Source: Candidatus Saccharimonadia bacterium | GTDB taxonomy: Bacteria > Patescibacteriota > Saccharimonadia > Saccharimonadales > UBA4665 | Direction of reading: 5' to 3' | NCBI GenBank assembly: GCA_035479335.1 | Contig: DATIIU010000002.1 | Location: forward strand, 37,716-101,715 | DNA length: 64,000 bases | In this document: one piece after another, positions 1-64,000 of the stretch | Layout: each line of letters starts with the position of its first letter | How positions within the stretch are numbered: position 1 is the stretch's first letter | Translations under genes and position numbers: made by a program | Notes under the pieces: generated by a model | The model's database searches: none | The model's input: the letters and a program-made list of their open reading frames with translations, nothing else | What the model was told of the DNA's origin: nothing

Positions 1-103
1 CTTCCGTATTGCGGTCGCAAATAGTAATAACTGCACCCAGCTTATGCCAATAATCAAAAGCCGACTTACCTTCAACGCCAAAACCAACTATTGCAACATT
101 CAT
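1..103 (-). CDS. 5' end of a Mur-ligase-family gene (MurD-like N-terminus), cut by the window edge
   Basis: ATG at 103 with AGGAG about 9 nt upstream. Translation MNVAIVGFGVEGKSAFDYWHKLGAVITICDRNTE is a GxGxxG Rossmann-type N-terminus as in UDP-MurNAc-L-Ala:D-Glu ligases. Only 34 codons are visible. Confidence 0.4.
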   Translation of the reverse strand, partial: MNVAIVGFGVEGKSAFDYWHKLGAVITICDRNTE

Positions 104-223
104 TCAAGTAAGCTCCTGTTTATATACTCTCGTAATGGTACGCTCATCGCCCCTGTTTGCAAGAGATATTTTTGCTAAAAATTGTTACAGAAAAACACCG
201 GCTACATGTTAAGCAGGGTGCTG

Positions 224-598
224 CTAAGAGGCTAGCTCGGCTTTAACCATTTCTGCAACCTGCCGTGGTGTCATCTCGGCTTTAACGATAAAGCGGCGGA
301 CACCTAGTTTTTCCAAGATGTCAGGCGCTTCTTGTTCGCCGACATTGGTAAGTATGATAACTTTTGTGTGTTTGCCCCATGCCGTTGCGCGTAATTTCTT
401 TAGCATCTCATCGCCATTCATTTCCGGCATCATGAGATCTAAAAGAATAATATCGGGCCGCATCTTGCTAGCCAGTTCCAACCCGAGCTTGCCATTGTTT
501 GCTGTTTCAACCTCGTAACCCTCGGTCTCAAACTTAATCCGGTACATCTGTGAGATGGCCTGATCATCTTCGATAATTGCGATCTTTGCCATAACCAT
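224..598 (-). CDS. single-domain response regulator (CheY-like receiver)
   Basis: 124 aa. Acidic pocket IIEDD, phospho-acceptor Asp in IILLDLMMP, ILTN and VKAE motifs. No output domain. Confidence 0.85.
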   Translation of the reverse strand: MVMAKIAIIEDDQAISQMYRIKFETEGYEVETANNGKLGLELASKMRPDIILLDLMMPEMNGDEMLKKLRATAWGKHTKVIILTNVGEQEAPDILEKLGVRRFIVKAEMTPRQVAEMVKAELAS

Positions 599-618
599 AT
601 ACTACGAGGCCTTTCTAT

Positions 619-1026
619 TTAATTCAAATGAGCTGACTTAATATGCAGCACTTCATAAATTATTTCCACAATTTGACTGGGCGTGTGGTGCGCCTTTATC
701 GCATAGCGATCCACGCTTAAAAAGCGAAGCGTCATTGGCGCTTCGCTGCGGCTGATGTTGGTAAGGATAATTACGCGGACATCTGCTCCCCATTCTTCTG
801 CCCGCAGTTGCCGTAGCATCTCATCACCATTCATGCCGGGCATGAGCAGGTCGAGCAGGATCAGGTCGGGCGCAAAAGACCGCACAAGACTAAGGCCTTC
901 AGGGCCATTAGATGCGGTCTGTACGGCGAAGCCGCAGAGTTCGAGCTTTGTTTGGTATAAATTCCGGATGGCAAGCTCGTCCTCGACAACCGCAATTCGT
1001 AGTTGCCGGCTTTTGTTTTGTGCCAT
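619..1026 (-). CDS. single-domain response regulator (CheY-like receiver)
   Basis: 135 aa. VVEDE, LILLDLLMPGMNG, ILTN and IKAH motifs. Tandem with the previous receiver gene. Confidence 0.85.
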   Translation of the reverse strand: MAQNKSRQLRIAVVEDELAIRNLYQTKLELCGFAVQTASNGPEGLSLVRSFAPDLILLDLLMPGMNGDEMLRQLRAEEWGADVRVIILTNISRSEAPMTLRFLSVDRYAIKAHHTPSQIVEIIYEVLHIKSAHLN

Positions 1027-1189
1027 CCATTGGTTTTTATCACACTTATGCCGGATTTCAAATAGCTGGTATGCTTTCTGGTGATACCGGGGCGCGTACT
1101 GTGATATTTGTCACCTAATATGGCATAGTATTGTTTTATACTCATAAATGTACTACAATCCAACCAGATTGCACATTAGTAGCCAAGCA

Positions 1190-1232
1190 CGTAGCTGCCC
1201 TCAAAAAGGGAGTAGCTGCGTGTTTTTTATTT
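1190..1232 (+). terminator. orphan intrinsic terminator-like hairpin plus T6
   Basis: CACGTAGCTGCCCT / AGGGAGTAGCTGCGTG imperfect stem followed by TTTTTTATTT. No plus-strand ORF lies upstream of it. Confidence 0.4.
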
Positions 1233-1343
1233 ACCTTACAGCTTTATCGATGAGTTGATAATTTATATAAAACATGATATAATAAGTAAACTATGCACTA
1301 AGTATAGTCTTGTAAGAATTCTGAACTCCGGATAGAGGTTATC

Positions 1344-2504
1344 ATGTCGACAGTACAACCAGTACTAGAACAACCTAAGCGGTTAAATCGGAACCGCCTT
1401 GACAGCATTTTAAACGTGCCTAATCGGCAAACGCCCTTCATAGTCACCAACCTAAGCGTTGTAGAGGCTAAGGCTACTACGTTCCAAAAATTGCTCCCTA
1501 AAGTGGGCATATACTATGCGATTAAAGCTAATAACGACCCTGGGATTATTAAAACACTAGATAGATACGTAGAAGGGTATGATGTGGCCTCTCTTGGAGA
1601 AGTTAAGCATCTAATTAGCCTAGGGGTTCCGGCGAGTAAAATTGTTTATAGCAATCCTGTTAAAATTCCAGAGCATATAGTTGGAGCTTACGGAGTGGGT
1701 GTGCGGTATTTTGCATTCGATAGCCTAGCGGAGATCGAAAAGCTCGCCAAATACGCACCTGGTTCAAAAGTGTACCTACGGCTTAAGGTATCGGATTATG
1801 GTAGTAAGTTTCCGTTATCGCGCAAGTTTGGCGTTGATGCAACGTATGCTTTGGACTACTGCTCAATAGCCTCTGATTATGGATTACAAGTTGTAGGGGT
1901 AACATTCCATGTTGGGTCACAGTCTGAAAATTCACAAGTATGGAGCGAGGCTATAAAAACGGCCGGTGATGTGATCCAACAACTACGTGAAAAGGGTATT
2001 AATATAGAATTGTTGAATCTAGGTGGTGGTTTTCCGGCAGATTATGGGGATCCAGTGCCTGGCTTAGGCCAGGCTGCACGAGTCATTAAGGCGGCCCTAA
2101 GGGCGCATATTCCCAAAGACATTTGTGTTATAGCAGAGCCAGGACGATACATGGTGGCAAATGCAGGGAGTGTTGTGACGACTGTGATTGGCCGTGAGAA
2201 TCGCAGTGGTGTCGATTGGCTATACCTTGATATGGGTACATTCCAGGGGTTAATTGAACCACTTGAAATGCCAAACCTACGCTACCCAATAGTAACTGAT
2301 AAAAATCCTCGCTGTCGAAAAAGCACCTTTGTGCTTTCCGGTCCAAGCTGTGACGCGTACGACACACTAGGTGCAGATTACATTTTACCCGCTGACTTAA
2401 AGGTTGGTGACAGACTGTACATATGTGCTACCGGTGCGTATTCGCAAGTGTACGCCAGTAGTTTTAATGGATTTGAACCACCCAAGGTGTATCACGTAAA
2501 ATGA
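1344..2504 (+). CDS. type III PLP-dependent decarboxylase (ornithine/lysine/arginine decarboxylase family, ODC-like)
   Basis: 386 aa. PLP-lysine motif YYAIKANN, plus GGGFP, EPGRY and GPSCDAYD motifs typical of the Orn/DAP/Arg decarboxylase fold. Confidence 0.85.
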   Translation: MSTVQPVLEQPKRLNRNRLDSILNVPNRQTPFIVTNLSVVEAKATTFQKLLPKVGIYYAIKANNDPGIIKTLDRYVEGYDVASLGEVKHLISLGVPASKIVYSNPVKIPEHIVGAYGVGVRYFAFDSLAEIEKLAKYAPGSKVYLRLKVSDYGSKFPLSRKFGVDATYALDYCSIASDYGLQVVGVTFHVGSQSENSQVWSEAIKTAGDVIQQLREKGINIELLNLGGGFPADYGDPVPGLGQAARVIKAALRAHIPKDICVIAEPGRYMVANAGSVVTTVIGRENRSGVDWLYLDMGTFQGLIEPLEMPNLRYPIVTDKNPRCRKSTFVLSGPSCDAYDTLGADYILPADLKVGDRLYICATGAYSQVYASSFNGFEPPKVYHVK

Positions 2505-3829
2505 CACAAGAATATTACACACCTCCACAAGAAGAGGTAGTTAAATCTTCAATGGACTTTTATGCTGAAACGGCTACTGGTGCCCGACGCATAGGCATGT
2601 TAAGCTCAGATGCCCTTACCGAGGCATTACATGACTCTCGCACCATTACGGCGATGATTGATGATGGCCGAGAAGTTGTAGTTGCGGTCCCTATTGACTA
2701 TGCTGTGGACGCTGGATATGACGTTGAACGGTGTACGGAGCAGATCTTGCCTTCTGGGCATAGACATGAGACGTTCTTATATTTACCAAATGGTGGACTT
2801 TTTGACCATATGGATAGTCAATCATACGAAGCTCTTGTTGGACGTTTCACAGAACTCCGAGATGGCTACGTTTTTGCTAGTCATGATGAGCGTGATGTTG
2901 TGTCTGCACAGCAAGATCTCGATAGACTACTCCGTGACTCGGGTAAGGTACTTGCTGATGTGCCGCTGCGCGATTCTGGGGCGAAGCCAGAAAACGAACT
3001 TGCAAGCCTGAGTGTATATGCCGCGGATATGCCAAAACCGGAAGAATCCAAGGATTGCCCACTAATATCTTGGGATGATGTCTACATCACGTATATGAGC
3101 CATGTTAAAGATGGAACGTATCCGTACGACACCGAGAACGGTACTGTGCTTATGCGTGGAAGCGAGCTTAGTGACGGGCTAGCCGATGACATGTGGAAGG
3201 TCTATGAAGATCGCTTTCAAGAGCTTGGCGAAAACCACCCTATTAACATGGAAGATGCCAAGGAAGGCTTTATACACTTACTCCGTGGGGCTAATACGCT
3301 ATGCTCTATTCGCTTCCAAGATGGTAAGCCGTTGTGTTTTGCAGATCTTGTGAATGGCACAGAGGAACTCTACTGGCTGAATCAAGAGTTTCTGAAGGAC
3401 CCGGATTTAATTCAGCGTGCGCCAAATCAGCTCGCTGTCTTCTTCCCCGGCATTGTTGCCGGTAAAAAGGGCACTGCTAGCTCAGTCGAAGTCATCAGTT
3501 TGTTAACAAATGCCGCTCTTGATACGGGTGGTGCGATAAAAATACTTTTCGAAAATACCAATAGATCTGAGGGGTATATACCAGATATCGTTCAAGCAGT
3601 GATTAATCATACCGGACGTGTCTCTATAGACAGACCCAAACTGATTGATAAGACATATTATACATGCACGCAATTTTTGCAGAGGACGTACACCCAGGAG
3701 AGGGCTACAGAAGAGCCTACGCCAGTACTTACCGAGACTGGAATGCAGGTAGTAGCTGAGCGACCGCCAAAACGACTGCGTATACGCAGGCTCGCCACAG
3801 TACTAATAGCCGCGTTGCTGACTTCCTAG
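2501..3829 (+). CDS. hypothetical protein, translationally coupled to the decarboxylase, C-terminal TM anchor
   Basis: 442-aa ORF. Its ATG overlaps the upstream stop (ATGA). Backbone-type codon usage. I recognise no motif. Confidence 0.6.
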   Translation: MTQEYYTPPQEEVVKSSMDFYAETATGARRIGMLSSDALTEALHDSRTITAMIDDGREVVVAVPIDYAVDAGYDVERCTEQILPSGHRHETFLYLPNGGLFDHMDSQSYEALVGRFTELRDGYVFASHDERDVVSAQQDLDRLLRDSGKVLADVPLRDSGAKPENELASLSVYAADMPKPEESKDCPLISWDDVYITYMSHVKDGTYPYDTENGTVLMRGSELSDGLADDMWKVYEDRFQELGENHPINMEDAKEGFIHLLRGANTLCSIRFQDGKPLCFADLVNGTEELYWLNQEFLKDPDLIQRAPNQLAVFFPGIVAGKKGTASSVEVISLLTNAALDTGGAIKILFENTNRSEGYIPDIVQAVINHTGRVSIDRPKLIDKTYYTCTQFLQRTYTQERATEEPTPVLTETGMQVVAERPPKRLRIRRLATVLIAALLTS

Positions 3830-4761
3830 TTTTGCAAAGTTAACGCTGGTGTGACATTGTATTTCTTGAGCATGTGGTGTGGGCGCAATTTTAGCTTGAA
3901 GGTGCGTAGTCCAGGTATGCCAAGGTCTTGTTCGAAGTTCATGTACTTAATACCAGCTCTTGCAAGGCTACGGGCCAGCTCATGTGTTAAGTAGAGGGAG
4001 GTGTCACCATATAGATGGTTTGTTTTCAAATGATTTATTGCCACAACATTGTGATGGGGTAATCGTTGGTACAGAATGAAGCCTGCCATCTTACCCTTTA
4101 TGTTAATGCACATGCCTCCATAGTGAAGTTCTTTTGCGAGTTTGAAGGTTCTTTCAATAACCGGGATTTCTTGTGAAGCTGTCTCGTTACCTGAGAAAGC
4201 CTTATCCCAGTGTCGTAACTCGTTCTGTAAAGAGGTAGCGACATCTCTGTTGCTTAGATTGAGTTCATGTATTTCTATAGGTTCAGGTGTGTGACGTTCG
4301 TAGCTGTTGATGTCACGTCTTAAGTTTCGAGCTAATGAGCCGTCAAGCTGAGCTAAAAAGCTTGCGCTCATCACATACTCATCATTCTCGGGGTCTTCGG
4401 TAATTCGTAGCTTATTTGGCTCAACGATCTCTTTAATGGTAAAGTCTGGAACTCCTAGCAACTCTTGTTCCATATTATTTTGGTGCTGAAAATCAAAGAT
4501 ACTTTGTATGGTTTTGTCAACGAAGCTATTACCTAATATATTGAACATGACTCTGTCATCCATATACACGTTAGTGCAGCGTAAAATGATATTGTTATGC
4601 AGCTGTGACAACGATAAGTCATCGCGCTGATTAAGCCAGATCATGAGATTGCCAAAGCTAAAGTCGGCGTAAGGCTTGAAGCGAGCATAGATCTCGCTAT
4701 ACCAGGTATAATCCGCGAGTGAGATTGGTCGAAAGGCTGGGAATGAGGGGAGAGTGTCCAT
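3826..4761 (-). CDS. DUF2156 / lysyl-phosphatidylglycerol-synthase-C-like (GNAT-fold) protein
   Basis: 311 aa. The N-terminal pattern ISLADYTWYSEIY...YADFSFGNLMIWL resembles DUF2156 family members. The assignment is from memory of the family, not a search. Confidence 0.5.
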   Translation of the reverse strand: MDTLPSFPAFRPISLADYTWYSEIYARFKPYADFSFGNLMIWLNQRDDLSLSQLHNNIILRCTNVYMDDRVMFNILGNSFVDKTIQSIFDFQHQNNMEQELLGVPDFTIKEIVEPNKLRITEDPENDEYVMSASFLAQLDGSLARNLRRDINSYERHTPEPIEIHELNLSNRDVATSLQNELRHWDKAFSGNETASQEIPVIERTFKLAKELHYGGMCINIKGKMAGFILYQRLPHHNVVAINHLKTNHLYGDTSLYLTHELARSLARAGIKYMNFEQDLGIPGLRTFKLKLRPHHMLKKYNVTPALTLQN

Positions 4762-4808
4762 TAGTAGTGAATAACTTTAAGCGATAGTATAATTAAGCAT
4801 AACTGGCA

Positions 4809-7037
4809 TTGCCAACTATTAATATGCACATCCTTACTTCGCTTACATATATACCAGTAATTGTTGCAATCGTTATTGTAGCTGCCGCTACCTTTATTTA
4901 TCGAAGTCAAAAATACTTGGCATACTTTTCAGCGCTAGTCTTTATTACTGCACTTTGGTTACTTTGCCAATATATCGCACAGATGTCAATATTAAATGAT
5001 AGGGCGCTATGGACTATTCGTATCAGTAGTGCCTTATCCGGCCTGATCGCATATTTTTTTCTTCTGTTTGCAACGAGCTACACTGGATATCGCCGATGGC
5101 GCACGGTTCGAAACTTCTGTATATTGCCAATATTGGCGTTTGCGCCATTAAACTTTACGAATTTAATGATCCAGCGGGTTGTTACATCGTCCAGCGGTAT
5201 TAGTGTGAAAAGTGCCGGTACCTTATACCTTGTGCAAATTTTAGTGATTTCACTCTATTTTGTGGGTGGAATAGTTGAGTTAGTGCGTTCAACTCTAAAA
5301 GCGCCTCGATACGCGCGAGGCAAAGACTATCTACTAATCTTTGGTGTGGCACAGGCTGTAGTCCTTATTATCATTGCTGCTACCGTTTTTGCCTCGTCTG
5401 ATAAGGCACAGATTATTCTCCCTATCGCTATTTTACTGATGGTTCTCATTGTTGCGTTTGCCGTTATCCGTCATCGACTTTTCGACATTCGTACTGTTGT
5501 TGCGAAGACGCTCATTTATCTGACATCAATACTGTTTCTGGGAATAGTTTATGGTGCGATTTTTCTTGTTGTTGCGGGTGTAATTTTCCATGTCTCAATG
5601 AAATTAGATGTGCAGTTACTGCTAGGTACGGCATCGGCTATTGTTAGTATTTCATTTGCAAGTTTTAAGGATCGGTTCGATCGCCTTACAAGTCGAATAT
5701 TCTTTCAAGACTCATATGATGCTCAAGATCTTTTTGATCAGCTGAATCGTCAGCTTATTGCCACACTAAATCTGGATTTACTACTTCGTGAAGTGTCAAA
5801 AACACTCATCACACATATAAAGGCTCAATTTTGTGTTTTTGAAGTAGATGGTATGAAATACGCAGCGCGTAGAGTAGTGGGGGCGGAAAGTAAATTATCG
5901 GACGAAGATATGGCAGAACTCAAGGCTGCTATTGTGAAGATGGGTAGGCGAGCTGTTTTGGTTAGTGACGTTTTACCGAACAGCCCCATTAAAAGATTAA
6001 TGGATCGTAATGATGTATCAATGGTTTTGCTGCTTAACTCTGCATCAAATAAGCCAAAAGGTGCACTCGGTATGATCATGTTAGGTCCTAAAAAGAGCGG
6101 GAATCCCTATGCCCCTCAAGACATAGCAGTTTTAAGTTCTGTTGCTAATGAGCTAACTATTGCTATTCAGAACTCTCGGAGGTTTGAGGAAATTCAGAGC
6201 TTTAACAAGACTTTGCAGCAAAAGGTTGAACAGGCAACTAATGAGTTGCGCAGGACTAATGATCGGCTTAAGCTCCTAGATGAGACCAAAGACGAATTCA
6301 TCACCATGGCGAGCCACCAGCTGCGGACGCCGCTCACAAGTGTTAAAGGCTACTTAAGCATGGTGCTAGAAGGTGACGCCGGTAAGCTGAACGCTAATCA
6401 GGAAAAGCTGCTGGAACAGTCATATCTAAGCTCGCAGCGCATGGTGTATTTGATATCCGACCTTCTGAATCTGTCACGGCTTAATACTGGTAAATTTGTG
6501 ATCGAGCCGAGTGAAGTAGACTTAAGCGAAGTGGCGCAAGTAGAGGTGGATCAACTGGATGAGACGGCAAAAGCACGTAATCTAAATTTGATCTATGAGC
6601 GCCCAGATTCCTTCCCAAAGCTTATGCTGGATGAGACTAAGATCCATCAGGTGGTTATGAACTTTATAGACAATGCAATCTACTACACACCCAGTGGCGG
6701 CACTGTTACAGTAGCGCTGCGTGAGACACCGGCGGCAGTTGAGTACACAGTGAGAGACACAGGCATTGGTGTGCCAAAGGCAGTGCAACACAAGCTATTC
6801 ACTAAATTCTACCGAGCGGGCAATGCCCAGCAAGCACGTCCAGATGGCACTGGCTTGGGCCTGTTTATGGCTAAGAAAGTGGTAGCAGCGCAGGGCGGAG
6901 CGATCATATTTGAAAGCGAGGAAGGCAAGGGGAGTACCTTTGGTTTCCGGTTTAATAAAGCTGACCATGCTATCTCTGGTGCAGTAGGCAAAACAAACCA
7001 GCCTAAGGACGCGCACAAGCAGCCCTCGCATCATTAA
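4809..7037 (+). CDS. membrane sensor histidine kinase (multi-TM sensor, GAF-like region, HisKA, HATPase_c)
   Basis: 742 aa. About 7 N-terminal TM helices, H-box ASHQLRTPLTSVKGY, N-box NFIDNAIYYT, G-boxes RDTGIGV and GTGLGL. TTG at 4809; an in-frame ATG at 4824 is an alternative start. Confidence 0.9.
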   Translation: MPTINMHILTSLTYIPVIVAIVIVAAATFIYRSQKYLAYFSALVFITALWLLCQYIAQMSILNDRALWTIRISSALSGLIAYFFLLFATSYTGYRRWRTVRNFCILPILAFAPLNFTNLMIQRVVTSSSGISVKSAGTLYLVQILVISLYFVGGIVELVRSTLKAPRYARGKDYLLIFGVAQAVVLIIIAATVFASSDKAQIILPIAILLMVLIVAFAVIRHRLFDIRTVVAKTLIYLTSILFLGIVYGAIFLVVAGVIFHVSMKLDVQLLLGTASAIVSISFASFKDRFDRLTSRIFFQDSYDAQDLFDQLNRQLIATLNLDLLLREVSKTLITHIKAQFCVFEVDGMKYAARRVVGAESKLSDEDMAELKAAIVKMGRRAVLVSDVLPNSPIKRLMDRNDVSMVLLLNSASNKPKGALGMIMLGPKKSGNPYAPQDIAVLSSVANELTIAIQNSRRFEEIQSFNKTLQQKVEQATNELRRTNDRLKLLDETKDEFITMASHQLRTPLTSVKGYLSMVLEGDAGKLNANQEKLLEQSYLSSQRMVYLISDLLNLSRLNTGKFVIEPSEVDLSEVAQVEVDQLDETAKARNLNLIYERPDSFPKLMLDETKIHQVVMNFIDNAIYYTPSGGTVTVALRETPAAVEYTVRDTGIGVPKAVQHKLFTKFYRAGNAQQARPDGTGLGLFMAKKVVAAQGGAIIFESEEGKGSTFGFRFNKADHAISGAVGKTNQPKDAHKQPSHH

Positions 7038-7166
7038 ACTGCTTATGGTATAGCATTGACTTTTTAGCCTCCTTATGGTATATTTATAACATCCTTGTGA
7101 CGGAGCGTAAGAGATAACTCTGTGACTGGTGCGGCAGAAATGCTTTACAGATAGGAATAACAAAAA

Positions 7167-7193
7167 CAACAGATGGAAACGTCTGTTGCTTTT
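7167..7193 (+). terminator. intrinsic terminator of the kinase gene
   Basis: CAACAGA-tggaaacg-TCTGTTG hairpin followed by CTTTT. Confidence 0.6.
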
Positions 7194-7822
7194 ATGTTAA
7201 GACTACTGGGCCCACAGTTCCGCCTTCAGGGGTACTTTGACAAATCAGATCATTACAGTACATAACGCCTATATCTACCAAGATGTAGGTTGTTACGTGT
7301 ATATCAGGGCAGAACAGAGGTAGGGAAGGCTGGCTAGCATTATCCGGCTAGCGCTTGGCGCTAGTATTCCTTGTTTCTGGTCTGCTCTGGTTGAGCGTTT
7401 TTGTGAGGGCTATAACTAGCCATCCAATAGTAGCTCCCGTAGCAGAAAACTGTAACGCTTACTTTTAAATCTATGTGCTAATTAGGTAACTAACTAGAAC
7501 AATTGGTTTTGCAATTTTAGTGTATGGCAAAGCAACTATGTACAAAGATAGGAGTTTTCCTGAATGACTTTAGGAGAGGCAATTGTGCTCAGCTACAAAA
7601 ACAGTAGCCGGGTGCGGTTGCCTTTCCTATCGGCACAATAGGAATTACCTCGCTTTGTGCATTGCAGCCGCATGTACAAACTGAAGGACAAGCAGACAGA
7701 TTCACCAGCACCATCGTGCCGCAACTGTGCAAAAGACATCCGCGTCCTAGCGCAGACTCCCATCCGCCTGCTTCGGGAATCTCCCGAACAGACCGTCCGC
7801 AAGGACAGAGAAGGGTTACGCC

Positions 7823-8728
7823 ATGACCACCATGGACATCCGCGAGGAAGAGCTCCGCGAAGCTCTCGACTACCGCTCAACTGGCGGTGACGCCGGGTTC
7901 ATCGACGCGCTCTACCGTCGCGGCCACAGCGTCGAGACCATCCGGCGCGTGCTCGGCACGGTCAACAGCTACGACTCCGACTACTCGGACGAGGAGCTCA
8001 TCGCCGACCTGTTCGACTCGCACCGCGCCCTGAAGGACCGCGTCGACCGGCATGACATCATGTTCGCCGAAATCTTCCGTCGCCTCGACGACAAGGTCTC
8101 CAAGCGGACGTGGGCCGTCTCCATCATGGGATGGGCCGTGATGACCGTGCTGCTGTTCCTCCTCGACTGGCCCGGCACCAACGCGGCCGCGCACATCATC
8201 CAGGTGGTCTTCGGCTTCGGCGTGTTCTGCTTCGTGATCTACGCGGGTTCGCGCAACACGGAGCGCTCGTCCGACAACCGGAACCGCTGGACCCGTTCCA
8301 GGAACCGCTCCCGCGGCTCTCGCTCCGCTCACCCGGCACCCCGTCCCGCCGCTGTCCGCCCGCCGTCCCGCCCGGGTTCCGACACCGATCGTCCCGACCG
8401 CTCCCGCGGCTCGGCACGCTCGGGCGTCCTCCCTCGCGTCGGCGGCGAGCCCCGTACCTCCCTCGACGATCTCCTGGAAGGGTCTCACGTCGATGAGTAC
8501 CCCGTGGACGACGTCCATGAGGAGATCGAAGCTCGTCGCACCGACCCCAACGTGGGGAACGCCTTCGCCCACCTCGGCCCCGAGTCCGGCGTCGTCGGTT
8601 CCACCCCTGTCGGCTCCGGCCGTCCCGCCGCTGTCCGCCCGCCGTCCCGCCCGGGTTCCGACACCGGTGGCTCCCGTCCCACCCGCAGTCCCGCCGACGA
8701 CGTCTTCTTCAACCAGGACGAGGACTAG
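7823..8728 (+). CDS. high-GC hypothetical membrane protein with Arg/Pro/Ser-rich disordered tail (island A)
   Basis: 301 aa. GC3-rich codons, two central TM helices (WAVSIMGWAVMTVLLFLL, IIQVVFGFGVFCFVIYAG), repeated RPAAVRPPSRPGSDT. GAAGGG lies upstream of the ATG. Confidence 0.6.
   Translation: MTTMDIREEELREALDYRSTGGDAGFIDALYRRGHSVETIRRVLGTVNSYDSDYSDEELIADLFDSHRALKDRVDRHDIMFAEIFRRLDDKVSKRTWAVSIMGWAVMTVLLFLLDWPGTNAAAHIIQVVFGFGVFCFVIYAGSRNTERSSDNRNRWTRSRNRSRGSRSAHPAPRPAAVRPPSRPGSDTDRPDRSRGSARSGVLPRVGGEPRTSLDDLLEGSHVDEYPVDDVHEEIEARRTDPNVGNAFAHLGPESGVVGSTPVGSGRPAAVRPPSRPGSDTGGSRPTRSPADDVFFNQDED
8341..8676 (+). repeat. 47-bp perfect direct repeat (8341-8387 and 8630-8676) inside the island A ORF
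   Basis: CCGTCCCGCCGCTGTCCGCCCGCCGTCCCGCCCGGGTTCCGACACCG occurs twice, 289 bp apart, in the same frame. Confidence 0.9.
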
Positions 8729-8797
8729 TTGGTAGTTCGTACCACCTGACACTTGCGACCAGCGCCGCTGAGTTCGCCCGAACTAAGGAAGACAGTA

Positions 8798-10078
8798 ATG
8801 AGCAAAAGGACTTCGCGTTCCGGCGCCCTCATCGGCCTCGGATTCACGGCGGTGGCCGTGACTGCGCTCTGGCCGGCTATCAACAGCTCGGCTTCGGCCA
8901 ACGGCCCCGGCAAGCCCGGATCATCCGCCTCGGCCACGGCTTCCGCCACCGCCACCGGTTCGACCACCAGCCCGACGACCACCGTCACGACGTCCGCTCC
9001 GGCTCCCGCCGTGGCCAAGTCGTGCGACATCACCGGGATCGTGTTCTACCACAAGGATGCCACCGGCGACGACTTCGGCCCCAAGCCGACCGTCACCGAC
9101 TCGGCTTCAGCTGGGAAGCACTTCGAGGACAAGTTCTGTCCGTCCAAGGGCGCCAGTGACCCGTCGTTCGCCGCCGTGATCATCACTGCGCACGCACGAG
9201 CGGTCGCGACGCACACGAGCGGAGTCGACTCCACCACCGTCACCCAGGCGCAGGCTATGGCCACCGCGTGGGTCACCGGCAAGGACACCACCGACTGGAC
9301 CTCCAAGGTCACGGTCTTCGTGAAGACGATCGCCTCCTACGAGGTCAAGCAGGACAACAACCCGGTCTACTCCACCTTCAACATGCAGGGCGGCAAGGAC
9401 GGCCAGCCCACGCTGACCTTCACTGACAACGTGAACCACCCGGCCGGCCTGGTCGTGGTGATCCACTTCAACGACGGAACTCCGGACATGACGCTCCGGC
9501 TCGACTGCGACCTGCAGCCGACAACGGACGTCGCTGTGACGCCGAGCCCCACCACGGGTCCGACGACGCCGCAGCCGACGGGTTCCCAGGCGCCGCCCTG
9601 CACCACCTGCGGTGGCACCACGCCGTGCACGACCTGCAAGACCAGTACCACCCCGCCCCCGTGCGGAAGTGCGTGCAACCACACGACGCCGCCGACCACC
9701 CGGCCGACGACGCCGTCTTCACCGCCCCACAGCACCACCCCGCCCCCGCCGGCTCCCAAGCCCGCGCCGCTCATCGTCGACTACACTCGACTGAACGACG
9801 TGGACGCCGGACAGAGTTCACCCAACTACCGGGTGATCGTCCAGTTGGCCAGCGGCGACAGTGGCACACTGTGCATCAGCTCGGCCTACGGGTCGATCAG
9901 CACTCCGTGCTTCTCGGTCGGCGGCGGTGTCACCACCAAGTACGTGACCTACACGGCCCCGTACGACGCCGGCACCGGATCCGACACCATCACGATCAAC
10001 CTGACCGACAACACTCTCGGCAAGACGGTCTCGGCCTCGGACACCTTCAAGGTGAACCCGCCCCCGGTCCGGCCGTAG
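8798..10078 (+). CDS. high-GC secreted protein with Thr/Pro-rich and Cys-containing linker (island A)
   Basis: ATG at 8798 preceded by AAGGAAG. Signal peptide MSKRTSRSGALIGLGFTAVAVTALWPAINSSASA. The linker TPQPTGSQAPPCTTCGGTTPCTTCKTSTTPPPCGSAC separates two beta-rich halves. The ORF-track start at 8753 lacks an RBS. Confidence 0.65.
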   Translation: MSKRTSRSGALIGLGFTAVAVTALWPAINSSASANGPGKPGSSASATASATATGSTTSPTTTVTTSAPAPAVAKSCDITGIVFYHKDATGDDFGPKPTVTDSASAGKHFEDKFCPSKGASDPSFAAVIITAHARAVATHTSGVDSTTVTQAQAMATAWVTGKDTTDWTSKVTVFVKTIASYEVKQDNNPVYSTFNMQGGKDGQPTLTFTDNVNHPAGLVVVIHFNDGTPDMTLRLDCDLQPTTDVAVTPSPTTGPTTPQPTGSQAPPCTTCGGTTPCTTCKTSTTPPPCGSACNHTTPPTTRPTTPSSPPHSTTPPPPAPKPAPLIVDYTRLNDVDAGQSSPNYRVIVQLASGDSGTLCISSAYGSISTPCFSVGGGVTTKYVTYTAPYDAGTGSDTITINLTDNTLGKTVSASDTFKVNPPPVRP

Positions 10079-10091
10079 TACCCGGCGTGCC

Positions 10092-10183
10092 CCTCGGTGA
10101 GCTCACTGCTTCGGCAGCGGACGTTCGCTCAACGCTTCGGCGATGAGAAGACGGCCGTGGGATTCCCCATGAGCTCACCGGGG
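10092..10183 (+). terminator. GC-rich nested inverted repeat 3' of island A ORFs
   Basis: Outer 14-bp stem CCTCGGTGAGCTCA (10092-10105) / TGAGCTCACCGGGG (10170-10183, one G-T pair). Inner hairpin CTGC-TTCG-GCAG (10106-10117). No T-tail. Confidence 0.4.
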
Positions 10184-10417
10184 CCACCCGATGACAGTTA
10201 GTGATATTTAGTCACGCAATTCTCCCAATAGGGATCCGAGTTGCGTGTGAGCATATAGTACAAGAGTACAACAAGCGTTACAGGCGTGTGTTAGAGAGGG
10301 TAAGCGACAGCTTACATTTTGCCTTACGGCATCAAAAACTCTCTGCACTAACCCTTAATGTTTTGTAATGATCTGATTTGCAGAGAAGGTTTCAAGCTAG
10401 GTTACTAGCTCGCAATT

Positions 10418-10446
10418 TTGACAGATTATAATTATTATGCTACAAT
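10418..10446 (+). promoter_or_regulatory. sigma70-type promoter for the LPXTG gene
   Basis: TTGACA (10418-10423), 17-nt spacer, TACAAT (10441-10446). Confidence 0.45.
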
Positions 10447-10574
10447 CAACTCAACCATTAGCGTGGTTGGTGGGGATCTTTCAAGCAAGTGGCATTTGCA
10501 AGTTAACAATTTATCCTGTGTACCAACCCCTAATAACTTCTATCAATTGATATTTTAAGGAAGGAGACATAGCT

Positions 10575-11570
10575 ATGTCTAAATTTTCCAAGCTTGCTGC
10601 TTTAGTTGCAGCAGTTCCTATGCTTGCCTTTGCGGCACCAGTTTTGGCTGATAGCCCTGGTCAACTGCAAACTGGCCCAAACACGTACCTAGTAAAGAAC
10701 CTAACCCAAAAGGGTGGCTACGCTGCTACTGCCAGCGCAACTACTTGTAATGATGAAGTAGAGTACAGCATTGAGCTACACAACACTGAATACAGCAAGC
10801 TTTCTAGCATTGTAGTAAGTACTACGCTGCCAACAGGCACTACTAGCAAGTCAGACATGACTGCCACTCCAGCAAGTGGTGGTACAACTGGCACAAACGG
10901 CAGCGTTACCGTAACGGTTGGCACTAACCAGACTCTTACTTACGAAGCAGGTTCTACTCGTCTATACGATGGTAGCGCTAAGCTCATCAAGACTTTGCCT
11001 GATGGTATTACCACTAAGAACGGCGTAAATGCTGGCGACCTAGCCGGTTCTACGACTGAGTTCTTGAACTTTACTGCTAAGGTAACATGCCAAACCACTC
11101 CGCCCGTAACTCCAGCTTACAGTTGTGACCTACTACACGTAGTAGCTGACAACACTACTCGTAAAGTAACTGTTGACCAGTTTAAGACCACCGCAACAGG
11201 TGGCGCTACATTCCAGAACGCAGTGATCGACTGGGGTGACAAGGCTACAACTGGCTCTTTGACCGCACTTGTTGGTCAGGGCCACCAGTACACCGCAGAC
11301 GGTACCTACAAGATTGTTGCTACTGCTAACTTTAGTGTCGGTGGTGCAACCAAGACCGGTGCATGTACACAGACAGTAACGTTCACTAGCACTCCTACGC
11401 CTCCTGTAACACCTCCGGTGACTCCACCAGTTACCCCTCCTGTTACTCCTCCAACAACACAGTTGCCAAACACAGGTGCAGGTGATGTCATTGGCATCTT
11501 TGCTGGTGTTGTAGCTGTCGGTACTATTGGATATCGGCTGTTCTTGAGCCGCAAGCTTGCTCGTCGCTAG
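10575..11570 (+). CDS. sortase-anchored (LPXTG) surface protein with PKD-like domain
   Basis: Signal peptide. PKD-like VIDWGDKATTG...GHQYTADGTYKIVATAN. A (PPVT)4 linker. C-terminal LPNTG plus hydrophobic stretch plus RKLARR. Confidence 0.85.
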   Translation: MSKFSKLAALVAAVPMLAFAAPVLADSPGQLQTGPNTYLVKNLTQKGGYAATASATTCNDEVEYSIELHNTEYSKLSSIVVSTTLPTGTTSKSDMTATPASGGTTGTNGSVTVTVGTNQTLTYEAGSTRLYDGSAKLIKTLPDGITTKNGVNAGDLAGSTTEFLNFTAKVTCQTTPPVTPAYSCDLLHVVADNTTRKVTVDQFKTTATGGATFQNAVIDWGDKATTGSLTALVGQGHQYTADGTYKIVATANFSVGGATKTGACTQTVTFTSTPTPPVTPPVTPPVTPPVTPPTTQLPNTGAGDVIGIFAGVVAVGTIGYRLFLSRKLARR

Positions 11571-11631
11571 TCCTCTTCTAGATAGGTAGCGCAGCATACA
11601 GAGCAAGACTGACCGCTCAAAAAACTGCGAA

Positions 11632-11664
11632 AGCCCCGTGATCATAACGATGACGGGGCTTTTA
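11632..11664 (+). terminator. intrinsic terminator
   Basis: AGCCCCGT ... ACGGGGCT hairpin followed by TTTT. Confidence 0.65.
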
Positions 11665-11992
11665 CTATCTATAGGGCAATTATTGCCAAGTTGGCAAAGA
11701 CTGTGGACAAGTACTAGCGTAATACGTAAAACTATGCTAGTCTGTCACACAGAAGTAAAAAGAGAGTACTCGTGACTGACCGCTCTTAAATTCCCCTATG
11801 CTAGCGCAAGGGGATTTTATTTTTGTATCTGTTGTGATATAATTTTCGAGTCGTTTTTGTTATATAGAAACTGGCAGAATCTGGCTCATGCGCTTATGAC
11901 CCAGAAACCTTGGCCTCATATGCAAAGCATATGAACCCGTTCGCTCGGAAGATAATTTTATGTGAGCATAAAATGTGTCTTCCTTCGCTTAC

Positions 11993-12067
11993 GGCCTCAT
12001 CGTCTAGCGGCTAGGACACCGGGTTTTCATCCCGGCAACCGGAGTTCGATTCTCCGTGAGGTCACCA
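11993..12067 (+). tRNA. tRNA-Glu(UUC): tRNA-Glu (anticodon UUC), CCA encoded
   Basis: Cloverleaf folded by hand. Acceptor GGCCTCA/TGAGGTC, anticodon stem CCGGG/CCCGG with loop TTTTCAT, T-arm GGAGTTCGATTCTCC, 3' CCA. Close to the E. coli tRNA-Glu pattern. Confidence 0.93.
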
Positions 12068-12082
12068 ATTGAAATAATAGAT

Positions 12083-12167
12083 CAAAAAGAGTTCGACAAT
12101 TTATTTTGTCGAACTCTTCATTTTTCGCCATCTCTGTAAAATGAGTTTCGATTCACTTTGGGTGGCT
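12083..12167 (+). repeat. copy 1 of an ~85-bp imperfect direct repeat (terminator hairpin plus tRNA-3'-end-like remnant)
   Basis: CAAAAAGAGTTCGACAATTTATTTTGTCGAACTCTT...CTCTGTAAAATGAGTTTCGATTCACTTTGGGTGGC. The hairpin 12089-12116 plus T-run also acts as the tRNA terminator. Confidence 0.75.
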
Positions 12168-12294
12168 TCGCTCGTATTTTTAAGCCTAGCAATAGATGTT
12201 CGATTGGATAAATTAAGTCTGCAAAAGTACTTTATAGACACTAGACACTTGAGTGGTAGTACTTTATAATTCCAAGCAAGGACTATAAAGTACT

Positions 12295-13401
12295 ATGAAG
12301 CCAGATCCAACAAAACCCTACAACGCCTTACCTCACCTACCGCCTGAAGTGGACCTGAAAGATCAGCGATTATTGCTAGCTGCTTTAGAAGCAAGTGAGG
12401 CGATAGCCGAGCTTAAAACAATGCTGACATTAAGTAGTCGCAGCGTCAGTAATACTGTCGATTTGCTCTCACCTCTATTTGTCCCAGAAGCGGTTTCGAG
12501 TTCGGGTGTGGAGAATATTATTACGACGAATAATAGCGTTTACATAGCCAAAATCCTAGAAGAGCGTGAGTTGAGCCCTGCAGAGAAGGAGGCACTTAAC
12601 TATACGAGCGCGCTTGGAAGTGGTATCCAAATTCTAATAACTAAGGGTTTCTTGGCGACAAATGATTACATAAAAATGCAAGCAATATTGGAGCCCAACA
12701 AAAAAGGTGTTCGTAAATTGCCTGGTACGCAACTTGCGAATCCCGCAACCGGTGTCGTTTATTACACTCCTCCTGAAGGTGAAGAACGTATTCGTGGTTT
12801 ACTCAAAAATTTTGAGGATTACTTTAACGACGAGGCTCCCATTCACGAAGTATTTGCGCGAATGGCGATGCTGCACTATCAATTTGAGGCTATCCACCCC
12901 TTTAGTGATGGCAATGGGCGTACGGGTCGCATGCTCATGCCACTCTACCTTATGAAGCAAAAACGGCTTCCCCTACCAGTGTTATTCATTAGCCACTATA
13001 TCTTAGAACATCGTGATGAATATTATAAAAAGTTACGTGCCGTAACTTCAGACGGTAACTGGATGGAGTGGATTCTCTATATTACTATCGCAACTACCGA
13101 ACAAGCAAGGTATACATGTCAGATCCTAGAGAAGATAAGACGTGCTATTGAGTCGGTAAAAAAAACTCTGAAAGAAAAACTTCCTGCGGTCTATAGTTCA
13201 GAACTTATCGATTTCCTATTTTCAAACGCCTACTTCACACAGAAGGGTTTTGAAGAAGAAATAGGTGTTAGCCCCATGACGGCCCGCCGCTACCTCCAAG
13301 AGCTTGAGCGAGAGAAGGTGATAGTCAAGCAAAAACAGAATGGCAAGAATCGATATTTATACATCACGCCACGTTACATCGGCATTCTTAAGCAAGCTTA
13401 G
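12295..13401 (+). CDS. Fic family protein (AMPylator class with N-terminal inhibitory helix and C-terminal wHTH)
   Basis: 368 aa. Fic motif HPFSDGNGRTGR. N-terminal (S/T)xxxE(G/N) inhibitory motif SSGVEN. Confidence 0.92.
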   Translation: MKPDPTKPYNALPHLPPEVDLKDQRLLLAALEASEAIAELKTMLTLSSRSVSNTVDLLSPLFVPEAVSSSGVENIITTNNSVYIAKILEERELSPAEKEALNYTSALGSGIQILITKGFLATNDYIKMQAILEPNKKGVRKLPGTQLANPATGVVYYTPPEGEERIRGLLKNFEDYFNDEAPIHEVFARMAMLHYQFEAIHPFSDGNGRTGRMLMPLYLMKQKRLPLPVLFISHYILEHRDEYYKKLRAVTSDGNWMEWILYITIATTEQARYTCQILEKIRRAIESVKKTLKEKLPAVYSSELIDFLFSNAYFTQKGFEEEIGVSPMTARRYLQELEREKVIVKQKQNGKNRYLYITPRYIGILKQA

Positions 13402-13557
13402 TGAGCTGTAGGCTCATTCATTGGCGACCTAGGGTATATCGTTGCTCCTGGCTCAATCACGCCAAGCATCTTCAATCGTAACTCAATATATTTTACCTCA
13501 CTGAAGAGGGCTTCGACCCTAGCCACCCCTAGGTTCACCATATGAGATTTACAGAGA

Positions 13558-13638
13558 CAAAAGAGTTCGAAGATTTATTTTCTCGAACTCTTTTTGTTAT
13601 GTAACTCTGTTAGTCGGGTTCGATTCTGCTTGGGTCAC
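13558..13638 (+). repeat. copy 2 of the ~85-bp repeat
   Basis: CAAAAGAGTTCGAAGATTTATTTTCTCGAACTCTTTTT...CTCTGTTAGTCGGGTTCGATTCTGCTTGGGTCAC. The last 25 nt resemble the tRNA-Glu T-arm/acceptor GGAGTTCGATTCTCCGTGAGGTCAC. Confidence 0.75.
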
Positions 13639-13678
13639 ACGGCGATTAAATATATCAGCTAGATGGTATTATTAAAAA

Positions 13679-14209
13679 ATGAAAAAAGCCGTATTCGTCA
13701 CAGCCGTTTCGGGCTCTGGAAAAACGACAGTCTGCAAGGCTTTGGCTGAACTTGGTTACGAAGCGTACGATATCGAGAGTATCCCTGGCTTATTCTCGTT
13801 AGTCGATGAAGACACGGGTCAGATCATATCAAAAGAAATCGGTGACCTTAAAGAAGGTCTTAATGCCGATTGGGTGTGCGATATCCAAAAGCTAAAAACC
13901 ATAATCATCAATCAAAAAGCTGAGATAGCATTTTATTGCGGCGGTACAAGCCGTACCGAAGAGCTCATGGTGGCATTTGATTGCACAATCGTATTGCAAG
14001 TCTCGGACGAAACGACACGAGCAAGACTCGCTACCCGCGGAGCAGGTGAATTCGGGAGCACGGAAACGGTCAGGGACTGGGTCATAAGCTGGAAGCATAG
14101 AGTGGAGTCGGATTGGCTATCTGCGGGTGGAATTAGTGTTAACGCCGAACCAGAGCCTAGCGCAGTCGCTCAAAATATTATTGATCGATTCGCAAACGGC
14201 TCACAATAA
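13679..14209 (+). CDS. P-loop NTPase / small-molecule kinase-like protein
   Basis: 176 aa. Walker A VSGSGKTT near the N-terminus. Size and layout match adenylate/shikimate-kinase-like AAA proteins. Confidence 0.7.
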   Translation: MKKAVFVTAVSGSGKTTVCKALAELGYEAYDIESIPGLFSLVDEDTGQIISKEIGDLKEGLNADWVCDIQKLKTIIINQKAEIAFYCGGTSRTEELMVAFDCTIVLQVSDETTRARLATRGAGEFGSTETVRDWVISWKHRVESDWLSAGGISVNAEPEPSAVAQNIIDRFANGSQ

Positions 14210-14355
14210 TCGCTCAGCCTAGGAAGATAGCACTAACCTTGCCTCATACCAGCACATGATTTCTGCCGCAGCAACCTTATAAATCGGGTGGGCTAGGGCC
14301 ACTACGTAAGCGCATGCTTATTGACGAGAATAGTTTACAGTAGTACATATAAGTC

Positions 14356-14934
14356 ATGATGAAAATAAAAAACAAACAAGACGGCTTTACTCATATTCTA
14401 CTGCTAGCTGTAATAGGTGTGCTAGTAGTCGGTATCTTCAGCGTTGTTTATGTAAAAGTTAATAATGCCTCAGATAAAAAGAGCGTAAATAGTGATGCTA
14501 CTAAAAATACAAGTACGTCAAAAAAGACTACTGTTACCCCAGTTGCGCTTGCTCCGGCGGATAAAGCAACCACGGTGACTCCCAAAACGACGACAACAAC
14601 TCCTACCACTAACTCAACTCCCACGGTAACTCCTAAAAACGCTGCGCCGATTAAGACAAGCCCGGCATCAAACATCGTTCACCCCACAATCGCCAACTGT
14701 AATCGACAGAACTTCACTGTTTATGCTAGCGTACCTTCTGGGACACCGGCATACAGCGAAGGTAATTTTTCTCAAGTGCTTTACACGTGGCCGTATGGCT
14801 CAGCAATTACTGATGTGTACTGTGACTCCGGCGATAGCAAACAGATGGTCTTTCGCGTAGATAATCCGGGTTCCCCTGATACCACCCAGTACAGTGCCTA
14901 TCATTGGGCTGATGTGAGCTTAACCAAACCCTAA
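14356..14934 (+). CDS. membrane-anchored hypothetical protein with Thr-rich linker (prepilin-like N-terminus without Glu+5)
   Basis: 192 aa. KQDGFTHILLLAVIGVLVVGIF resembles a class III signal (G|FT) but lacks the conserved Glu. T/P-rich spacer and a Cys-containing globular C-terminus. Confidence 0.6.
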   Translation: MMKIKNKQDGFTHILLLAVIGVLVVGIFSVVYVKVNNASDKKSVNSDATKNTSTSKKTTVTPVALAPADKATTVTPKTTTTTPTTNSTPTVTPKNAAPIKTSPASNIVHPTIANCNRQNFTVYASVPSGTPAYSEGNFSQVLYTWPYGSAITDVYCDSGDSKQMVFRVDNPGSPDTTQYSAYHWADVSLTKP

Positions 14935-14973
14935 TTAGGAAGTAGTTTGACTCTGTGTGGGGCACACTATATA

Positions 14974-15516
14974 TTAGATGGCCTTTTGATGATAGCGGTA
15001 GGTTGGTGACTCTATAACTGTCATCGGAGATTTGAAGCCTACGGGGTTACGGGCATACAGCTGCCGATGAAGGCCATTCGTTGCAATAGGCGCATACTGA
15101 ATAGGCGCAACCTCTACTTTCGTGCCATTCTTACCCGGTGCATGCACGTACGACTCTGCGTCACGAACGATACCAATATGAGTAGGGAAAGTTCCATGAC
15201 GCGAAAAGAATATGAGGTCTCCAGATTCTTGTAGCCCGTCGTGAACAGTCGCACCATAATGGTCCCAGAAATCATTGGCATGACGTAAGGTTCGGCGAGC
15301 GTTATCCTGCCCGATAAAGTCTGGAATATGTAGTCCTGCTTCAGATAGAACAAATCGTACAAAGCCGGAACAATCAAAACCCGATGAAGGTGACTGTCCG
15401 CATTCAGGATGCTCGGGTACATATTTTATTGAAGGACGATCAATTAAACCATTAGCTACGCTAATGATTGCTTCGCGGTAATTTTCTGCAACACACTCCT
15501 CAGTAATTAGACGTTT
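14974..15516 (-). CDS. NlpC/P60 family cell-wall cysteine peptidase; open frame lacks ATG/GTG/TTG at its 5' end
   Basis: My own translation of the minus strand gives ...RPSIKYVPEHPECGQSPSSGFDCSGFVRFVLSEAG...GDLIFFSRHGTFPTHIGIVRDAESYVHAPGKNG... with the Cys-His-His signature. The frame is open from the stop at 15517-15519 to the TAA at 14974-14976. It is not in the supplied ORF track. The track's ORF 15114..15422 is the wrong frame of the same DNA. Confidence 0.7.
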   Translation of the reverse strand, partial: KRLITEECVAENYREAIISVANGLIDRPSIKYVPEHPECGQSPSSGFDCSGFVRFVLSEAGLHIPDFIGQDNARRTLRHANDFWDHYGATVHDGLQESGDLIFFSRHGTFPTHIGIVRDAESYVHAPGKNGTKVEVAPIQYAPIATNGLHRQLYARNPVGFKSPMTVIESPTYRYHQKAI

Positions 15517-15742
15517 TTAGAGAGAATGCAGCCTGACTACTGAAAACTTGACCAGGTCGTAGTGTGTTTATTGACTAACATAAGAAAGCACCAGCTTATA
15601 ATTTTCTTTAGTATACACGAAGGGCCACATCTACTAGCGCCTAACAGCGCATGCTAGCAAATGATTGCAACGATAATTGAGTATAAAACGGATGGCCTAG
15701 GGTCGCCATACAAGATCAGCAAACACCATAGCAGTGGCGATG

Positions 15743-15776
15743 AAACCTTCACATTTTGTGGAGGTTTTTATTATTT
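15743..15776 (+). terminator. orphan intrinsic terminator-like hairpin
   Basis: AAACCTTCACA-ttt-TGTGGAGGTTT followed by TTATTATTT. No annotated plus-strand gene lies upstream. Confidence 0.4.
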
Positions 15777-15860
15777 AAAGTGTAGTTGACCTTAGGCTCT
15801 TGAACTTGATAGTCTGAAGCACAGGCGATTTATATAAACATATGCAAAGTGAGGGGCTGT

Positions 15861-16502
15861 ATGGTAGAGGCTGTTTGTTTAGATGTTGGTGAAACGCTCA
15901 TAAATGAAAAACGAGTATGGGCTATGTGGGCCGATTGGCTCAAAGTACCCAAGCATACCTTTTCTGCTGCGCTGGGTGCGGCCATAGTTCGGAATGATTT
16001 TTTGAGTGTTTTCAAATCGTTTAGGTCTGATTTTGATCTTGAAGATGAGTTTGCAGCAAGGCGACGCGCGGGCAAGCTGTGGAAACCTGAAATAGCTGAT
16101 CTGTATGCTGATGCTCAGCCCGCAGTGCATCAACTTGGGGCGCTTGGGATACGTGTTTGTATCGCTGGCAATCAAGAAAGCAGTATGGGTTCATTCCTGG
16201 AAAGGGCATTCCCAACCGCTGACGTTATTGCAACATCTGAAGCATGGGGTGTTAGCAAACCATCGCCTGATTTTTTTGCAAAGGTATGCTATGTATTGGA
16301 TTTACCGCCCGAAAAGATTGTTCATGTTGGTGACCGGCCGGATAATGATGTATATCCGGCTCAGGAAGTCGGGATGCCGACCGTACAGGTGATGCGCGGA
16401 CCCTGGGCGTATATTCTCGATAAGCCTACAGGGCTTGCCTTGCCGCATGCGACTATCCAGTCTCTGGGCGAATTACCAGGTGTGCTTGCGGATCTTGGAT
16501 AG
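15861..16502 (+). CDS. HAD-superfamily hydrolase-like protein
   Basis: Motif I region CLDVGETL (second Asp replaced by Gly). Motif IV HVGDRPDNDV. ATG at 15861 follows GAGGGG. The track start at 15849 is a GTG without an RBS. Confidence 0.7.
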   Translation: MVEAVCLDVGETLINEKRVWAMWADWLKVPKHTFSAALGAAIVRNDFLSVFKSFRSDFDLEDEFAARRRAGKLWKPEIADLYADAQPAVHQLGALGIRVCIAGNQESSMGSFLERAFPTADVIATSEAWGVSKPSPDFFAKVCYVLDLPPEKIVHVGDRPDNDVYPAQEVGMPTVQVMRGPWAYILDKPTGLALPHATIQSLGELPGVLADLG

Positions 16503-16622
16503 TGTATTGCAGCTTGATGGTTCTTTGACTTGTTAGCAATTCACTAGAATTATTCCAAGTTAGAGAAGTTTGACGGATTGCTTTGTTGTATACTAGTATT
16601 CTTAAATACTTGAGGATACTGT

Positions 16623-17120
16623 ATGTCAATTGAAACAGATACGCAGGGTGAGTTTGGTGGCTATCTTTCAACAACTCTTGACGATCCTGGTAGATGGATG
16701 AGGTCGCGGATGGGAATATTGGTTTTATCTAGATCAACTGCGCCAAGTGGTAATCAGGTTGCTGTACGTTTTGGATTTCCAGATGTGGAATCCAGTATAA
16801 AAGGATTTAGAGATAGGCGAGGCTGGCTTGTAGCGTCAGAGATTGCAGGAAAACGGCGCCTTGATATCGTGCCGGACCAGTCTTACTTAGCAGACTATCG
16901 TGGTGGGATTCATCGACTTCCTGATGATACTACGGCGTTACGGAATATTGGACGTGGGATATTGCTCCTGACAACCAATCCCGATGAGGATGGTGTAGTT
17001 GTTGAGATGACAGTACCTTGCAACCACAGAATCAACGCACTAGATGTTGCTACATTAAATGGCGAATCTCTGATCCCATATGAATCGTTGCAGTTCGCAG
17101 AAGACCCCGTTGCTGATTGA
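16623..17120 (+). CDS. hypothetical protein
   Basis: 165-aa ORF with backbone composition. No motif recognised. Confidence 0.5.
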   Translation: MSIETDTQGEFGGYLSTTLDDPGRWMRSRMGILVLSRSTAPSGNQVAVRFGFPDVESSIKGFRDRRGWLVASEIAGKRRLDIVPDQSYLADYRGGIHRLPDDTTALRNIGRGILLLTTNPDEDGVVVEMTVPCNHRINALDVATLNGESLIPYESLQFAEDPVAD

Positions 17121-17289
17121 TTTCTCCCCAAAGAGTAGCAGAAATGCGCAATCTAGTATTTCCGAAGTCTCCGTTTTAGCTCAAAGGCTTCTTAGCGTGT
17201 TAATGTAACCTTTTCATGACAAGTTCACAATTCTTTGTAGCCGGTTCCAACGCTTATGGTAAAATATCAGAAAGAATAAGGGATATCAT

Positions 17290-20200
17290 ATGCCAGCGGC
17301 TCGCCTACCTGTTCCGGGTTCTGATGACAATGTATGGGGCGATTTACTCAACCAGTTCCTGCAGACCGAACACAACACTGATGGTACGCTCAAGATACGT
17401 ACTGATGGTACCTTCTACACTAAACCAAGTAGTGGGGTGCCTGCGACTGACCTTTCTGCCGCTGTCCAGGGCTCACTTAATAATGCCAATGCCGCTGCCC
17501 AAATAAGTGGTGATTTAGGTGGTACGAGTGCGACACCTCGCGTTGCTAAGTTGCAGAACGTAACGCTGAACGCAAGTACGCCAACCAATGGCCAGGTGTT
17601 AAACTTTAATGCTAGCGCTAATGCTTGGGTGCCCGGTACGGTCAGCTCGATGACTGTTAGCGATGCGACAACTACCACTAAGGGTATTGTTCAGCTTGCC
17701 GGAGATCTTGCGGGAGGTGGTGCTGGTGGGTCTTCGCTTGCTTCTAGTCCAGTCGTAGCCGCAGGTGTGATAACTGGCGGAGCTGGCGGCAAGATTGCAG
17801 CCGGAACGATTACTGATGCTAACATCGCAAGCTCAGCAGCTATTGCTAAGAGCAAGCTTGCTAATCTCGGTATTGTTGACAGTGATGTTGCGGCTATCTC
17901 TGAAAGTAAGATTACTAATCTGTCTACCGATCTGGCGGCGACCGAGAAGACTGCCAACAAAGGCGTGGCTAATGGCTATGCAGGTTTGGATGGTAGTAGT
18001 CTATTGCCAACCGCTAACCTTCCTGTTGTTCCTATCACAAAAATTCCAACGGGAACAACTGGTTCTACGGTTGTCATTGGGAATGACACTAGAGTAGTAG
18101 GGGCTGTGCAATCCTCAGTTGCAACAACCAAAGGAGATCTACTTGCTGCTACTGCGGCTAGTACTGTTGCAAGGCAAGGCATCGGGGCAGATGGACAAGT
18201 TTTAACCGCGGATTCTTCTCAGGGGACGGGGATGAAGTGGGGGAATCTGCCGAGTAACTTGCCACCAAGCGGTGCCGCAAGTGGTGATCTCACAGGAACA
18301 TACCCCGGCCCGGTGCTTGCAGCATCGGGTGTAGCCGCCAGTAGCTATGGGGATGCATCCCATGTCTCTCAAGTGACCTTTGATGTCAAAGGGCGCGCAA
18401 CAAGTGCAAGCAGTACTGCGATCCAGATTGCTGAATCACAAGTTACTAATCTTTCTACTGATCTTGCTAGCAAAGCACAGGCACTGACAACGGTAGCGGT
18501 TCAAACAGCTAGCCCATATAATGCATCGGTCGGACAGTTTATTCCATTAGACACAACCAATGGCAATATAACTGTTAACCTACCAAGTACACCTGCCGAC
18601 AAGTCGGTAGTAAGTATTAAGCTTATCGCGCAAGCATCCTCGAATACGGCAACGATTACTGCAGGCGGTTCTGATGTGTTCAATAAGGCCGGTGGTTCTA
18701 CGAGTCTGTCGCTTGGCTTAGTAAACCAAGCAGTAACTGCACAATACGCAAGTGCGTCGGGAATTTGGTATGTGCATGGTGATGATTTGCCGCTCTCAGA
18801 TCTTGATAGCCGGTATGTGCGACAGAATACCTTAGTGTATAACGTCAAAGACTACGGTGCGGTTGGTAATGGCACTACAGATGACACAACTGCGATTCAG
18901 AGTGCTCTAAACGCGGCACCAATTGGCGGAGTTGTGTACGTACCTACGGGAACATATGCCATCTCAGCGCCACTGGTCATCCCACCAATGATCACGCTAC
19001 AGGGTACTCACGGTAACCGTATCCAATATGCTACGGCAGTACAGAATACGACACTCATTAAGCCGCTCGCGAGTTTTTCGGGTATTGCTGCCCTGAGGCT
19101 ACTCGACAAGGAAGAAGGTGGCTATAGTGCTGACAATGGTGGCCAGCGTATTAACGATATTTCACTTGATGGTTCTGCGCTTGCAGGCGGCTCAAACATT
19201 AGTGGTCTGCGGGCAACAGGTATTGTCCGTGATGTAATGTTGCAGAGAGTGTGTATACAAAATTTTCCGAAAAATGGATTCTCGACCGCGTCGTATACTC
19301 GACTGGATTCATCTTCGGGTAATCCGTATTCATGGTATTGGTTTAGCTGTATTGCCAACGCCAATGCTAACATTGGATACTCCATTGCTGCCCTCACGGA
19401 CACAGCAGTTATTAACTGCGAAGCAATCGGCAACTTAGTATATGGTTTCTTTGTCTCAAGTATGGCTAACTGCGAAGTCACTAACTGTCGTGCCGAATGG
19501 AACGGCAACTATGGTTTCTATGTCACAGGTGGTACCGGGAATGGTGGTTGTACCTTTAACGGTATTAGCACTGACCGTAATGAAAAATCGGGTGTTTATA
19601 TTGATGCCACCGGTACAGCTCCGCTGCTCTTCAATGGTGTGCAGAATCGTCGCGATGGACGAAATGCTTCGCTCGGGGGCGGATCCTATGCAGGTTTTGA
19701 AGCTAACGGGGCGACTTGTCCAATTATTATTAATGGCATTACTTGCTACCCAGGTGTTAACGATGATGGGTCAGGAGTTAGCTCGCCTCAGTACGGTGCG
19801 AAGTTTACCAGCTGTACATTTGCACAGATTGATAACGCCTATCTACATGCGGCCACACAGGGCTTACGTAACAGCGGCAACAACACACAGCTTATCTTGG
19901 GTTCAACGATGACCTATGCAACAGGAGCTGCGAGTACACCAACACGGACATTTGGCGGCTATCAACTACTCAGGAAGTCAGCTGATACTGCTCGGACCTC
20001 AACGGCTAGCCCTACAGATGATCCTCACTTGACAACAACAGTTGAACCGAACGCTACGTATGAGGTTGAGATCTTCGCTCGTTACGATGGTGCAACCACC
20101 GGTGATTGGCAATTTGCTTTCGACGTTCCGGCAAGTGCAACCTTCCACTGGCAGGGCACGGGCCTTCAGTCTACCGCAACTGGCACGGTCGCCAGTGTCA

Positions 20201-20403
20201 AGATGAGCGCTGCTTCTGAAACAGGTGGTGATACATACGGTGCAGCGGGCGTTGGTACTAAGACTGGCGCAAATATTGCAGGGATTCTCATAACTAGTGC
20301 AACTGGTGGTACATTTGCGCTGAAATGGGCACAAGGTACCTCCGACCCAAGTGCAACTACGCTCTTTACGGATTCATATATGCGTCTCAGGCAAGTAGGT
20401 TAA
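17290..20403 (+). CDS. large tail-fibre/tailspike-like protein with right-handed beta-helix (pectate-lyase-superfamily) domain
   Basis: 1037 aa. The N-terminal third has phage tail-fibre-type motifs (GYAGLDGSSLLPTANLP; duplicated ES(K/Q)(I/V)TNLSTDLA). The motif YNVKDYGAVGNGTTDDTTAIQSALNAAP...VYVPTGTY starts at about nt 18838 and is typical of the Pectate_lyase_3/tailspike fold. Confidence 0.8.
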   Translation: MPAARLPVPGSDDNVWGDLLNQFLQTEHNTDGTLKIRTDGTFYTKPSSGVPATDLSAAVQGSLNNANAAAQISGDLGGTSATPRVAKLQNVTLNASTPTNGQVLNFNASANAWVPGTVSSMTVSDATTTTKGIVQLAGDLAGGGAGGSSLASSPVVAAGVITGGAGGKIAAGTITDANIASSAAIAKSKLANLGIVDSDVAAISESKITNLSTDLAATEKTANKGVANGYAGLDGSSLLPTANLPVVPITKIPTGTTGSTVVIGNDTRVVGAVQSSVATTKGDLLAATAASTVARQGIGADGQVLTADSSQGTGMKWGNLPSNLPPSGAASGDLTGTYPGPVLAASGVAASSYGDASHVSQVTFDVKGRATSASSTAIQIAESQVTNLSTDLASKAQALTTVAVQTASPYNASVGQFIPLDTTNGNITVNLPSTPADKSVVSIKLIAQASSNTATITAGGSDVFNKAGGSTSLSLGLVNQAVTAQYASASGIWYVHGDDLPLSDLDSRYVRQNTLVYNVKDYGAVGNGTTDDTTAIQSALNAAPIGGVVYVPTGTYAISAPLVIPPMITLQGTHGNRIQYATAVQNTTLIKPLASFSGIAALRLLDKEEGGYSADNGGQRINDISLDGSALAGGSNISGLRATGIVRDVMLQRVCIQNFPKNGFSTASYTRLDSSSGNPYSWYWFSCIANANANIGYSIAALTDTAVINCEAIGNLVYGFFVSSMANCEVTNCRAEWNGNYGFYVTGGTGNGGCTFNGISTDRNEKSGVYIDATGTAPLLFNGVQNRRDGRNASLGGGSYAGFEANGATCPIIINGITCYPGVNDDGSGVSSPQYGAKFTSCTFAQIDNAYLHAATQGLRNSGNNTQLILGSTMTYATGAASTPTRTFGGYQLLRKSADTARTSTASPTDDPHLTTTVEPNATYEVEIFARYDGATTGDWQFAFDVPASATFHWQGTGLQSTATGTVASVKMSAASETGGDTYGAAGVGTKTGANIAGILITSATGGTFALKWAQGTSDPSATTLFTDSYMRLRQVG

Positions 20404-20553
20404 TACCACTGACAACTAGAAAGTAGCGCACAGTACATCTGTTGTCGGGCTTTACTGGCTATTGTATAGTTATTGTTTTAATGGTACGGTAGCAACGTTA
20501 TTCACCTATACAGTGATAACAGGTCATTTGCAGTCGAGACAGGAAGGGATCCC

Positions 20554-22260
20554 GTGTCACCCCGCTTCAGGTACTTCCGCGATCCACCGGCGCAAGGTAA
20601 GAGATTGCCCACGCCGCCGACCAACTACGAGAGAAAGGTGTATGTACAACGGCGTCTATGGTGGCTGACGCCTCTGTCGATGGTGTCCTTTACGGGTATC
20701 ACCATCTCGCAGGTTCTGTTCGGGCTGCGTCATCCGGCGCTGTTCGTCTTCTTGCCCCTGACCGCCTTCACGGTCTTCTACTACATCATCAGCCTGATGG
20801 TGACAGTCGGGTCGAAGGACTTCGACTACGATCGTCATGTCGAGCTGGTGAGCGACTGGTGGGAGCGGGTGAAACTTGGTCATGGGATGACGGCGCCCAG
20901 CGTCGACATCCTTTTGCCGATCTGCGGCGAGCCGATCCAAGTGATCCTCAACACCTGGCGCTACGTCAAGGAGCTCACCTATCCCGGTGTCGTGAAGGTC
21001 TATGTCCTCAACGACGGCCCCGATGGCCAGGACGAGGCGTTCCTCAAGCAGGAGGCGGCAGATCTGGGCTTCGTCTACCTCCGTCGCCCGGCTCGGACCG
21101 AAGCGAACACCCTGAACTTCAGGGGTGCCGAGAAGAAGGCGGGCAACCTGCACCACGGTCTGACTTACAGCGATGAACACGACCCTGGTGAGCTCGTCGT
21201 CATCTTTGACGCGGACTTCGTGCCAGCGAACATGATGCTGATGCACATGGTGCCCTACTTCTGGCGCTACAAGGGCCGGGGACACGACAAGGGCCTGGGT
21301 CTCTTGCAAACACCGCAGTACTTCCGCACCTGGAGCTCGCACATGGGCTGGCTGGAGCGCGGTGCGGGTGCTGTGCAAGAGTGGTTCTACCGCATCTCGC
21401 AGACCAGTCGCGAGCGGTGGGACGCCTCGATCTGCGTGGGCACTTGTGCCATGTACAGTCGGAAGGCCTTGAAGGAAAACGGCTGGACGACACTGATCGA
21501 GCACTCCGAGGACGTGCACACCGGGTACGACCTGCGTCGACTCGAGTGGCAGCTGATGTACATCCCCGTCGCTCTGTCGACTGGGATCTGCCCGTCGGTG
21601 CGCTCCTCCTTCCTCGCACAGCAGTACCGTTGGTGCATGGGCTCAATGAGCCTGCTCACCAGCCGCAAGTTCTGGAGCCTCAAGATGCCAATCCGCGCTC
21701 GCGCGGGGTACCTGTCGGGCTTCAGCTACTACATCCACACCGCCATGTTGACGTTTGTGGCTCCGGCTATCCCGCTGGTGCTGCTCGTGTTCTACCCGGA
21801 GATGGTGTACGCCAAGAACTATCGGCTCATCACGCCGAGCTTGGTGTACACGCTCGTGGCGGTACCGCTCTGGCACCGTAGCAAGTTCGGCTTGTCTGCG
21901 TTCGCCGTAAAGATGGTGTACGGCTGGGCGCACGTGTTCGCACTGCTCGACAAGGTTCGCGGCCGCCAGAAGGGCTGGCAAGCGACCGGCAACGCTGGTT
22001 CTACCCGAGGGATGCTGGACAAGCATTTCCTCGTAGGTACGATCGGCTGGGGCTGTACAACGGCCCTGGCTTGGATCGGGCTCGCAGTGTGGCGTGCTAC
22101 TATCGCCCCTGGAGTCGGCTGGGTGAACTTCATGCCTATGCTGGCATCGGGCTTGGTCTACGCGGCGGTCGTCGGTAAGACGCTCACCAAGACTGAGAGG
22201 TCCGAAGATCCAGAGTCGGACGACCAACTGGTCATGGAGTTGAGTGACAGTGACCGCTAG
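20554..22260 (+). CDS. high-GC processive family-2 glycosyltransferase (cellulose-synthase-like BcsA/CesA type) (island B)
   Basis: 568 aa. GTG preceded by AGGAAGGG. Motifs VLNDG, VIFDADF (DxD), QTPQYF, HSEDVHTG (TED), QQYRWCMG (QxxRW). TM helices on both sides of the catalytic domain. Hand count for 21001-21060 is 39/60 GC. Confidence 0.88.
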   Translation: MSPRFRYFRDPPAQGKRLPTPPTNYERKVYVQRRLWWLTPLSMVSFTGITISQVLFGLRHPALFVFLPLTAFTVFYYIISLMVTVGSKDFDYDRHVELVSDWWERVKLGHGMTAPSVDILLPICGEPIQVILNTWRYVKELTYPGVVKVYVLNDGPDGQDEAFLKQEAADLGFVYLRRPARTEANTLNFRGAEKKAGNLHHGLTYSDEHDPGELVVIFDADFVPANMMLMHMVPYFWRYKGRGHDKGLGLLQTPQYFRTWSSHMGWLERGAGAVQEWFYRISQTSRERWDASICVGTCAMYSRKALKENGWTTLIEHSEDVHTGYDLRRLEWQLMYIPVALSTGICPSVRSSFLAQQYRWCMGSMSLLTSRKFWSLKMPIRARAGYLSGFSYYIHTAMLTFVAPAIPLVLLVFYPEMVYAKNYRLITPSLVYTLVAVPLWHRSKFGLSAFAVKMVYGWAHVFALLDKVRGRQKGWQATGNAGSTRGMLDKHFLVGTIGWGCTTALAWIGLAVWRATIAPGVGWVNFMPMLASGLVYAAVVGKTLTKTERSEDPESDDQLVMELSDSDR

Positions 22261-22287
22261 TTCCTGTCGCTAGTCGACAACGGAACT

Positions 22288-22323
22288 GAGGCGGGGGCGC
22301 AAACACCCACGCGCCCCTGCCTC
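22288..22323 (+). terminator. GC-rich hairpin 3' of the GT2 gene
   Basis: GAGGCGGGGGCGC-aaacacccac-GCGCCCCTGCCTC (13-bp stem, one G-T pair), no T-tail. Confidence 0.5.
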
Positions 22324-22420
22324 ACCCTAAGCGTTTATACGAGCTACGTGCTCATTCAAATGCTTAGGTTTTGCTTCCATGAATGTGTATTCATGCTGAT
22401 GAGTTCAAAAGAACGAAAAG

Positions 22421-22465
22421 CATCTCTAGGGTGTTCGATTGCCCACAACTCTATATGCTACTAAG
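22421..22465. repeat. degenerate copy of the 23051-23120 promoter/leader repeat
   Basis: CATCTCTAGGGTGTTCGATTGCCCACAACTCTATATGCTACTAAG aligns with CATCCTAGGGTGTGTTCGGGTCTCCGAAGAGATCTATATAGTATTAAA. Confidence 0.5.
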
Positions 22466-22473
22466 TTGTTGCC

Positions 22474-22515
22474 TCAACTAAATACTGCAGGATCGTTCCT
22501 GGAGTACTTAGTTGA
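22474..22515. terminator. 18-bp-stem hairpin beginning GCCTCAACTAAA (family-1 slot terminator)
   Basis: TCAACTAAATACTGCAGG-atcgtt-CCTGGAGTACTTAGTTGA, 16 of 18 positions paired. Its first 12 nt with the preceding GC are identical to the hairpin at 34559. Confidence 0.55.
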
Positions 22516-22543
22516 AGACAGATTGGATAGCAGTGACGCGCAT

Positions 22544-22603
22544 GGCGGTGGGTAGTGTCCGAAGACAACTGTAGACTGGGCTAATCCCAGGTTACCCACC
22601 GCC
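22544..22603 (-). terminator. GC-rich nested inverted repeat 3' of the cassette C ORF
   Basis: Outer perfect 11-bp stem GGCGGTGGGTA (22544-22554) / TACCCACCGCC (22593-22603). Inner hairpin CTGGG-ctaat-CCCAG. Confidence 0.45.
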
Positions 22604-22640
22604 CGCGCGACTACTGGTATCACGCTGCCCTCAGCTCGTA

Positions 22641-23045
22641 CTAGACGCTTGCTGACACGCCGTTCATCAGTTGCCGGAGGTTGTGCATGAGCGCGGCCAG
22701 GTCGACAGTGATGTCGCACGAGCTCTCTCCGGGCTGACGGAAGCGAGTCACCTCGATGTACATCTTGGCATCAGCGAGGGCATCCCCCGTGAAGCAGTCG
22801 ATGAGTGCGTCGATGGAGATCGGGGCATCGGTCTGGTCCGATGCCGTGATTGTGTACTGCCGGCTGCCTGGGGCCTGGTTCTCGCCAGTAGTGGTTGCTG
22901 AGGGGTGCTTCCCTTCCGTGAGTGTTGGGAGCATGCCCCAGACCGTGAGCGTCACCTCGTAGCCGGTGTCAGCCCATGAAGCCTGGAGATGCGCCTTACC
23001 CGTAGCCCGGCTGGACCTGCTGCGGTGTTGTTGAGAACGGAGCAT
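22641..23045 (-). CDS. high-GC hypothetical protein (cassette C cargo)
   Basis: 134-aa ORF with GC3-rich codons. The ATG is 7 nt downstream of the right inverted-repeat arm. No motif recognised. Confidence 0.5.
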   Translation of the reverse strand: MLRSQQHRSRSSRATGKAHLQASWADTGYEVTLTVWGMLPTLTEGKHPSATTTGENQAPGSRQYTITASDQTDAPISIDALIDCFTGDALADAKMYIEVTRFRQPGESSCDITVDLAALMHNLRQLMNGVSASV

Positions 23046-23050
23046 CGTGG

Positions 23051-23120
23051 TTCCAATCTGTTGTTAACACATCCTAGGGTGTGTTCGGGTCTCCGAAGAG
23101 ATCTATATAGTATTAAAACA
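23051..23120. repeat. promoter/leader repeat, full copy (upstream of cassette C cargo)
   Basis: The 40-nt core GTGTTCGGGTCTCCGAAGAGATCTATATAGTATTAAAACA (23081-23120) is 37/40 identical to 25094-25133. On the minus strand it reads TTAAGA-18-TATATA followed by a hairpin leader. Confidence 0.8.
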
Positions 23121-23201
23121 CTTTTTGTCTTAAATGACCACTGGCATGAGCCAGCATAATTTATTTACACAATAAAATAAAAGTGATACTTTAAAGTTAT
23201 C

Positions 23202-24503
23202 ATGGTGACCGAAGCGGCGCTCACACCTCAAAATATCCCTGAGTATGTCCGCGGTCAAATTCCACTCGTAGCTGAACTTGCTCGTCACTCATCCAACGGT
23301 GAAGCACTTGGAGTTTTGGCGTGTACAATTATTGCGATTGATGGAAATGTTGCTTCGGGTCGTGCCTTTGCAGAAGAGCAGATTGCATTAGGGCATACTG
23401 TTGCCAAACCTTTATGGCCAGTCGATGCAGAAGGCGTTGTAGCTGAAGGACGGGCAGAGATTATTAGTCGTGAGGATTTTCCAGCTTATGAACAGGCCGA
23501 TATTTGGAAGTGGCTTGGTTGGAAAGGTGATGAGGAAGCACGAGATAAAGCCTGGGAGCTACTTGATGATGCTGTTCTAGCCGTTAGGCGAAGCTATTCA
23601 GAGAAAGGTCTTTTTGATCAGATCACACAGGATGAAGCCGCACAGACTGCCGCAGTTGCATATTCGCTTGTTCGCGGGTATGACAACCGGCCAGAAAGCC
23701 TCCAGAGAGCTCGTGATATAGCTGCGCTTGCTGCAGAAGCTGGAAGTCCGCAGCATTTGGCGCTTTTATACGACCAAGGTGATGACGAAAGCTTTAACAG
23801 AGAGATTGAAATCTTTGATACCCAAATCCAGCAAGCTACTTCTGAAGCAGGAGAAGAGAAAATCCGCTTTGAACACAGCTACACACTATACGATTTAGCG
23901 CTTAAGGCTGTCGCCCGTGATAATTTTGATCAAGCTACACAAGCCATGGATCGCCTTACGGATGATAGCTTGAAGGTGAGCATTCACGCTGCGCTATTTG
24001 GCAAAGATCCAACTGGGCCACTGCCACCATTCATTGAGAATTTCTTAAGCCGTACAGATCTAAGAGGGGGATGGACACCGTCAGTAACGCGTGCACTAGC
24101 AATAGCCCAATATTCACCGGCAATTGAGCGCTTGAGAGTATCGACGGAAGGTAGGCGAGAAATGCAGCTGCATGCATTATTAGATGCCGGTGTTGAAGGT
24201 GCGCGCGAGCAATTGCTGGCATGTGTTGCTGATCCAGAAAAAGGGGCGGTCGGCCTATGTAGTGAGCTTGACGATCTTACGAAGCACGGCCTTAAGGAAG
24301 AGGCGCTGCAAATTGCTAAAGAGCGATACGCAGAGAAAGACGAAGCGAGCATTGCGTATTGGATTTGGATGCACGAGGCTACGCCCGACATTACTCTGTG
24401 GCCCCGTGCTTATGCGGGTGCGCACGAGCATCGAGGGATTAGGGCGGCATATGCACTGCATAAACTTGCGCGACTAGCAACTCAGGCAACAGCTGAAGCG
24501 TAG
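23202..24503 (+). CDS. hypothetical protein (helical, no recognised motif)
   Basis: 433-aa ORF with backbone composition. Confidence 0.6.
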   Translation: MVTEAALTPQNIPEYVRGQIPLVAELARHSSNGEALGVLACTIIAIDGNVASGRAFAEEQIALGHTVAKPLWPVDAEGVVAEGRAEIISREDFPAYEQADIWKWLGWKGDEEARDKAWELLDDAVLAVRRSYSEKGLFDQITQDEAAQTAAVAYSLVRGYDNRPESLQRARDIAALAAEAGSPQHLALLYDQGDDESFNREIEIFDTQIQQATSEAGEEKIRFEHSYTLYDLALKAVARDNFDQATQAMDRLTDDSLKVSIHAALFGKDPTGPLPPFIENFLSRTDLRGGWTPSVTRALAIAQYSPAIERLRVSTEGRREMQLHALLDAGVEGAREQLLACVADPEKGAVGLCSELDDLTKHGLKEEALQIAKERYAEKDEASIAYWIWMHEATPDITLWPRAYAGAHEHRGIRAAYALHKLARLATQATAEA

Positions 24504-24591
24504 AGGATTCTAGGACATACCATTAAACAATGATGGGTACGTGTAGTTACCTTATTTCTGGTATTCTGGAGTAAAGGGAGACTACGAACGA

Positions 24592-25050
24592 ATGATTAAA
24601 GTTGCAGTGCTGTGGATTTTAAATGAGCAAAATGAGACCTTGTTAGCTCAGCGAGCACTTAATAAATCGCAGGACCCAGGTGTATGGGGACCAGCCGTCA
24701 CTGGTAAGCTAGAATTGGGCGAGAGTTTTGATGAGGCGCTAGTACGTGAGGTAGAGGAAGAGCTTTCTTTGAAGCCTACGGACTATACACCCCGATTTTT
24801 GTTTGAAAGAGATTATAACCACCCAGATGGTGAGGTTCGTAAGTTTGGGACTTATGTAGCTAGGATACCCAAGGCCAAAACAGTTGATATCCAGATAGAC
24901 CCAAATGAAGTGGCGGGGATACAATGGTTTGGCGTTGACGAGCTTTTAGAAAAGATGGCATCAGTGCCAAATGAACTGGTGCCGTCGGCGAATTCGGTGT
25001 GGCCTGAGACCTTTAAGGCTATCTGGCCGAATATGATGGGTGGAGGCTGA
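24592..25050 (+). CDS. Nudix hydrolase
   Basis: Nudix box GKLELGESFDEALVREVEEELSL. Confidence 0.85.
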   Translation: MIKVAVLWILNEQNETLLAQRALNKSQDPGVWGPAVTGKLELGESFDEALVREVEEELSLKPTDYTPRFLFERDYNHPDGEVRKFGTYVARIPKAKTVDIQIDPNEVAGIQWFGVDELLEKMASVPNELVPSANSVWPETFKAIWPNMMGGG

Positions 25051-25081
25051 CCTATCTTATTTATGGATGCTAGCTAGTCTA

Positions 25082-25133
25082 TTCCAATACTTTGTGTTCG
25101 GGTCTCCAAGGAGATCTATATAGTCTTAAAACA
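25082..25133. repeat. solo copy of the promoter/leader repeat with no cargo ORF
   Basis: TTCCAATACTTTGTGTTCGGGTCTCCAAGGAGATCTATATAGTCTTAAAACA. It lacks the CTGT of the inverted-repeat arm and a 17-nt segment present in the 23051 copy. Confidence 0.8.
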
Positions 25134-25265
25134 TATTCTATTAAAGATTGGAAGATTGATCAATCTAACGAGATGCATAAGCTTCGGTATGACCCTCCTC
25201 TTTGCTCTCTTCGGTGCAGAAGCGCTTGCAAGAAGTAAACATAAGCGAGTACACTTAAGGGGAAA

Positions 25266-26705
25266 ATGAGTGAACAAAAACACACGCGGGTTGTGCCTCT
25301 ACAAGAGTATAAGCGTACAAAAATAATTGCCACAGTTGGGCCGGCAACGCATAGCTACGAAGCTATTAAACGGTTAATTATGAGTGGTGCGAATGGTCTG
25401 CGACTTAATTTTAGTCACGGAACGCACGAACAAAAGGCTGAAGAAATTGCATGGATTCGCAAGGCCAGCAAGGAGCTAAAGAAGCCAGTGGCGATCATCC
25501 AGGATTTGCAAGGACCCAAGATTCGCCTGGGTGACTTTGATGACATTATCCAGGTGCAAAAAGGGCAGACGCTGCGATTTGGCTACAGGCGTGACTGGGT
25601 GACGGATGGTATTATTCCAACCCAGTACGATTTAAGCACTAAGATAAAGCGTGGTGAGCGACTGTATTTATATGATGGCAAAGTACGTACCACCGTTACT
25701 AGTGTGAAAGATGGGGTGGTATACGCCGAGGCTAACAACAACGGCATTTTAATAGCCCGTAAGGGTATGAATCTGCCAGACACTGATTTTTCGGGTGATG
25801 TGATTACCAAGAAAGATAAAACCGACATCGCCTTTGGCAGTCAATATGATATTGATTATGTGGCAATGAGCTTTGTACAGACAGCAAGTGATATCGAGCA
25901 TATGCAGCGACTGATTAAAAACCTGGGAAGCCCACGTAAGCTGATCGCCAAAATTGAAACGCCCATGGCGGTGGAAAATATCGAAACCATTATGCAAGTG
26001 GCTGATGCGGCTATGGTAGCTCGTGGTGATCTGGCTGTCGAAACGCTGCCTGAAAGTGTACCGATTGTGCAGCGCAAAATTATTGGGCTAGGGCTCAAGT
26101 ATGGCAAACCGACCATTGTGGCAACGCAGATGCTGGCTAGTATGACTGAAATGCCCGAGCCAACCCGGGCTGAAGTAAGCGATGTGGCAACGGCAGTGCT
26201 GGTCGGCGCAGACTGTGTGATGCTGAGCGAGGAGACGGCTAACGGGCAGTATCCTATTGAAGCGGTAGAGATTATGAAGCGGGTTATTTTATACACGCAG
26301 GCACATGCATCGGTACAAGCAACGCTTTCAGACCGGGACGAGCGGACAATGTCCCGCCAGCTGGCGATTAGCCAAGGTGTAATTAGCCTGGCTACTGGTG
26401 TCCAGGCGGCAGCAATTGTGGCTGAGACTAAGTCTGGCGCAACGGCAGTACAGATTGCTTCCGAGAGGCCAACTATCCCATTAATTGCGGTAACGGATGA
26501 CCCAAGAACGGCTCAGCAACTAGCAATTGTCTATAATGTGAAGAGCTATGTGCGTCCAGTTAGCCGTGAAGCGGCCGTAAAGCTCACTGATCTTCTACGT
26601 GAGAGCCGAGTACTTAAGAAAGGTGACATCGTGGTGACGGCTAGTGGCCAGTACCCAGGTGTCGTAGGTACTACTGATACGATAAAAATCCGCCAACTTG
26701 ACTAG
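25266..26705 (+). CDS. pyk: pyruvate kinase
   Basis: 479 aa. KIIATVGPAT, LRLNFSHG, IAKIETP and MVARGDLAVE motifs. Confidence 0.95.
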   Translation: MSEQKHTRVVPLQEYKRTKIIATVGPATHSYEAIKRLIMSGANGLRLNFSHGTHEQKAEEIAWIRKASKELKKPVAIIQDLQGPKIRLGDFDDIIQVQKGQTLRFGYRRDWVTDGIIPTQYDLSTKIKRGERLYLYDGKVRTTVTSVKDGVVYAEANNNGILIARKGMNLPDTDFSGDVITKKDKTDIAFGSQYDIDYVAMSFVQTASDIEHMQRLIKNLGSPRKLIAKIETPMAVENIETIMQVADAAMVARGDLAVETLPESVPIVQRKIIGLGLKYGKPTIVATQMLASMTEMPEPTRAEVSDVATAVLVGADCVMLSEETANGQYPIEAVEIMKRVILYTQAHASVQATLSDRDERTMSRQLAISQGVISLATGVQAAAIVAETKSGATAVQIASERPTIPLIAVTDDPRTAQQLAIVYNVKSYVRPVSREAAVKLTDLLRESRVLKKGDIVVTASGQYPGVVGTTDTIKIRQLD

Positions 26706-26801
26706 GGTATTTCTGGATCACGATTTCTAGGGTATAGTAAAAACATAAGCAAAACATAAGTCTTTAGTCGGCTCCGAGTAAGCCGTTATCCAGGGGGTGG
26801 C

Positions 26802-28091
26802 ATGAGTTTCTATAAAAAGACAATCCGCGATATCGACCTAAATGGTAAACGGGTATTATTGCGCGCGGATTATAATGTGCCGCTGAATGACCGGGGTGAT
26901 ATAACCGACGACTACCGCGTGCAGCAAAGCCTGCCAACCCTCCGTTTTTTATTGGGCCAGGGTGCGTCAGTAATTGTATGCTCGCATCTGGGTCGGCCGG
27001 ACGGCAAACCGGACCCAAAATATAGTTTGTTACCAGTGGCGAAACGCCTCAAAGAACTACTAGGAATGAACGTAGAGTTTGCCCTTGACTGTGTGGGCGA
27101 ACGTGCACAGAAGGCGGCTGAAAATCTGCAACCGGGGCAGGTATTGCTGCTTGAAAACTTGCGCTTTCACGAGGAAGAGGAAACCAATGATTCTGAGTTT
27201 GCACGGCAGTTAGCTAGTCTGGCGCAAATTTTTGTGCAAGACGGCTTTGGTGTGGTACACCGAGCACATGCTAGTACCGAGGGAGTGACACGCTTTTTGC
27301 CCAGTGTAGCTGGACTACTACTGGAGCGCGAAGTTGATACGATAACCAGTGTTATGGAAAATCCAACCAAGCCACTGATTGCGGTTGTGGGCGGCGCTAA
27401 GATTGCTGATAAAATTGATGTTCTGAAGCGTTTTATCGATATCGCGGATGTAGTCGCGGTGGGTGGCGCCATGGCCAACACCTTTTTACAAGCTACCGGG
27501 CTCAAGATTGGTAAGAGCAAAACTGAGCCAGACGATATTCCGCTAGCCAAACAGATACTAGAGCTAGCTAAAGAAAAGTCACGGAACGGTAAATTTGTAT
27601 TTTATATGCCCCAAGACGGTGTGGTGGCTAGTAAGGTGGACAAGACGGCACCAACGCGCATTGTGGATTGGAGCGCACACGTGATCGCTAGTATCGAAAA
27701 CTACCCCAAGCGACCAGAGCGCGACACCAGCCAAGTGGGGCATGACGAAATGATTCTAGATGTTGGACCATTTAGCGGTGCTTTTATTGCGGGCGCCTTG
27801 CAGCTGGCAGGTACGGTGGTATGGAATGGTGCGCTGGGTGTAACCGAAACAACTGGTTTGCAGGGGCCAATCGGACCATTCGCTCATGGTACTGAACTGC
27901 TGGTTGAGGCTATGACAGGACAGTTTGGTAATCGTCCGTTCAGCTTGGTAGGCGGCGGCGATACAGTTGGCTATATTGAAAGCAGAGGAATGCTACAGGC
28001 CTTTAATCATGTGTCAACCGGTGGTGGTGCCAGCTTAGAGTTAATGAGTGGACGTAAGCTGCCCGGCGTAGAAGCGCTAGAAAATAAATAA
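26802..28091 (+). CDS. pgk: phosphoglycerate kinase
   Basis: 429 aa. RVLLRADYNVPL, CSHLGRP, GGAKIADKI and GGGDT motifs. Confidence 0.95.
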   Translation: MSFYKKTIRDIDLNGKRVLLRADYNVPLNDRGDITDDYRVQQSLPTLRFLLGQGASVIVCSHLGRPDGKPDPKYSLLPVAKRLKELLGMNVEFALDCVGERAQKAAENLQPGQVLLLENLRFHEEEETNDSEFARQLASLAQIFVQDGFGVVHRAHASTEGVTRFLPSVAGLLLEREVDTITSVMENPTKPLIAVVGGAKIADKIDVLKRFIDIADVVAVGGAMANTFLQATGLKIGKSKTEPDDIPLAKQILELAKEKSRNGKFVFYMPQDGVVASKVDKTAPTRIVDWSAHVIASIENYPKRPERDTSQVGHDEMILDVGPFSGAFIAGALQLAGTVVWNGALGVTETTGLQGPIGPFAHGTELLVEAMTGQFGNRPFSLVGGGDTVGYIESRGMLQAFNHVSTGGGASLELMSGRKLPGVEALENK

Positions 28092-28117
28092 GTGGTATAG
28101 TTTAAAGCAGAAGCAGT

Positions 28118-28903
28118 ATGAATTCACATAAGAAAACCATTATTGTAGGTAATTGGAAGATGCACTTGAATGTGCACCAGTCGAGCTTGCTAGTGCATCG
28201 GCTTAATGAGCGACTTAAAATTCACCGTGATATTGAGGTGGTTTTAGCGCCAAGTATGCTTTCCTTGCAGCCCTTATCGCAACAAATTAATCGTCGTAAA
28301 TTTCACTTAAGCGCTCAAGATGCCTACCCGGCTGACGACGGTGCGTTTACGGGCGAAGTTAGTTTTGCCATGATGGCAGGTCTGGCAGAATATTGTATTG
28401 TAGGACATTCTGCCCGGCGTATTTATTTTGGGGAAACCCTTGAGACAGTGCGTGATAAAGTACAAGCGGCAGTACGCAATGACATTATTCCGATTATTTG
28501 TATAGGTGAGACGAAACAGGACCGCGATGCTGGCGAAGGTCGCCAGGTTATTCATGACCAGCTAACCACTGCCCTTATGAACGTTACGAGCCGTGAGCTG
28601 GACAAAGTTGTGTTGGTGTACGAGCCGGTATGGGCAATTAGCACGTTTGATGGCATTATGGCTAAACCAAGTGATGTTGCCGAGTCCGTTGCCTATATGC
28701 GAATGCAAGTTCGTGAGCTATATGGTGAGCGGGCGGCAAATAATGTCTACATACTATACGGTGGTAGTGTTGATGAGCACGATGTACGTGGCTACCTAGA
28801 TGTGCCTGGTGTTGACGGGGCGCTTGTAGGGGCGGCTAGTCTAAACTACCATAAATTTGCAGCTATAGTTGACGCCGCCTATCGTATGCGTATTGAGGCA
28901 TAG
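28118..28903 (+). CDS. tpiA: triosephosphate isomerase
   Basis: 261 aa. VGNWKMH, VGHSARR, YEPVWAI and LYGGSV motifs. Confidence 0.93.
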   Translation: MNSHKKTIIVGNWKMHLNVHQSSLLVHRLNERLKIHRDIEVVLAPSMLSLQPLSQQINRRKFHLSAQDAYPADDGAFTGEVSFAMMAGLAEYCIVGHSARRIYFGETLETVRDKVQAAVRNDIIPIICIGETKQDRDAGEGRQVIHDQLTTALMNVTSRELDKVVLVYEPVWAISTFDGIMAKPSDVAESVAYMRMQVRELYGERAANNVYILYGGSVDEHDVRGYLDVPGVDGALVGAASLNYHKFAAIVDAAYRMRIEA

Positions 28904-28907
28904 CCAT

Positions 28908-29660
28908 ATGGCAGAAAAACCCACCAAAATAGATGATGTAAAACGGCCAGGCAAGTCGGCACCGTTGCCAACCAGTCGACCGATAGTAGTTACTAATCGT
29001 CCGATGCTTGCTAATGATCCAATGGTAGTTTCGACAGTGCAAGAGTCTGATGATGCAAAGTCGGCAGCAGTAGCAACTCGAATGGCCAAAGTCATTAAGC
29101 CGCTCGATAGCACTCTAGCTGCCGATTCGTCTGCTTCTGAAACGGCATCAGATCCAAAAGAGCCAGATACACCTACACCTAGTACAGTCCCAGAGCTGGC
29201 AGTAGATATTGATGCTTTGCATGAGCAAAAAGAACCGAGCGCTGACGCTAAACCTGTCGCTCAGGCAGTGCCAGCAGAAGTAGCGTCTAAGGTAGACAAT
29301 GTGGTGGCGAAATCCGAGGCAGCGGCCGGGATTACTACCAGCGAAAAGATAGCCACTTCATCCAATGTGAAACTCGAGCGTGATCCCGAAGCAGAGCTAA
29401 CTGCTGAAGAAATTGCAGCAGCCGAGGCAAAGGCTAAACGTGACCTGGAACTAGAGCAGGTCATTACCAGCGGCAAATACCATGTGCCTATCAATGCGGT
29501 GCAGCGACGACGGTCGCGTATGCACATTTTGCTGCTCTGTGTTATCGGCGCAATTCTTGTAGTCGTACTTGTTGACGTAGTCATCGACGCGGGCTTTGTA
29601 AAACTGCCCGTTAGCCTTCCACATACGCATTTCTTTTCTACTACAGCTGCAAGTGCTTAA
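28908..29660 (+). CDS. hypothetical acidic protein with C-terminal TM anchor
   Basis: ATG at 28908 directly after the tpiA stop. Low-complexity Ala/Glu/Lys-rich region, then ILLLCVIGAILVVVLVDVVI. The track start at 28869 overlaps tpiA. Confidence 0.55.
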   Translation: MAEKPTKIDDVKRPGKSAPLPTSRPIVVTNRPMLANDPMVVSTVQESDDAKSAAVATRMAKVIKPLDSTLAADSSASETASDPKEPDTPTPSTVPELAVDIDALHEQKEPSADAKPVAQAVPAEVASKVDNVVAKSEAAAGITTSEKIATSSNVKLERDPEAELTAEEIAAAEAKAKRDLELEQVITSGKYHVPINAVQRRRSRMHILLLCVIGAILVVVLVDVVIDAGFVKLPVSLPHTHFFSTTAASA

Positions 29661-29686
29661 GATTGCTTGCAGTTTGCTAAAATAAG

Positions 29687-31879
29687 GTGATGCAAGATCT
29701 TTTGGAGGGGCTTAACCCAGAGCAACAACGTGCCGTTGAGACTACTGAAGGGCCGCTGCTGATTCAGGCTGGGGCCGGTAGCGGCAAGACCAAAACCTTA
29801 ACACATCGCATCGCACATCTGATTGCAACGCACAAAGCAACGCCCTACAACATCTTGGCGGTTACATTTACCAACAAAGCCGCTCGAGAAATGCGTGAGC
29901 GAGTGGCACAATTGCTCGGTCAGGACGCTGAGAATCGTGGCTTCATGCCCTACATGGGCACATTCCACTCCATTTGCGTGCGTATCTTGCGTATGGATGG
30001 CGAGCACATTGGCATTCCGCGCTCCTATGTTATTTTTGATGAAGCCGATCGGCTCAGTGCCGTTAAGCAGGCCAGTAAGCGGCTAGGGTTGGACGAGAAG
30101 ACCTTTCCACCTCGGGTAATTGCGGGACTCATCAGCAGCGCTAAGAATGAGCTGGTAACACCAGATGAGTATGACCGAGCGGGCGGTAGTCCGGCCACTC
30201 GAGCGGCTAGCGAAGTATATCCGCTGTATCAAAGTATTCTAAAAGATAGTGGTGCGCTTGATTTTGACGACCTTATCGGTCGTACGGTGCAGCTGCTGCA
30301 AACAGTTCCAGAAATTCGCGCCAAATGGCAGCAGCAATTTGCCTACATCATGATTGACGAGTATCAGGATACAAATGCTGCGCAGTATAAACTTGTGAAG
30401 CTATTGACAAACGAAGCGAATAATATTGCGGTCGTGGGCGACGATTGGCAGTCGATATACAGTTGGAGAGGCGCTGATTTCCGCAATATCTTAAAGTTTG
30501 AAAGCGATTACCCTAATTGTGCTGTCATCAAGCTGGAACAAAATTACCGCAGTACCGGCCATATTTTAAATGCTGCACATGGTGTGGTGACCCGCAATCA
30601 ACAGCGTAGCGATAAGAGGTTGTGGACAGCGGCCGGTGAAGGCAAACCCGTACAGATTCTGCAGGTTGGCAATGAACGAGCCGAAGCCGAAGCAATAGTG
30701 CGTCGGGTAAAGTTAGGTGTAGATAGCGGCCGGCATTTCAGCGATTTTGCAGTGCTGTATCGTACTAATGCTCAAAGTCGCAGCGTAGAAGAGACATTCA
30801 TCCAATATGGTATTCCATATCGTATCGTGGGTGGGGTGCGCTTTTATGACCGCAAAGAGATTAAAGATCTAGTAGCGTATTTACGACTACTGTACCAGCC
30901 TGAAGACCGCATCAGTTTTGAACGAATTGTGAATATACCCACCCGCGGTATTGGTGCGAAGAGTCTGCAAAATTTCTATAGCTGGTATGAAGGTTTGGGT
31001 CTTGCTTTAAGCGAAGCGCTCCTGCAAGCGGCCAATTGTGGTGCTGTAACCGGAAAGGCTAAAAAAGGCCTAGTAGAACTAGGTGATATCTTGAAGAGTC
31101 TCCGTGAATTGATTGATGAGGTGCCGCCTGCAGCGCTGATTGATTCACTAGTGCGTCGCCTTAATTACCTAGGCTATCTAGATGATGGCACTGTACAGGC
31201 TGAAAGTCGCCAGGAAAACGTACGAGAGTTTATGGGTGTAGCGCAAGGCTATCAAGAGCTGGGCCTTGCTAATTTCCTAGAAGAAATCGCTCTGATTTCT
31301 GACTTAGATACTGCAGACATGAATGGCAATGCGGTAACGCTCATGACGCTACATGCCGCTAAGGGTCTGGAGTTTCCGGTGGTCTTTATGACCGGCATGG
31401 AAGAAACCATCTTTCCGCATACTCGCGCACTCTACGACCAGACCGAGATGGAAGAAGAGCGTCGGCTTTGCTATGTAGGCATGACTCGTGCTCGCGAAGA
31501 ACTCTATATGATCTACGCTACTTCGCGAATGCTGTACGGCGGAGTACAGCACAATGTGCCCAGCCGGTTCTTAAGTGAAATAGATGCCGCATATAGTGAA
31601 GAAACCGCTATGGGTGTCAGCTTTGGTTCGAGTCTAGCCGGTAGCCGACCGTACCAGCCGGAACGGTATGATGACAGTCAATATGTTGCACCAGCACCGC
31701 CAAAAACAGACGGTGAACCTCATTATGTACCAGATTTTGAGATTGGTGATGGTGTACGGCATCAGCTATTTGGCAATGGCACAATTGTAGAGCTTGAGGG
31801 AGAAACGGCTACTATCTATTTCCAAGGTAAGGGCCCTAAGAAGTTGAATATTGCATTTGCTCCGTTGGAGAAATTGTAA
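29687..31879 (+). CDS. pcrA: ATP-dependent DNA helicase, UvrD/PcrA family
   Basis: 730 aa. AGAGSGKT (Walker A), DEYQDTN, NYRS, VLYRTN, TLHAAKGLEF and the C-terminal Tudor-like tail. Confidence 0.92.
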   Translation: MMQDLLEGLNPEQQRAVETTEGPLLIQAGAGSGKTKTLTHRIAHLIATHKATPYNILAVTFTNKAAREMRERVAQLLGQDAENRGFMPYMGTFHSICVRILRMDGEHIGIPRSYVIFDEADRLSAVKQASKRLGLDEKTFPPRVIAGLISSAKNELVTPDEYDRAGGSPATRAASEVYPLYQSILKDSGALDFDDLIGRTVQLLQTVPEIRAKWQQQFAYIMIDEYQDTNAAQYKLVKLLTNEANNIAVVGDDWQSIYSWRGADFRNILKFESDYPNCAVIKLEQNYRSTGHILNAAHGVVTRNQQRSDKRLWTAAGEGKPVQILQVGNERAEAEAIVRRVKLGVDSGRHFSDFAVLYRTNAQSRSVEETFIQYGIPYRIVGGVRFYDRKEIKDLVAYLRLLYQPEDRISFERIVNIPTRGIGAKSLQNFYSWYEGLGLALSEALLQAANCGAVTGKAKKGLVELGDILKSLRELIDEVPPAALIDSLVRRLNYLGYLDDGTVQAESRQENVREFMGVAQGYQELGLANFLEEIALISDLDTADMNGNAVTLMTLHAAKGLEFPVVFMTGMEETIFPHTRALYDQTEMEEERRLCYVGMTRAREELYMIYATSRMLYGGVQHNVPSRFLSEIDAAYSEETAMGVSFGSSLAGSRPYQPERYDDSQYVAPAPPKTDGEPHYVPDFEIGDGVRHQLFGNGTIVELEGETATIYFQGKGPKKLNIAFAPLEKL

Positions 31880-32335
31880 ATGCTGAAACGTGTGCTCTTC
31901 TGGTTGCTGTGGCCAGGGTTGTTTATGTATTTTCGCGCAAGTCGACGGGCTCGCGTAGTATTGATTGACGGAGACTATAATATATTGCTAGTCAAAGACC
32001 GTTTTTTACTATGGTTTAATAAGGACCAATGGGCGCTACCGGGCGGTGGTCTACGCCGGTTTGAAACGCCAGAGGCTGGTGCGATTCGTGAACTACAGGA
32101 AGAGCTTGGCGTGCGTTTACATGCACCTAAACTAACGCTCCTTGGGCGTAGCCGGATCAGCACATACGGTTTACGCTACCAAGCTTATTTTTTACTAGCT
32201 CACGTTTCTCGCACCATTTCTTTGCGGCTCAAGACATCTGAAGTTGCAGTTGCCGAGTGGCATAAAATCAGCACGTTGGAAGCCAAGACGCTAAAACCTG
32301 AGGTGCTTGAAGCGGTTCGTCTTTTAAGGGCCTAA
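31880..32335 (+). CDS. Nudix hydrolase
   Basis: Nudix box GGGLRRFETPEAGAIRELQEELGV. The ATG abuts the pcrA stop. Confidence 0.8.
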   Translation: MLKRVLFWLLWPGLFMYFRASRRARVVLIDGDYNILLVKDRFLLWFNKDQWALPGGGLRRFETPEAGAIRELQEELGVRLHAPKLTLLGRSRISTYGLRYQAYFLLAHVSRTISLRLKTSEVAVAEWHKISTLEAKTLKPEVLEAVRLLRA

Positions 32336-32436
32336 AAATGCTACATCCGGCAACTTTACCGACCCGTTTGCTATACTTACTATAACGCTTTGGTCCGCAT
32401 GGACGTTATTTTGAAACCGGACTTAAGGCTGTAGTT

Positions 32437-33720
32437 ATGCAGAAAATTTGGAGAGTACTAACAAGCTCAAAGCAAATGCACATTCAGCGTTTTCATCGCT
32501 GGCGCAAGCATCCGCTAGGCTTACCTATTGCAGTATTTTTGGGACTCCTTGTGATAAGTGGTGGTATTTTGTCACTACTTGCACAAACGCACCATTCTGT
32601 AGCCTTTCATCCTGACACCAGCTATATTGCGATTATTTCGTATGACCACCAACAACAGACAGTTCCTACGAATGAGCCCACCGTTGGGGCGCTGCTAGAC
32701 AAGCTTGCCATACCGCTTGGCTCACGTGATCGGGTGGAGCCAAGCTTGACCACGGCTATTGATCAGGATAATTTTCGTATTAATATCTACCGTGCCGTGC
32801 CAGTTACGATTACTGATGGCACGATGACGGCAACTACATATAGTGCTGCTGCAACGCCGCGAAGTATCGTAGCCGATGCGGGACTGCCGTTATACGCCGA
32901 GGATACTGTAATTTCACAGCCAGTTGAGAATTTAGTGTCACAGCAAGCTATTGGTGAGCGAATCGTTATCAATCGCTCAGTACCTATAACGCTTAACGAT
33001 TATGGAACACTAGTGACTTTGCGAACTCATGCCAAAACGGTCAGCGAGTTGCTGGCGGACAAGGGCATACGGCTTAAGTCCGCGGATACAGTTATACCGA
33101 CAGTTGTTACACCGATTGTGCCGAATCTGCAGATTTTTGTTGCGCGTAAGGGCACTAAAATTGTGACGGTAACCCAGCCTATCGCAGCGCCGCTACAGAC
33201 GGTAACTGATAATTCGCTGTCATTCGGTACTAGCGCTACGCGCCAGCAAGGGAGTGCTGGTACCCAAGTGCTAACCTACCAGATAAACACGGTAAATGGC
33301 GTTGAAGTTGGTCGCACGCTACTGCAAACGGTGGTAACCGTGCAGCCAGTGCCGCAGATTATCGCTCGTGGGCAAGCAGTCAGTATTCCGGCCGATAAAC
33401 AGGCGGTGATGGCGCAAGCAGGCATCGCGGAATCAGACTATAAGTATGTTGATTACATTGCTAGCCATGAAGGTGGATGGTGTCCCACCAAGATCCAGGG
33501 CACGCATAACTGCCCAGGCTATATGAACCCAAGTGATGTGCCCGCGCACGGTGGCTATGGCATATTCCAGGCTACGCCAGGGAGCAAGATGGCTTCTGCG
33601 GGTAGTGACTGGGCAACTAGCGCCGTAACGCAAATTCGCTGGGCAACTGGCTATGCCGTAGGCCGCTATGGTAGCTGGGGGGGCGCTTATAATCACTGGA
33701 CGGTTAGCCACAACTGGTAA
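32437..33720 (+). CDS. RpfB-like cell-wall protein (DUF348 repeats, G5 domain, C-terminal lytic-transglycosylase-like domain)
   Basis: 427 aa. N-terminal TM. The G5-type segment is ...QQGSAGTQVLTYQINTVNGVEVGRTLLQTVVTVQPVPQIIARG. The C-terminus GGYGIFQATPGSKMASAGSDW...RYGSWGGAYNHW resembles Gram-positive muralytic domains. Confidence 0.7.
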   Translation: MQKIWRVLTSSKQMHIQRFHRWRKHPLGLPIAVFLGLLVISGGILSLLAQTHHSVAFHPDTSYIAIISYDHQQQTVPTNEPTVGALLDKLAIPLGSRDRVEPSLTTAIDQDNFRINIYRAVPVTITDGTMTATTYSAAATPRSIVADAGLPLYAEDTVISQPVENLVSQQAIGERIVINRSVPITLNDYGTLVTLRTHAKTVSELLADKGIRLKSADTVIPTVVTPIVPNLQIFVARKGTKIVTVTQPIAAPLQTVTDNSLSFGTSATRQQGSAGTQVLTYQINTVNGVEVGRTLLQTVVTVQPVPQIIARGQAVSIPADKQAVMAQAGIAESDYKYVDYIASHEGGWCPTKIQGTHNCPGYMNPSDVPAHGGYGIFQATPGSKMASAGSDWATSAVTQIRWATGYAVGRYGSWGGAYNHWTVSHNW

Positions 33721-33752
33721 AACAGGGGTGAAAGTGCTACGATTTAGCAAAT

Positions 33753-34559
33753 ATGTCATTTAATCCTACACCAAAGAAATCACTTGGGCAGCACTGGCTG
33801 TATGACGAGCGAACGCTTGAATCTATCTGCGATGCCGCAAATGTGCAGACTGGTGATACGGTGTTGGAGGTCGGACCGGGGCTAGGGACACTCACTAAGC
33901 GTTTATTGGCACGTGGTGCTAAAGTAACTGCTGTTGAATTTGATGATACCTTAGCAGCGAATCTAGTTAAAAATGTCCAGGACGCTGGAGTTTCTACTAA
34001 AGACCTCACGGTCGTCCACGAAGATATTTTGCGTTTTGATCTTACTAAGCTGCCTGCAAACTATAAAGTAGTAGCGAATATCCCGTATTACCTAACGAGC
34101 AATCTCATTCGTGTTTTGTGTGAAAGTACTAATCCATTTGACACCGCTGCAATACTAATCCAAAAAGAGGTTGCCGAACGAGTGGCCGCAAAACCTGGAA
34201 ATATGTCGCTGCTCAGCATCAGCGCGCAGTTTTATTGTGAGGCATTTTTGGACGTATCAGTTCCGGCAATGTTATTTACGCCTCCGCCTAAAGTGGACAG
34301 TCAAGTATTGGTGCTAAAATATCGCACGGAAGCACTCTATGAAGATGTAGATACAAAACAATTTTTTCGTATAGTGCGCGCTGGTTTCAGTCAAAAGCGT
34401 AAGACGCTCGCGAATTCTCTCAGTGGGGGGCTAGCAATTGATAAAGATGAAGCTCGTACTATGCTCCAAGCAGCAGATATTCCCGATAATGCACGAGCAC
34501 AGACCCTTTCACTTGACGATTGGTATGCACTCTACGAAGTAGTTACGCAAGCTCGATAG
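33753..34559 (+). CDS. rsmA: 16S rRNA (adenine1518/1519-N6)-dimethyltransferase
   Basis: 268 aa. KKSLGQHWL, VLEVGPGLGTLT and VANIPYYLTS motifs. Confidence 0.93.
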   Translation: MSFNPTPKKSLGQHWLYDERTLESICDAANVQTGDTVLEVGPGLGTLTKRLLARGAKVTAVEFDDTLAANLVKNVQDAGVSTKDLTVVHEDILRFDLTKLPANYKVVANIPYYLTSNLIRVLCESTNPFDTAAILIQKEVAERVAAKPGNMSLLSISAQFYCEAFLDVSVPAMLFTPPPKVDSQVLVLKYRTEALYEDVDTKQFFRIVRAGFSQKRKTLANSLSGGLAIDKDEARTMLQAADIPDNARAQTLSLDDWYALYEVVTQAR

Positions 34560-34562
34560 CCT

Positions 34563-34602
34563 CAACTAAACAGTACAAGATTTGTGTTGTACTGCTTGGT
34601 TG
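34563..34602. terminator. 16-bp-stem hairpin beginning GCCTCAACTAAA (family-1 slot terminator)
   Basis: CAACTAAACAGTACAA-gatttgtg-TTGTACTGCTTGGTTG, 14 Watson-Crick pairs plus one G-T out of 16. It starts at the rsmA stop codon. Confidence 0.55.
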
Positions 34603-34632
34603 GGGACAGATCAGGAGGGGCTATGGCGCGCA

Positions 34633-34692
34633 GTGCGGCGGGCGGTGTCAGAAGACACCATATCCGGACGTATGTCCAGACTCCCGCCGCAC
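34633..34692 (-). terminator. GC-rich nested inverted repeat 3' of the cassette D ORF
   Basis: Outer 10-bp stem GTGCGGCGGG / CCCGCCGCAC. Inner hairpin GGTGTC-agaa-GACACC. Confidence 0.45.
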
Positions 34693-34713
34693 GCACGACT
34701 AGCTGCTCTGTCC

Positions 34714-35235
34714 TCAGATGATCGCCGTCGCGGTGGCCTCGTCGGGAGTGGTCCCGGCCGTGCGCATCATGTCTGCTGCCATGAGGCTTCCCAGGGCGCG
34801 GACCGTCTTGAGGTTCACCCGGAGCGTTGTGGACTGGTCGGGGTCCTGGGCGGTGGCTTGCAGGGCACGGCGACGGTTCTTGTTGCCGGCGATGCGGCTC
34901 AGCACAGCCTCCATGGCGGCCCCGTTGACAGTCTCGGCGACGCTCAGCACGGCGTCGCAGTTTTGAACGGTCAGACGGTAGGGGCTGACCTCGGGGTTGT
35001 GCCTCTCGTTGTAGGCGTAGGCCTCGACCTCCGTGGGCTCGCCGAGCTGGTAGTTCACATGGGGGTGGTCCGTCGGCAGCTCACGCTCGGCGAGCAGTTC
35101 GTGGTTGACGAACGCGAAGTCTGTGGTCATCGTGCCATCGTCAGACGGTCGCTGGACGATCGTCATCTCCACCCTGGTGGGCAGCATGCACGTCACGGCG
35201 GAACGGCCGAATTGGATGATGTCCGCGAAAGCCAT
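34714..35235 (-). CDS. high-GC hypothetical protein (cassette D cargo)
   Basis: 173-aa ORF with GC3-rich codons. AGGAGG lies 7 nt upstream of the ATG. No motif recognised. Confidence 0.5.
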   Translation of the reverse strand: MAFADIIQFGRSAVTCMLPTRVEMTIVQRPSDDGTMTTDFAFVNHELLAERELPTDHPHVNYQLGEPTEVEAYAYNERHNPEVSPYRLTVQNCDAVLSVAETVNGAAMEAVLSRIAGNKNRRRALQATAQDPDQSTTLRVNLKTVRALGSLMAADMMRTAGTTPDEATATAII

Positions 35236-35302
35236 GAGGCTTCCTCCTGATCTGTTGGTCTGCTTGAAGCAGATGCTGTATACCCAGAGGGTACTATATG
35301 GT

Positions 35303-35331
35303 ATTATAAAATATTCTTATTATATTCACAA
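35303..35331 (-). promoter_or_regulatory. sigma70-type promoter reading into cassette D
   Basis: Minus strand TTGTGA (35331-35326), 17-nt spacer, TATAAT (35308-35303). It lies back-to-back with the tmRNA promoter. Confidence 0.45.
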
Positions 35332-35396
35332 TGTCTTTGCTTATTTTTGTGGTATAATACCTCACTGAGAGCAATGCGCTCTTACTTATATAACTT

Positions 35397-35784
35397 GGGG
35401 CTGAATTTTAAGCTCGACGTTGGTACGTTACGGTTAGATCAGCAGGTCGCTTGCTAAGCGTTATATGGCACAATTTTTAAATGCAAAAACTGCATTCTTG
35501 GACAAGTTCAAGAGCTTGAAGAACTTCAACGCTCAGTTGGCTTTCCAAACAGCCTAATTATTTATTAGGCAACGCCTTTCGCGACGTCAGATAGCGAAAT
35601 ACGCGTTCTATATTTCTGAACGCTCGGATGGGCCTATCTAACCCAACCGCTAAGATTAGGATTGCTCGCATGCAATGTTTGTCGATTTCGATACGCATGC
35701 GCTAAGACGGCAAAACCGACTAAGCCTGTAGACGACTAACTTATACGCCGACGGACCCGGGGGCAGTACCCGGCAGCTCCACCA
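35397..35784 (+). ncRNA. ssrA: tmRNA (ssrA)
   Basis: The 5' GGGGCTGAATTTTAAGCTCGACG and 3' GGACCCGGGGGCAGTACCCGGCAGCTCCACCA form the tRNA-like domain. The tag frame runs from GCA 35483 to TAA 35555-35557 and encodes AKTAFLDKFKSLKNFNAQLAFQTA. The stop lies in the GCCTAAT/ATTAGGC helix. An extended -10 TGGTATAAT sits at 35350-35358. Confidence 0.9.
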
Positions 35785-35796
35785 AGCATAAGGATT

Positions 35797-35827
35797 ATGA
35801 CCTCCATAAAATGAGGTCATTTTTGTT
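35797..35827 (+). terminator. intrinsic terminator of ssrA
   Basis: ATGACCTC-cataaaat-GAGGTCAT followed by TTTTGTTT. Confidence 0.7.
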
Positions 35828-35864
35828 TGCAAAAACGTACAGACAACGTATGCTGTTGTTAATT

Positions 35865-36683
35865 ATGGATAACCGACAAGCTCAAGCCGTCGAACGATTG
35901 AGAAATGCAAAATCCCAAGGGCTTAGCTACTACGATGCAACTCAAAGCCTAGCCAAGCAAGGTTTTACACAAGAGGAGATTAAGCAAGCATCCTACCGAT
36001 TCCCATATAATGAAGCCGCTCAAACGGCAGATAGCACCAGCTCCTCGGCTACTGCTGATCAAGTTTTTGCTGAAGCTGTCGTCCATGAGGAAGCGATTGA
36101 TAATGCTAGACAAGAACTTCATAAGGATGTTGCTAAGGGGTTGCTCGGTGGCAGGAGTATATTTGGCGGGTATTACCAGAATAAGGCTATTGGCGATTAC
36201 ACTGCATTGAAAGATTTAGAGCAAGGCAAATCGCTAGATAGTCCTAATGACGTTACACAGAATGCGAACAGCGGTAACCGTGTCTTCCAACGAAACCGTG
36301 CGATTAGAATATATGCTTTTCTATCGTTGATACCATTACTGTTCTTGACGCCTTACTTCATACTCATGTTCCCAAATCTATCACGCGTCGTTGATTATCT
36401 ATTTCACCACCATACCGCTACTGCATTTGCTAGTGTTGGCATGTATTTGTGGTCGGCCGGTGGCTACATTGCATACATAAGTATTGCGTTAGTTCTGTTC
36501 TTTGCACATAAAGAGTCAACTATCATACGAACAATCTACGCGGTTATCGGAGCCGACCTTGCCTTATTCGTTTTATTCGCAATCCTCTTTAAGTCGCCAG
36601 TGTTCCTTGGTTTTGGCGTGATCAGCGTGTTACCAGCCCTTTGGATTAGTAGGCGAGTTGGCCTATTGATGCAGCTAAGCTAG
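35865..36683 (+). CDS. hypothetical membrane protein
   Basis: The soluble N-terminal half is followed by about 4 TM helices. The track start at 35811 lies inside the ssrA terminator, so ATG 35865 (or 35850) is preferred. Confidence 0.55.
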   Translation: MDNRQAQAVERLRNAKSQGLSYYDATQSLAKQGFTQEEIKQASYRFPYNEAAQTADSTSSSATADQVFAEAVVHEEAIDNARQELHKDVAKGLLGGRSIFGGYYQNKAIGDYTALKDLEQGKSLDSPNDVTQNANSGNRVFQRNRAIRIYAFLSLIPLLFLTPYFILMFPNLSRVVDYLFHHHTATAFASVGMYLWSAGGYIAYISIALVLFFAHKESTIIRTIYAVIGADLALFVLFAILFKSPVFLGFGVISVLPALWISRRVGLLMQLS

Positions 36684-36834
36684 AGCGCCCCTAGGCCTTA
36701 TATGCCAGTCTGTTACGCTCATTCTCTTGCTTGTACTCTTATGTAATAAGACTATATAACTTTTAATTGTATTGTGAGACGCAATGAGATAAAGGATATT
36801 GCTTGATGGAATTGGTATAAATCTTTGAATCGTC

Positions 36835-36913
36835 GGGTGGTGTGTTGCGCTAGCTGGGGGCTGTGGGTGTCCTTGTGGACAACCATAACCCTCGCTCGCG
36901 CGACACACCACCC
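36835..36913 (-). terminator. GC-rich nested inverted repeat 3' of the island E ORF
   Basis: 16-bp stem GGGTGGTGTGTTGCGC (36835-36850) / GCGCGACACACCACCC (36898-36913), one G-T pair. Inner hairpin GTCC-ttgt-GGAC. It lies 8 nt after the stop codon. Confidence 0.45.
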
Positions 36914-36920
36914 TGACGGC

Positions 36921-37655
36921 TCAGACCTGCAGGTCGTTCTTCCCACCGATGTTCATGGACGTCACCTTCAGGTCGGGCAGCTGGTCAGTCACCATGCTGA
37001 GGAGGTTCTGGACCGTCGGGTCCGACAGCCAGACGCCGGAGGACACCTCGATCAGGTACGACGTGTCACCGGTGGTGTACACGAAGAGCAGGTCGAAGGC
37101 GGTCGGCTTGTTGTTGCGGTCGTTCCAGATGGTCTCGACCTGCTGGTCGAAGATCTTGCCGCTGGCGGCGTGGAACTTCCACGTGCTCGCGATGCCGTCC
37201 GGCCAGAGGCTGGCGACGACGGGGCCGCGGAGGTGGAACGTGAAGCCGTCCGAGATGGTCTGGCGCGAGCCGTAGCCCATGATGGTGAAGCTCGCCAGAG
37301 CGTCCGTGGAGATCCCTCCCGACGGGGTCGTGGTCACCATGGCGTACTGGCAGTTGTCCTCGTAGTCGCCGGTCTTGGTCGGGTCGTTGCCGGACGGGAG
37401 CAGATCGGCCATGTTGACGGCGAGGTCAGGCGCGATGTTGTTCACCGCTTTCACCGGCAGCAGCGCGCAGGTGTCGATCCTGTGGTCGTTGTTGTAGACG
37501 GACCTCTGGGTCGGCGCGGCGCTGGTGCTGGTCGCGGTCGGCGGGATGGAGGCCTGGCGCTGCTGCGGCTGGCTGGTCTGAACGGCGCCGAAGGCGGCCA
37601 GGCCACCAATGGCGAGCAGTGCGATGATGCTGAGGCGACGGCGGATGTTGCGCAT
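36921..37655 (-). CDS. high-GC secreted protein, possibly DUF3558-like (island E)
   Basis: 244 aa. Signal peptide MRNIRRRLSIIALLAIGGLAAFGA. IDTCALLPVKAVNNIA and a second conserved Cys resemble actinobacterial DUF3558 proteins (from memory). Hand count for 37381-37440 is 40/60 GC. Confidence 0.6.
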   Translation of the reverse strand: MRNIRRRLSIIALLAIGGLAAFGAVQTSQPQQRQASIPPTATSTSAAPTQRSVYNNDHRIDTCALLPVKAVNNIAPDLAVNMADLLPSGNDPTKTGDYEDNCQYAMVTTTPSGGISTDALASFTIMGYGSRQTISDGFTFHLRGPVVASLWPDGIASTWKFHAASGKIFDQQVETIWNDRNNKPTAFDLLFVYTTGDTSYLIEVSSGVWLSDPTVQNLLSMVTDQLPDLKVTSMNIGGKNDLQV

Positions 37656-37844
37656 CTTGCGGGGCTCCCTGGGTAGGTGTGGTGGAATGTGCAGGACTGA
37701 ACTGTCTCGTGTAGCCAGTAGGCTAACTTAATTACTATAACACAATTTTATTAAAAGTAAATACCTCCCCCAAAAAACACTTGTAATGGCTAGAAGAAAA
37801 GAATTGTTTTTCATGTAGCCGTTAAGAGCGCCCTTTCATGCTTC

Positions 37845-38798
37845 TTGTCATATAGCATAAGCGATATACTAAAGAAGATGGAATGGTGGCGAGCGAACTG
37901 GTCCGCCAAGTGGAGGCGGCTTAATCTGCAAACAATGGCTACTGCTGCGGCAGTAGCCCTCATAGCTGCAGCATTAGCCTTTGGCTACTACATCAATAAT
38001 GTTGCAACTTTAGCGGCACCCCCTAAGAGTGTGGCAACTGTCGCACCAGATAAGCAACTACCGCAACCTACGCCTGATCCCGTGGTAGACCCCTTAACTT
38101 CGCTACCTGCTGATGTAAATGCAATTATTACCGCTCAAACAACACTTTCGGCTTCGGCTACAGTTATCAATTTGGACACCGGCAGAGAATATGACGCTGG
38201 CAATTATACCCAGACGTATGAAGCGGCTAGTACCAGCAAGTTAGTGGCGGTTTTTGACTATATACACCAGGTTGAGCTCGGTAAGGCGTCGCTGAGCCAG
38301 ACGATAGAAGGTGACCAGGCGCAGGATATTATTATGCGTATGATTGTGAATAGCGATAATGATGCCTGGGATAAACTGAATCACTATCTGAGGCTAAGCG
38401 GTGAGCAAAAGTATCTAAATAGTATTGGGGTGAATGGCCTCATGACATCCGCCAACATTCAGTTTTCAACTCCGGCTATGGCAAAGCTGCTACAGTTGTT
38501 TTATCAAGGCAAGCTTATGAATGCTGCCCACCAGAGTTTGATTTACGGCTACATGGCACACACTACTATGAATAAACTGATTCCGGCGGCAGTGCCAACG
38601 GGTAGTATGGTGTATCACAAATATGGCGAAATTGATGGTGTGTTGCACGATGCAGCGATTATTCAGTATCAGGGACATAATTTTGTGTTGGTGGTATATA
38701 CCAATAATCCGGCCAACAATATGGGTCAGTATGGCGTGCAGGTAAAGCTGATACATGCAATTACGACTACGGTATGTGCCGATATGGCGAAAGCGTAG
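37845..38798 (+). CDS. class A beta-lactamase-like serine hydrolase
   Basis: SxxK (STSK), SDN (NSDND) and a KTG-like HKYGE motif. N-terminal TM/signal. TTG at 37845; ATG 37878 is an alternative start. Confidence 0.72.
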   Translation: MSYSISDILKKMEWWRANWSAKWRRLNLQTMATAAAVALIAAALAFGYYINNVATLAAPPKSVATVAPDKQLPQPTPDPVVDPLTSLPADVNAIITAQTTLSASATVINLDTGREYDAGNYTQTYEAASTSKLVAVFDYIHQVELGKASLSQTIEGDQAQDIIMRMIVNSDNDAWDKLNHYLRLSGEQKYLNSIGVNGLMTSANIQFSTPAMAKLLQLFYQGKLMNAAHQSLIYGYMAHTTMNKLIPAAVPTGSMVYHKYGEIDGVLHDAAIIQYQGHNFVLVVYTNNPANNMGQYGVQVKLIHAITTTVCADMAKA

Positions 38799-38816
38799 CT
38801 TGCTATACTACACTAT

Positions 38817-39389
38817 ATGCAAAATAGGCCGCTAGTTTTTGTTGATGTTGAAACCACTGGTGGTATGGCTTGGAGCAGCCGCATTTTAGAAATTGGTGCG
38901 CTGCGTGTAGAAAGGGGCAAAGTGGTAGCGCATATGAACCAAGTACTGGACCCCGAAGAGTCGGTGCCAAGTTGGATCACTAATCTAACTGGTATTGAGC
39001 CGCACGAAACGCTTGGTCAGCCGGTCTTTGCAGCCGTACTACCGGAGCTAACCCGGTTATTTGATGGTGCTTTGTTTGTGGCGCATAACGTAAATTTTGA
39101 TTATAGTTTTTTCCGCGAAGAATATCGTCGCACTGGGCAGATATTTGCAATGGATAAATTATGCACGGTGCGGCTCAGTCGCAAGTTGTATCCAAGTGAG
39201 CGAAGTCATCGGTTGGACGAAGTGATACGGCGTGGTGGCTACCAAGTCGCCAATCGTCATCGTGCATATGACGACGCTGAAGTGCTTTATAAATTTTGGC
39301 ATGATGCCTTAGAGCGACTTGGGAGTGGGCTGTTTTATCCAATTGCAAACAAGCTGCTAGAGACCAGCCAACAAAAAAAGGTAATTTAG
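38817..39389 (+). CDS. DEDDh 3'-5' exonuclease (DNA polymerase III epsilon-like)
   Basis: Exo I VFVDVETTG, Exo II FVAHNVNFDYSF, Exo III HRAYDDAEV. Confidence 0.85.
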   Translation: MQNRPLVFVDVETTGGMAWSSRILEIGALRVERGKVVAHMNQVLDPEESVPSWITNLTGIEPHETLGQPVFAAVLPELTRLFDGALFVAHNVNFDYSFFREEYRRTGQIFAMDKLCTVRLSRKLYPSERSHRLDEVIRRGGYQVANRHRAYDDAEVLYKFWHDALERLGSGLFYPIANKLLETSQQKKVI

Positions 39390-39455
39390 TAAAAACGCTT
39401 ATAGCGAAACTGCAGGTTTTGGTGGCATAGTACATTTTGTAAGGAGGACCTTGCA

Positions 39456-39818
39456 ATGATTTACCGTGATCTTATCCGACGTATAAAAGACGCTGCCGGT
39501 GCTAGTTACGATTCGGCCCAGGATGCCTTGGAGCTAGTGGTTGAAAAAGTGGCAGTACACCTTAGCGATCAGACCCGCCGCGAATTTGCTGCAGGACTAC
39601 CAAAAGAACTGCAGAGTGCTGCTCGTATGGTGCCAACAGTGCATCATTTGGACGAAGATATCGTGGAGCAACTAATGGATTTGGAAGATATTGACGAAAC
39701 GGGCGCCCGGGCCCGTATAAAAGCGGCTTGGCAGGCCGTGTGCGATATGTTTGACCACCGTGAAGTAGACGAAATAACTGCCGAGTTACCGCACCAAATT
39801 GTTGCAGCATTGGAGTAA
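39456..39818 (+). CDS. DUF2267-like protein
   Basis: 120 aa. AGGAGG upstream. The helical pattern ...AQDALELVVEKVAVHLSDQTRREFAAGLPKEL resembles DUF2267 (from memory). Confidence 0.55.
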   Translation: MIYRDLIRRIKDAAGASYDSAQDALELVVEKVAVHLSDQTRREFAAGLPKELQSAARMVPTVHHLDEDIVEQLMDLEDIDETGARARIKAAWQAVCDMFDHREVDEITAELPHQIVAALE

Positions 39819-39851
39819 AATAAAAGTACCAGATAAGGAGGGTCAGCAACA

Positions 39852-40025
39852 ATGTCCATGGCAGAACGCAACCGTCACTTAACACACAAAGGGGGAAGTA
39901 AGGCGCATAGTGCGGCGCACAAATACGATACCCATAAAATGACTACCGTAGTCAACCATGTCCACTTTGAGCGGCACCACGGGTTCGAGAGCACAAAGCA
40001 CCCAGAGAAGAAGACGACAGTATAA
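39852..40025 (+). CDS. small basic His-rich protein (57 aa), below the ORF-track cutoff
   Basis: AAGGAGG lies 9 nt upstream of ATG 39852. Translation is MSMAERNRHLTHKGGSKAHSAAHKYDTHKMTTVVNHVHFERHHGFESTKHPEKKTTV. Confidence 0.5.
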   Translation: MSMAERNRHLTHKGGSKAHSAAHKYDTHKMTTVVNHVHFERHHGFESTKHPEKKTTV

Positions 40026-40200
40026 TTTCCCCGTCAAGGTAGGTTCTTATAAAATGGCTTTTAGAGAAGATCTAGAAGGATAAGAAAACCCACAAACAGC
40101 AACATACAACAAACAAAACACAAAAGTGCACCCGGTGGGCATCACTCGTCATTGACCGACGAGATACTTCCGGCCTGGCTCATCACATGAGTTATGAGCG

Positions 40201-40659
40201 TCAGCTCTCGTCGTCAGTGGTGACGGCAGGGAGCGTGATCTCCGCACTGCTCGTGATCTCGATCCACTCGGTGGTCTTCGCGAGCTGAGCGTGAGCCACC
40301 GGGAACCGGGCCGCGAAGACCTCGGCGTTCAGGTAGGTCAGGAGCTCACCCGTGCCGAGTCCGCCGCGCCCGGAGATGGTGCGGTTGTAGACGAAGACGT
40401 GCCCGTCGGCCTCGCCTATGGTGTCGAAGAGCTCGTGGATGTGCTGGAGCTCCTCGTAGCAAGGGAGGCAGATGGCCGAGGTGGTGCCGTCGTTCATCGG
40501 GAGGACCGCCCTGCCGTCGATCTCGTGCTCCATGAGCTCGCCCCAGGCGTTGGCAGCCCTCTGGCTGTTGAAGACCAAGGCCAGGTCGCCGGTCTCGATG
40601 AAGCCCGGGCCCTTGTGGGTGAGTGCGACGTGGCAGTGGAACGGGTGCCCGGTAGACAT
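40201..40659 (-). CDS. high-GC hypothetical protein (island F)
   Basis: ATG 40659 is preceded by AAAGGAA (translation starts MSTGHPFHCHV...). GC3-rich codons. A terminator-like GCCCACCGGGTGC plus T-rich run lies at 40126-40145 on the minus strand. Confidence 0.5.
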   Translation of the reverse strand: MSTGHPFHCHVALTHKGPGFIETGDLALVFNSQRAANAWGELMEHEIDGRAVLPMNDGTTSAICLPCYEELQHIHELFDTIGEADGHVFVYNRTISGRGGLGTGELLTYLNAEVFAARFPVAHAQLAKTTEWIEITSSAEITLPAVTTDDES

Positions 40660-41130
40660 GGTGTGGTTCCTTTCGGTTTGCACGGAGTCTCTTCTGTCAC
40701 TCAACTCTCACAAGGGAGGTGTCGGGCTGTGTCTTGAAATTGCATGGTAAGACACCAACAAGAAGAGTAAGAGGCTACTACGTTGTCCGTAATTTTCTCA
40801 TACCCTTCTTGGTAGCTAGTAGTGTAGGCGGTATTGTATCAGTCTACGCTATACCATATGTTGCTGTTTGTGAAGGTACGGTTGGAGTGTTGGAGCATGG
40901 AGCCCCTTCCTCGACAACGCTAAATGAAAGCAGGTGCTCTCACCGTGATTATTATATAATAATTTATAATCTAGAGCAAGAATCATGAATGTGGCTAGTA
41001 TGCAAAAAATGGATATGGCGCGTCTGCTAGATGAGCTTAAACATGTAATCTTGACACGACTTTTAGACTGCATCAAGATGGATGGATGGGTTGAGCGACT
41101 GCTCCCCATGTAAGTCTCAGTGCACGACTA

Positions 41131-41182
41131 ATTAGGCCTGGGAATCTGTTCACCACTTGGCTAATAGATTCCCAGGCCTAAT
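41131..41182. repeat. 17-bp perfect inverted repeat with 18-nt loop at the left edge of island G
   Basis: ATTAGGCCTGGGAATCT (41131-41147) ... AGATTCCCAGGCCTAAT (41166-41182). Confidence 0.85.
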
Positions 41183-41249
41183 ATGGTTTTGAGAAACTGC
41201 CACCAAATGGAGGCGGTACCTAGTAGCTCCTGGGAGAAAAGGTCTGTCC

Positions 41250-41651
41250 ATGAGAAAGCTCATGGCGGTTCTGGCGGTGAGCGCAGTTATGGCTGTGCTT
41301 GGCGGCTGCGCAAAGTCGGGCTCGAGTGCTCCTCCGCCCTCGATTCCGTACTCCATCGAGAGTAGCGCTCCGTCATCCACTGCGGCGCAGTCAAGCTCCG
41401 CACCCGTACCCGCGTCCACGCCGACAACCTTCGATGCTGCCACGATCGCGCAGCTAGGAGATGAGGCCGCATTCGTCAAGCAGCTCAATGACCAGGCGTT
41501 TGCGAACCGGCAGCCGCTGAGTGGGAAGGACGCCACAAGGTGCGAGGCACAAGCGTATAAGTACAACGACACTGTGAAGCGCCTTCACCTGACAGCCGAC
41601 CAGCTCGGGGGGCAACTGTTGCCGCCCAGTCTCGCTTGCGAGACGAAGTGA
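41250..41651 (+). CDS. high-GC lipoprotein (island G)
   Basis: Lipobox AVLGGC after MRKLMAVLAVSAVM. Ser/Pro/Ala-rich linker. Hand count for 41281-41340 is 40/60 GC. Confidence 0.65.
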   Translation: MRKLMAVLAVSAVMAVLGGCAKSGSSAPPPSIPYSIESSAPSSTAAQSSSAPVPASTPTTFDAATIAQLGDEAAFVKQLNDQAFANRQPLSGKDATRCEAQAYKYNDTVKRLHLTADQLGGQLLPPSLACETK

Positions 41652-41749
41652 GCTAGTCTGCTCTAGCCCAGATAAGCTGTAGGTAAGCGAGGTCATGCGC
41701 GATAAGGCTACATCGCGCCCACTAGTGACGCGTACATGTGACCTGGCGT

Positions 41750-41810
41750 GGGGACGAGAAGACAAAGAACTCCGGGCAAGCCAGCCTGTTGAGATCCTCT
41801 TCTCGTCCTC
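41750..41810 (+). terminator. GC-rich long-range inverted repeat 3' of the island G ORF
   Basis: GGGGACGAGAAGA (41750-41762) / TCTTCTCGTCCTC (41798-41810), 13 bp with one G-T pair. Confidence 0.4.
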
Positions 41811-42022
41811 ACGTTTGCACTACCTTTATCCAATGTTCAGAACTAAGGAACGCAAGCTCTTGCAGCTACTTTGATGTATTACTGCCTACGCCCCACTATT
41901 TGATAGTAATGTTTCGTGAAGACAAAACATCGTCGGTATAAATGACGATGTCGTTTGGATTGCTACCTTCGTCGGACTACTTGACTCTTCCTGTGTCGGT
42001 CAGAGTACGAATAGCGCGGCGA

Positions 42023-42099
42023 TGGTGGAGCTACAGGGACTCAAACCCTGGACCTCTTCCATGCCATGGAAGCGCTCTAATCAACTGAGCTACAGCCCC
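42023..42099 (-). tRNA. tRNA-Ala(GGC): tRNA-Ala (anticodon GGC), CCA encoded
   Basis: The reverse complement GGGGCTGTAGCTCAGTTGATTAGAGCGCTTCCATGGCATGGAAGAGGTCCAGGGTTTGAGTCCCTGTAGCTCCACCA folds as a cloverleaf. The G3-U70 identity pair is present. Confidence 0.92.
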
Positions 42100-42142
42100 A
42101 TATTTTTAACAGAGAGATTGTAGCGTACTTTGCGGAAAAATT

Positions 42143-42589
42143 CTAGTGGTCGTTGCCGTGATGTCCGTGGCCAATCCCGAAGCGGACCATCAAAAATCTA
42201 TTGACGGGCACGGTAATAATAAAGGCAACGGCCAAAGATAACGCCATGCTCCACCAAAATAACCAGCTAATAACTACGGCGTTCATCGCACCAGGGATGA
42301 GCCACTCCAGCGTATTATCAATGATTTCCATAGAGATGATCGATACAGTGTCAGTGCGTAGTGCGGTGTCCCGTGCGCCAGTGGCGCTAAGGCCCATACG
42401 TCGGGCGCCGCGAAAAGTTAAGCCGTAGCCAAACAAAAATGCTAGAAATACGGCAAGTATAGTTTGGAGTACATTGGGCCAGTTAAAGGCAGTACCGATA
42501 GCCGAGCCGAGTATTTCGCCAGTTCCACAGCCTATCAGGCAGTGAAGTGTGTGTTGGATAGCCTGTTTCGTAACTGTGTCAATGGACAT
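42143..42589 (-). CDS. DUF4396-like small membrane protein
   Basis: 148 aa. HTLHCLIGCGTGEILG motif plus 3-4 TM helices. The family assignment is from memory. Confidence 0.6.
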   Translation of the reverse strand: MSIDTVTKQAIQHTLHCLIGCGTGEILGSAIGTAFNWPNVLQTILAVFLAFLFGYGLTFRGARRMGLSATGARDTALRTDTVSIISMEIIDNTLEWLIPGAMNAVVISWLFWWSMALSLAVAFIITVPVNRFLMVRFGIGHGHHGNDH

Positions 42590-42680
42590 GGTACCAAGTA
42601 TAAACCAATTGATGGATAGTAAAACGCTTGTGGATTGCTGAAGTGTCGCTTATAGTGAACCTATCTAACCACAAACATAA

Positions 42681-44213
42681 ATGGAGCTTAAGACTATGGA
42701 GCCACAGGGTACACCTACGCCTTCCGAAAAACCTAACGAAATGCCCGAGGCTGCTAGTCAACCGGCAGATAGCTCGCTAGTAAACTCTAGTCCAAATGTC
42801 GAGGAGCCAAGCCAACCGGTAGTCGTACCCTCTTCTGCGCAATCAACAACCGAACCAGCGGTTGAGACTCCACAAGCTACCCCACAGGAGCCAGCTAGCC
42901 CAGTACAGTCTGCTAGCCAGCCAGTAGCCGATATGCCACAGCCAACGGTGCAGCCAGTTGTTGGTGGTATGCCGGTTTCTCCAGTATCTAGCCCTAAATC
43001 AAGAAAGCGGTGGTTCTTGCCACTCGTAGCCGTAGTGGCGATTGCGCTTTTAGCAGGTGGTGGGTATGTATTTGCATTTTATTTACCCAATCAGCCTGGC
43101 GCCATATATTCCTCGAGCCTAAAACGTACTGGTGAAGCAGTGGATACACTAGTGAATTACTCTAATACCCAGACCGAGAAACACTATAAGAGTTATGGCC
43201 TAGACGGCAAATTGACCGTCACGGCTGACGGTACTAATTTTGACGCTACACTAAATGGCAGTGCTGACGTCCAGGGAAACGCCACGGGTACATTGAAAGC
43301 GGATGTGATGGGTAGCCACGTTACAGTAGACCTAAGAAGTATTCATGTGGCAGATAGCGCCAGTCCGGACCTATATTTTCGCGCAAGTGGTGTAAAGACG
43401 GCACTTGATGCGGCAGGTGCGAGCAGCTTAGATGGGCTGGATGGACAGTGGCTAAGCGTTGACCATACGCTCCTTAACTCGTATGCAACAAACTACGGCG
43501 GCAAGGCCTCAGTTATCACGGGTAGCATGCCTACGGCCGCGGAATCCCACGACGCGTTTGCTAAGGCACAGACCGTCAATAAGCAGTACTTGTTTACCAC
43601 CGATAAGACCCATGCAGTTCTACAAAATAAAAAATATGTAGGTAAAGAAACTAAAGATGGCCGCAGTGTGTACCACTATACGGTTGGGTACGATAAAGCT
43701 CATCTAAAGGCCTACATTGACGCACTCGGTAGTGCGCTAGATAAAAGTAGCCTTAACGATTGGTCTAAGAAAGTTAATGATAGCAAGAGTTTAAGTGAGA
43801 CGTTAGACATTAGCTCCTTAAAGTCATCCATTGATAGCGCCAAATCCAATTATACTTTTGACGCGTGGGTCGACGCCAAGACCAAGCTTATTCAGTCAAT
43901 ACAATTCAGCGATACAGCCAATCCTGGCTCAACATTTACATTGGCGCAAAACTATGTAAGCGGTACTAACTATCCATTTACCTTTAGCTACCAAGGAAAA
44001 AAGGACGGCACTACAGAATCTACTAGCTTAAAGCTGGCGGTCGACACGGCAACCGATAAAGAAACAGGTGCAATAACGGTGAATTCAGGTAGTGTAAAGC
44101 TAGGTCTTACCTTTACGGTTACTCCGTCAACTAATGGTGTGCAAGTGGCCGCACCAAGTGGCGCCCAGTCAGTGCTAGACTTGCTGTCTGGCCTGGGTTT
44201 GGGTAGTTTTTAG
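42681..44213 (+). CDS. hypothetical membrane-anchored extracellular protein
   Basis: 510 aa. Pro/Gln/Ser-rich N-terminus, a single TM (WFLPLVAVVAIALLAGGGYVFAF), and a large beta-rich ectodomain. Confidence 0.6.
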   Translation: MELKTMEPQGTPTPSEKPNEMPEAASQPADSSLVNSSPNVEEPSQPVVVPSSAQSTTEPAVETPQATPQEPASPVQSASQPVADMPQPTVQPVVGGMPVSPVSSPKSRKRWFLPLVAVVAIALLAGGGYVFAFYLPNQPGAIYSSSLKRTGEAVDTLVNYSNTQTEKHYKSYGLDGKLTVTADGTNFDATLNGSADVQGNATGTLKADVMGSHVTVDLRSIHVADSASPDLYFRASGVKTALDAAGASSLDGLDGQWLSVDHTLLNSYATNYGGKASVITGSMPTAAESHDAFAKAQTVNKQYLFTTDKTHAVLQNKKYVGKETKDGRSVYHYTVGYDKAHLKAYIDALGSALDKSSLNDWSKKVNDSKSLSETLDISSLKSSIDSAKSNYTFDAWVDAKTKLIQSIQFSDTANPGSTFTLAQNYVSGTNYPFTFSYQGKKDGTTESTSLKLAVDTATDKETGAITVNSGSVKLGLTFTVTPSTNGVQVAAPSGAQSVLDLLSGLGLGSF

Positions 44214-44230
44214 ATCGTTGTTCTGGGTGA

Positions 44231-45895
44231 TTGCAGCTGCGGGTCAAAAATGAAACAATAGTTGAGAAACGTATGAACATTCGTGCCATTTTCGCCTTGT
44301 ACAAGCCGACGTTTGCCATAAACGTGCTCGCCGAGCTTAAGGGTCGACACTATTCTGGGTGGCGGCTTCTAAGCTGGCTATGGCACACCGGAACATTTGA
44401 GAGTGAGGTGCCGCTTTCGGAGGTTGAGCGGTCCGCGGCTGTTTTCTTGGGGCTTGTGATGCTGGGGCAACTAGCACTTGGTATAGGATTTTTGGTGGAA
44501 TGGGCGCGCTATGGCACTGTTGGAGCCTGGGAACTTGGCGTGGCGTTGATTCTTTCCTATTCACTCCTCTGGGCACATGTAGTGGTAGTGCTGGCCTGGA
44601 TTTGGAACCTGACCTGGGCTATAGCACACCCCAAAAAAGCTGCACGTAGTTTGGTGTGTAATGTATTGGAATGGCAAGTGCGCCAACTGCGCGCGCGGCA
44701 CCATTTTAAGGTGGTGGCAGTAGCTGGTTCGGTTGGCAAAACTACTACAAAGCTAGCCATTGCTGATTTGCTGGCGGGCAGTGGCTTGCGGGTTCGGTCA
44801 CAGTCAGGCAACTATAATGATCGTGTCACAGTGCCACTGGTATTTTTTGGGCTTAAAGAGCCAAGCCTCTACAACGTATTTGCGTGGTTGAAGGTTCTTG
44901 GAACGACTCAATCGGAAATTGCTATGCCGTACCCATACGATGTTGTTGTGGTGGAGCTTGGCACTGACGGTCCTGGACAGCTAGAGCAATTTGCCTATCT
45001 TAAGCCGAACGTAGCAGTTGTAACAGCAGTTGCGCCGGAGCATATGGAGTATTTTGGCACTCTTGATGCTGTCGCCGCCGAAGAGCTACAGGTGTTCGCT
45101 TTTAGTAAACAAGTGCTAGTAAGTGCAGACGACATTGCTGGCGAGTACTTAGCTGGCCGGGAGTTTGCCGACTATAGCTTAACGAGTACACAGTCCCGGT
45201 ATGGTGCTAAAATTGCCCACAAGAACTTAGAGGGGCAGATGTTAGACATTCGCTTGCCAAAGGGCGTGTTCTCGGCACAGATCCAGCATATAGGTGAGCC
45301 TGGTGCTAAGGCGGCTTTGGCAGCAATTGGGGTGGCTGAGATGCTTGAAATCCCAGCGGCAGCTATCCAAAAAGGTCTTGGGGCGCTAAAGCCGTTTGCT
45401 GGTCGGATGCAGCTATTGAAGGGCATAAAGGATAGTAAGCTAATAGATGACACCTATAATGCTAGCCCCATTTCTACGTGCGCTGCGCTCGATGTGTTAT
45501 ACGCTGCTCGTACAAAACAACGGATTGCAATTTTAGGGAGCATGAACGAGCTGGGTGAGTACGCAAAAGCTGCCCACGAAGAAGTTGGCGCCTATTGTGA
45601 ACCCAAGAAATTAGCTGTTGTGGTTACCATTGGGCAAGATGCTAAGAAATGGTTGGCGCCGGTTGCACGGGCGCGTGGGTGCACGGTGCATTCCTTTATG
45701 AGCCCTTATGATGCGGGCGCATATGTGTCTCGCAAATTGGAAAAAGGTGCTGTGATTCTTGCTAAGGGCTCACAAAATGGTGTTTTTGCCGAGGAGGCGT
45801 TGAAACTACTACTGGCAGACCCTGAGGATGGCGCAAAGCTGGTGCGACAGAGCGATTACTGGGTAAAGATTAAAAACCAGCAATTTCCTCAGTAA
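44231..45895 (+). CDS. murF: Mur ligase, MurF-like (UDP-MurNAc-tripeptide:D-Ala-D-Ala ligase) with hydrophobic N-terminal extension
   Basis: VAVAGSVGKTTTK P-loop and IDDTYNASP motif. The first ~125 aa are TM-like helices instead of the usual MurF domain 1. TTG at 44231; ATG 44273 is an alternative start. Confidence 0.75.
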   Translation: MQLRVKNETIVEKRMNIRAIFALYKPTFAINVLAELKGRHYSGWRLLSWLWHTGTFESEVPLSEVERSAAVFLGLVMLGQLALGIGFLVEWARYGTVGAWELGVALILSYSLLWAHVVVVLAWIWNLTWAIAHPKKAARSLVCNVLEWQVRQLRARHHFKVVAVAGSVGKTTTKLAIADLLAGSGLRVRSQSGNYNDRVTVPLVFFGLKEPSLYNVFAWLKVLGTTQSEIAMPYPYDVVVVELGTDGPGQLEQFAYLKPNVAVVTAVAPEHMEYFGTLDAVAAEELQVFAFSKQVLVSADDIAGEYLAGREFADYSLTSTQSRYGAKIAHKNLEGQMLDIRLPKGVFSAQIQHIGEPGAKAALAAIGVAEMLEIPAAAIQKGLGALKPFAGRMQLLKGIKDSKLIDDTYNASPISTCAALDVLYAARTKQRIAILGSMNELGEYAKAAHEEVGAYCEPKKLAVVVTIGQDAKKWLAPVARARGCTVHSFMSPYDAGAYVSRKLEKGAVILAKGSQNGVFAEEALKLLLADPEDGAKLVRQSDYWVKIKNQQFPQ

Positions 45896-46030
45896 CGGTT
45901 CCTATGGTATAGTAACCATACGTATGAGTAAGAAGCTTCTTCCTAGTCTTAATCTCCTCGCCCAGTAGGGCAGTATTTATTTTTATCCAGTATAATTTTT
46001 GAAGAAGATCCACTAAGGAGTTTTACACCT

Positions 46031-48523
46031 ATGCAACGCTACAATCCAAAAGATATCGAGCCCAAGTGGCAAGCCATTTGGGATGAAACTGGTATGTATA
46101 CTGTCGACCTAAATAGCTCAAAGCCAAAATACCTAGCTATGAGCATGTTTAACTACCCAAGTGGTGCCGGTATTCACATTGGTCATGCTATGAACTACAC
46201 CATTAGTGATGTAAAAGCCCGCTTTAAGCGTCAGCAGGGCTATGAAAGTTACCATCCAATTGGCTGGGATGCCTTTGGCTTGCCTGCTGAAAACTACGCC
46301 ATTAAGTCCGGCGTAAGCCCACAGGAAAGTATGGCCACCATTATTCCCGGCTATCACAAGCAGTACAAAGCTATGGGGTGGAGCAATGACTGGGAAAAGG
46401 AAATTGCTACTCATTTGCCCGAGTATTACAAATGGACGCAGTGGATCTTTAGCGAAATGTACCGGAATGGCCTGGCATATCAAGATAGCCGTATGCAGTG
46501 GTGGTGCGCTAAGGACAATACTGTGCTTGCTAACGAGCAGGTGATCGATGGCAAGTGCTGGCGCCATGATAGCCCCGAGGACCCTCTAGTTGAGAAAAAG
46601 GAAATCAAGCAGTGGTTTTTCAAGATCACTGATTATGCAGATGAGCTGCTAGAGGCTACTGATGGCCTAGACTGGACCGACACTGTTAAATTGGCGCAAA
46701 AGAATTGGATTGGCCGTTCTGAGGGTATAAACATTGATTACAAAGTAGTTGGTAGTGACAAAAAGCTCACGTGCTTTACCACTACGCCGGTCAATTACGG
46801 GATGACATTTATCGTCATTGCGCCTGAGCATGACATGATCGCCGAGTTGACCACGCCTGAACAAAAAGAAGCTGTTGAAACGTATGTTGCCGCATGTCTT
46901 AAAAAGACCGAACTCGAACGCCAGCAGGAAGGCAAAGAAAAAACAGGCGTATTTACCGGTAGTTATGTCAAGAACCACTTAACCGGCGAGCAGGTCCCTG
47001 TCTGGGTAGCTGACTTTGTGTTAGCGGGCTTTGGTACCGGTGCAGTACAAGGCTGTCCGGCTCATGACGAGCGTGATTTTGAATTTGCGGCTAAGTTCGG
47101 CTTGCCTATTGTTAGGGTAGTTGAAGGTCCAAATGGCGAGACTGCTCGTGAAGTTGACCCAAAGACAGAATCGGTTGACCAGGTAAAGATCAAGCATGGT
47201 ATCACTCGGCCAATGGTTAATTCTGGCCAGTTTGATGGTCTGCCATTTGACGAGGGTATGCAGAAGACCATGGACCACCTTGAGCAGCAGGGCTGGGGCA
47301 AGCGCAAGGTTAACTATCGTATGCGTGACTGGAGTGTCAGTAGGCAGCGTTACTGGGGTGCCCCAATTCCAATTATTCACTGCTCCAAGTGTGGACCGGT
47401 ATTAGTATCAGACGAACAGCTGCCAGTAGTGTTACCGGAACTTGATGATTTCGCACCGAGCGGTGATGGCCGTAGCGCATTAGCTCGAGCCAAGGATTGG
47501 CTGACGGTGGAGTGTCCTGATTGTGGTGGTCCAGCCGAGCGCGAAACTGACACGCTCGATACCTACATTTGTAGTAGCTGGTACATGTATCGCTACATGG
47601 ATCCACACAATCAGCAGCAAATTTTCGACCCTAAGTTAGTACAAAAATGGGAACCCGTAGATTTCTATAACGGTGCCGACCATGCGACAGCGCACTTGCT
47701 GTATGCACGTTTCATCGGCCACTTCTTTAAGAAGCTAGGCCTTGTAAACAATCCAGAGCCTTTCAAGCAGTTTGTGTTTAATGGCAAGGTTACTGCTAGT
47801 GATGGCCAGATGTTCAGCAAGAGCAAGGGTAATGGTGTTGATCCACTCGAGATTATTAATCAAGGGTATGGTGCTGATGCGTTGCGTACCTATCTGATGT
47901 TTGCCGCACCGCTCGAGGTGTGGGCTCGCTGGGATCCGCAAGGTGTGCCTGGTACGCATCGGTTCCTAAATCGCATATGGAATTTGGTTGGTGAATACAA
48001 TGAAGCCGCGCCAGTAACTCTGACTGAAAACCAGCAAAAAGCCATCCGTCTATCAGTGCACACGATGATCCGTAAAATGACTGAAGATATCGAGGCTAAT
48101 CGCTACAACACGGCGATTGCTGCCAGTATGACCTGTGTAAACGACTTGTATAAGTTAAAAGTAGAGGCATTTGGCCAGAATGATGTCTGGCACGAAGCGC
48201 TTATGGCTGTAGTGGCTTGCGTTGCACCGTTTGCGCCACATACCAGCGAGGATCTATGGCATCAGCTAGGGCATTCTACCTCTGTACACCATGACACGTG
48301 GCCGAAATATAACGATCAGTACTTGACGCAGGACACTATAACACTGGCTGTCCAGGTAAATGGTAAACTTCGTGGCACTATACAAGTACCAGCAGATAGC
48401 AATGAAGCTACAGCTGTACAACAAGCCAAGGCGGACGCCAAAATCGCGAACCATTTAGATGGTAAGCAAATTGTAAAAACTATCTACGTAGCAAATAAGC
48501 TGCTTAATTTTGTCGTACGATAA
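46031..48523 (+). CDS. leuS: leucyl-tRNA synthetase
   Basis: 830 aa. HIGH motif (HIGHAMNY), KMSKS variant (MFSKSKGNG), CP1 editing domain, zinc knuckles. Confidence 0.97.
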   Translation: MQRYNPKDIEPKWQAIWDETGMYTVDLNSSKPKYLAMSMFNYPSGAGIHIGHAMNYTISDVKARFKRQQGYESYHPIGWDAFGLPAENYAIKSGVSPQESMATIIPGYHKQYKAMGWSNDWEKEIATHLPEYYKWTQWIFSEMYRNGLAYQDSRMQWWCAKDNTVLANEQVIDGKCWRHDSPEDPLVEKKEIKQWFFKITDYADELLEATDGLDWTDTVKLAQKNWIGRSEGINIDYKVVGSDKKLTCFTTTPVNYGMTFIVIAPEHDMIAELTTPEQKEAVETYVAACLKKTELERQQEGKEKTGVFTGSYVKNHLTGEQVPVWVADFVLAGFGTGAVQGCPAHDERDFEFAAKFGLPIVRVVEGPNGETAREVDPKTESVDQVKIKHGITRPMVNSGQFDGLPFDEGMQKTMDHLEQQGWGKRKVNYRMRDWSVSRQRYWGAPIPIIHCSKCGPVLVSDEQLPVVLPELDDFAPSGDGRSALARAKDWLTVECPDCGGPAERETDTLDTYICSSWYMYRYMDPHNQQQIFDPKLVQKWEPVDFYNGADHATAHLLYARFIGHFFKKLGLVNNPEPFKQFVFNGKVTASDGQMFSKSKGNGVDPLEIINQGYGADALRTYLMFAAPLEVWARWDPQGVPGTHRFLNRIWNLVGEYNEAAPVTLTENQQKAIRLSVHTMIRKMTEDIEANRYNTAIAASMTCVNDLYKLKVEAFGQNDVWHEALMAVVACVAPFAPHTSEDLWHQLGHSTSVHHDTWPKYNDQYLTQDTITLAVQVNGKLRGTIQVPADSNEATAVQQAKADAKIANHLDGKQIVKTIYVANKLLNFVVR

Positions 48524-48600
48524 AGCTAGGGCGCTGATTCCCAAACACTGTCTATCCGAGAGGGGATACAAGAAAGATAGTAGACAATACTATTGAATGT

Positions 48601-49794
48601 CTATGATGCTGGCTGTATTGAACTAAGTAGAGGAATACGCAAGCTACCTAGTGACAACGCCCCAGCCGCAAGGGAACTGCGCGTCATTCGTTGAGCTTCT
48701 TGTATGTATGTCTTCATTGGCGTTGGATCAACCTCAACCACGAGAGTCTCAGTATCTCCTCGGTTTACAAGGATCTCGATTAGTTCAAGTTCTTTGTGTC
48801 TAGGGTCTCTTGTTTCTATGTTGCCACAAGTGTAGGATACTCTTCGTATATTATAGAGCTCGGCTGCTTTACCAAGCATATCTGGCGTAACAAGGGGTTG
48901 AGGGTCAAGGTGGGGCATGCTGCACTCACCTGTTATGGGATCAACAGTGATCCATCCCCAGCCTATAGAATAGTAGTACCCTACGCCGTTGACTGCTTCT
49001 GTAAAGCCGTGGTTGATACAGATGGCGTTATATTGGTCGAGCCATATGAGGGGACCGCCGGTGCCTGCCTTATCCTCATTCCACTTTACTTTTGGTATAG
49101 ACATTCTTTGATCTATTCTAAGCCCCTGAGACGTTTCGCTCAGTAGAAGCCATGTGTGGCTGTTTTCCTTACCTTCCAAGCGGTGAAAATATTTGACCTC
49201 AGAGTTCCGTCCCCGTGGGTCTAGTGGAAATTTATTGGGATTAAAGTTTTTTCCATCAAGAGATATTCTTCTCCTACTATGATCAACTTCTGCACTACGG
49301 AATGGTGTTATTGTGACTCGACCTTTCATAAGCGCATCAAGAGATGGAGACTGCCATTTTGCAGGTGAGGGTATAAATTTTGTTAGCCCGCTTACGATGT
49401 CGTGTTCCTCTCTAACGTCGCAGGCACCGGCTACAAGGCCTTCAGGTGTCCATATGGCACGCCAATCTTCGGTTCGTCTTTTCTGACGAGGGTCGTCTGG
49501 TTCGGGTGCCCTCAAGATAGTCGTGATAGCATCAGGCCCTAGTTTGCCGCCGTACCCTCGCACGAGCCGCATGGCATCAAGGTCGCTTGTGTCTGGTGTA
49601 CCCCATTCGACGCTATGTAGTCTTTGACGTCCGATGCCAATGGTCTGGCCGTCAGCTTGAGTGACACCCATATTAAAATGGTTGTCTGATAAAAGATAAA
49701 TACGCTCAACGGCAGGATGGGGTTGTTGGGCAAAGTCGGGTGTTTCAGGATGAGGAATATTTGATTGCAGAGGAGCTTGTAACGCCTCAGACAT
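48601..49794 (-). CDS. hypothetical protein
   Basis: 397-aa ORF with backbone composition. No motif recognised. Confidence 0.6.
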   Translation of the reverse strand: MSEALQAPLQSNIPHPETPDFAQQPHPAVERIYLLSDNHFNMGVTQADGQTIGIGRQRLHSVEWGTPDTSDLDAMRLVRGYGGKLGPDAITTILRAPEPDDPRQKRRTEDWRAIWTPEGLVAGACDVREEHDIVSGLTKFIPSPAKWQSPSLDALMKGRVTITPFRSAEVDHSRRRISLDGKNFNPNKFPLDPRGRNSEVKYFHRLEGKENSHTWLLLSETSQGLRIDQRMSIPKVKWNEDKAGTGGPLIWLDQYNAICINHGFTEAVNGVGYYYSIGWGWITVDPITGECSMPHLDPQPLVTPDMLGKAAELYNIRRVSYTCGNIETRDPRHKELELIEILVNRGDTETLVVEVDPTPMKTYIQEAQRMTRSSLAAGALSLGSLRIPLLSSIQPAS

Positions 49795-49988
49795 ATGGAA
49801 TACCTGCCCCTGTACGGTGAATAATTTGGGTGAATGCGGCTTTCATAATACATTTATAACACAGTCGTAGCACTAGACAACTGTGTGTAGGATTTATCAC
49901 AACCTTCAGTATTCTCCCGCTACAACTGGCCTCTCTGTAAATGAAAGTAGCTAAGTTTTAAGCAATCCCTTAGGGTAAGGCACGTGAG

Positions 49989-50429
49989 CTATAAACTTTC
50001 CTCTGGGACATTGCCAGCAAGTTCACCTGGTACCTCAGCATCGACAAGAATCTCAACCAAGGCATCCATTGGCAAGAATGACGCTCCGATTGCCGCTCGA
50101 GGTGGACGTTCTTCCGGGGCAACGCCTGCATTATTTAAATAGTCGACATATGCTTCGGTAATCGCCCCAGAGTCTTCTCTCTGGGTGTGGAATATAAGCA
50201 CGCGTCCTAACGTTCTTCGCCGCAACTCACCACCTGCTGCCAGTACTGCGGCCTCAGCGTAGCCCATTGCATATGTCATTTGCTCTCCAGCGGTTTCAGC
50301 GAGCCTTGGTGGGTCGCTGTCTGGGATGATTCCAACAAAACCGGCAGTTTTGATCCCGCCTCTCGTATCTCTGGATGCATGTGTTAAGAAGCTAAAGTTT
50401 GGGAATTCCTTTGTGTTGAAGTACTGCAT
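49989..50429 (-). CDS. possible RidA/YjgF-family protein
   Basis: 146 aa. The C-terminal pattern PRAAIGASFLPMDALVEILVDAEV resembles the RidA PAR..V.V..LP...vEI signature. Weak call. Confidence 0.4.
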   Translation of the reverse strand: MQYFNTKEFPNFSFLTHASRDTRGGIKTAGFVGIIPDSDPPRLAETAGEQMTYAMGYAEAAVLAAGGELRRRTLGRVLIFHTQREDSGAITEAYVDYLNNAGVAPEERPPRAAIGASFLPMDALVEILVDAEVPGELAGNVPEESL

Positions 50430-50539
50430 AGTAGGTAATCCCTCCTTCTAGATAAAAATTAATGAGATTAGTTAATTGTTAGCACTTTATAGTAAGTGGT
50501 TCAAGTCGTCATCCTCAATTTAGTAAGGGGCTTAACTAG

Positions 50540-50568
50540 TTGAGACTTACAGCAGAACAGGGTATAAT
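50540..50568 (+). promoter_or_regulatory. sigma70-type promoter of rpmF-nusB
   Basis: TTGAGA (50540-50545), 17-nt spacer, TATAAT (50563-50568). Confidence 0.5.
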
Positions 50569-50614
50569 ACGGCATAATTACAAACCAAAAGACTCTAAAA
50601 GGAGTTAGTACATC

Positions 50615-50782
50615 ATGGGTAAACCAAAGAAACGAACCAGCCCTCGTGCCACCGGCGCGCGTCGTAGTCATCTAATTGTTAAACTGGCTCGTGCTGTTAA
50701 CAAAAAGTCTCCCGTAAAGGCCGTTACAACTCGTCGCGAGACCGGTAAAAAGCTTGCAGCAGCTACTAAGAAGAGTAAATAG
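50615..50782 (+). CDS. rpmF: 50S ribosomal protein bL32 (55 aa), below the ORF-track cutoff
   Basis: AAGGAG lies 9 nt upstream. MGKPKKRTSPRATGARRSHLIV... matches the L32 N-terminal KKRTS...RRSH signature. Confidence 0.8.
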   Translation: MGKPKKRTSPRATGARRSHLIVKLARAVNKKSPVKAVTTRRETGKKLAAATKKSK

Positions 50783-50807
50783 AGCCTTAAGGAAGGTCGC
50801 TTAAGTA

Positions 50808-51269
50808 ATGGCAAGCAACCGTCATCTTGGTCGTATCGTCGCTCTGCAGACACTGTATGAGCAGGATTTTCGCCGCGAAGCCGGTGATGAGTCGTTCGAT
50901 CTTGGTGTTGTGCTTAAGCGCAACATTGCCCGCTATGAGTCTACGGTAGACGACGTCTTCTTTATAGAAGAGCTTGTCAAAGGCGTCGCTAAGCATGAGG
51001 CTGAGCTTGACGATGTGTTACGCCCATTGGCTCCCGAATGGCCAATTGAGCAAATCGCCCGCATGGACCGTGTAGTACTTCGCATGGGCCTTTACGAGCT
51101 TACCTACGCCAAAGATGTACCACCCAAAGTGGTTATTAACGAAGCGGTCGAGCTTGCTAAGGCTTTCGGTGGCGACAACTCTAGTAAGTTTGTGAATGGT
51201 GTGCTTGGCACGGCACTCAAAAAGCTAAACGGCGAGCCAACTGAAACAGAAAGCGAGAAGGCGGCTTAG
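50808..51269 (+). CDS. nusB: transcription antitermination factor NusB
   Basis: 153 aa. [13 protein letters not shown] and [25 protein letters not shown] motifs. Confidence 0.92.
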
Positions 51270-51400
51270 ATGATTACCATAAGCCCTGTGCCCCGGCTCC
51301 AATCCCAGCCAGCGGCATCGGGTAGTTTTTTTGTGTGGTTAAAGAATATAGCCGTTGCAGTGCGTAGCCATGGCTCACGCTTACCCAAAGGAGTGATGAT

Positions 51401-51997
51401 ATGAGTGCTATGAAACGTCGCCCACGCCCCAACCATGATGCTAAGAAAGCGGAAGAACCAGCAGCTGCACCCTCGCCTGTTGCTTCGCGCAATCCCATCA
51501 GCAACATTCGTAAACCTATTGAGGGCATTCGTAAGTTTGTAACTCGTAGGCCGGCGATTGAGGAGGTGGTACACGAGACTACTTCGGGCGGTATAGTATT
51601 TCGTCGTAACCAAAAAAATAACAACCTTGAGATTTTGCTGATAAAAGATGCTAAAAACCGCTGGACCATCCCAAAAGGTCACGTAGAGGAAGGCGAAGAG
51701 CCAAAAGACACCGCTGAGCGCGAAATCCGCGAAGAGACGGGTCTGCAGGAAATGTTAATGCATGATTGGCTTGGCAAGGTTAATTTTCGGTATCGCCGCA
51801 ATCATACGCTAGTACTCATGACTATGCATATTTACTTAGTGCAAGGTCAAGGTAATACTGATCGTTTGCACCCCGAGGATTGGCTGAGTGATATTCAGTG
51901 GTTGCCAGCCACTACGGCAGTGGACAGTATTGCCTATGAGGACATTGGTAAATTAATGCTGCTGGGAATGAAAAAGATTAGGGATCAGAAGTTATAA
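51401..51997 (+). CDS. Nudix hydrolase with basic N-terminal extension
   Basis: Nudix box GHVEEGEEPKDTAEREIREETGL. Confidence 0.8.
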   Translation: MSAMKRRPRPNHDAKKAEEPAAAPSPVASRNPISNIRKPIEGIRKFVTRRPAIEEVVHETTSGGIVFRRNQKNNNLEILLIKDAKNRWTIPKGHVEEGEEPKDTAEREIREETGLQEMLMHDWLGKVNFRYRRNHTLVLMTMHIYLVQGQGNTDRLHPEDWLSDIQWLPATTAVDSIAYEDIGKLMLLGMKKIRDQKL

Positions 51998-52109
51998 GAA
52001 AGGATATTTTAGAGTAAATTATAGTTTCTCGTTCAGCGTTTATCGGCCACTATGGCCGTTTGCGGTAAGCGCAAAACGATACACAATAGATTACAAGCTA
52101 TCAGCTATT

Positions 52110-52817
52110 ATGGATACGACCGCATACCAACAACTAGCAAAAGAAAAACTAGGTGGTGAATTTAAGAATCTTGATCTCCTGATCACGGCTTTGACGCACC
52201 GCAGCTACTTAAATGAGCACCGTAACACGGTAAAAGAACATAATGAACGTTTGGAATTTTTAGGCGATGCGGTGCTTGAACTAGTCGTGACTGAATTTTT
52301 GTATGGTAACTACACCGAGCCGGAAGGAATTCTAACCAACTGGCGAAGCAGCTTGGTACGGACCGAATCAATCGGAGCGGCTGCGGATCGGCTTGGTTTT
52401 GAGTCGCTGCTGCGTTTAAGTCGCGGCGAAAAGCGTGGGACCGAGCGCGCTCGAGCTCAAATATTAGCTAATAGCTTTGAGGCGGTCACCGGTGCTCTGT
52501 ACCTAGATAAGGGCTACGAGGCTGCCAAGACCTTCATTACCGATAATATTTTAAGTACCTTTAGCGAGATTTTAAAAAGTGGCTCCTGGATGGATCCCAA
52601 GAGTCACCTACAGGAGGTAGTGCAGGCACAAGGTGGCTCAACGCCGCAGTATAAGGTTATGGCGGAAGAGGGACCTGATCACGATAAGACCTTTACCGTC
52701 GGTGCCTATGTTGATGGTGTGATACAAGGGCAAGGTGTTGGACCTAGTAAGCAAGCAGCACAAGTCGCTGCCGCCACTGCTGCGCTTAAAAAATATGCCA
52801 ATAAGCAGGATAATTGA
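52110..52817 (+). CDS. rnc: ribonuclease III
   Basis: Signature ERLEFLGDAVLELVV plus a C-terminal dsRBD. Confidence 0.95.
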   Translation: MDTTAYQQLAKEKLGGEFKNLDLLITALTHRSYLNEHRNTVKEHNERLEFLGDAVLELVVTEFLYGNYTEPEGILTNWRSSLVRTESIGAAADRLGFESLLRLSRGEKRGTERARAQILANSFEAVTGALYLDKGYEAAKTFITDNILSTFSEILKSGSWMDPKSHLQEVVQAQGGSTPQYKVMAEEGPDHDKTFTVGAYVDGVIQGQGVGPSKQAAQVAAATAALKKYANKQDN

Positions 52818-52922
52818 CAATAGGGGTCGTTATCTGTAAAATAGGTTCCAGTCTAGTAATAATAAGAAATCTGCCTAGGTCCTCCACTGGCAGAAGAATA
52901 AGAAGAGAGATTTGAGAGAAAT

Positions 52923-53300
52923 ATGTTAGCTATTCGTCTGCAACGTACTGGTCGCAAGGGCCACGCGATGTTCCGTGTGGTGGTTCAAGACAGCCGTCGT
53001 ACTCCAACCAGCGGTAAAATTGTCGCTCAGCTTGGTACATACGACCCGCACAGCAAGGCGGTAGTACTGAACGGCGAAAAGGCTAGCTTCTATCTCTCAA
53101 ATGGCGCTCAGCCTAGTCCACGTGCTGTTCGCCTGCTTCAGGGCGAAGGCGTAAAGCTGCCAGACTGGGTAGCTGTATCTGACAAAAAGTCAGGTGCAAT
53201 CCGTAACCCTGAAAAGCTGCGTCGCAATCAGCCTAAGGAAGAGGCTGTCAGCGAGCCTGCAGGTGTCGAGGGAGAGTCGGCAGCTGTTTCAGCTGAATAA
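52923..53300 (+). CDS. rpsP: 30S ribosomal protein bS16
   Basis: MLAIRLQRTGRKGHAMFRVVVQDSRR...GTYDP. Confidence 0.95.
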   Translation: MLAIRLQRTGRKGHAMFRVVVQDSRRTPTSGKIVAQLGTYDPHSKAVVLNGEKASFYLSNGAQPSPRAVRLLQGEGVKLPDWVAVSDKKSGAIRNPEKLRRNQPKEEAVSEPAGVEGESAAVSAE

Positions 53301-53427
53301 TCAGTGGGCAGAGTAAAGAAGCTTTGGACGTGCTTCATTTATAAAATGTAATAATTCAGGCTATACTGCGCTGCGCTGTTTGCTATAATGCGCAGTGGAC
53401 AACCTGAATAAGGAGGTACTTACTGAC

Positions 53428-53835
53428 ATGACGACTAGTATCGATCAGCAATTTGTCGAATTTATAGTAAAGTCACTCGTAAATAATCCAGACGCCGTTA
53501 AAATTGATCGTCGGATTGACGAAAAGGGCGTTCTACTGGAGCTTACGGTGGACGCCGAAGATCTGGGCCGTGTTATCGGCAAGCGAGGCGCAACTGCCCA
53601 AAGCTTGCGTACGCTACTGCGAGCGCTTGGAACAAAAAACGAAGCTCGTTATAATCTAAAAATCGTTGACGTTGATCGCCCCGAGGGTGATCGTGGTACG
53701 AGCTATAGCACTACCACAAGTACAAGCGATGACGATGATGATACCACTGATGCACAGAGCGTAAGCGGATCTGAAAATGATGCCGTAGCGCGTACCCGCA
53801 AAGAACTCGCGGATCTCGATGACCTCGACATTTAA
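53428..53835 (+). CDS. KH-domain RNA-binding protein (YlqC-like) with acidic tail
   Basis: ATG 53428 is preceded by AAGGAGG. It carries the GRVIGKRGATAQSLRTLL KH motif. The track start at 53395 is a GTG inside the leader. Confidence 0.85.
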   Translation: MTTSIDQQFVEFIVKSLVNNPDAVKIDRRIDEKGVLLELTVDAEDLGRVIGKRGATAQSLRTLLRALGTKNEARYNLKIVDVDRPEGDRGTSYSTTTSTSDDDDDTTDAQSVSGSENDAVARTRKELADLDDLDI

Positions 53836-53982
53836 ATAATTAATTTTTATACTTGCCAAAAGCAGTATCGTAAGCGTATAGTTTAACATAAGCTTCTTCA
53901 ACTAGAAGTGGTTCCTAGAAAAACAAAAATAGGTACAAAAAAGCTCATTGCGAGCCAACTCCGGTTGGGAGCTTTATGTGGC

Positions 53983-54013
53983 AAAAACACCCTGACTTAG
54001 TCAGGGTGTTTTT
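53983..54013. terminator. bidirectional intrinsic terminator
   Basis: AAAAACACCCTGAC-tta-GTCAGGGTGTTTTT, a perfect 14-bp stem that includes the A and T runs. Confidence 0.75.
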
Positions 54014-54375
54014 GTATAGAGTAAACGCTTTCTAGGATTTATGTGCCTGTGCTTTGCCTTGCGAGAGCACAGAGTGCTAATGCTGCATTAATAGGACACG
54101 ACATACTACATGTACCCTCGAGAGTACTTGCGGGAGTCTCCTCCGAGAAGGCTCCTTGGTAAACATAGGGCTGCTTACTATTCGTTGATCGTTCTGCATT
54201 CTGATCATCTAGCCGCTCTGTTGCTCGGAGGTCGGCTACTAGCACGGCAGCTACCTGGCGACACATGGCATCCATTTCATGCCTGAATCCGTCACATGAT
54301 GAAGTGTTAATTTCTTTGATTTACATACATTATCATAATTGTAATGTGTTAGCAAATATTCTATAATACGTAACA

Positions 54376-55032
54376 GTGAAAAAGATACAAATAATAACAT
54401 TGTTCCCAGAAATGTTTACTGGCGTACTGGGCAATAGCATGCTTTGGAAGGCCAGTGACCGCGCAATAGTAGAATATTCTTGCATTAATTTGCGTGATTT
54501 TGGATTGGGTCCACGCAAACAGGTTGATGATACACCGTACGGTGGTGGCGATGGTATGCTGCTTAAACCCGAGCCGTTAATAGTGGCTATAGAATATGCA
54601 AAGCAACAGGATCCAACCGCACTAGTTTTACTGCCAACACCACGCGGTGCTGTTTATAAACAGTCAGATGCTAAGGAGCTGGCAGCAAGTGAACACGGGC
54701 TAATCATCGTTTGCCCCCGTTACGAGGGCTATGATGAGCGCATTGTTGCGTATGTTGACCGGCTATATTGCATAGGCAATTACATCCTAACCGGTGGTGA
54801 ACTGCCGGCTATGGTTCTAATTGACAGCGTTGTGCGCTTGTTGCCCGGAGTGCTTGGCGGTGAAACAAGTACCGAGATTGAATCGTTCCAGCAAGATGAC
54901 GAAAACATTGAATTTCCACAATATACTCGTCCCGAAGATTTTCGCGGCGTCAAAGTCCCTGGAGTACTGCTTAACGGTCATCATGCTGAGATAGCTCAGT
55001 GGCGCGCTCAAAATGCACAACGACCCAAATGA
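54376..55032 (+). CDS. trmD: tRNA (guanine37-N1)-methyltransferase
   Basis: MKKIQIITLFPEMF..., DDTPYGGGDGML, GRYEGYDER-type motifs. The GTG start lies 8 nt after a TATAAT box (54362-54367) and has no SD. Confidence 0.93.
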   Translation: MKKIQIITLFPEMFTGVLGNSMLWKASDRAIVEYSCINLRDFGLGPRKQVDDTPYGGGDGMLLKPEPLIVAIEYAKQQDPTALVLLPTPRGAVYKQSDAKELAASEHGLIIVCPRYEGYDERIVAYVDRLYCIGNYILTGGELPAMVLIDSVVRLLPGVLGGETSTEIESFQQDDENIEFPQYTRPEDFRGVKVPGVLLNGHHAEIAQWRAQNAQRPK

Positions 55033-55033
55033 T

Positions 55034-55855
55034 TTATGCTTTTGCAACTGTTAGGACTGTACGAAACTCGTCGAAACTATCCGCTATCAGGTCTGGGGCA
55101 ACCTCCGAGCTAGAAAAAGCTTCCCGCGAGAAGACATTAGTAATCGCACAGGCATAGAGTCCGGCAGCCTTGGCGGATGCGATCCCACGGGGATTATCTT
55201 CAAAAGCCAATACTTGTCCACGTGCATCATTGGGTAGGCCTAAGCTCTTGAAGGCCTTATAGAACGCCTCTGGATGAGGTTTGGTATGCGTTACAGCATC
55301 TTTAGCAATAATACGTTCGGTCGGAAAGTACTGTTTGAGATCTGTCATCTCCAAAAAGATGTTTATGTCTCTGCGAATGGCAGTGCTGGCTATGGCCATG
55401 TGGTGTGCCAAGCCCTGGTCACCTAACCACTGTACGAACTCAATTGCGCCGGGTAGGGCTTTACCTTCAGTACGCAGTAGTGTCTCATATAGTTCATCCT
55501 TACGGACTACAATTTCCTGAAGTAGCTGGTTGTCAGGGTCAATTATGTCGGTAGCGACTACCCCTACAGTAAATAAAAGATGCCAGACAGCACCTTCTAG
55601 CGAATGAACGGGAGCTTCTAGAAAACCTGCCAGATTTTGTTCGGGCGTGATCGCAAGCAGCTCAGGTAAGTTGTGTCGCGTACCTGCCTCATGGATTGCC
55701 TGCAAACGGGCACGCTCGTGGAGTGGCTGGTCAAGCTTACTAAAACGGCCGTTGCCATTATCTAGTAAGGTTTCATCAACATCAAAAATAACACCTTTGA
55801 CATTAGTAATTGAAAGCATGGAGCTCATTGTAACAGGGTGCTCTAGGATGTACAC
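55034..55855 (-). CDS. HAD-superfamily hydrolase (beta-phosphoglucomutase-like subfamily IA)
   Basis: Motif I VIFDVDETLLDN and motif IV FEDNPRGIASAKAAG. Confidence 0.85.
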   Translation of the reverse strand: MYILEHPVTMSSMLSITNVKGVIFDVDETLLDNGNGRFSKLDQPLHERARLQAIHEAGTRHNLPELLAITPEQNLAGFLEAPVHSLEGAVWHLLFTVGVVATDIIDPDNQLLQEIVVRKDELYETLLRTEGKALPGAIEFVQWLGDQGLAHHMAIASTAIRRDINIFLEMTDLKQYFPTERIIAKDAVTHTKPHPEAFYKAFKSLGLPNDARGQVLAFEDNPRGIASAKAAGLYACAITNVFSREAFSSSEVAPDLIADSFDEFRTVLTVAKA

Positions 55856-55882
55856 TGGATGCAGCTAAAGGAGGGAAATCTT

Positions 55883-56266
55883 ATGAAGGTACCATTTGTA
55901 AAGTCGGTGTATGCACACTGTGATCTGCCGTGTGGCGTGTATGATCCTGCTCAGGCACGTATTGAAGCGCAGAGTGTGAAAGCTATTATGGACAAAATGG
56001 CTAATTATGAAGGCGATGATCGCATGCGCGCATTGTTTATTAAAGAAGAACGAGCTGAACTAGTAAAGCATCACCTCTGGGTGCTGTGGACCGATTATTT
56101 CAAGCCAGAACACCTCGAGAAATACCCAGACTTGCATGACAAATTCTGGAAAGCAACCAAGCAGGCAGGCGAGTGTAAACATCACGGCGAACCGGCTGAA
56201 GGTCAAAAACTGCTGGACATGATTGATGAGATCGCGGAAATCTTCTGGGCTACGAAAAAGGCCTAG
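55883..56266 (+). CDS. sodN: nickel-containing superoxide dismutase precursor
   Basis: Ni-hook HCDLPCGVYDPAQARIEAQSV directly after an 11-aa propeptide MKVPFVKSVYA. The C-terminus ...IFWATKKA is as in Streptomyces NiSOD. AAGGAGGG lies upstream of ATG 55883. Confidence 0.9.
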   Translation: MKVPFVKSVYAHCDLPCGVYDPAQARIEAQSVKAIMDKMANYEGDDRMRALFIKEERAELVKHHLWVLWTDYFKPEHLEKYPDLHDKFWKATKQAGECKHHGEPAEGQKLLDMIDEIAEIFWATKKA

Positions 56267-56543
56267 CAAACAGTTTATTGTCCGGCAAGTTGAAGGCGAT
56301 AGCATGTCGCCTTCGCTTAAAGCCGGACAACTGGTAATTGGTCGGCAAACCCGAGAGCTAAAGCCCGGCGATGTAGTGATAGTAAGTCATGACGGGCTTG
56401 AAAAGATAAAGCGTATCGAAAGGCAGCAGGGCGACTTGATCTATCTACTGGGCGACAACGCTAGTGCCAGTACCGATAGCCGAAGCTTTGGCTGGGTACA
56501 GGCAAAAACGATTATTGCAAAAGTAGTCTGGCCGAAACTGTAG
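56223..56543 (+). CDS. sodX: S26-family signal-peptidase-like NiSOD maturation protease
   Basis: GDSMSPSL catalytic-Ser motif and GDNASASTDSRSFG box. The ORF overlaps the sodN 3' end by 44 nt, and no canonical start exists after the sodN stop. Confidence 0.78.
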   Translation: MMRSRKSSGLRKRPSKQFIVRQVEGDSMSPSLKAGQLVIGRQTRELKPGDVVIVSHDGLEKIKRIERQQGDLIYLLGDNASASTDSRSFGWVQAKTIIAKVVWPKL

Positions 56544-56588
56544 AAAGAGCGCGTCGATATGACGCTCTCTTTCTTTAAGGAAGCAACT

Positions 56589-57335
56589 TTATGCTTCAAT
56601 GTGGCGGAAGCGATAGGCGCCGAAGATTACTAAAACTACCACTGAAGTACACAGCACTAGCAAATCTTTGACAAGGCCAAAATGCGACTGATTAATTAAT
56701 ACGCTGCGCATAGCATCAACGGCGTAACTCATTGGGTTGCATTCCGAAACGATACGGAGCCATGTTGGCACATGCTGCAAGGGATACAAGGCACCACTCA
56801 AGAAATATAGCGGAAATACCAAGAATTGGTTGATGGCCTGAAAGCCTTGCATGTCTTGCACAAATGAACCAATACCGGAGCTAAAACTGGCGATTGCAAT
56901 GGCCAGCAGGCTCAGGATAAGTACTGCAACTGGCACTAGTGCCCAGTTGTGCGGTCGAAAGCCCAAGAACAATGAAATGAACAGTACGAGTAGACCTTGT
57001 AGTGTTGCAGTAGTGGCACCACCAAGTGCTCCACCAAACATGATTTTGAAACGTGACACTGGTGCTACTAAGGTTTCTTTTAAGAAACCGAATTGCTTAT
57101 CAAACATGATCATAGCGCCAAAAAACATAGCTGCAAACAAAACGGTTTGCGCCATAATGCCTGGTACTAGGAATTCGATATAGCTACCTTGGCCGGCTGT
57201 TGAATATACCGAGCCAATACCAAAACCAAGCGCTACTAAAAACAATAATGGCTGCCCTATAGCACCGAGGATGCGTGACTTAGCGCGGAAAAAACGCTTG
57301 GTTTGTCGCAGCCACAATATGTAGAGAACTCTCAT
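56589..57335 (-). CDS. ABC-2 type transporter permease
   Basis: 248 aa with 6 TM helices. The 4-nt overlap (ATGA) with the ATPase gene indicates coupling. Confidence 0.85.
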   Translation of the reverse strand: MRVLYILWLRQTKRFFRAKSRILGAIGQPLLFLVALGFGIGSVYSTAGQGSYIEFLVPGIMAQTVLFAAMFFGAMIMFDKQFGFLKETLVAPVSRFKIMFGGALGGATTATLQGLLVLFISLFLGFRPHNWALVPVAVLILSLLAIAIASFSSGIGSFVQDMQGFQAINQFLVFPLYFLSGALYPLQHVPTWLRIVSECNPMSYAVDAMRSVLINQSHFGLVKDLLVLCTSVVVLVIFGAYRFRHIEA

Positions 57336-58153
57336 CGCATGCTCCTTGCTCGGTGCATTGCGCGCCAGGTTTCGCGGGAGTCGGCTTTTTCGTCGCGTAC
57401 TGTTTTGCCGGTTAACTCCAGATAGGCTTGCTCCAGTGTTTTAGTGCCGGTTTGCTTAGTAAGCTCTGCGGTGGTGCCGAGCGCAATTAATTTACCATGG
57501 TCGATGATAGCAATGCGATTAGCTACTGCTTCAGCTTCTTCCAAATAATGCGTGGTAAAGAATACGGTCATGCCTTCATCATGATTGAGCTTACGAACGT
57601 AGTCCCAGAGTAAATTGCGGGTCTGAGTGTCGAGTCCAAGCGTAGGCTCGTCTAGAAACAAAATGTGGGGGTGATGTAGCAGGCCTCGAGCAATTTCTAA
57701 GCGGCGCTTCATGCCACCTGAAAAATTCTTAACTAGCGTATCTTTGCGGTCCCAAAGCTCTACAAGTGTCATAAGGTCTTGAATACGTGCTTTAGCATCG
57801 GTTGTTTTTATACCATACAGCGCAGCGTGTAGTTCCATATTTTCGTAAGCGCTCATTTCGGTGTCAAGGCTCGGGTCTTGGAACACAATACCAAAGCTTT
57901 TGCGCGCATCATCTTTTGCCTTTGTAACATCGTGACCAGCTAGCGTAAGTTCGCCACCGGTTGGCTTGAGCAGGGTAGTAAGCATTTTAATGGTAGTACT
58001 TTTGCCAGCGCCATTGGGGCCAAGCAGTGCAAAAAGCTCGCCTTGCCGTACACTAAAGCTTACGTCGTCGACAGCTGTGAAGTCGCCAAACTTTTTGGTG
58101 AGACTAGTGACGCTAATTGCAATCTTGGACGTAGTGTCTATTTTAGATGTCAT
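57332..58153 (-). CDS. ABC transporter ATP-binding protein (DrrA-like)
   Basis: Walker A GPNGAGKSTT, signature FSGGMKRRLE, Walker B LFLDEPTLGLD. ATG 58153 lies 1 nt after the MFS stop. The track start at 58174 overlaps that gene. Confidence 0.9.
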   Translation of the reverse strand: MTSKIDTTSKIAISVTSLTKKFGDFTAVDDVSFSVRQGELFALLGPNGAGKSTTIKMLTTLLKPTGGELTLAGHDVTKAKDDARKSFGIVFQDPSLDTEMSAYENMELHAALYGIKTTDAKARIQDLMTLVELWDRKDTLVKNFSGGMKRRLEIARGLLHHPHILFLDEPTLGLDTQTRNLLWDYVRKLNHDEGMTVFFTTHYLEEAEAVANRIAIIDHGKLIALGTTAELTKQTGTKTLEQAYLELTGKTVRDEKADSRETWRAMHRARSMR

Positions 58154-58154
58154 G

Positions 58155-59774
58155 TTAAACTTCCAATCCTTCACCTTCAGCCTCAGCTTTGGCAGAAGAC
58201 CGTAGTGGTGATTCTTTTAAGAAAAGGGCAACTAGGAATGCTAGCGCTGCGAACGGTATGCCTACTAGGAATACGTCATGGAATGAATGGGCAAAAGCGG
58301 TTAGGACTTTCTCAACGACGCTTGGTGATAGTTTGTGCAATGCGCTGGCACTACTGCTCAGTCCTTTGGCGGCGCTTGCAGCCGCAGCGTGTGGCAAGGT
58401 CTGGCTTAGATGGAAAGTGAGACGGTTTACGATGATAGCACCAAAGATCGCAGCACCAAGCGAGCTGCCAATACTGCGGAAAAAGGTGACCGACGATGTA
58501 GCTGTGCCTAAGTTCTTACGGTCTACGGCGTTTTGTACGGCCAGGGTTAGCACCGGCATGACCATGCCAATACCCATGCCGAGTACCACCATCCACACGC
58601 CAAGTATAGCCCGGTTGGTATGCACGGCAATATGGCTAAAAAGCCAGAAGGCAAAGGTGATCATAGCGGTACCGATAATTGGGAAACGGCGGTAGTGTCC
58701 TAGCTTGGAAATAAGGCGTCCAGAAGTTACCGAGGCAGTCATAAGGCCGGCTATCATTGGCAGGAGCATCAAGCCTGACTTAGTAGCCGAATCACCGCGT
58801 ACGATCTGTTGATATTCAGGTAAGAATATCAGGGCGCCAAACATTACAATGCCAATAATGAAGCTGAGTAGACTAGCGACGCTAAAAACCTCATTGCGGA
58901 ACAGGCTTAGTGGAATGATCGGCTCCTTGGCTAGCTTCTCGCGCCAAATAAACAGCAGAGAGCCAACAATGGTTGTAGCGAACAGGCTGATAATTTGGAT
59001 TGAGGTCCATGCATAGTCAACGCCACCCCACACGGTGGCAAGGAGTAAGCTCACGACACTAATAGCTAGAAGCAGCGCACCCGGAAAGTCAATCTTATGG
59101 GGTGATTTTCGTACAGGCAAATGTAATCGAGCACCAATTGCAGAAAGCGCTAGCAGGCCGATAGGTAGGTTAATATAGAATACCCAGCGCCAGCTTAGGT
59201 GGTCCGTAAACAGGCCACCAAGTAGTGGTCCAATAACGCTTGAAATAGCAAATACAGCACCAAAATATCCTTGGTAGCGGCCGCGCTGACGCGGTGATAC
59301 GATGTCGCCAATGATGGCAAAAACAAGCGTCATGAGTCCACCGGCACCAATACCTTGCAGGCCGCGGAAGAGGATTAGCTGGTTCATACTTTGAGCAGCA
59401 CCACAAAGTGCCGAGCCAACTAAGAAGATGATAATAGCTGTTTGGAAGATCTTTTTTCGGCCAAACATGTCGCTGATCTTGCCGTATAGTGGCGTCGCAA
59501 CAGCACTAGTTAGTAGGTATGCCGTAGCCACCCAAGAGTATTTGCTGAGTCCGTGTAAATCGCTAGCAATTTTAGGTAAGGCGGTTGAGACAATGGTTTG
59601 ATCTAGAGCTGCTAACAGCATGGCTAGCATTAATGCACTTACTACCACCATGATTTCGCCGTGACTGCGTTCTTCGAAATGGTCTGGCGCCGGCTCGCTA
59701 ATAGCTGCATCTGGTGCGACATCGGCAGACATGCTGCGGGCTGTTTTTAGGCGTTGCTGTTTTCTAAATATCAT
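58155..59774 (-). CDS. MFS transporter, 14-TM drug:H+ antiporter (DHA2/EmrB-QacA-like)
   Basis: 539 aa with about 14 TM helices. Motif A-like GKISDMFGRKK. Confidence 0.88.
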   Translation of the reverse strand: MIFRKQQRLKTARSMSADVAPDAAISEPAPDHFEERSHGEIMVVVSALMLAMLLAALDQTIVSTALPKIASDLHGLSKYSWVATAYLLTSAVATPLYGKISDMFGRKKIFQTAIIIFLVGSALCGAAQSMNQLILFRGLQGIGAGGLMTLVFAIIGDIVSPRQRGRYQGYFGAVFAISSVIGPLLGGLFTDHLSWRWVFYINLPIGLLALSAIGARLHLPVRKSPHKIDFPGALLLAISVVSLLLATVWGGVDYAWTSIQIISLFATTIVGSLLFIWREKLAKEPIIPLSLFRNEVFSVASLLSFIIGIVMFGALIFLPEYQQIVRGDSATKSGLMLLPMIAGLMTASVTSGRLISKLGHYRRFPIIGTAMITFAFWLFSHIAVHTNRAILGVWMVVLGMGIGMVMPVLTLAVQNAVDRKNLGTATSSVTFFRSIGSSLGAAIFGAIIVNRLTFHLSQTLPHAAAASAAKGLSSSASALHKLSPSVVEKVLTAFAHSFHDVFLVGIPFAALAFLVALFLKESPLRSSAKAEAEGEGLEV

Positions 59775-60247
59775 AGGGTCTCCTTTTTGTGCTGGTCTGT
59801 CTGGCGCTTCTCAAACTGCTCTAAGAATTTCTTGTGTATTCGTAGCCAGAGCTCAAGCTCTTCATCAGTAAGGCTGGTCATGACATCTTCCATGATGCTT
59901 CGTCGGTAGTTTTCAATTTGCTTGATGAGCTTTATGCCTTCAGCTGAAACCTCAAGACACTGAATACGTCGGTCTTTTGGGTCGGCTTGTCTGGTTATGA
60001 GCTTGTGCTGCTCAAGTCCCTCAACAAGCTGCGAAACAGCGCCTGGTGTGAGATATAGCTGACGAGCAAGTTGTTTAAAATTTACCGGCTGTCCGTGGTA
60101 GATAGTGAAAAGCAGCTCAAGTTGGCCATGTGAAACAGGGCAGTCTTTGTTGCTGGGCTGCCAGCGTCCAGCAATACCACGTTTCATGGTACTCATACTT
60201 TCAAAGATGCTTTGGATTAATTGGGCTCGGTGATCACTGTTTTTCAT
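59771..60247 (-). CDS. MarR-family transcriptional regulator
   Basis: 158 aa. wHTH LARQLYLTPGAVSQLVEGLEQHKLITR...DRR. The ATGA overlap links it to the MFS gene. Confidence 0.88.
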   Translation of the reverse strand: MKNSDHRAQLIQSIFESMSTMKRGIAGRWQPSNKDCPVSHGQLELLFTIYHGQPVNFKQLARQLYLTPGAVSQLVEGLEQHKLITRQADPKDRRIQCLEVSAEGIKLIKQIENYRRSIMEDVMTSLTDEELELWLRIHKKFLEQFEKRQTDQHKKETL

Positions 60248-60251
60248 AATA

Positions 60252-60266
60252 GTTTAGTTACTAAAC
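60252..60266. promoter_or_regulatory. palindrome, candidate MarR operator
   Basis: GTTTAGT-t-ACTAAAC lies 5-19 nt upstream of the marR ATG. Confidence 0.35.
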
Positions 60267-60383
60267 AGTATAGGAATTGACTCGGGCTATGTCAAGTGTC
60301 GTCCCTGGGCATACAGTGAGATATCTCATAGATGCTTCGCTTCGACGAGCATACACTAAAAACATATAAGGAGGGCGCGCGAC

Positions 60384-60620
60384 ATGGCAGAGGCGAACGG
60401 TAAGGGTTGGCACGGAGATCCAGAAGGGCATGCCCGTGCAGGCCGCAAGGGCGGTATGATAAGCTCCGGTAATTTCAAACATGACCCCGCGCGTGCAGCT
60501 GCAGCCGGCAAACAGGGTGGCAGTGTTAGCCCTGGAAACTTCAAATATAATTTGGAACGCGCTAAAGCAGCCGGTCGCAAGGGCGGTAGCAAAAAGCCGC
60601 CCGAAACTGAGGGCGGATAG
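60384..60620 (+). CDS. KGG-repeat general stress protein (YciG/GsiB-like)
   Basis: Three repeats of the ...A(G)RKGG...SPGNFK... type. AAGGAGGG lies upstream. Confidence 0.8.
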   Translation: MAEANGKGWHGDPEGHARAGRKGGMISSGNFKHDPARAAAAGKQGGSVSPGNFKYNLERAKAAGRKGGSKKPPETEGG

Positions 60621-60681
60621 GCACGTTAGCCACAACAGTTAGTGGTTTGCAGCAGTAACATATAAGCAGGAGCTCAACACT

Positions 60682-60891
60682 ATGCCACCAAGCGATCAGC
60701 ATTACACCTACAACACGCTCAGCAACGAAGATAAAGAGCTACTAATGCGCTACGGCTATCGACCTGGTGAGCTGCAACCTGAAGAAGAGCGCGATTTGCT
60801 TGGTGATTTGCGGGCTCAGATTGCTAACGATGAAGACGGTGATCGTTTGAGCGGCGATATTCCGGCGGATGAACGCGACGGCACCGAGTAA
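60682..60891 (+). CDS. small acidic hypothetical protein
   Basis: 69 aa. AGGAG lies 9 nt upstream. The bidirectional terminator follows it. Confidence 0.5.
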   Translation: MPPSDQHYTYNTLSNEDKELLMRYGYRPGELQPEEERDLLGDLRAQIANDEDGDRLSGDIPADERDGTE

Positions 60892-60903
60892 GTAGTTGTT
60901 TTT

Positions 60904-60933
60904 AAAAAGAGCCCAGTACTCTGGGCTCTTTTT
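60904..60933. terminator. bidirectional intrinsic terminator
   Basis: AAAAAGAGCCCAG-tact-CTGGGCTCTTTTT. Confidence 0.8.
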
Positions 60934-61087
60934 ATATCATTCCTTGTTCTTTATTCTCTTTGTGCTGCTTTTCGGCCTTAGTGGCAGCTTGCTGCATTTC
61001 TTTTGCTTTGTCCTCAATTACAGCCTTTTGCTGGCGCTTATCTTCCGCTTTTTTGCCTAGTTCGTCCATGTAGTTATAAAGTCCCAT
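60932..61087 (-). CDS. small Lys/Glu-rich helical protein (51 aa), below the ORF-track cutoff
   Basis: GAAGGAG lies 8 nt upstream of the ATG (61087). Translation is MGLYNYMDELGKKAEDKRQQKAVIEDKAKEMQQAATKAEKQHKENKEQGMI. Confidence 0.5.
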   Translation of the reverse strand: MGLYNYMDELGKKAEDKRQQKAVIEDKAKEMQQAATKAEKQHKENKEQGMI

Positions 61088-61126
61088 GTATAAATCTCCT
61101 TCAATATATTCCTTGCGTTGCTAGTG

Positions 61127-61633
61127 CTAAGCAGGTACTCCTTGATGATTATCGGCTCCGAGGCGCTCCAACATGGTGGCCAGTTCACGAGTTTCTAGTT
61201 TACTGCAATCAATCTGCCGTTGCAGTGCAATCACGTAGCCTTGCAGAACGCGCTTAAGCCGCTTGGCTTCGGCTCGCCAAAACCGTCCAATAGTGTATGA
61301 TTGGTCATCGTTGAGCACGCGGCTTACGATGGTTACGGTCCCAAAGATAGGTCCAACCGTGCATGTGGCATTAAGTATGTCCTCAATCTGCATACTCATT
61401 ACCTCAGCCATACGGTAGAAGCTACGTTTGGTAATAGTAACCTTGGCCCGATCTATTGTCATAGTATCGGGGAAGAGCGCTAATAACGTTGTTCCCTGGG
61501 CTAGAATCTCATTTGATCCTTGAATGGCTTGCTGCAATTCCTTACGTGTTTCGGTAGCGGTTACCTGCCTTTTGGGTGTTCGCTCAGTTGGCGGTGAGAT
61601 TTGTGTTTGGCTCGCTGACGTTTGATTAGCCAT
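61127..61633 (-). CDS. hypothetical protein
   Basis: 168-aa ORF. AGGAG lies upstream. No secure motif. Confidence 0.6.
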   Translation of the reverse strand: MANQTSASQTQISPPTERTPKRQVTATETRKELQQAIQGSNEILAQGTTLLALFPDTMTIDRAKVTITKRSFYRMAEVMSMQIEDILNATCTVGPIFGTVTIVSRVLNDDQSYTIGRFWRAEAKRLKRVLQGYVIALQRQIDCSKLETRELATMLERLGADNHQGVPA

Positions 61634-61735
61634 AGCAATACTCCTCGACTATCCATAGTTACAAGTATAAAGAAAGAGGTAAATGAGTGATGTAAAAGAA
61701 TTTACAGGCTGTAGAATTTAGTAGTCTTAAGGGTG

Positions 61736-62239
61736 TTAATGTATAAGGCTCTCGGCAGTAATAATATGACGAACCCCAATGGCATGTGATAAAGATCGTA
61801 TGGCGGCCTGGTGTACATTTTCGCCGTGTAGAGTGGCAACGCAGTCTCCTATTACGCTGACTGGTATGCCTAGGTCAAAGATTTCCATGGCGGTTACTGC
61901 AACACTGATGTCAGTAAAAACACCCGCAATATAAATATGATCATGTTTTTTGATAAGTGGCAGTATCTCGGGCGTTAGGCAAGAGTACGTTTCACGCCAA
62001 TATATAGGAAGATTGAGCTTAGCAATCTCTGGTATCTGATCAACATCAGGCGATTTCATAAAACCATCCCAACGAAGCTGTTTGTAAAATAGGCTGGCAG
62101 CGTTATTGCGAAAGCAACAGTGGATCACGTCACCCTTAAATTGTTTGCACAATGTAACCGTATCAAGCATAACTTGCTCGGTGGCTGTTTTGTGTCGCCA
62201 CCCCTTTTGCAGGTCGATAACTAGTAGTAATGCAGACAT
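61736..62239 (-). CDS. isochorismatase-family (cysteine-hydrolase fold) protein
   Basis: LLVIDLQKGW (catalytic Asp region) and IYIAGVFTDISVAVTA. The position normally held by the nucleophilic Cys is Ser. Confidence 0.78.
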   Translation of the reverse strand: MSALLLVIDLQKGWRHKTATEQVMLDTVTLCKQFKGDVIHCCFRNNAASLFYKQLRWDGFMKSPDVDQIPEIAKLNLPIYWRETYSCLTPEILPLIKKHDHIYIAGVFTDISVAVTAMEIFDLGIPVSVIGDCVATLHGENVHQAAIRSLSHAIGVRHIITAESLIH

Positions 62240-62465
62240 ACCTTTTTAGTGTAGCGCATATGTACCATGAATTGGGCGGTTATAGTTTGTAAGGATCAAA
62301 TACAGCGGGCTCTCCGCGTAAATATAACAACTGAGTTTACCTAGTAAAATTACATTTGAGAGGTCTGTCCTCCCAACTGTAATTAAGCAATGTCTAAAGA
62401 GGATAGGGCATTGGTAATTGGTGGCGGCACAGCGTACACTGAAGCTATTAAACGAGGATAGCTTC

Positions 62466-63038
62466 ATGGGTAGGTTAGTTGTTTCTGAGTTTATAACACT
62501 TGACGGAGTATTCGAGGACCCGGGTGGTACTGAGGGGAAGGCGTATGGTGGCTGGCAGACTTCGCTGACTGGCGAGGAAGAGATTGCTTTTAAACTGGAT
62601 GAGCTTAAGCAAGCGGATGCGCTACTTGTAGGCCGTGTCACTTATGAAGGGTTTGCATCGGCTCGTTTAGGGGCGGGGGACAAAGACAAAATTGGTATAC
62701 TTATGGATACAATGCCAAAGTACGTTGCTACGCTCACCGTTTCTGAATTTAACTGGCAGAATTCGCAGGCGCTGGCACCGAACGTGTATGCTGCAGTAAG
62801 TCAGTTAAAACAGCAATATGCGCGTGATATTTTAGTGGTTGGCAGTGGCCAATTAGTGGCCTCGCTGCTCGAAAACGATTTAGTTGATGAGCTACGTCTA
62901 ATGACGTATCCGATTTTACTTGGTCAGGGGCGTCGTCTATTTGATGGGGCGCCGCATAAAAAACTGCAGTATGTGTCCACTCAGGCGTTTGGTGGAGGCG
63001 CAGTGCTTTTGACATATAGCCAACGAGCAAATCACTAG
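62466..63038 (+). CDS. dihydrofolate-reductase-like (RibD C-terminal domain) family protein
   Basis: MGRLVVSEFITLDGVFEDPGG..., VGRVTYEGF, VVGSGQLV and DELRLMTYPILLGQGRRLF motifs. ATG 62466 follows GAGGA. Confidence 0.8.
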   Translation: MGRLVVSEFITLDGVFEDPGGTEGKAYGGWQTSLTGEEEIAFKLDELKQADALLVGRVTYEGFASARLGAGDKDKIGILMDTMPKYVATLTVSEFNWQNSQALAPNVYAAVSQLKQQYARDILVVGSGQLVASLLENDLVDELRLMTYPILLGQGRRLFDGAPHKKLQYVSTQAFGGGAVLLTYSQRANH

Positions 63039-63051
63039 CCTAATTCAAAAC

Positions 63052-63156
63052 ATGAAAAAAGCCGCGTCGAGTTTCTAAGATAATGTTGTGTATGGGGTAA
63101 AGCATTCTTTGTGCTTTATAACAAACAACTCTACTCAAGTAACTTTCGTGCGGCTT
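63052..63156 (-). repeat. family-2 terminator module, copy A (105 nt)
   Basis: The minus strand reads AAGCCGC-N-AATGCTTTACC-N-ACGCGGCTTTTTTCATG, a 7-bp outer stem plus T6. It abuts the GC-rich hairpin of cassette H. Confidence 0.7.
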
Positions 63157-63216
63157 AAGCCCAACTGCTCTGCGTACGCGCGTGTTCGCGTGCAGCTCCT
63201 TTGTGGAGTTGGGCTT
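63157..63216 (-). terminator. GC-rich nested inverted repeat 3' of the cassette H ORF
   Basis: Perfect 10-bp stem AAGCCCAACT / AGTTGGGCTT with a GC-rich structured 40-nt loop. Confidence 0.45.
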
Positions 63217-63229
63217 GTTCGTCGGCGGA

Positions 63230-63535
63230 TCAGTCGTCGTGGTTGGTGTCCTGCGCGTTGACCTGGGCGGCCAGCTGCCTACGGAGCACGTCCATGGACA
63301 GGTGGATCGGCAGGCCGATCGCGACCGCGAACATGGCGACTGCGAAGGCGAGGATGGGCATGCCGGACCAGGAGAGGCGCACCACGTAGTCCTGGAAGCC
63401 GGAGCTGGAGTTGGCGATCGAGCTGAGCCAACCAGCGGCCATGACACCATAGGTCAGGGCTACGAAGGTGACAACCAGCGCGAGTTTGGGACGGCGCACC
63501 AGGAAGGTGGCGGTGAATCTGACGAACGACAGCAT
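63230..63535 (-). CDS. high-GC small membrane protein (cassette H cargo)
   Basis: 101 aa with about 3 TM helices. GAGAGGAAA lies upstream of the ATG. GC3-rich codons. Confidence 0.55.
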   Translation of the reverse strand: MLSFVRFTATFLVRRPKLALVVTFVALTYGVMAAGWLSSIANSSSGFQDYVVRLSWSGMPILAFAVAMFAVAIGLPIHLSMDVLRRQLAAQVNAQDTNHDD

Positions 63536-63575
63536 TGCTGTTTCCTCTCGGGTTGTGAGGCGGTGCCTCGCTAAC

Positions 63576-63604
63576 GAACTTATATATTATAGTATAATGT
63601 ATAA
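63576..63604 (-). promoter_or_regulatory. consensus sigma70 promoter reading into cassette H
   Basis: Minus strand TTGACA (63604-63599), exactly 17 nt, TATAAT (63581-63576). It sits in AT-rich DNA directly abutting the GC-rich leader. Confidence 0.55.
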
Positions 63605-63668
63605 ACTCTGTCAACTTTCCCTCAGAGATAAGAGTTGAGGATATTGTCGGCTGCGAAGGTGTATTTGG

Positions 63669-63769
63669 GCATGAAAAAAGCCGCGTGGAATTGTTGATGG
63701 TGGTACAGGTAAAGCATCTAATAGGACGCTAATAACAATTGTACGTTCCAATCCGCATTTTGGCGGCTT
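63669..63769 (-). repeat. family-2 terminator module, copy B (101 nt)
   Basis: The minus strand reads AAGCCGC-N-GATGCTTTACC-N-ACGCGGCTTTTTTCATG. The ends and the central ATGCTTTACC block match copy A. Confidence 0.7.
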
Positions 63770-63770
63770 G

Positions 63771-63812
63771 CCCCAGGGGTCCAACAGTGACTTGGAGTCT
63801 TTCACCCTGGGG
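63771..63812 (-). terminator. GC-rich inverted repeat 3' of the cassette I ORF
   Basis: CCCCAGGG / CCCTGGGG with inner TCCAA/TTGGA hairpin. Confidence 0.4.
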
Positions 63813-63838
63813 ACTTCGTTTGTAGAGTGGCCGTAGTG

Positions 63839-64000
63839 CTACTCCCAGCGCCACATCAGCGCCTTCATGGCTGCCCTCTGGACCGCTTTGTACGCTTGGT
63901 AGAACATCAGCTTGGTCCGGAGCAGGCACGCGAATGCACCCACCCACAGAGCTGCGCCTACTATCAGGTAGATAGTTGCGAACAGCCAGTTCGTGAGCGT
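63839..64000 (-). CDS. 3' end of a GC-rich membrane-protein gene (cassette I cargo), 5' part outside the window
   Basis: My own translation from position 64000 in frame gives TLTNWLFATIYLIVGAALWVGAFACLLRTKLMFYQAYKAVQRAAMKALMWRWE, then a stop (TAG at 63841-63839). The track's 63729..63947 ORF is a different frame. Confidence 0.5.
   Translation of the reverse strand, partial: TLTNWLFATIYLIVGAALWVGAFACLLRTKLMFYQAYKAVQRAAMKALMWRWE

Follow-up and report, generated by a model that had tools for sequence, protein, structure and literature searches.

GC-rich single-gene units in a Saccharibacteria chromosome: probably long-resident cassettes within conserved untranslated regions

Introduction

Natural competence and an epibiotic life on Actinobacteria have both been described for Saccharibacteria (PMC10633639). 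The stretch of DNA considered here (the window; 64,000 nucleotides) belongs to a Saccharibacteria MAG (GCA_964491855.1), and its CPR lineage had been guessed correctly in a first-pass annotation made from the letters alone. That annotation named nine GC-rich blocks, labelled A to I, and took them for DNA captured repeatedly from a high-GC donor, for which an actinobacterial host seemed an attractive candidate. The blocks are compared here with a sister species (GCA_964478195.1) and further relatives, in a small set of 2 to 5 genomes per family and short loci only.

Composition, strand and reality of the blocks

The window has 49.0% GC overall and 46.5% without the islands (sd 4.2% per 200 nt), and the nine sharply bounded blocks reach 58-66%. 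A scan in 200-nt windows (threshold GC>57%) returned 7648-10271 (66.0%), 20525-23111 (59.1%, corresponding to B and C), 34538-35295, 36805-37754, 40107-40763, 41171-41821 and 63110-64000. The GC3 of the island ORFs is 0.71-0.94, which lies at z = 6.0 to 11.5 relative to the 49 backbone ORFs (0.451±0.043, range 0.35-0.55). The scan and these scores confirm the proposed GC islands in a lower-GC backbone, and the five 60-nt hand counts first offered for them were exact (41.7, 73.3, 65.0, 66.7 and 66.7%). Taken alone, island GC3 would point to a donor of 61-75% GC; mean GC1 is nonetheless backbone-like (0.593 in the islands, 0.579 in the backbone).

Logan single-run contigs (SRR9179560, SRR9179562) match the window at 99.98-100% identity and include both junctions of each island that they span, namely C (22375-26809), D (33711-35425) and E, F and G together (35756-41947), so that an assembly artefact is excluded for these five. 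Judged by the frame of maximal GC3, islands C, D, E, F and H carry their true genes on the minus strand, and the long plus-strand ORFs at these islands are shadow ORFs. Several island genes are called on the wrong (antisense) strand in the public annotation.

The blocks are thus real: they are chromosomal transcription units with a single gene each, about ten in number, and have the following parts.

7823-8728, plus strand: A1 ORF, 301 aa, GC3 0.87, frame picked by GC3
8798-10078, plus strand: A2 ORF, 426 aa counted from ATG, GC3 0.89
10090-10260, plus strand: compound GC-rich hairpin 3' of A2, MFE -64.5 kcal/mol, z -5.2
20554-22260, plus strand: B ORF, family-2 glycosyltransferase (GT2), cellulose-synthase-like, 568 aa, GC3 0.81, with Pfam GT2 domains
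22288-22325, plus strand: GC-rich hairpin immediately 3' of B, 13-bp stem, z -5.7 for the folded region
22370-22424, plus strand: type III hammerhead ribozyme in the B 3' UTR, full-length match to Rfam RF00008 with the complete CUGAUGA...GAAA core
22471-22611, minus strand: C-type 3' module, a Y-shaped GC-rich three-way structure followed by a 3' arm (22518-22527) and an AT-rich terminator hairpin (22474-22515)
22641-23045, minus strand: C ORF, 134 aa, GC3 0.76, fast evolving, on two Logan contigs
23046-23125, minus strand: C leader with AT-rich -10 box, two leader hairpins and 5' arm ACAGATTGGA at 23052-23061
34559-34699, minus strand: D 3' module of the C-module family, 3' arm at 34606-34618, fold z -6.0
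34714-35235, minus strand: D ORF, 173 aa, GC3 0.86, ORFan
35236-35320, minus strand: D leader with -10 box, hairpins and 5' arm ACAGATCAGGAGG at 35243-35255
36835-36913, minus strand: E 3' structure with conserved inner hairpin GGUUGUCC-loop-GGACACC, MFE -62.8 kcal/mol, z -8.8
36921-37655, minus strand: E ORF, secreted, 244 aa, GC3 0.94
37656-37760, minus strand: E leader and promoter, AT-rich, -35/-10-like, 72% identical to contig L096 of a relative
40091-40872, minus strand: F cassette, ORF at 40201-40704 (ATG at 40659), GC3 0.89-0.92
41250-41651, plus strand: G ORF, lipoprotein-like, 133 aa, GC3 0.71, lipobox LGGC in the translation
41745-41815, plus strand: long GC-rich hairpin 3' of G, 16-18 bp stem, z -4.3 for the folded region
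63052-63535, minus strand: H cassette, membrane ORF at 63230-63535, GC3 0.88, GC-rich 3' hairpin at 63157-63216
63672-64000, minus strand: I, in which the H-type trailer element recurs (63672-63775), along with the 3' portion of a GC-rich ORF leaving the window

Anatomy of the units

The layout of the units comprises an AT-rich sigma-70-like promoter, a structured leader, an ORF of extreme GC3 and backbone-like GC1, and a conserved GC-rich 3' RNA structure of very high stability. C, D and E have a Y-shaped three-way structure in this place, A2 a compound hairpin, and B a hairpin together with the type III hammerhead. The backbone-type terminators ascribed to the cassettes are half right: an AT-rich terminator is present in several units, but it lies beyond each gene's own conserved GC-rich 3' structure. 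The cargo is mostly envelope-related, as had been proposed: translated A1, A2, B, E, G and H each display TM helices, a signal peptide or a lipobox. A1 is a membrane protein with a disordered tail rich in Arg, Ser and Pro and has no match in Pfam, PHROG or NCBIfam, and A2 is secreted, with linkers rich in Thr and Pro. The claim that the window lacks mobility genes also held, Pfam finding no integrase, transposase or reverse transcriptase in the scanned backbone ORFs.

The C and D ORFs, between which hhalign finds no homology, lie within one conserved leader/trailer framework, in agreement with the earlier view of GC-rich cargo in AT-rich native promoter and terminator slots. Covariance model R1 recovers 4 of 4 members of this framework at 119-146 bits, the 3' modules of C and D scoring 140 and 127.8 bits, and that of D has a weak similarity to RT-13. 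The C leader is 79% identical to that of the sister species; its 5' arm overlaps the Shine-Dalgarno region, and that of D contains the Shine-Dalgarno sequence and forms a 13-nt perfect inverted repeat with 34606-34618. Across the framework the 5' and 3' arms (10-15 nt, chosen for complementarity) are 87.5% paired, against 29-45% with the partner slid, and five pairs are changed on both sides. The covariation of the arms may also stem from separate insertions into different palindromes.

The hammerhead scores 35.1 bits against RF00008 (E 4e-5 to 1.6e-4), which is below the Rfam gathering score of 48.5, and also follows the GT2 gene in the sister (L085) and in L092; across these three genomes it is 95.8% paired, with 2 compensatory pairs, and stems I and II both show compensatory changes. 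Over 166-182 nt the A2 3' hairpin shares 91-92% identity with the sister's; for the C-terminal coding sequence of A2 the nucleotide identity is only 60%. The E 3' structure is 86-93% identical to the L096 3' UTR, and its inner hairpin shows a compensatory change. F lies between the two copies (40091-40106 and 40857-40872) of a 16-nt perfect inverted repeat, and in L005 the region of its 5' arm shows 87% conservation. In H, an AT-rich element ending in GCGGCTTTTTT follows the 3' hairpin, and a 17-nt direct repeat, CATGAAAAAAGCCGCGT, occurs at 63052 (H) and 63672 (I). The proposed role of the 3' structures, of the ribozyme and of the pairing between 5' and 3' arms is to determine where the mRNA has its 3' end, how stable it is and how accessible its ribosome-binding site is.

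Relatives and age of the cassettes

The units are inherited in place: in the sister species, A2, B and C are found at the corresponding positions. The C-terminal 100 aa of A2 are 46% identical to an ORF (L085 46-351) directly upstream of the p331 ortholog; the B ortholog (P0002, GC3 0.79) is 81-82% identical and that of C (GC3 0.82) 39-40%, and both come after a pectate-lyase-like gene. C has a further relative in L014. For E, the sole relative among 1.8 billion proteins is P0123 on L096, itself a GC-rich island, at 34-37% amino acid identity. D matches only itself among 5.8 billion proteins, and no homologue of D, E, F or G was found at the syntenic sister loci. The coding parts thus change very rapidly, amino acid identity of A2, C and E being 34-46% against 84-91% for backbone proteins, and cassette UTRs are 72-92% identical between relatives.

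Elsewhere in Saccharibacteria, the genes related to B, C and E again form GC3-rich islands, in backbones of 45-50% GC. B and P0002 to P0005 form a clade (bootstrap 98/100) in which P0003 (GC3 0.94) and P0005 (GC3 0.88) are single-gene islands in Saccharibacteria-like backbones of about 50% GC and GC3 0.41-0.54. Phage, plasmid and IMG/VR collections yielded no island relatives and, the remote GT2 family aside, no uniformly high-GC genome was seen to contain one. Because the closest homologues of every island that has any (A2, B, C and E) are of the same lineage and similarly GC-rich, repeated recent capture from a high-GC or host donor is not supported; the earlier interpretation stands only in part, a distant Actinomycetota affinity existing for B alone. 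It is rather probable that the cassettes are long-resident, fast-evolving and mostly envelope-related, with relatives found for these four and none for the A1, D, F, G and H ORFs. That the class is confined to one Saccharimonadales clade, and is not fresh host DNA, is likewise somewhat favoured.

Origin and maintenance

The matches of B that carry an organism name are all Streptomyces-type GT2 proteins at about 49-50% identity, save the self-identical Saccharimonadia copy (P0001), and the nearest outgroup of its clade lies on a contig of 59% GC. On these grounds the cassettes, or B at least, would be ancient xenologues, which may have been domesticated into common post-transcriptional frameworks. 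B matches the CelA model only partially, far under the cutoff.

Between the window and the sister species, synonymous sites of the backbone are close to saturation. Of the flanking genes, the two larger ones (pectate-lyase-like and pyk) have a fourfold identity of 0.38-0.41 to the sister, and p331 one of 0.54. In L089, the pectate-lyase gene beside the GT2 gene is 71-74% identical in amino acids to that of the window and fully saturated, its observed fourfold identity of 0.25 being equal to the expected value. For the GT2 pair itself the fourfold identity is 0.42 where 0.37 is expected, and GC4 is 0.80 and 0.91; for E and P0123 the fourfold identity is 0.42 where 0.35 is expected, and GC3 is 0.94 and 0.80. 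Because GC3 is 0.8-0.94 despite synonymous sites at or near saturation, the GC-richness appears to be maintained in place and not to be the decaying relic of a transfer. B does show signs of ongoing amelioration, with ten polarised changes from G/C to A/T against one in reverse, a count biased by the parsimony used, and a GC4 of 0.79-0.82 against 0.86-0.91 in the outgroups. B could also have spread laterally between the two species at a later time, its fourfold identity of 0.61 to the sister ortholog exceeding that of the backbone.

As to the force that maintains GC in place, the preferred guess, a doubtful one, is recombination via UTR arms in a competent lineage, together with GC-biased heteroduplex repair or conversion. 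The hypervariable, mostly envelope cassettes would often be swapped by homologous recombination through the conserved UTR arms, in a lineage that would be naturally competent, and biased repair or conversion of the heteroduplex would keep silent sites at G/C. Against such conversion stands its size, since the published effects of GC-biased gene conversion in bacteria amount, so far as is known, to only a few percent in GC3 and not to the 40 points seen here.

A synonymous-shuffle test found no mRNA structure in the island coding sequences beyond that expected from composition. Codon selection for expression does not account for the pattern, since the GC3 of ribosomal protein S16 and of the glycolytic genes is that of the backbone.

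Single-gene islands in a mid-GC backbone

The GC content of the window is 49.0% as a whole and 46.5% outside the islands (standard deviation 4.2% per 200 nt). A 200-nt scan recovers the nine GC-rich blocks described in the first-pass annotation, at 7648-10271 (66% GC), 20525-23111 (B and C together), 34538-35295, 36805-37754, 40107-40763, 41171-41821 and 63110-64000, and the five GC values counted there by hand on 60-nt lines are exact on recomputation. The gene frame of each island was taken as the frame in which GC at the third codon position (GC3) is maximal, giving the genes listed below; the remaining, AT-leaning genes of the window are referred to as the backbone.

Genes of the GC-rich islands (maximal-GC3 frame)
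7823-8728 (+), A1
8798-10078 (+), A2
20554-22260 (+), B
22641-23045 (-), C
34714-35235 (-), D
36921-37655 (-), E
40201-40704 (-), F
41250-41651 (+), G
63230-63535 (-), H
in the 63110-64000 block, I, a partial gene toward the window end

Computed properly, the compositional step is indeed present: GC3 is 0.71-0.94 in the island genes as against 0.451±0.043 in 49 backbone ORFs (z 6-11.5). The mean GC at the first codon position (GC1), on the other hand, is equal in the two sets (0.593 in islands, 0.579 in backbone). The island GC3 values would imply donors of 61-75% GC by a regression attributed to Lawrence and Ochman (1997). Only B among the island genes has a Pfam match, to GT2 domains. The window encodes tmRNA, tRNA-Glu and tRNA-Ala, and, in agreement with the first-pass annotation, no integrase or transposase was found by Pfam among the backbone ORFs scanned in the window, nor was a reverse transcriptase.

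GC3-rich genes in a mid-GC genome mislead the gene caller. The public calls for the metagenome-assembled genome (MAG) GCA_964491855.1 place antisense ORFs over B, D, E and F and miss G altogether.

Antisense ORFs called over the islands
20656-21519 (-), over B
21643-22026 (-), over B
34672-35250 (+), over D
36840-37676 (+), over E
40291-40737 (+), over F

Exact-sequence matches to B and E are absent from the public records because antisense ORFs have been called there. These island proteins are partly absent from protein databases, and an envelope, probably host-interaction, set of CPR bacteria is thereby partly hidden.

The islands in independent assemblies

The window sequence is contained in contig CAZBGX010000001.1 of GCA_964491855.1. 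Logan single-run assemblies (SRR9179560, SRR9179562) yield contigs equivalent to window positions 22375-26809 (C), 33711-35425 (D) and 35756-41947 (E, F and G) at 99.98-100% identity, reproducing five islands with their junctions, and B and D recur, 100% identical, in a second NCBI MAG. Since independent contigs and a second MAG reproduce them, chimerism is excluded for these islands. Judged from the naming of sister records, the MAG comes from a short-read co-assembly, which would suit an assembly or binning chimera; such a chimera is effectively refuted by these contigs, by the occurrence of A2, B and C in the same places in a sister species, and by the inserts being intact genes placed precisely in intergenic DNA. 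The sister loci are all named Candidatus Saccharibacteria or Saccharimonadales, and the CPR lineage supposed in the first-pass annotation is right, the organism being one of the Saccharibacteria.

Relatives of the cargo

The best matches of the B protein are, in order, a 100% copy (P0001, Saccharimonadia), the ortholog P0002 (81%), the relatives P0003-P0005 (53-55%) and then a very large family at 45-50%, whose organism-named members are Actinomycetota. P0002 belongs to the closest sister species (GCA_964478195.1, contig L085), where it occupies the same position after a pectate-lyase-like gene and has a GC3 of 0.79 as against 0.40-0.52 in the surrounding backbone. P0003 (on contig L089, GC3 0.94) and P0005 (on L092, GC3 0.88) are likewise single-gene islands, in backbones with GC3 of 0.41-0.54. 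In a neighbour-joining tree B and P0002-P0005 form one clade (98/100 bootstrap); the next sequence outside it, P0018, lies on a contig of uniformly 59% GC. A single entry into the lineage, from an organism of higher GC, is probable for B.

The depth of this clade can be gauged from fourfold degenerate sites. The copy on L089 adjoins a pectate-lyase-like gene 71-74% identical to that of the window, and between these two genes the observed fourfold identity (0.25) equals that expected (0.25), i.e., they are fully saturated. The accompanying GT2 pair is near saturation (0.42 observed, 0.37 expected) with GC at these sites of 0.80 and 0.91. Between the window and the closest sister species, backbone fourfold identity is 0.38-0.41 (pectate-lyase-like gene, pyk) and 0.54 (the gene p331).

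The first-pass annotation had called B a BcsA-like glycan synthase. Its GT2 domains are borne out by Pfam; the CelA equivalog assignment is not (TIGR03030, 127.9 bits, cutoff 699), and no PilZ domain was found at the C-terminus, Pfam showing GT2 domains alone. The most fitting name for B is processive GT2 of the Streptomyces CslA-like group.

For the other cargo, the few relatives found also lie in GC-rich genes of the same lineage. The C ortholog stands next to P0002 in the sister species (39-40% amino acid identity, GC3 0.82), and on the same contig the ORF directly upstream of the p331 ortholog is matched by the C-terminus of A2 (46% identity). A full HMMER scan of 1.84 billion cluster representatives recovered for E only E itself and P0123 (on contig L096), itself an island (GC3 0.80) within a backbone whose GC is about 45%. 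The E and P0123 coding sequences are saturated (34% amino acid identity; fourfold identity 0.42 observed, 0.35 expected), in contrast to UTR identities of 72% (5') and 86% (3').

Searches elsewhere were largely negative. D has zero relatives in a word-indexed search of 5.8 billion proteins, and neither D nor E has a high-GC-context relative in these collections, which include assemblies of the same runs. No tblastn match to A1, A2 or C-H was found among phages and plasmids, nor an IMG/VR match to E, A2 or the C family, and PHROGs and NCBIfam gave nothing useful except the CelA-like match of B. The syntenic sister loci lack homologues of D, E, F and G, the closest genome being only about 80% identical at the amino acid level. 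No homology was detected between the C family and D or F by hhalign, or between F and the same-slot ORF of the sister locus L005 by Smith-Waterman. AlphaFold2 confidence is low for both E (pLDDT 43, from a two-sequence alignment) and D (40, single sequence). The comparative sample is small, and five cassettes are without relatives.

The D, E and F slots of sister genomes hold other small GC3-rich ORFs (0.70-0.75), at 638-1051 (+), 1464-1694 (+) and 4656-5039 (-) of L005 and at 8675-9226 (-) of a further sister locus, L014. They have no detectable similarity to the window cargo, except the L014 ORF, which is weakly C-like (E 2e-4).

Conserved structures around the coding sequences

A very stable GC-rich structure follows every island gene (z -4.3 to -8.8 for A2, B, C, D, E and G), and these 3' structures are far more conserved than the coding sequences. 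The 3' UTR of A is 91-92% identical to that of the sister, and that of E is 86-93% identical to its counterpart on L096, with a compensatory change in the inner hairpin.

The most elaborate arrangement is a framework common to C, its L085 ortholog, the C-like gene elsewhere (L014 8675-9226) and D. It runs from an AT-rich -10 box through two leader hairpins and a 5' arm, consisting of ACAGAT plus a variable extension and overlapping the Shine-Dalgarno region, to the ORF; there follow a GC-rich, Y-shaped element whose inner hairpin (UAUGGUUGUCC-loop-GGACAC) is conserved, a 3' arm able to pair with the 5' arm, and an AT-rich terminator hairpin. A covariance model of this framework, R1, recovers exactly these four cassettes (119-146 bits). 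A metagenome scan with the pattern ATCTGTCYNCAACYAAG returned at least 120 stretches, and none of 80 among the matches listed scores with R1; these are chance occurrences, and no further cassettes were found. The arms, which were picked by complementarity, are 87.5% paired, with five pairs changed on both sides, as against 29-45% with the partner slid.

Covarying 5'-3' arm pairs
ACAGATTGGAA with TTCCAATCTGT
GACAGATCGGAAGAA with TTCTTCCGATCTGTC
ACAGATCAGGAGG with CCTCCTGATCTGT

As flanking inverted repeats, the arms measure 13 nt (100%) at D, 16 nt (100%) at F and 17 nt (82%) at C, and just one of 49 backbone genes has a flanking inverted repeat scoring at least 13. The F 5' arm is conserved in L005. 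In A, B, E, G and H such arms are at background level, and flanking direct repeats are not above the backbone level apart from a trailer repeat shared by H and I.

The B 3' UTR contains a type III hammerhead ribozyme (22370-22424, +), and the same motif follows the GT2 gene at about 7125-7180 of L085 and about 7657-7712 of L092. The B copy matches Rfam RF00008 over its full length with a complete CUGAUGA...GAAA core (E about 1e-4), although its 35.1 bits fall short of the gathering score, 48.5. Across the three genomes it is 95.8% paired, with two compensatory pairs, in stems I and II. Judged on sequence features, namely the core, helices I-III and an H at the predicted cleavage site, it belongs to the class. 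In the literature searched, the top-ranked papers for hammerhead ribozymes combined with CPR, Patescibacteria or Saccharibacteria do not contain the term 'hammerhead ribozyme'. Both Logan contigs over C begin at 22375, inside the ribozyme, which hints that its sequence is repeated elsewhere in the genome or community.

The Y element of D (34628-34698, -) matches Rfam RT-13 over the full length, though weakly (27.5 bits; gathering score 69.1; E about 0.05). RT motifs are RNAs that neighbour reverse transcriptase genes (PMC5737381), and the likeness is a lead only. An RNase III gene lies at 52110-52817; its product is a possible processor of the long GC-rich stems and 5'-3' helices.

H and I end in the same AT-rich element of about 100 nt (63052-63160 and 63672-63775; bounds AAGCCGC...GCGGCTTTTTT, with a conserved GTAAAGCAT inside), which could serve as a terminator-like module or represent a small RNA that recurs in tandem cassettes. 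Just upstream of G, at 41131-41182, is a hairpin with 25-nt arms (88% complementary) and a 2-nt loop, containing ATCTGTT, a motif that recalls the junction arms of B, C and D. Between a NUDIX gene and pyk, a copy of the C-type promoter and first leader hairpin (25093-25133, 93% identical) is followed by an ATTGGAA arm-like motif with no ORF behind; this could be a cassette slot that is empty or has decayed, or else an antisense promoter.

What may keep the cassettes GC-rich

Overall, the cassettes are real and long-resident in their lineage, to which they are restricted, and are single-gene units with native promoters and conserved structured UTRs around fast-evolving, GC3-extreme coding parts. 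We infer that their GC-richness is maintained in place, because GC3 is unchanged at saturation, the GT2 copies form one clade, AT-rich leaders have been conserved and GC1 resembles that of the backbone. We favour a reading in which the cassettes, hypervariable and mostly encoding envelope proteins, would often be replaced by homologous recombination via their conserved UTR arms, and in which GC-biased repair or conversion tied to such replacement would keep them GC-rich. It is distinctly doubtful that they are, in one clade of Saccharibacteria, a dedicated class 'GC-locked' in a stricter sense, i.e., that a locus-specific process addressed by the UTR structures rewrites the coding part and drives silent sites to G or C. 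The address would then be the Y-shaped 3' element with its faint RT-13 likeness, the 5'-3' arms and the ribozyme, and the process might be GC-biased recombination or repair of transformed DNA, or a retroelement-like rewriting between the arms.

The first-pass annotation had seen foreign cargo in native expression slots, captured repeatedly from a high-GC donor, with an actinobacterial host as an attractive source, and had held that closest homologues of the same lineage and composition would speak against this. The slots and cargo have stood up, as has the lineage; recent capture from the host has not, the closest homologues of A2, B, C and E being of the same lineage and equally GC-rich. Repeated and fairly recent uptake of naked high-GC DNA into intergenic slots would suit naturally competent epibionts of Actinobacteria, as Saccharibacteria are (PMC10633639). 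It would also suit the resemblance of the island GC3 values and GC-rich 3' hairpins to high-GC genomes, the actinobacterial names among the B relatives (P0001 apart), the unrelated ORFs in the slots shared by C and D, and the lack of homologues of D, E, F and G in syntenic loci whose same slots carry other GC-rich ORFs. However, every island for which relatives are known has them in backbones of Saccharibacteria type, where they are equally GC-rich and have conserved AT-rich leaders; the GT2 copies form a single clade, GC1 is not donor-like, the protein searches with D and E gave no relative in a high-GC context, and the phage, plasmid and viral collections yielded nothing. This explanation, already contradicted for four of the genes, is rather unlikely. 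A single round of ancient high-GC transfers followed by slow passive amelioration, with no GC-maintaining force, is unlikely, and finds its best ground in B: polarised changes run 10 G/C->A/T to 1 reverse, the fourfold identity of 0.61 in the B pair fits partial decay from about 0.95, the nearest outgroup of the clade lies on the 59% GC contig, and the islands shared with the sister (B 0.81, C 0.76) are lower in GC3 than E, F, D and H (0.86-0.94). Amelioration nevertheless does not explain the deeper comparisons, in which the L089 and L092 GT2 copies keep a GC3 of 0.94 and 0.88 though the adjacent backbone gene is fully saturated against the window, and the saturated E pair has 0.94 and 0.80. 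A backbone-like GC1 with an extreme GC3 is, moreover, the reverse of the order expected, reportedly, from the codon-position relations of Lawrence and Ochman and of Muto and Osawa.

The main rival to GC-biased repair or conversion is selection for GC-rich, stable mRNA, with silent GC kept for mRNA stability, slow translation or nuclease resistance in one post-transcriptional regulon. Purifying selection on the 3' structures, retention of the hammerhead in three genomes, covarying 5'-3' pairing over the ribosome-binding site and the RNase III gene all point this way, as does a predicted folding energy of about -40 kcal/mol per 120 nt in islands against about -28 in the backbone. Yet the coding sequences are no more structured than their synonymous shuffles (z about -0.9 in islands, about -0.7 in backbone), and a precedent for selection that keeps GC3 at 0.9 against a background of 0.45 is not known to us, so that we give this possibility a slim chance. 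It is very improbable that the inverted repeats at C, D and F are recombination sites of invertible, phase-variable cassettes or of non-autonomous mobile ones, or else arms of palindromes split by the insertion of cassettes. Their matching, perfect at D and F, their rarity in the backbone, the ACAGAT core common to C, D and the L014 cassette, the occurrence of CAACAGAT...ATCTGTTG stems in ordinary terminators here as well, and the solo C-type leader at 25093-25133 would agree with such DNA elements. Against them stand arms that diverge from cassette to cassette outside 6 nt, as sites of a single recombinase would not, a single orientation in all contigs, the lack of a recombinase gene in the window, and the F arms in L005, which stay paired only via G-T (in RNA, G-U) wobble and thereby favour pairing as RNA.

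Relation to known systems

In common with genomic islands, the cassettes are set off by sharp steps in composition, use codons atypically, carry accessory or envelope cargo, vary in their presence between relatives and have, in the GT2 gene, a distant higher-GC affinity. Horizontally acquired genomic islands are reportedly the subject of the amelioration model of Lawrence and Ochman. Unlike them, the cassettes have no mobility genes and no attachment at a tRNA gene, their closest relatives are of the same lineage with the same deviant composition, their UTRs are native and conserved, and their GC3 is extreme after saturation with a host-like GC1, the reverse of the amelioration order. The likeness to islands of horizontal transfer is one of composition only. 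The reading of the islands as prophages was rejected, the defining features being absent.

Surface-antigen loci can also have a persistently deviant GC content between conserved flanks, as in the low-GC O-antigen and capsule clusters of enterobacteria and the GC-rich vls locus of Borrelia. Hypervariable envelope genes between conserved flanks, a deviant composition that persists across species and plausible replacement by homologous recombination through the flanks are common ground. Here, however, single genes of 0.4-2.6 kb with their own structured UTRs are scattered among housekeeping genes, no silent donor cassettes are seen, and the deviation is toward GC in a mid-GC CPR genome. Integron cassettes resemble them as short one-gene units with an imperfect 3' palindrome per ORF and a 3' element common to unrelated ORFs, but the present units are scattered rather than arrayed, have a promoter each, and keep their 3' elements orthologously conserved in place. 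An attC reading was rejected, as inspection of the 3' elements revealed no RYYYAAC...GTTRRRY core boxes and the window has no integrase. Of inverton features, there are flanking inverted repeats at C, D and F, with one orientation in all contigs and no recombinase in the window. A target of diversity-generating retroelements was likewise rejected: there are no TR/VR repeats and no reverse transcriptase in the window, and the RT-13 similarity is weak.

The B ribozyme shares with bacterial type III hammerheads (RF00008) the complete core, three helices, a C or U at the cleavage site and covariation in stems I and II; it differs in scoring below the Rfam gathering threshold and in lying in a chromosomal GT2 3' UTR, not in a phage or retroelement context. 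Type I toxin mRNAs are known for long-distance 5'-3' pairing, an example being the fold-back inhibition element of hok. The arms described here similarly form a putative covarying helix of 10-15 bp that joins the leader, Shine-Dalgarno region included, to the 3' end of its mRNA; the ORFs, in contrast, are of 134-183 aa and are not small toxins, and the pairing is predicted from sequence.

Significance

The literature searched contained no description of persistent GC-rich genes in these bacteria. A GC3 of 0.8-0.94 after saturation in a 0.45 background, with a backbone-like GC1, challenges the standard amelioration picture, and deviant composition is here heritable within a lineage. Methods that detect horizontal transfer by composition, and host predictions built on them, would mistake these genes for recent imports from an actinobacterial host. 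The cassettes offer a tractable system for testing GC-biased conversion or silent-site selection in bacteria; the stricter 'GC-locked' process, if true, would represent targeted gene diversification by a new mode and run counter to the amelioration rule. Candidates for new regulatory RNAs are the conserved hammerhead in a 3' UTR, the conserved structures at the 3' ends and the 5'-3' pairing with its covariation, in a phylum whose RNA regulation has hardly been explored.

Other features of the window

The p331 ortholog directly abuts the pectate-lyase-like gene in the sister species, where the window has 5.7 kb (11571-17289) of backbone-composition genes, with tRNA-Glu, Fic, AAA_18, HAD and others. 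The Fic gene (12295-13401) is bracketed by palindromic terminator copies, 91% identical, at 12085-12118 and 13559-13592. Gene flux at this place is therefore not limited to GC-rich cargo. Upstream of p331, the 150 nt at 10425-10574 are 88% identical to the sister species, as against 60-63% for other intergenic controls, and may be a conserved leader or small RNA. Finally, A1 has an internal direct repeat of 67 nt (8341-8407 and 8620-8686, 87% identity), which encodes a repeated RPAAVRPPSRPGSDT in its disordered tail.

Follow-up and report, generated by a model that had tools for sequence, protein, structure and literature searches.

Between a histidine kinase gene and a gene for a wall-anchored surface protein, the Candidatus Saccharimonadia genome studied here carries two open reading frames, ORF1 and ORF2, within a GC-rich block that is enclosed by non-coding sequence containing a pair of inverted repeats. 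Positions are counted from the start of the window, the whole stretch of 64,000 nt that was analysed, and the features of the locus are as follows.

4809-7037, plus strand: 7TM-HisKA histidine kinase (HK; Pfam HisKA_7TM, HisKA and HATPase_c), GC3 0.42
7056-7084, plus strand: sigma-70-like promoter TTGACT-17-TATATT, found by promoter scan, conserved
7085-7239, plus strand: 5' segment from promoter to L arm, with a terminator-like site (hairpin 7167-7188 and a weak U-tract)
7240-7265, plus strand: L arm, 5' strand of helix H1; an inverted repeat, 100% identical in the congener G011
7303-7463, plus strand: structured leader core, homologous in 11 loci, ending in CTGTAACGCTT (7450-7460, 5' strand of helix H2)
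7471-7479, plus strand: candidate 5' strand of helix H3, CTATGTGCT, read from the sequence; partner at 10250-10258
7693-7822, plus strand: GC-rich inner 5' untranslated region (UTR), 59% GC; the rise in GC begins here, 130 nt 5' of ORF1
7823-8728, plus strand: ORF1, 301 aa, with relatives in L047, L048 and L042
8798-10078, plus strand: ORF2, 426 aa, from an ATG at 8798 with a good SD
10083-10190, plus strand: GC-rich branched 3' hairpin without a U-tract
10250-10283, plus strand: trailer strands of H3 (AGCATATAG, 10250-10258) and H2 (AAGCGTTACAG, 10273-10283)
10284-10355, plus strand: trailer stem-loop followed by ACCC(C), from the sequences of 10 trailers
10356-10381, plus strand: R arm, 3' strand of H1, inverted partner of the L arm
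10575-11570, plus strand: LPXTG (LPNTG) wall-anchored surface protein, host-like GC, 89% amino acid identity in G011

The step in composition noticed in an earlier, sequence-only reading of this DNA is both sharp and real. The segment from 7.69 to 10.19 kb is 67% GC, against 44% in its flanks and 47.7% genome-wide; in 200 nt windows the GC content is 0.37-0.44 before 7600, 0.60-0.75 across 7700-10199 and 0.42 after 10200, whilst log-odds segmentation places the block at 7740-10190 (2451 nt, 67.4% GC). Coding segments (ORF1 0.69, ORF2 0.67) and the non-coding inner 5' UTR (0.59) and 3' hairpin (0.67) share in the elevation, the outer leader and the trailer both being at 0.44. At third codon positions, GC3 is 0.87 in ORF1 and 0.88-0.89 in ORF2, with C-ending codons preferred in both, compared with 0.42 in HK and 0.41 in the LPXTG gene. 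The distribution of GC3 across the genome is bimodal, 14 ORFs forming a discrete GC3-rich class.

Apart from the N-terminal half of ORF2, the same reading was right about both ORFs and how they are built, and about the nested 3' hairpin, the 14 bp inverted repeat at 10092-10105 and 10170-10183 being present along with its inner CTGC-TTCG-GCAG hairpin, and it rightly placed the block in a surface-protein neighbourhood, the LPXTG gene lying directly downstream. The borders were drawn differently. What had been taken for an ORF-free spacer of 420 bp measures 785 nt (7038-7822) and is not inert, as it contains a conserved promoter and conserved RNA structure. The junction word 'ACAGATTCACC' (the ACAGAT junction), which had been likened to cassette arms, has no inverted partner and is deleted in the orthologous G011 sequence, so it does not represent such an arm; the true bracketing repeat is further out, at 7240-7265 and 10356-10381.

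In this genus HK adjoins the module on its upstream side, and it has orthologues in 14 of 14 congeners. In the comparison with its G011 counterpart, the N-terminal part has a dN of 0.84 and the C-terminal part one of 0.06, indicating that the sensor half is hypervariable. The downstream neighbour is constant, an LPXTG-type gene having been found 3' of the R arm in the loci examined. Its promoter in this genome, TTGACA-17-TACAAT (10418-10446, plus strand), lies outside the frame; the tRNA closest to the block, at 11993, is past the LPXTG gene.

Proteins encoded within the block

ORF1 has the two transmembrane (TM) helices (aa 94-113 and 121-147) and the disordered Arg/Pro/Ser tail originally ascribed to it. 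Its N-terminus is all-helical and bears the motif FIDALxRRGxSxxxIxxVL, whilst the tail is encoded in part by an internal 67 nt repeat (8341-8407 and 8620-8686). The predicted topology of this 2-TM protein is N-in/C-in, the cytoplasmic head being helical and the basic tail disordered; its AF2 model is poor (pLDDT 55), too low for a fold search. The G011 orthologue is 47% identical at the amino acid level, with a dN/dS of approximately 1.0.

The start of ORF2 is most likely the ATG at 8798 rather than the TTG at 8753. The protein consists, in order, of a Sec signal peptide, a Ser/Thr/Ala-rich spacer, an N-domain, a Thr/Pro/Cys stalk and a C-domain. Both the signal peptide and the Thr/Pro/Cys linker had been recognised from the outset; of the two beta-rich halves described alongside them, the C-domain is indeed predicted to be an Ig-like beta-sandwich, but the N-terminal half is alpha/beta, ending in LRLDCDLQP. 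There is no sortase anchor in ORF2, which terminates in ...FKVNPPPVRP, the LPNTG motif being found only in the next gene. Identity to the G011 orthologue is 56% in the N part and 46% in the C part.

Neither protein, nor the corresponding family profiles, had a significant match in Pfam, NCBIfam or a PDB sequence search. An exhaustive HMMER scan of 1.84 billion representative proteins returned 58 relatives of ORF2, and a profile of its C-domain matched nothing in a collection of species-representative genome contigs. When the ORF2 model was compared with PDB and BFVD using Foldseek, the C-domain aligned with generic Ig-like, PapD and MSP sandwiches (E ~1e-4) and the N-domain with nothing. Divergent paralogy between the N-domain and the 'CGNPV' domain found at the N-terminus of the neighbouring LPXTG proteins was considered and rejected, the hhalign probability being 0.14%.

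Probable pairing between the conserved non-coding ends

The two arms were identified by a repeat finder as 23 nt complementary at 91%, and a search for longer terminal repeats found no similarity beyond 23-26 nt. The arm pair was found in 21 of 251 family genomes, once in each, and there were no control hits; arms and frame alike are single-copy. Aligned across the 21 genomes, the 26 columns of H1 are 88.5% paired, as compared with 32-38% in slid registers, and 14 of the 26 pairs have changed on both sides. Compensatory cells number 41, against 15.3 +/- 2.9 in shuffles, a value reached by none of 500. Covariation between two arms could also come from one protein recognising both DNA sites. G:U pairs in H1 exceed A.C (42 versus 17), an excess that fits sense RNA; an A.C mismatch occurs at one H1 position in four genomes. 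On these sequence comparisons, the conserved non-coding ends of the block most likely base-pair in RNA.

The promoter at 7056-7084 has an equivalent upstream of the L arm in all 12 loci with upstream sequence, at -177 to -189 nt from the L-arm core in nine and at -84 to -139 in the other three. The L arm was itself considered as a promoter, as it includes a TTGACA; however, it lacks an acceptable -10, and the canonical promoter is further upstream. Sequence from 7038 to 7239 is 85% identical to G011 and partly alignable to another genus (G024), and the segment at 7085-7239 is possibly an attenuator or a small RNA.

Within the leader core, helix P1 (7309-7320 with 7364-7375, its strands cut by hand on invariant anchors) is 95% paired, with 7 of 12 pairs changed on both sides; the observed values were again reached in 0/500 shuffles. 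Leader and trailer are further connected by H2, in which 10273-10283 is a perfect 11 nt complement of 7450-7460; this pair ranks among the top leader-trailer helices in 7 of 19 genomes. For the candidate H3, equivalent sequences in other genomes (CTATTTGC and GCAAATAG) pair when compared by eye. Also by eye, the trailer stem covaries, being AGAGAG/CTCTCT here and GGAGATGG/CCATCTCC elsewhere. The region of the 3' hairpin folds at -64.5 kcal/mol (z = -5.2), and 10079-10195 is 91.5% identical to G011, with the differences keeping pairs. No strong terminator precedes the R arm; a weak terminator-like hairpin at 10300-10315, 5' of the arm, might cut some transcripts short. Although silent sites are near saturation, the parts of the frame match G011 at 78-100% identity, the range over all non-coding segments being 58-100%. 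Searching the leader, trailer and hairpin with the Rfam 15 covariance models produced nothing at gathering score and one chance-level match at E <= 1.

Descent of the locus and alternative origins

G011 has the genes in the same order (HK, ORF1, ORF2, LPXTG), and its contigs contain both GC junctions. GC3 is likewise elevated, at 0.89 in ORF1 and 0.89 in ORF2 (0.87 and 0.88-0.89 here), whilst pgk, HK and the LPXTG gene are at 0.40-0.49. The pgk proteins of the two genomes are 96% identical, yet their pS is 0.73 (dS ~2.6), and the same codon is used at identical residues at a frequency of 0.48, the random value being 0.38; hence silent sites have largely turned over between these genomes. More widely, a GC-rich module (GC3 0.6-0.94) lies between equivalent arms in 21 genomes from at least 13 genera. 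Among five metagenome relatives looked up, four were directly 3' of a HisKA kinase and one was between an ORF1-like gene and an LPXTG gene. None of the relatives looked up was a homologue outside Saccharibacteria-type contexts, and no phage matches were found. The locus ORFs include no integrase or transposase, the borders have neither a tRNA nor flanking direct repeats, and no target duplication was seen at the arm ends. Literature searches did not find a published description of the locus. The block had been presented as a foreign-looking island, a view that would not accommodate homologues of similar GC at the same locus in close relatives; G011 carries both ORFs, with equal GC3, at just that position. 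Judged from these comparisons, the block is an old, vertically inherited, single-copy locus of a soil Saccharibacteria (Saccharimonadia) family, with no recent import.

An older transfer is another possible origin. The hosts of cultured Saccharibacteria are Actinobacteria, the GC3-rich gene class has actinobacterial-type codon use, and the change in GC falls within the UTRs, as though imported DNA had been placed in a frame that was already native. DNA from a high-GC lineage might thus have entered the family ancestor and been domesticated within the native RNA frame, its composition being actively maintained. However, the exhaustive HMMER scan revealed no actinobacterial relative, and such a transfer leaves the lack of GC3 decay unexplained; we regard it as unlikely. 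An ancient transfer is compatible with the present-day clamp mechanism proposed below, rather than opposed to it.

Invertons are recognised by inverted repeats of approximately 20-30 bp on either side of surface-related genes. If the 26 bp repeats were recombinase sites, the 3.1 kb segment between them could be flipped, giving phase variation of surface genes; the outer promoter is outside the segment, so inversion would silence the genes. This appears improbable given that all 21 assemblies have the same orientation and no recombinase is found among the ORFs from 4.8 to 13.4 kb in this genome (G000). In addition, the excess of G:U over A.C and the further leader-trailer helices, which are unrelated in sequence, are in keeping with RNA and not with one DNA-binding protein.

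The terminal inverted repeats surround compositionally distinct cargo, the type of which varies between genomes, and in the congener G006 the arms are side by side without cargo, resembling an empty site. This would suit a non-autonomous transposon or an integron-like cassette, but the element is present in exactly one copy per genome and always at the same locus, without transposase or integrase among the surrounding ORFs, target-site duplication at the arm ends or, genome-wide, an RVT_1 reverse transcriptase. The leader and trailer are conserved structured sequence, not cargo, and, at odds with an integron cassette, there is a single unit with repeats at both ends, outside conserved UTRs. 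We consider mobility of this kind very improbable.

Recent import from a high-GC donor, either an actinobacterial host or its phage, with amelioration still to come, would account for the actinobacterial look of the block (67% GC, GC3 of 0.87-0.89 and C-ending codons) and for a discrete GC3-rich class of 14 ORFs in a bimodal genome; Ala/Ser-rich signal peptides and Thr/Pro linkers are also common in Actinobacteria. It is nevertheless scarcely credible in view of the syntenic G011 pair, with equal GC3 across near-saturated silent divergence, the spread over at least 13 genera with neither homologues outside Saccharibacteria-type contexts nor phage matches, and borders devoid of integrase, direct repeats and tRNA. 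Finally, an assembly chimera or bin contamination joining an actinobacterial piece into a Saccharibacteria contig, which sharp GC steps in a metagenome-assembled genome might suggest, can be dismissed with near certainty, as the block is internal to a 262 kb contig and both GC junctions recur colinearly in independent assemblies, which comprise the contigs of G011, three assemblies from Logan, contigs from JGI and ENA and 19 further genomes.

A proposed clamped message and its relation to known systems

The reading we favour, and consider probable as a whole, is of an old locus in which an RNA-clamped frame encloses two fast-evolving envelope-protein genes. The promoter at 7056-7084 would drive one transcript of approximately 3.3 kb, in which the AU-rich sequence at 7240-7265, near the 5' end of the RNA, would pair with its complement at 10356-10381 behind the genes. 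H1, at least one more leader-trailer helix (7450-7460 with 10273-10283), the covarying leader domain and the trailer stem would together form a frame around the genes. This clamp would probably decide the fate of the message, perhaps through RNase III processing of the 26 bp duplex, as in rRNA precursors, or by shielding both ends from RNases. The interior encodes the 2-TM protein ORF1 and the secreted ORF2, with its predicted Ig-like domain on a stalk. From their architecture and neighbourhood, the pair are most likely part of the cell-surface or host-contact apparatus of the epibiont, because they are flanked by a kinase whose sensor is equally hypervariable and by LPXTG proteins anchored to the wall.

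One close likeness in form is to the RNase III stems of rRNA operons and the sites in T7 early mRNAs, where distant 5' and 3' complements likewise form a duplex of more than 20 bp closing a kilobase-sized loop. As in rRNA operons, the duplex covaries, and an RNase III gene is encoded in this genome. Unlike the rRNA stems, H1 is AU-rich, encloses a two-gene coding message and comes with additional leader-trailer helices as well as a leader that is structured; cleavage here would be by analogy. In S. aureus, the 5' and 3' UTRs of icaR pair within a single mRNA. A 14 bp pairing that joins the 5' UTR of B. subtilis hbs to its 3' UTR modulates cleavage by RNase Y (PMC5737220). What the locus would share with hbs and icaR is long-range pairing of the ends of one mRNA that controls RNase access or translation. 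Those messages, though, are short and monocistronic, with pairings of at most 14 bp that touch a cleavage site or SD, whereas H1 is 26 bp long, lies 560 nt ahead of the first start codon, bridges 3.1 kb and shows conservation between genera.

Parallels to the compositional contrast can also be drawn. O-antigen and capsule loci are hypervariable and have an atypical GC content between conserved flanks. Similarly, the deviant composition is long-lasting here, and content differs among relatives whilst position and flanks are conserved; however, those loci are low-GC, encode enzymes and are flanked by genes, whereas this one is high-GC, encodes orphan envelope proteins and is flanked by structured non-coding RNA. 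Horizontally acquired islands and morons have the same sharp contrast and self-contained expression signals, but this locus is orthologous and syntenic across genera and single-copy, with no mobility genes or donor found.

By the same comparisons, the interior, including the non-coding inner UTRs, is held at its own base-composition equilibrium, with a GC3 of approximately 0.88. Self-mutagenesis by reverse transcription, like that of diversity-generating retroelements, was considered for the A-poor codons and rejected: the genome contains no RVT_1, and the depletion affects T as well as A. A further proposal, which we hold to be something of a long shot, is that framed messages are a distinct class in these reduced genomes and that the separate nucleotide equilibrium of the interior, including its UTRs (GC3 ~0.9, with a C-rich sense strand), is part of the mechanism. 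In one version, termed compositional insulation, the interior, being GC-rich, would form structure internally and so offer no competition to the AU-rich strands of the frame, allowing these to meet across 3 kb; the message would also be poor in AU-rich RNase sites. If framed messages were such a class, the 14 GC3-rich ORFs would be native genes under RNA-level selection, and not relics of transfer.

GC islands in reduced genomes are usually read as recent transfer. Here composition alone misleads, because the contrast persisted in two lineages while their silent sites turned over almost completely, and it is seen in several genera; some process keeps a small class of genes at its own equilibrium. 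Should the interpretation of H1 be true, a covarying 26 bp helix closing a 3 kb coding message would extend end-clamping of the rRNA type to mRNAs, and the leader and trailer structures, unmatched in Rfam, offer the candidate phyla radiation a concrete RNA element. As Saccharibacteria live as obligate epibionts, this locus, which brings together a kinase whose sensor is hypervariable, two rapidly evolving orphan proteins of the envelope and wall-anchored surface proteins, is a candidate host-contact module.

Composition, age and origin of the GC-rich block

The locus comprises the following features.

4809-7037, + strand: 7TM-HisKA histidine kinase gene (HK), the upstream neighbour
7056-7084: sigma-70-like promoter of the framed unit
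7240-7265, + strand: L arm of a 26-bp inverted pair
7823-8728, + strand: ORF1, 301 aa
8753/8798-10078, + strand: ORF2; a good SD precedes the ATG at 8798, and a 426-aa product is on record in the protein collection
10356-10381, - strand: R arm of the inverted pair
10575-11570, + strand: LPXTG gene, the downstream neighbour

In 200-nt windows, GC content is 0.37-0.44 until 7600, 0.60-0.75 across 7700-10199 and 0.42 past 10200, and log-odds segmentation delimits a block at 7740-10190 (2451 nt, 67.4% GC) within a genome, G000, of 47.7% GC (1.15 Mb, 8 contigs); both analyses thus bear out the GC step that the sequence-only reading had placed at each end. GC3 is 0.87 in ORF1 and 0.88-0.89 in ORF2, against 0.42 in HK and 0.40-0.41 in the LPXTG gene, the third positions of the block ORFs being C in 0.54-0.64 of cases, G in 0.23-0.34, T in 0.07-0.10 and A in 0.03-0.04. 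Also GC-rich are the non-coding parts, namely the inner 5' UTR (7693-7822, 59%) and the 3' hairpin region (10079-10195, 67%), while the outer leader and trailer are at 44% each. The 14-bp inverted repeat with an inner hairpin described 3' of ORF2 was likewise recovered, and has a branched fold of -64.5 kcal/mol (z = -5.2).

Across the genome, GC3 is bimodal: among ORFs of at least 150 aa, 889 fall within 0.30-0.70 and 14 within 0.76-0.94, the interval 0.70-0.75 being empty. These 14 are found on both strands, and in every case the coding strand has more C3 than G3. A GC3 of about 0.88 is not accounted for by codon-level selection alone, because the inner UTRs are GC-rich as well, nor by a strand-symmetric bias alone, because C3 greatly exceeds G3 on the coding strand in ORFs of both DNA strands. 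No reverse transcriptase was found in the G000 genome. Around 28 islets reaching 60% GC or more are spread over four of its contigs.

The sequence-only reading took the block to be a foreign island. This is not borne out: a search of 60 related genomes found both ORFs, adjacent and of similar GC3, at the same locus in the congener G011, where the gene order is again HK, ORF1, ORF2 and LPXTG gene, with a contig break within the Thr/Pro/Cys stalk of ORF2. The alignment of the two genomes is colinear across both GC junctions, and the LPXTG proteins are 85-89% identical. The pgk proteins of the pair are 96% identical, but the synonymous sites of the gene approach saturation (pS 0.73, dS about 2.6), identical residues sharing a codon at a frequency of 0.48 against a random expectation of 0.38. 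Silent sites are mostly randomised in ORF1 (same codon 0.76, against 0.61 at random) and in ORF2 (0.69 against 0.56) as well. Despite this turnover GC3 is unchanged; a signature that was merely left over from a foreign source would be expected to have decayed over such a distance. Homologues of similar GC at the same locus of a close relative are also what the sequence-only reading had itself named as refuting it.

GC3 of block and reference genes in G000 and G011
Gene: G000, G011
ORF1: 0.87, 0.89
ORF2: 0.88, 0.89
pgk: 0.48, 0.49
HK: 0.42, 0.45
LPXTG gene: 0.40, 0.48

GC-rich blocks of one or two genes, with GC3 of 0.6-0.94, are also present in the congeners G010, G009, G001 and G008, and in other genera (G024, G078, G086 and 13 more genomes); in these the block is followed by an AT-rich gap and then by one or more LPXTG genes of ordinary GC. 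Among 5.8 billion proteins, a word-indexed search returned no relative of ORF1 and a single partial relative of ORF2. When 1.84 billion representatives were scanned exhaustively with HMMER, 58 ORF2 relatives came to light, about 10 of them having the N-domain in common and about 40 the C-domain, which is always C-terminal. Of the five metagenome relatives examined, four (P0002, P0004, P0009 and P0012) sit immediately 3' of a HisKA kinase, and the fifth, P0005, has an ORF1-like gene on one side and an LPXTG gene on the other; all five show a GC3 contrast like that of the G000 locus.

The block is most likely a conserved, RNA-framed and compositionally self-maintained surface-gene module. As to the origin of the genes themselves, ancient horizontal transfer followed by maintenance of the composition is possible. 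Recent transfer is effectively excluded by the occupation of the same locus, at the same GC3, in G011 across near-saturated silent sites, and by the spread of the block among genera; phage searches gave no matches to it. An assembly chimera is effectively excluded too, since the junctions recur in so many independent assemblies. No description of this module was found in the literature searched.

The inverted arms and the probable helix between them

A repeat finder reported the arms as a 23-nt pair, 91% complementary, at 7241-7263 and 10358-10380. No other such pair occurs in the G000 genome, and wherever a genome has the GC-rich block, this pair flanks it. The L arm is on the + strand, preceded by GGGGTAC, and the R arm is on the - strand. 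In a pattern search across 251 family genomes, the L arm turned up in 21 genomes of 13 genera, exactly once in each, and the reversed control pattern gave no matches. One L arm per genome indicates a conserved single-copy locus and no proliferating element.

Both arms were aligned from the 21 genomes, giving 26 pairs and 546 cells in which covariation of the helix between them, H1, could be scored. Pairing holds in 88.5% of cells, compared with 81.8% in shuffled alignments and 32-38% in slid registers. Changes on both sides occur in 14 of the 26 pairs, and the compensatory cells number 41 against 15.3 +/- 2.9 in shuffles (examples being TTACA/TGTAA replaced by TTTTA/TAAAA in G024, and TTAGAT/ATCTAA in G124); none of 500 shuffles reached any observed measure. 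Wobble pairs readable as G:U in the sense strand fill 42 cells, against 17 with A.C, readable as wobble in the antisense; in the core, with one conserved G:U left out, the counts are 25 and 8. At the level of sequence, this G:U excess favours pairing of H1 in the sense RNA, or in that strand of the DNA.

Such inverted arms could in principle delimit an inverton, a reading disfavoured by their uniform orientation in the 21 assemblies, by the wobble asymmetry of G:U over A.C and by there being no recombinase found at the G000 locus. A TIR element is similarly disfavoured, the pair being single copy and fixed in position, although the cargo-free arms of G006 described next stand on the other side.

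Variants of the locus were observed in several genomes. In the congener G006 (locus L041, G006:C17, about 920-975) both arms are adjacent, forming a short hairpin between kinase and LPXTG gene that lacks the GC-rich cargo, the leader core and the trailer; a canonical promoter precedes it by 84 nt and a strong terminator follows it, and the arrangement represents either an 'empty' form of the locus or a small-RNA remnant. The metagenome contig locus L048 has an ORF2-like gene directly behind the kinase and, after the LPXTG gene, within 8721-10477, an ORF1-like gene (431 aa, GC3 0.89) with its own L arm and promoter; hence ORF1- and ORF2-like genes can be framed separately. Some 2 kb downstream of its module, G078 has a 511-aa ORF (L051, 8762-10297, minus strand) with an N-terminus resembling that of large serine recombinases; this ORF was seen in this one genus and at none of the other loci. 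Comparison with G011 (L010) shows some 5 kb in G000, 3' of the LPXTG gene, that are extra or rearranged (window about 11900-17250, including tRNA-Glu, a Fic gene and more); the two genomes are colinear again from about 17250.

Promoter, leader and trailer

In all 12 loci with upstream sequence, a sigma-70-like promoter (TTGAC[T/A]-17-TATATT or a close variant) lies 5' of the L-arm core. Nine of these loci have it at -177 to -189 nt, and the other three have it closer, at -84 to -139. The TTGACA within the L arm was rejected as a promoter, having no usable -10. Between promoter and L arm, 7085-7239 is partly alignable to another genus and has at its end a hairpin (7167-7188) followed by a weak U-tract; these features would suit an independent small RNA, or an attenuator before the frame, as the non-coding leader and trailer around the block are termed here.

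The leader core 3' of the L arm is alignable across genera (alignment A3), with the invariant words GCAGA..., TCTGCTCTGGTTGAG, GCTCCC and GTAACG. Its helix P1 joins 7309-7320 with 7364-7375, the strands having been delimited manually at the invariant GCAG/CTGC anchors. P1 reaches 95% pairing, and both partners have changed in seven of its 12 pairs. Two further helices would join leader to trailer. For H2, the leader word CTGTAACGCTT (7450-7460) is a perfect complement of 10273-10283, a pair ranking among the best leader-trailer helices in seven of 19 genomes; the candidate H3 (7471-7479 with 10250-10258) appears to covary, as judged by eye. By eye, too, the long trailer stem shows apparent covariation, being AGAGAG/CTCTCT in G000 and GGAGATGG/CCATCTCC elsewhere. 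The frame is conserved in G011 despite near-saturated silent sites, and the differences in the 3' hairpin preserve pairing (CUCA/UGAG to CUUC/GGAG). Each piece of the frame is single-copy in the G000 genome, and Rfam has no family matching any part of it.

Identity of the frame segments to G011
Promoter and 5' segment (7038-7239): 85%
L arm: 100%
Leader core with H2 and H3 strands (7266-7480): 78%
3' hairpin: 91.5%
Trailer: 83%
R arm: 92%

A single transcript would run from about 7091 to past 10381, its ends clamped by H1 and the further helices. By analogy with rRNA precursors, the clamp might be cut by RNase III, a gene for which lies at about 52173-52556 of the window; alternatively it may shield the transcript ends from RNases, as end pairing does in the hbs mRNA (PMC5737220).

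The encoded proteins and their surface context

ORF1 has a helical N-terminal region, with the motif FIDALxRRGxSxxxIxxVL common to its relatives, followed by two TM helices and a disordered basic tail with an internal repeat; the charge distribution would put both ends in the cytoplasm. A motif of about 22 aa occurs twice in the tail of the G000 protein (8341-8407 and 8620-8686), as it does in the G011 orthologue, and the copies are closer to each other within one genome than across genomes, which indicates concerted evolution or repeated duplication.

ORF2 opens with a Sec signal peptide and a low-complexity spacer, after which come an alpha/beta N-domain (pLDDT about 80) that closes with a family-invariant CDxQP, a Thr/Pro stalk and a beta-sandwich C-domain (pLDDT 97); no sortase signal was found in it, and fold searches returned generic Ig-like sandwiches only. 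Six cysteines in the stalk (CxxC...CxxC...CxxxC, window 9590-9680) keep their order and spacing in G011, suggesting a stalk that may be disulfide-stapled or metal-binding. Repeated DCHTNGTCP units occur in relatives. The parts of the family are shuffled, with either a signal peptide or a multi-pass membrane domain at the N-terminus and either an Ig-like or a Cys-rich 'YGPGYSG...NQCY' module at the C-terminus.

Between G000 and G011, amino acid identity is 47% for ORF1 (dN/dS about 1.0), 56% for the N part of ORF2 (dN/dS 0.57) and 46% for its C part (dN/dS 0.65). In HK (L009 in G011), dN is 0.84 in the 7TM sensor half and 0.06 in the catalytic half. The sensor half is thus as hypervariable between the two genomes as the block proteins, a pattern which suggests that it may be co-evolving with ORF1 and ORF2, or with a host ligand. 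Because a stalked Ig-like protein and its membrane partner adjoin a hypervariable sensor and wall-anchored proteins, the context points to ORF1 and ORF2 being part of a surface or host-contact apparatus.

Follow-up and report, generated by a model that had tools for sequence, protein, structure and literature searches.

A BcsA-like glycan synthase gene of high GC content beside a tailspike-like gene and a hammerhead ribozyme candidate in Saccharimonadales

The window, a stretch of 64,000 nucleotides from Candidatus Saccharimonadia bacterium, contains a compositional island (island B) whose main gene encodes a membrane-bound glycosyltransferase of the GT2 class. The gene directly follows that of a tail-fibre/tailspike-like surface protein; a GC-rich hairpin, a candidate type-III hammerhead ribozyme and a small convergent ORF lie downstream (Table 1). 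The original prediction described the island as a foreign synthase gene dropped behind its neighbour, bracketed by an 8-bp inverted repeat. Here we describe the locus and its relatives in other genomes, and weigh how the island may have arisen.

Table 1. Features of island B and its immediate surroundings (window coordinates).
Feature	Position	Strand	Remarks
Tail-fibre/tailspike-like surface protein, 1037 aa	17290..20403	+	native GC3 0.41; Pfam PF12708, E 1.6e-18
Sigma-70-like promoter candidate, TTGTCG-17-TATAGT	20442..20470	+	consensus scan; AT-rich like backbone
TTGTATAGT box	20463-20471		within promoter candidate
Conserved 5' leader	20482..20553	+	~90% identical to L001; ends in RBS AGGAAGG (20541-20547)
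8-bp repeat, left arm GACAGGAA	20538-20545	+	overlaps conserved RBS
GT2 processive glycan synthase, BcsA-like, 568 aa	20554..22260	+	GTG start; GC 0.61, GC3 0.81
8-bp repeat, right arm TTCCTGTC	22261..22268	+	absent at orthologous L001 position
GC-rich 13-bp hairpin	22288-22300 / 22311-22323	+	read from sequence; one G.U pair, no U-tract
Type-III hammerhead ribozyme candidate	22368..22426	+	Rfam Hammerhead_3, 35.1 bits, E 3.9e-5, full model length
Hammerhead stem III	22372-22376 / 22418-22422
Hammerhead predicted cleavage site	after C22377
Hammerhead stem I hairpin	22378-22395
Hammerhead core CUGAUGA	22396-22402
Hammerhead stem II hairpin	22403-22414
Small high-GC orphan ORF, 134 aa	22641..23045	-	GC3 0.76; convergent on synthase

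The synthase gene and its flanking sequences

The synthase ORF was recovered at its predicted length, and the D, DxD, TED and QxxRW motifs attributed to it are invariant in an alignment of 38 homologous sequences (D154 in NDG, D219-A-D221, S318-E-D320 in the TED position, and Q356-Q-Y-R-W360). Three GT2 families of Pfam match the ORF (PF13632, PF13641 and PF00535), a profile search of the PDB returned BcsA (E ~4e-46), and Foldseek with an AF2 model (pLDDT 85.4, pTM 0.85) placed BcsA on top (E 3e-18, TMq 0.57-0.62), followed by HAS and CesA. Helices at residues 35-84 and 380-543 of the model correspond to the transmembrane helices expected on both sides of the GT domain, and the C-terminus consists of transmembrane helices and a 25-aa tail. 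Domain, profile, model and fold searches agree in supporting a membrane-embedded, BcsA-like GT2 of the BcsA/CesA/HAS fold, which confirms the family assignment; the predicted processivity, and any sugar or linkage that might be proposed, are suggested by the fold and motifs. A database copy of the protein (P0001) has 540 rather than 568 residues because a later GTG was called as its start; the upstream GTG has a strong RBS, and homologues conserve the N-terminus from residue ~10. Comparison with the orthologue at locus L004 gave a dN/dS of ~0.16, indicating purifying selection.

The synthase falls well short of the equivalog-level NCBIfam cut-offs for BcsA proper (127.9 bits vs 699.1 for TIGR03030, CelA; 102 vs 992 for NF008558). 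A check for c-di-GMP binding found neither a Pfam match to PilZ nor a DxSxxG motif in the protein, Pfam gave no PilZ match in the neighbouring ORFs either, and no BcsB, BcsZ or BcsC was present among the ORFs between 15.8 and 26.7 kb (Pfam) or at related loci. The synthase had been described as lacking partner genes, which holds for BcsB and PilZ but not for the tailspike-like gene, a conserved neighbour at 7 of 7 loci.

Upstream of the ORF, the backbone-type box that had been predicted lies within a candidate promoter and is poorly conserved at L001, the closest related locus, as are the 80 nt that precede the leader. A conserved riboswitch in the leader was considered and rejected: the leader is conserved between the window and L001 only, not in other lineages, and has no Rfam match. 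The 8-bp inverted repeat does bracket the ORF exactly as described, and shuffling the two 70-nt junction windows yields a repeat of this kind in 3.7% of cases. Since its right arm is missing from L001 and its left arm falls in the RBS zone, it is most likely a chance occurrence, and we reject it as an island boundary. Together with the lack of integrase or transposase domains in the neighbouring ORFs examined, this leaves the locus without the recombinase and the conserved repeat that characterize a mobile island or IS-like cassette.

The 13-bp GC hairpin was found after the stop codon, as predicted. It is preserved in L001 through G-U changes, and GC-rich inverted repeats can be recognized by eye after the stop codon of the GT2 gene in L005, L008, L010, L013 and L015; a scan for intrinsic terminators did not report the 13-bp hairpin. 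The small ORF farther downstream has an orthologue of the same length and frame in L004 (39% identity, dN/dS ~0.57), no homologue beyond it, and no Pfam, NCBIfam or PHROG match.

Compositionally, the synthase gene stands out as claimed, at a measured GC of 0.609 instead of the 65% first given; its surroundings have a GC of ~0.48, and its GC3 of 0.81 compares with 0.35-0.53 in window ORFs of native composition (several further window ORFs are also GC3-rich). GC steps sharply at both ends of the ORF. The island does not end at 22327, where its limit had been placed: a low-GC spacer is followed by a second high-GC stretch at ~22500-23050 that covers the small minus-strand ORF.

The tailspike-like neighbour and a hammerhead candidate

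The protein encoded upstream of the synthase carries an 'ARLPxPGxDxxWGxLLNxFLxxEHNxDGTLK' module at its N-terminus and a pectate-lyase-like beta-helix at its C-terminus, together with DUF5907 repeats. Its earlier description as tailspike-like is borne out by a match to phrog_11699 'minor tail protein' (E 3.8e-79) and by its best phage matches, which are tailspikes of Streptomyces phages (47% identity over 380 aa, E 2e-81); 54 of the 113 phage records matched are Streptomyces phages. With the GT2 neighbour in L005 the protein shares 74% identity over 545 aa. Its N-terminal module recurs in the GT2 neighbours of L008, L010, L013 and L015, the first ~35 residues of the N-terminal region are common to all GT2 neighbours, and the C-terminal domain varies, being a Streptomyces-phage-type beta-helix in the window, GH26 plus CBM in L015, and other domains elsewhere. 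At each of the seven low-GC loci one such gene adjoins the GT2 gene, in varying orientation.

A candidate type-III hammerhead, newly recognized here downstream of a GT2 gene, lies 110 nt past the synthase stop codon. Self-cleavage is predicted from its sequence, and the MFE fold of the region is a three-way junction in which helices I and II are capped and helix III is open. Hammerheads also follow the GT2 gene in five other lineages (L001, L005, L008, L013 and L015); one carries a large insertion and one is a weaker variant, the L015 copy has U.U at 10.1/11.1 and no Rfam match, and in L010 the motif is absent downstream of GT2. The core (C3-U4-G5-A6-N7-G8-A9, G12-A13-A14 and A15.1-U16.1, with an H17 that is not G) is complete in the window, L001, L008 and L013; differences among these four are confined to N7 and H17, where variation is tolerated. 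Ten of 16 base pairs change on both sides, and 95% of alignment cells are paired vs 30-47% in slid controls; the observed values were reached in 0 of 500 shuffles. Scores of 35.1, 31.8, 33 and 29 bits are all below the Rfam gathering score of 48.5, and a gathering-level scan does not list the window hammerhead. We do not rely on Rfam negatives from wide searches, because narrower searches recovered hammerheads that had escaped a search of four whole loci.

Among the matches listed by a pattern scan of viral and metagenome contigs, many have the architecture of the candidate, with stems of 7, 4 and 5 bp; the pattern used, core plus stem II, is itself very common. The hammerheads of this architecture lie a median of 79 nt after the stop of a co-directional ORF, vs 497 nt for random positions, and the GT2 gene accompanies 0 of 240 among the matches listed. 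What prokaryotic hammerheads do in the cell is acknowledged to be an open question (PMC6155905), and a literature search found no paper on a hammerhead in Patescibacteria.

Relatives of the synthase and the persistence of high GC3

A homologue search with the synthase returned 2082 matches and revealed a family that is very large and diverse in actinomycetes, in keeping with the foreign relatives that had been anticipated. More than 100 clusters are 46-50% identical over 88-96% of the query, and every named cluster in this range belongs to Streptomyces, Streptacidiphilus, Sphaerisporangium or Planotetraspora. The closest relatives, however, are found at low-GC loci of small genomes (81% identity for L001, 53-57% for L005, L008 and L010). 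The expectation that best matches of comparable GC would be missing from the same phylum is therefore only half upheld: they do lie in Saccharibacteria or similar genomes, but each copy is itself a high-GC island. The low-GC-genome copies are 53-81% identical to one another, and no actinomycete protein more than ~50% identical to any of them was present in a search of 5.8 billion clusters.

L001 comes from a MAG labelled Candidatus Saccharibacteria and has the synteny of the window, and the GltX of L008 shares 74-80% identity with proteins of Candidatus Saccharimonadales; these are the two taxonomically placed loci, and L005, L010, L013 and L015 are Saccharibacteria-like by gene content, GC and synteny. 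L010 is syntenic with L008. A block of tail-fibre-like gene, GT2 gene and small ORF is common to the window and L001/L004 at 74% nucleotide identity, with different flanks, and the chromosomal position of the module differs between lineages. In an unrooted neighbour-joining (NJ) tree of the top 120 matches, the five closest GT2 copies form a clade in 91-94% of bootstraps, and 74% support their grouping with P0033 of L015 and its sister P0018; the L013 copy falls outside (1% support for its inclusion). A shift in amino-acid make-up that is common to the low-GC copies could have drawn them together artificially.

Actinomycete homologues sit in a GT2-GH26-PMT_2 operon whose composition matches that of the genome around it. 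GH26 and PMT_2 neighbours are absent from the window, tblastx of the downstream high-GC tract found no remnants of them, and a GH26 domain is kept only within the tail-fibre-like neighbour of L015. Viral contigs contain no GT2 relative closer than 47%, those present probably being actinomycete prophage regions, and phage records hold no DNA nearly identical to the island. Literature searches found no paper on a cellulose synthase in Saccharibacteria, and for a Streptomyces cellulose synthase-like gene with GH26 they returned beta-mannanase papers and none on the GT2-GH26-PMT_2 operon.

The history of the gene is most puzzling at its third codon positions. At all seven loci the GC3 of the GT2 copy lies at 0.72-0.94, the genomes themselves having a GC of 0.46-0.51, and this high GC3 persists even though synonymous sites of the genes syntenic with GT2 are saturated. 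In two comparisons the dN of GT2 resembled that of its neighbours (0.11 vs 0.10; 0.21 vs 0.15-0.20), yet its synonymous divergence was lower, with an excess codon identity of 0.39 vs 0.16-0.17 and of 0.18 vs 0-0.11. The amino-acid make-up of the same copies has shifted towards low-GC values. High GC3 after so long a residence contradicts simple amelioration, and the history of the gene is therefore only partly understood.

Origin of the module and its relation to known systems

We propose, with moderate confidence, that island B represents the high-GC half of a surface module that is old and conserved among soil-type Saccharibacteria (Saccharimonadales). The synthase is kept beside a tailspike-like gene and is followed by a hammerhead, which argues for an old host-contact module over a recent insertion. 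The module would consist of a GT2 synthase-translocase without PilZ or BcsB, which may be descended from the actinomycete GT2-GH26-PMT_2 operon family; a tail-fibre-like surface protein, encoded next to it, with a variable C-terminal domain; and a 3' end formed by a GC-rich hairpin and then the type-III hammerhead. Transcription would start from an AT-rich promoter of native type. The synthase may polymerize an NDP-sugar into a beta-linked glycan that is extruded onto the surface of the epibiont, and the GH26 partners of the family suggest a chain of the mannan or glucan type. The tail-fibre-like protein might bind or trim this glycan, or the equivalent glycan of the host, where epibiont and actinomycete meet; adjacency to GT2 is no proof that it acts on the product of the synthase. 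The hammerhead could cleave read-through transcripts just past the hairpin, leaving a synthase mRNA with a defined, hairpin-protected 3' end and setting it apart from the gene that follows (convergent in most lineages, co-directional in one). A surface or host-interface role for the synthase is plausible, and a link to the host is suggested by the resemblance of the beta-helix to Streptomyces-phage tailspikes and by the GH26 of the actinomycete operon in the L015 partner.

It is also possible, if improbable, that a synthase gene of the host was captured into an existing module repeatedly, independently and fairly recently, for example by natural competence and recombination. Such events would explain the host-like GC3 of all seven copies, the reduced synonymous divergence of GT2 and the position of the L013 copy outside the main clade, and cultured Saccharibacteria are reported only on hosts from the Actinobacteria (PMC11659515). 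Independent events, however, would not be expected to yield the same low-GC hammerhead in the same place beside the same neighbour. The copies are also closer to one another than to any actinomycete protein, five of them form a well-supported clade, and a drift of their amino-acid composition towards low-GC values is already evident.

Temperate phages often carry genes that modify surface glycans. The module might accordingly be a domesticated prophage remnant, derived from a phage that infected Saccharibacteria or their hosts, in which a tailspike, a lysogenic-conversion synthase and a phage-type hammerhead served to modify receptors or to exclude superinfection. In its favour, the neighbour is a genuine homologue of a phage tail protein, the hammerhead class is abundant in viral contigs among the matches listed, and the module occupies a different chromosomal place in each lineage. 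We nonetheless hold this origin to be unlikely. No capsid, terminase or integrase was found among the Pfam-scanned neighbouring ORFs or the Pfam-listed genes of related loci, and GT2 is missing both from the listed hammerhead loci and, above 47% identity, from viral contigs. The compositions of tailspike and synthase are moreover so different (GC3 0.41 vs 0.81) that the two did not arrive jointly as one piece.

Distinctly less probable is a synthase native to Saccharibacteria, or transferred in the reverse direction, with high GC3 as a gene-specific adaptation. The retention of GC3 across deep divergence is unlike what is expected of neutral foreign DNA, and promoter, leader and ribozyme are all native in composition. 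Against this stand the size of the actinomycete family, where the operon is fuller and matches its genome in composition, and the patchy occurrence of GT2 in Saccharimonadales, where a handful of clusters compares with more than 100 relatives of the L008 GltX at 73-82% identity.

A recent, self-contained foreign cassette bounded by the 8-bp repeat and lacking a functional partner, which is how the island was first pictured, is very unlikely and largely refuted. The sharp GC steps at both ORF ends and the rarity of the repeat in shuffles speak for it. Against it, the repeat is missing on one side in L001 and overlaps a conserved RBS on the other, and recombinase domains are lacking in the neighbouring ORFs examined. 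GT2 is also syntenic in a second genome with a protein divergence equal to that of its neighbours, and the tail-fibre-like gene (7 of 7 loci) and low-GC hammerhead are conserved beside it in other lineages. The abrupt switch in composition could in principle reflect a chimera of actinomycete DNA and a Saccharibacterial contig formed during assembly or binning, a negligible prospect given that the same mosaic, with conserved junctions on both sides, occurs in independent NCBI, JGI and ENA assemblies.

How Saccharibacteria recognize and hold their actinomycete hosts is largely unknown, and an old surface module would make the synthase/tailspike pair a concrete candidate for the chemistry of contact. 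A host-family synthase next to a host-phage-type tailspike may even hint at a Streptomyces-like host. More speculatively, and with rather little probability, host-like GC3, ribozyme-terminated transcript, host-type synthase and host-phage-type tailspike may together form a dedicated host-coupling cassette whose GC3 is actively maintained, which could occur by selection acting on synonymous sites or mRNA, or by constantly renewed copying of host alleles. If so, the epibiont would both produce and hold on to a surface glycan identical to that of its actinomycete host, a new kind of genetic coupling between episymbiont and host, and the ribozyme would be the first hammerhead in bacteria with a defined task in the cell. 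Whatever its cause, a GC3 that outlasts the synonymous saturation of neighbouring genes challenges the amelioration logic used for dating gene transfers.

Among solved structures, BcsA (PDB 4HG6, 4P00, 7LBY) is the best match to the synthase by both sequence and fold, sharing the GT-A domain with its D, DxD, (T/S)ED and QxxRW motifs, the interface helices and the transmembrane bundle. The two are only ~20% identical, and the synthase is shorter (568 aa vs ~730-890) and lacks the C-terminal PilZ domain as well as BcsB, BcsZ and BcsC neighbours. Closer in sequence are the uncharacterized actinomycete synthases of Streptomyces, Streptacidiphilus and Sphaerisporangium, annotated 'cellulose synthase (UDP-forming)', which show full-length homology (46-50%) and agree with the synthase in length class and GC3. 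They differ in having GH26 and PMT_2 partners where the window has a tail-fibre-like protein, in an amino-acid make-up from which that of the window synthase has moved towards low-GC values, and in their loci, where no hammerhead was found. The neighbour, for its part, resembles the tailspike/minor tail proteins of Streptomyces phages (phrog_11699) in its 47% identical beta-helix domain; unlike them, it belongs to a cellular genome, other phage genes being absent from the neighbouring ORFs scanned with Pfam, and is fused to a 500-aa N-terminal repeat region.

Like genomic hammerheads of prokaryotes and phages (Rfam RF00008, type III; PMC6155905), the candidate ribozyme has the full catalytic core and three helices, lies in an intergenic region just past a co-directional ORF, and follows an architecture common in viral and metagenomic contigs among the matches listed. 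In contrast to them, it lies outside a phage, scores below the Rfam gathering threshold and is tied to one chromosomal gene family across diverged episymbiont genomes. Fixed 3' of a single identifiable gene, it offers a defined system in which a role for hammerheads in mRNA processing or termination can be addressed.

Class and ancestry of the synthase

The best description of the locus is a surface module conserved in Saccharimonadales, in which an actinomycete-type glycan synthase is accompanied by a tailspike-like protein and by a hammerhead at its 3′ side. The original observation is largely borne out: the predicted synthase ORF is present with its full catalytic motif set (D154, D219/D221, S318-E-D320 and Q356-Q-Y-R-W360), none of which varies in 38 homologues. 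Its Pfam matches are generic GT2 families only, and a profile of the synthase family matches BcsA chains (E about 4e-46). In the AlphaFold model (pLDDT 85, pTM 0.85), the GT-A domain lies between a pair of N-terminal transmembrane helices and a C-terminal interface and transmembrane helix bundle, which puts the predicted flanking helices on both sides of it; the model is structurally closest to BcsA (E 3e-18, TMq about 0.6), followed by hyaluronan synthases and plant CesAs. The protein falls far below the NCBIfam cellulose-synthase cut-offs and, as anticipated, neither a PilZ motif nor a BcsB-like neighbour was found at the gene. The modelled fold and profile match suggest that it works like a BcsA-type synthase-translocase, yet it is outside the Bcs system.

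Because the window carries genes for pyruvate kinase, NUDIX and HAD proteins, tmRNA and tRNAs, its DNA is cellular. Native-composition ORFs have GC of 0.43-0.52 and GC3 of 0.35-0.53, and several further ORFs are also GC3-rich; the predicted contrast between the synthase and its AT-leaning neighbours thus stands, although the figure of about 65% GC was an overestimate (measured, 0.609). The ORF's nearest relative (81% identity) lies in identical gene order on a contig labelled Candidatus Saccharibacteria, and more than 100 further matches have 46-50% identity, the named ones all being actinomycetes. In Streptomyces and Sphaerisporangium the homologue is the first gene of a GT2-GH26-PMT_2 operon, with GC in line with its own genome. 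The actinomycete-only names among these further matches and an operon at genome-matched GC make a foreign, actinomycete ancestry the best reading, in agreement with the foreign flavour first proposed; the enzyme class first proposed is also right. The direction of transfer is read from composition and breadth of distribution rather than from a rooted tree.

Four further tracts of the window are GC-rich (GC 0.64-0.69, GC3 up to 0.94). The proteins of 8753-10078 and 36921-37655 have signal-peptide-like N-termini, the former also being Thr/Pro-rich, and a Pfam scan of the 7823-10078 and 36921-37655 tracts gave no match. These tracts may be more host-derived surface genes.

Features of the window and of other loci that carry a synthase relative (L001, L004, L005, L008, L010, L013 and L015), with one metagenome contig (L037)
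Feature	Locus	Positions	Strand	Details or basis
GT2 synthase ORF	window	20554-22260	+	568 aa; GC 0.609, GC3 0.81
Candidate type-III hammerhead, complete motif	window	22368-22426	+	Rfam, fold, covariation
Hammerhead with stem II insertion	L005	11743-11955	+	insertion about 150 nt, fold z-score -3.96
Hammerhead-like element	L001	14535-14593	+	59 bits, model built here
Same-class hammerhead and gene with tail-fibre N-terminal module	L037	7755-8960	-	
High-GC tract	window	7823-10078		composition
High-GC tract	window	34582-35250		composition
High-GC tract	window	36921-37655	-	composition
High-GC tract	window	40201-40704	-	composition
Stretch with complementary segments	window	22495-22620		conserved with L001
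GGTCTCC hairpin element	window	23075-23125, 25096-25140		
GGTCTCC hairpin element	L001	7858-7918		
tRNA-Glu	window	11993-12067		5 kb upstream of module
tRNA-Glu	L001	8504-8575		directly after module
Neighbour C-terminal domain	window, L004, L005			shared beta-helix; 74% identity between window and L005
Neighbour C-terminal domain	L008, L010			unassigned domain
Neighbour C-terminal domain	L013			BppL_N-like
Neighbour C-terminal domain	L015			GH26 plus CBM4_9

The hammerhead element 3′ of the synthase

When the window was aligned with L001, 53 nt of almost unchanged sequence stood out in the low-GC spacer past the hairpin, just outside the region of the original prediction. This candidate hammerhead matches Rfam Hammerhead_3 along the entire model (35.1 bits, E 3.9e-5), is predicted to fold as a three-way junction, and differs from the L001 catalytic core at N7 and H17 only. 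Further copies were detected by motif scan, by Rfam and by a covariance model made for this analysis. They lie on the synthase's strand, about 110-170 nt past its stop codon, and compensatory changes affect 10 of 16 base pairs across five copies. The element follows the synthase in L008 and L013; the L015 copy has U.U at 10.1/11.1 and no Rfam match, and the L005 copy, whose stem II insertion is highly structured, could be a regulated or disrupted variant. No such element was found in L010 or in the actinomycete synthase loci searched.

In L005, L008 and L013 a convergent gene has its stop codon right beside the hammerhead, and in L015 it separates the synthase from its tail-fibre-like partner. 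Cleavage would trim read-through transcripts of the synthase, leave a hairpin-capped mRNA and insulate the neighbouring gene; the roles of prokaryotic hammerheads are still described as open (PMC6155905).

Hammerheads of the same architecture form a class that is very abundant in viral and metagenome contigs. The pattern CTGANGAGYYCAAAAGRRCGAAA matches at least 240 loci in the two collections; of the matches listed, about 90% are type-III hammerheads, most of them between genes, with stem lengths of about 7, 4 and 5 bp. The class typically lies close behind a co-directional ORF (median distance 79 nt; random positions, 497 nt). Such elements would be missed by routine annotation if, like the locus copies (29-35 bits), they fall below the RF00008 gathering threshold. 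On L037, which has no GT2, one precedes a gene with the tail-fibre N-terminal module by about 850 nt. L001 has a second hammerhead-like element upstream of pyruvate kinase, with a U15.1-A16.1 swap and U.U at 10.1/11.1, to which nothing in the window corresponds.

Two other elements lie nearby. Between the hammerhead and the small minus-strand ORF, long-range complementary segments GGCGGTGGGTA and TACCCACCGCC accompany an inner hairpin with apparently compensatory changes relative to L001; this stretch may terminate that ORF or encode a small RNA. A native element made up of the hairpin GGTCTCC-N4-GGAGATC and a following TATATAGT recurs upstream of two genes, at 23202 and at 25266 (pyk); it is probably a promoter module typical of the lineage.

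Age of the locus and its synonymous sites

In each of the six other loci compared (L001/L004, L005, L008/L009, L010, L013 and L015; flanks 0.46-0.51 GC), one of which, L008, is placed in Saccharimonadales by its GltX, the synthase copy is a high-GC island (GC3 0.72-0.94). Neighbor-joining bootstraps group the five closest copies in 91-94% and these plus the L015 protein and its sister P0018 (seven sequences) in 74%; the L013 copy could not be placed. The window and L004 share a block, spanning the tailspike-like gene through the small ORF, that aligns at 74% nucleotide identity, and the flanks differ. The dN values of GT2 and neighbours are 0.11 and 0.10 in this pair, and 0.21 and 0.15-0.20 between L008 and L010. 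This conserved block, the similar dN and the recurrent island largely refute the proposal that the synthase dropped in recently and alone. The surroundings are rearranged between the window and L001, where tRNA-Glu is differently placed.

The predicted 8-bp inverted repeat, 13-bp hairpin and TTGTATAGT box all lie where they were first placed, the last within a promoter-like TTGTCG-17-TATAGT. As an island boundary the repeat fails: its right arm is absent from L001, its left arm overlaps a conserved RBS, and shuffles yield such a repeat at a nominal frequency of 3.7%. It is probably a chance match.

The shared ribozyme, shared neighbour and clade point to a single origin and a long stay in the lineage, in which case the synthase GC3 should have decayed. 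The synthase has already drifted towards low-GC values at GC1, at GC2 and in amino-acid composition, while its GC3 equals that of the actinomycete copies. At synonymous sites the neighbour genes are at or close to saturation, with excess codon identity of 0.16-0.17, 0-0.11 and 0.05 in the first, second and third pairs. The synthase is less diverged at such sites in the closer pairs, with values of 0.39 and 0.18, and just as saturated in the comparison of the window with L005 (0.06). The anomaly could reflect selection acting on synonymous sites, host DNA repeatedly converting the gene, or donors that have not been sampled. The interest of the locus comes mainly from this anomaly and the gene-linked ribozyme.

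The tail-fibre-like neighbours

The original prediction placed the synthase behind a tailspike-like gene, and the upstream 1037-aa protein, of native composition (GC3 0.41), matches phrog_11699 "minor tail protein" (E 4e-79), with a beta-helix 47% identical to Streptomyces-phage tailspikes; it is a true tail-protein homologue. The view that the synthase has no partner does not hold, as in 7/7 loci it adjoins a gene, of varying orientation and present once per locus, whose product begins with a common module of about 35 residues, often followed by DUF5907 repeats. The GH26 domain of the L015 neighbour belongs to the hydrolase family that also partners the synthase in actinomycetes, from which we infer that these neighbours may bind or cleave the glycan that the synthase makes, or its counterpart in the host.
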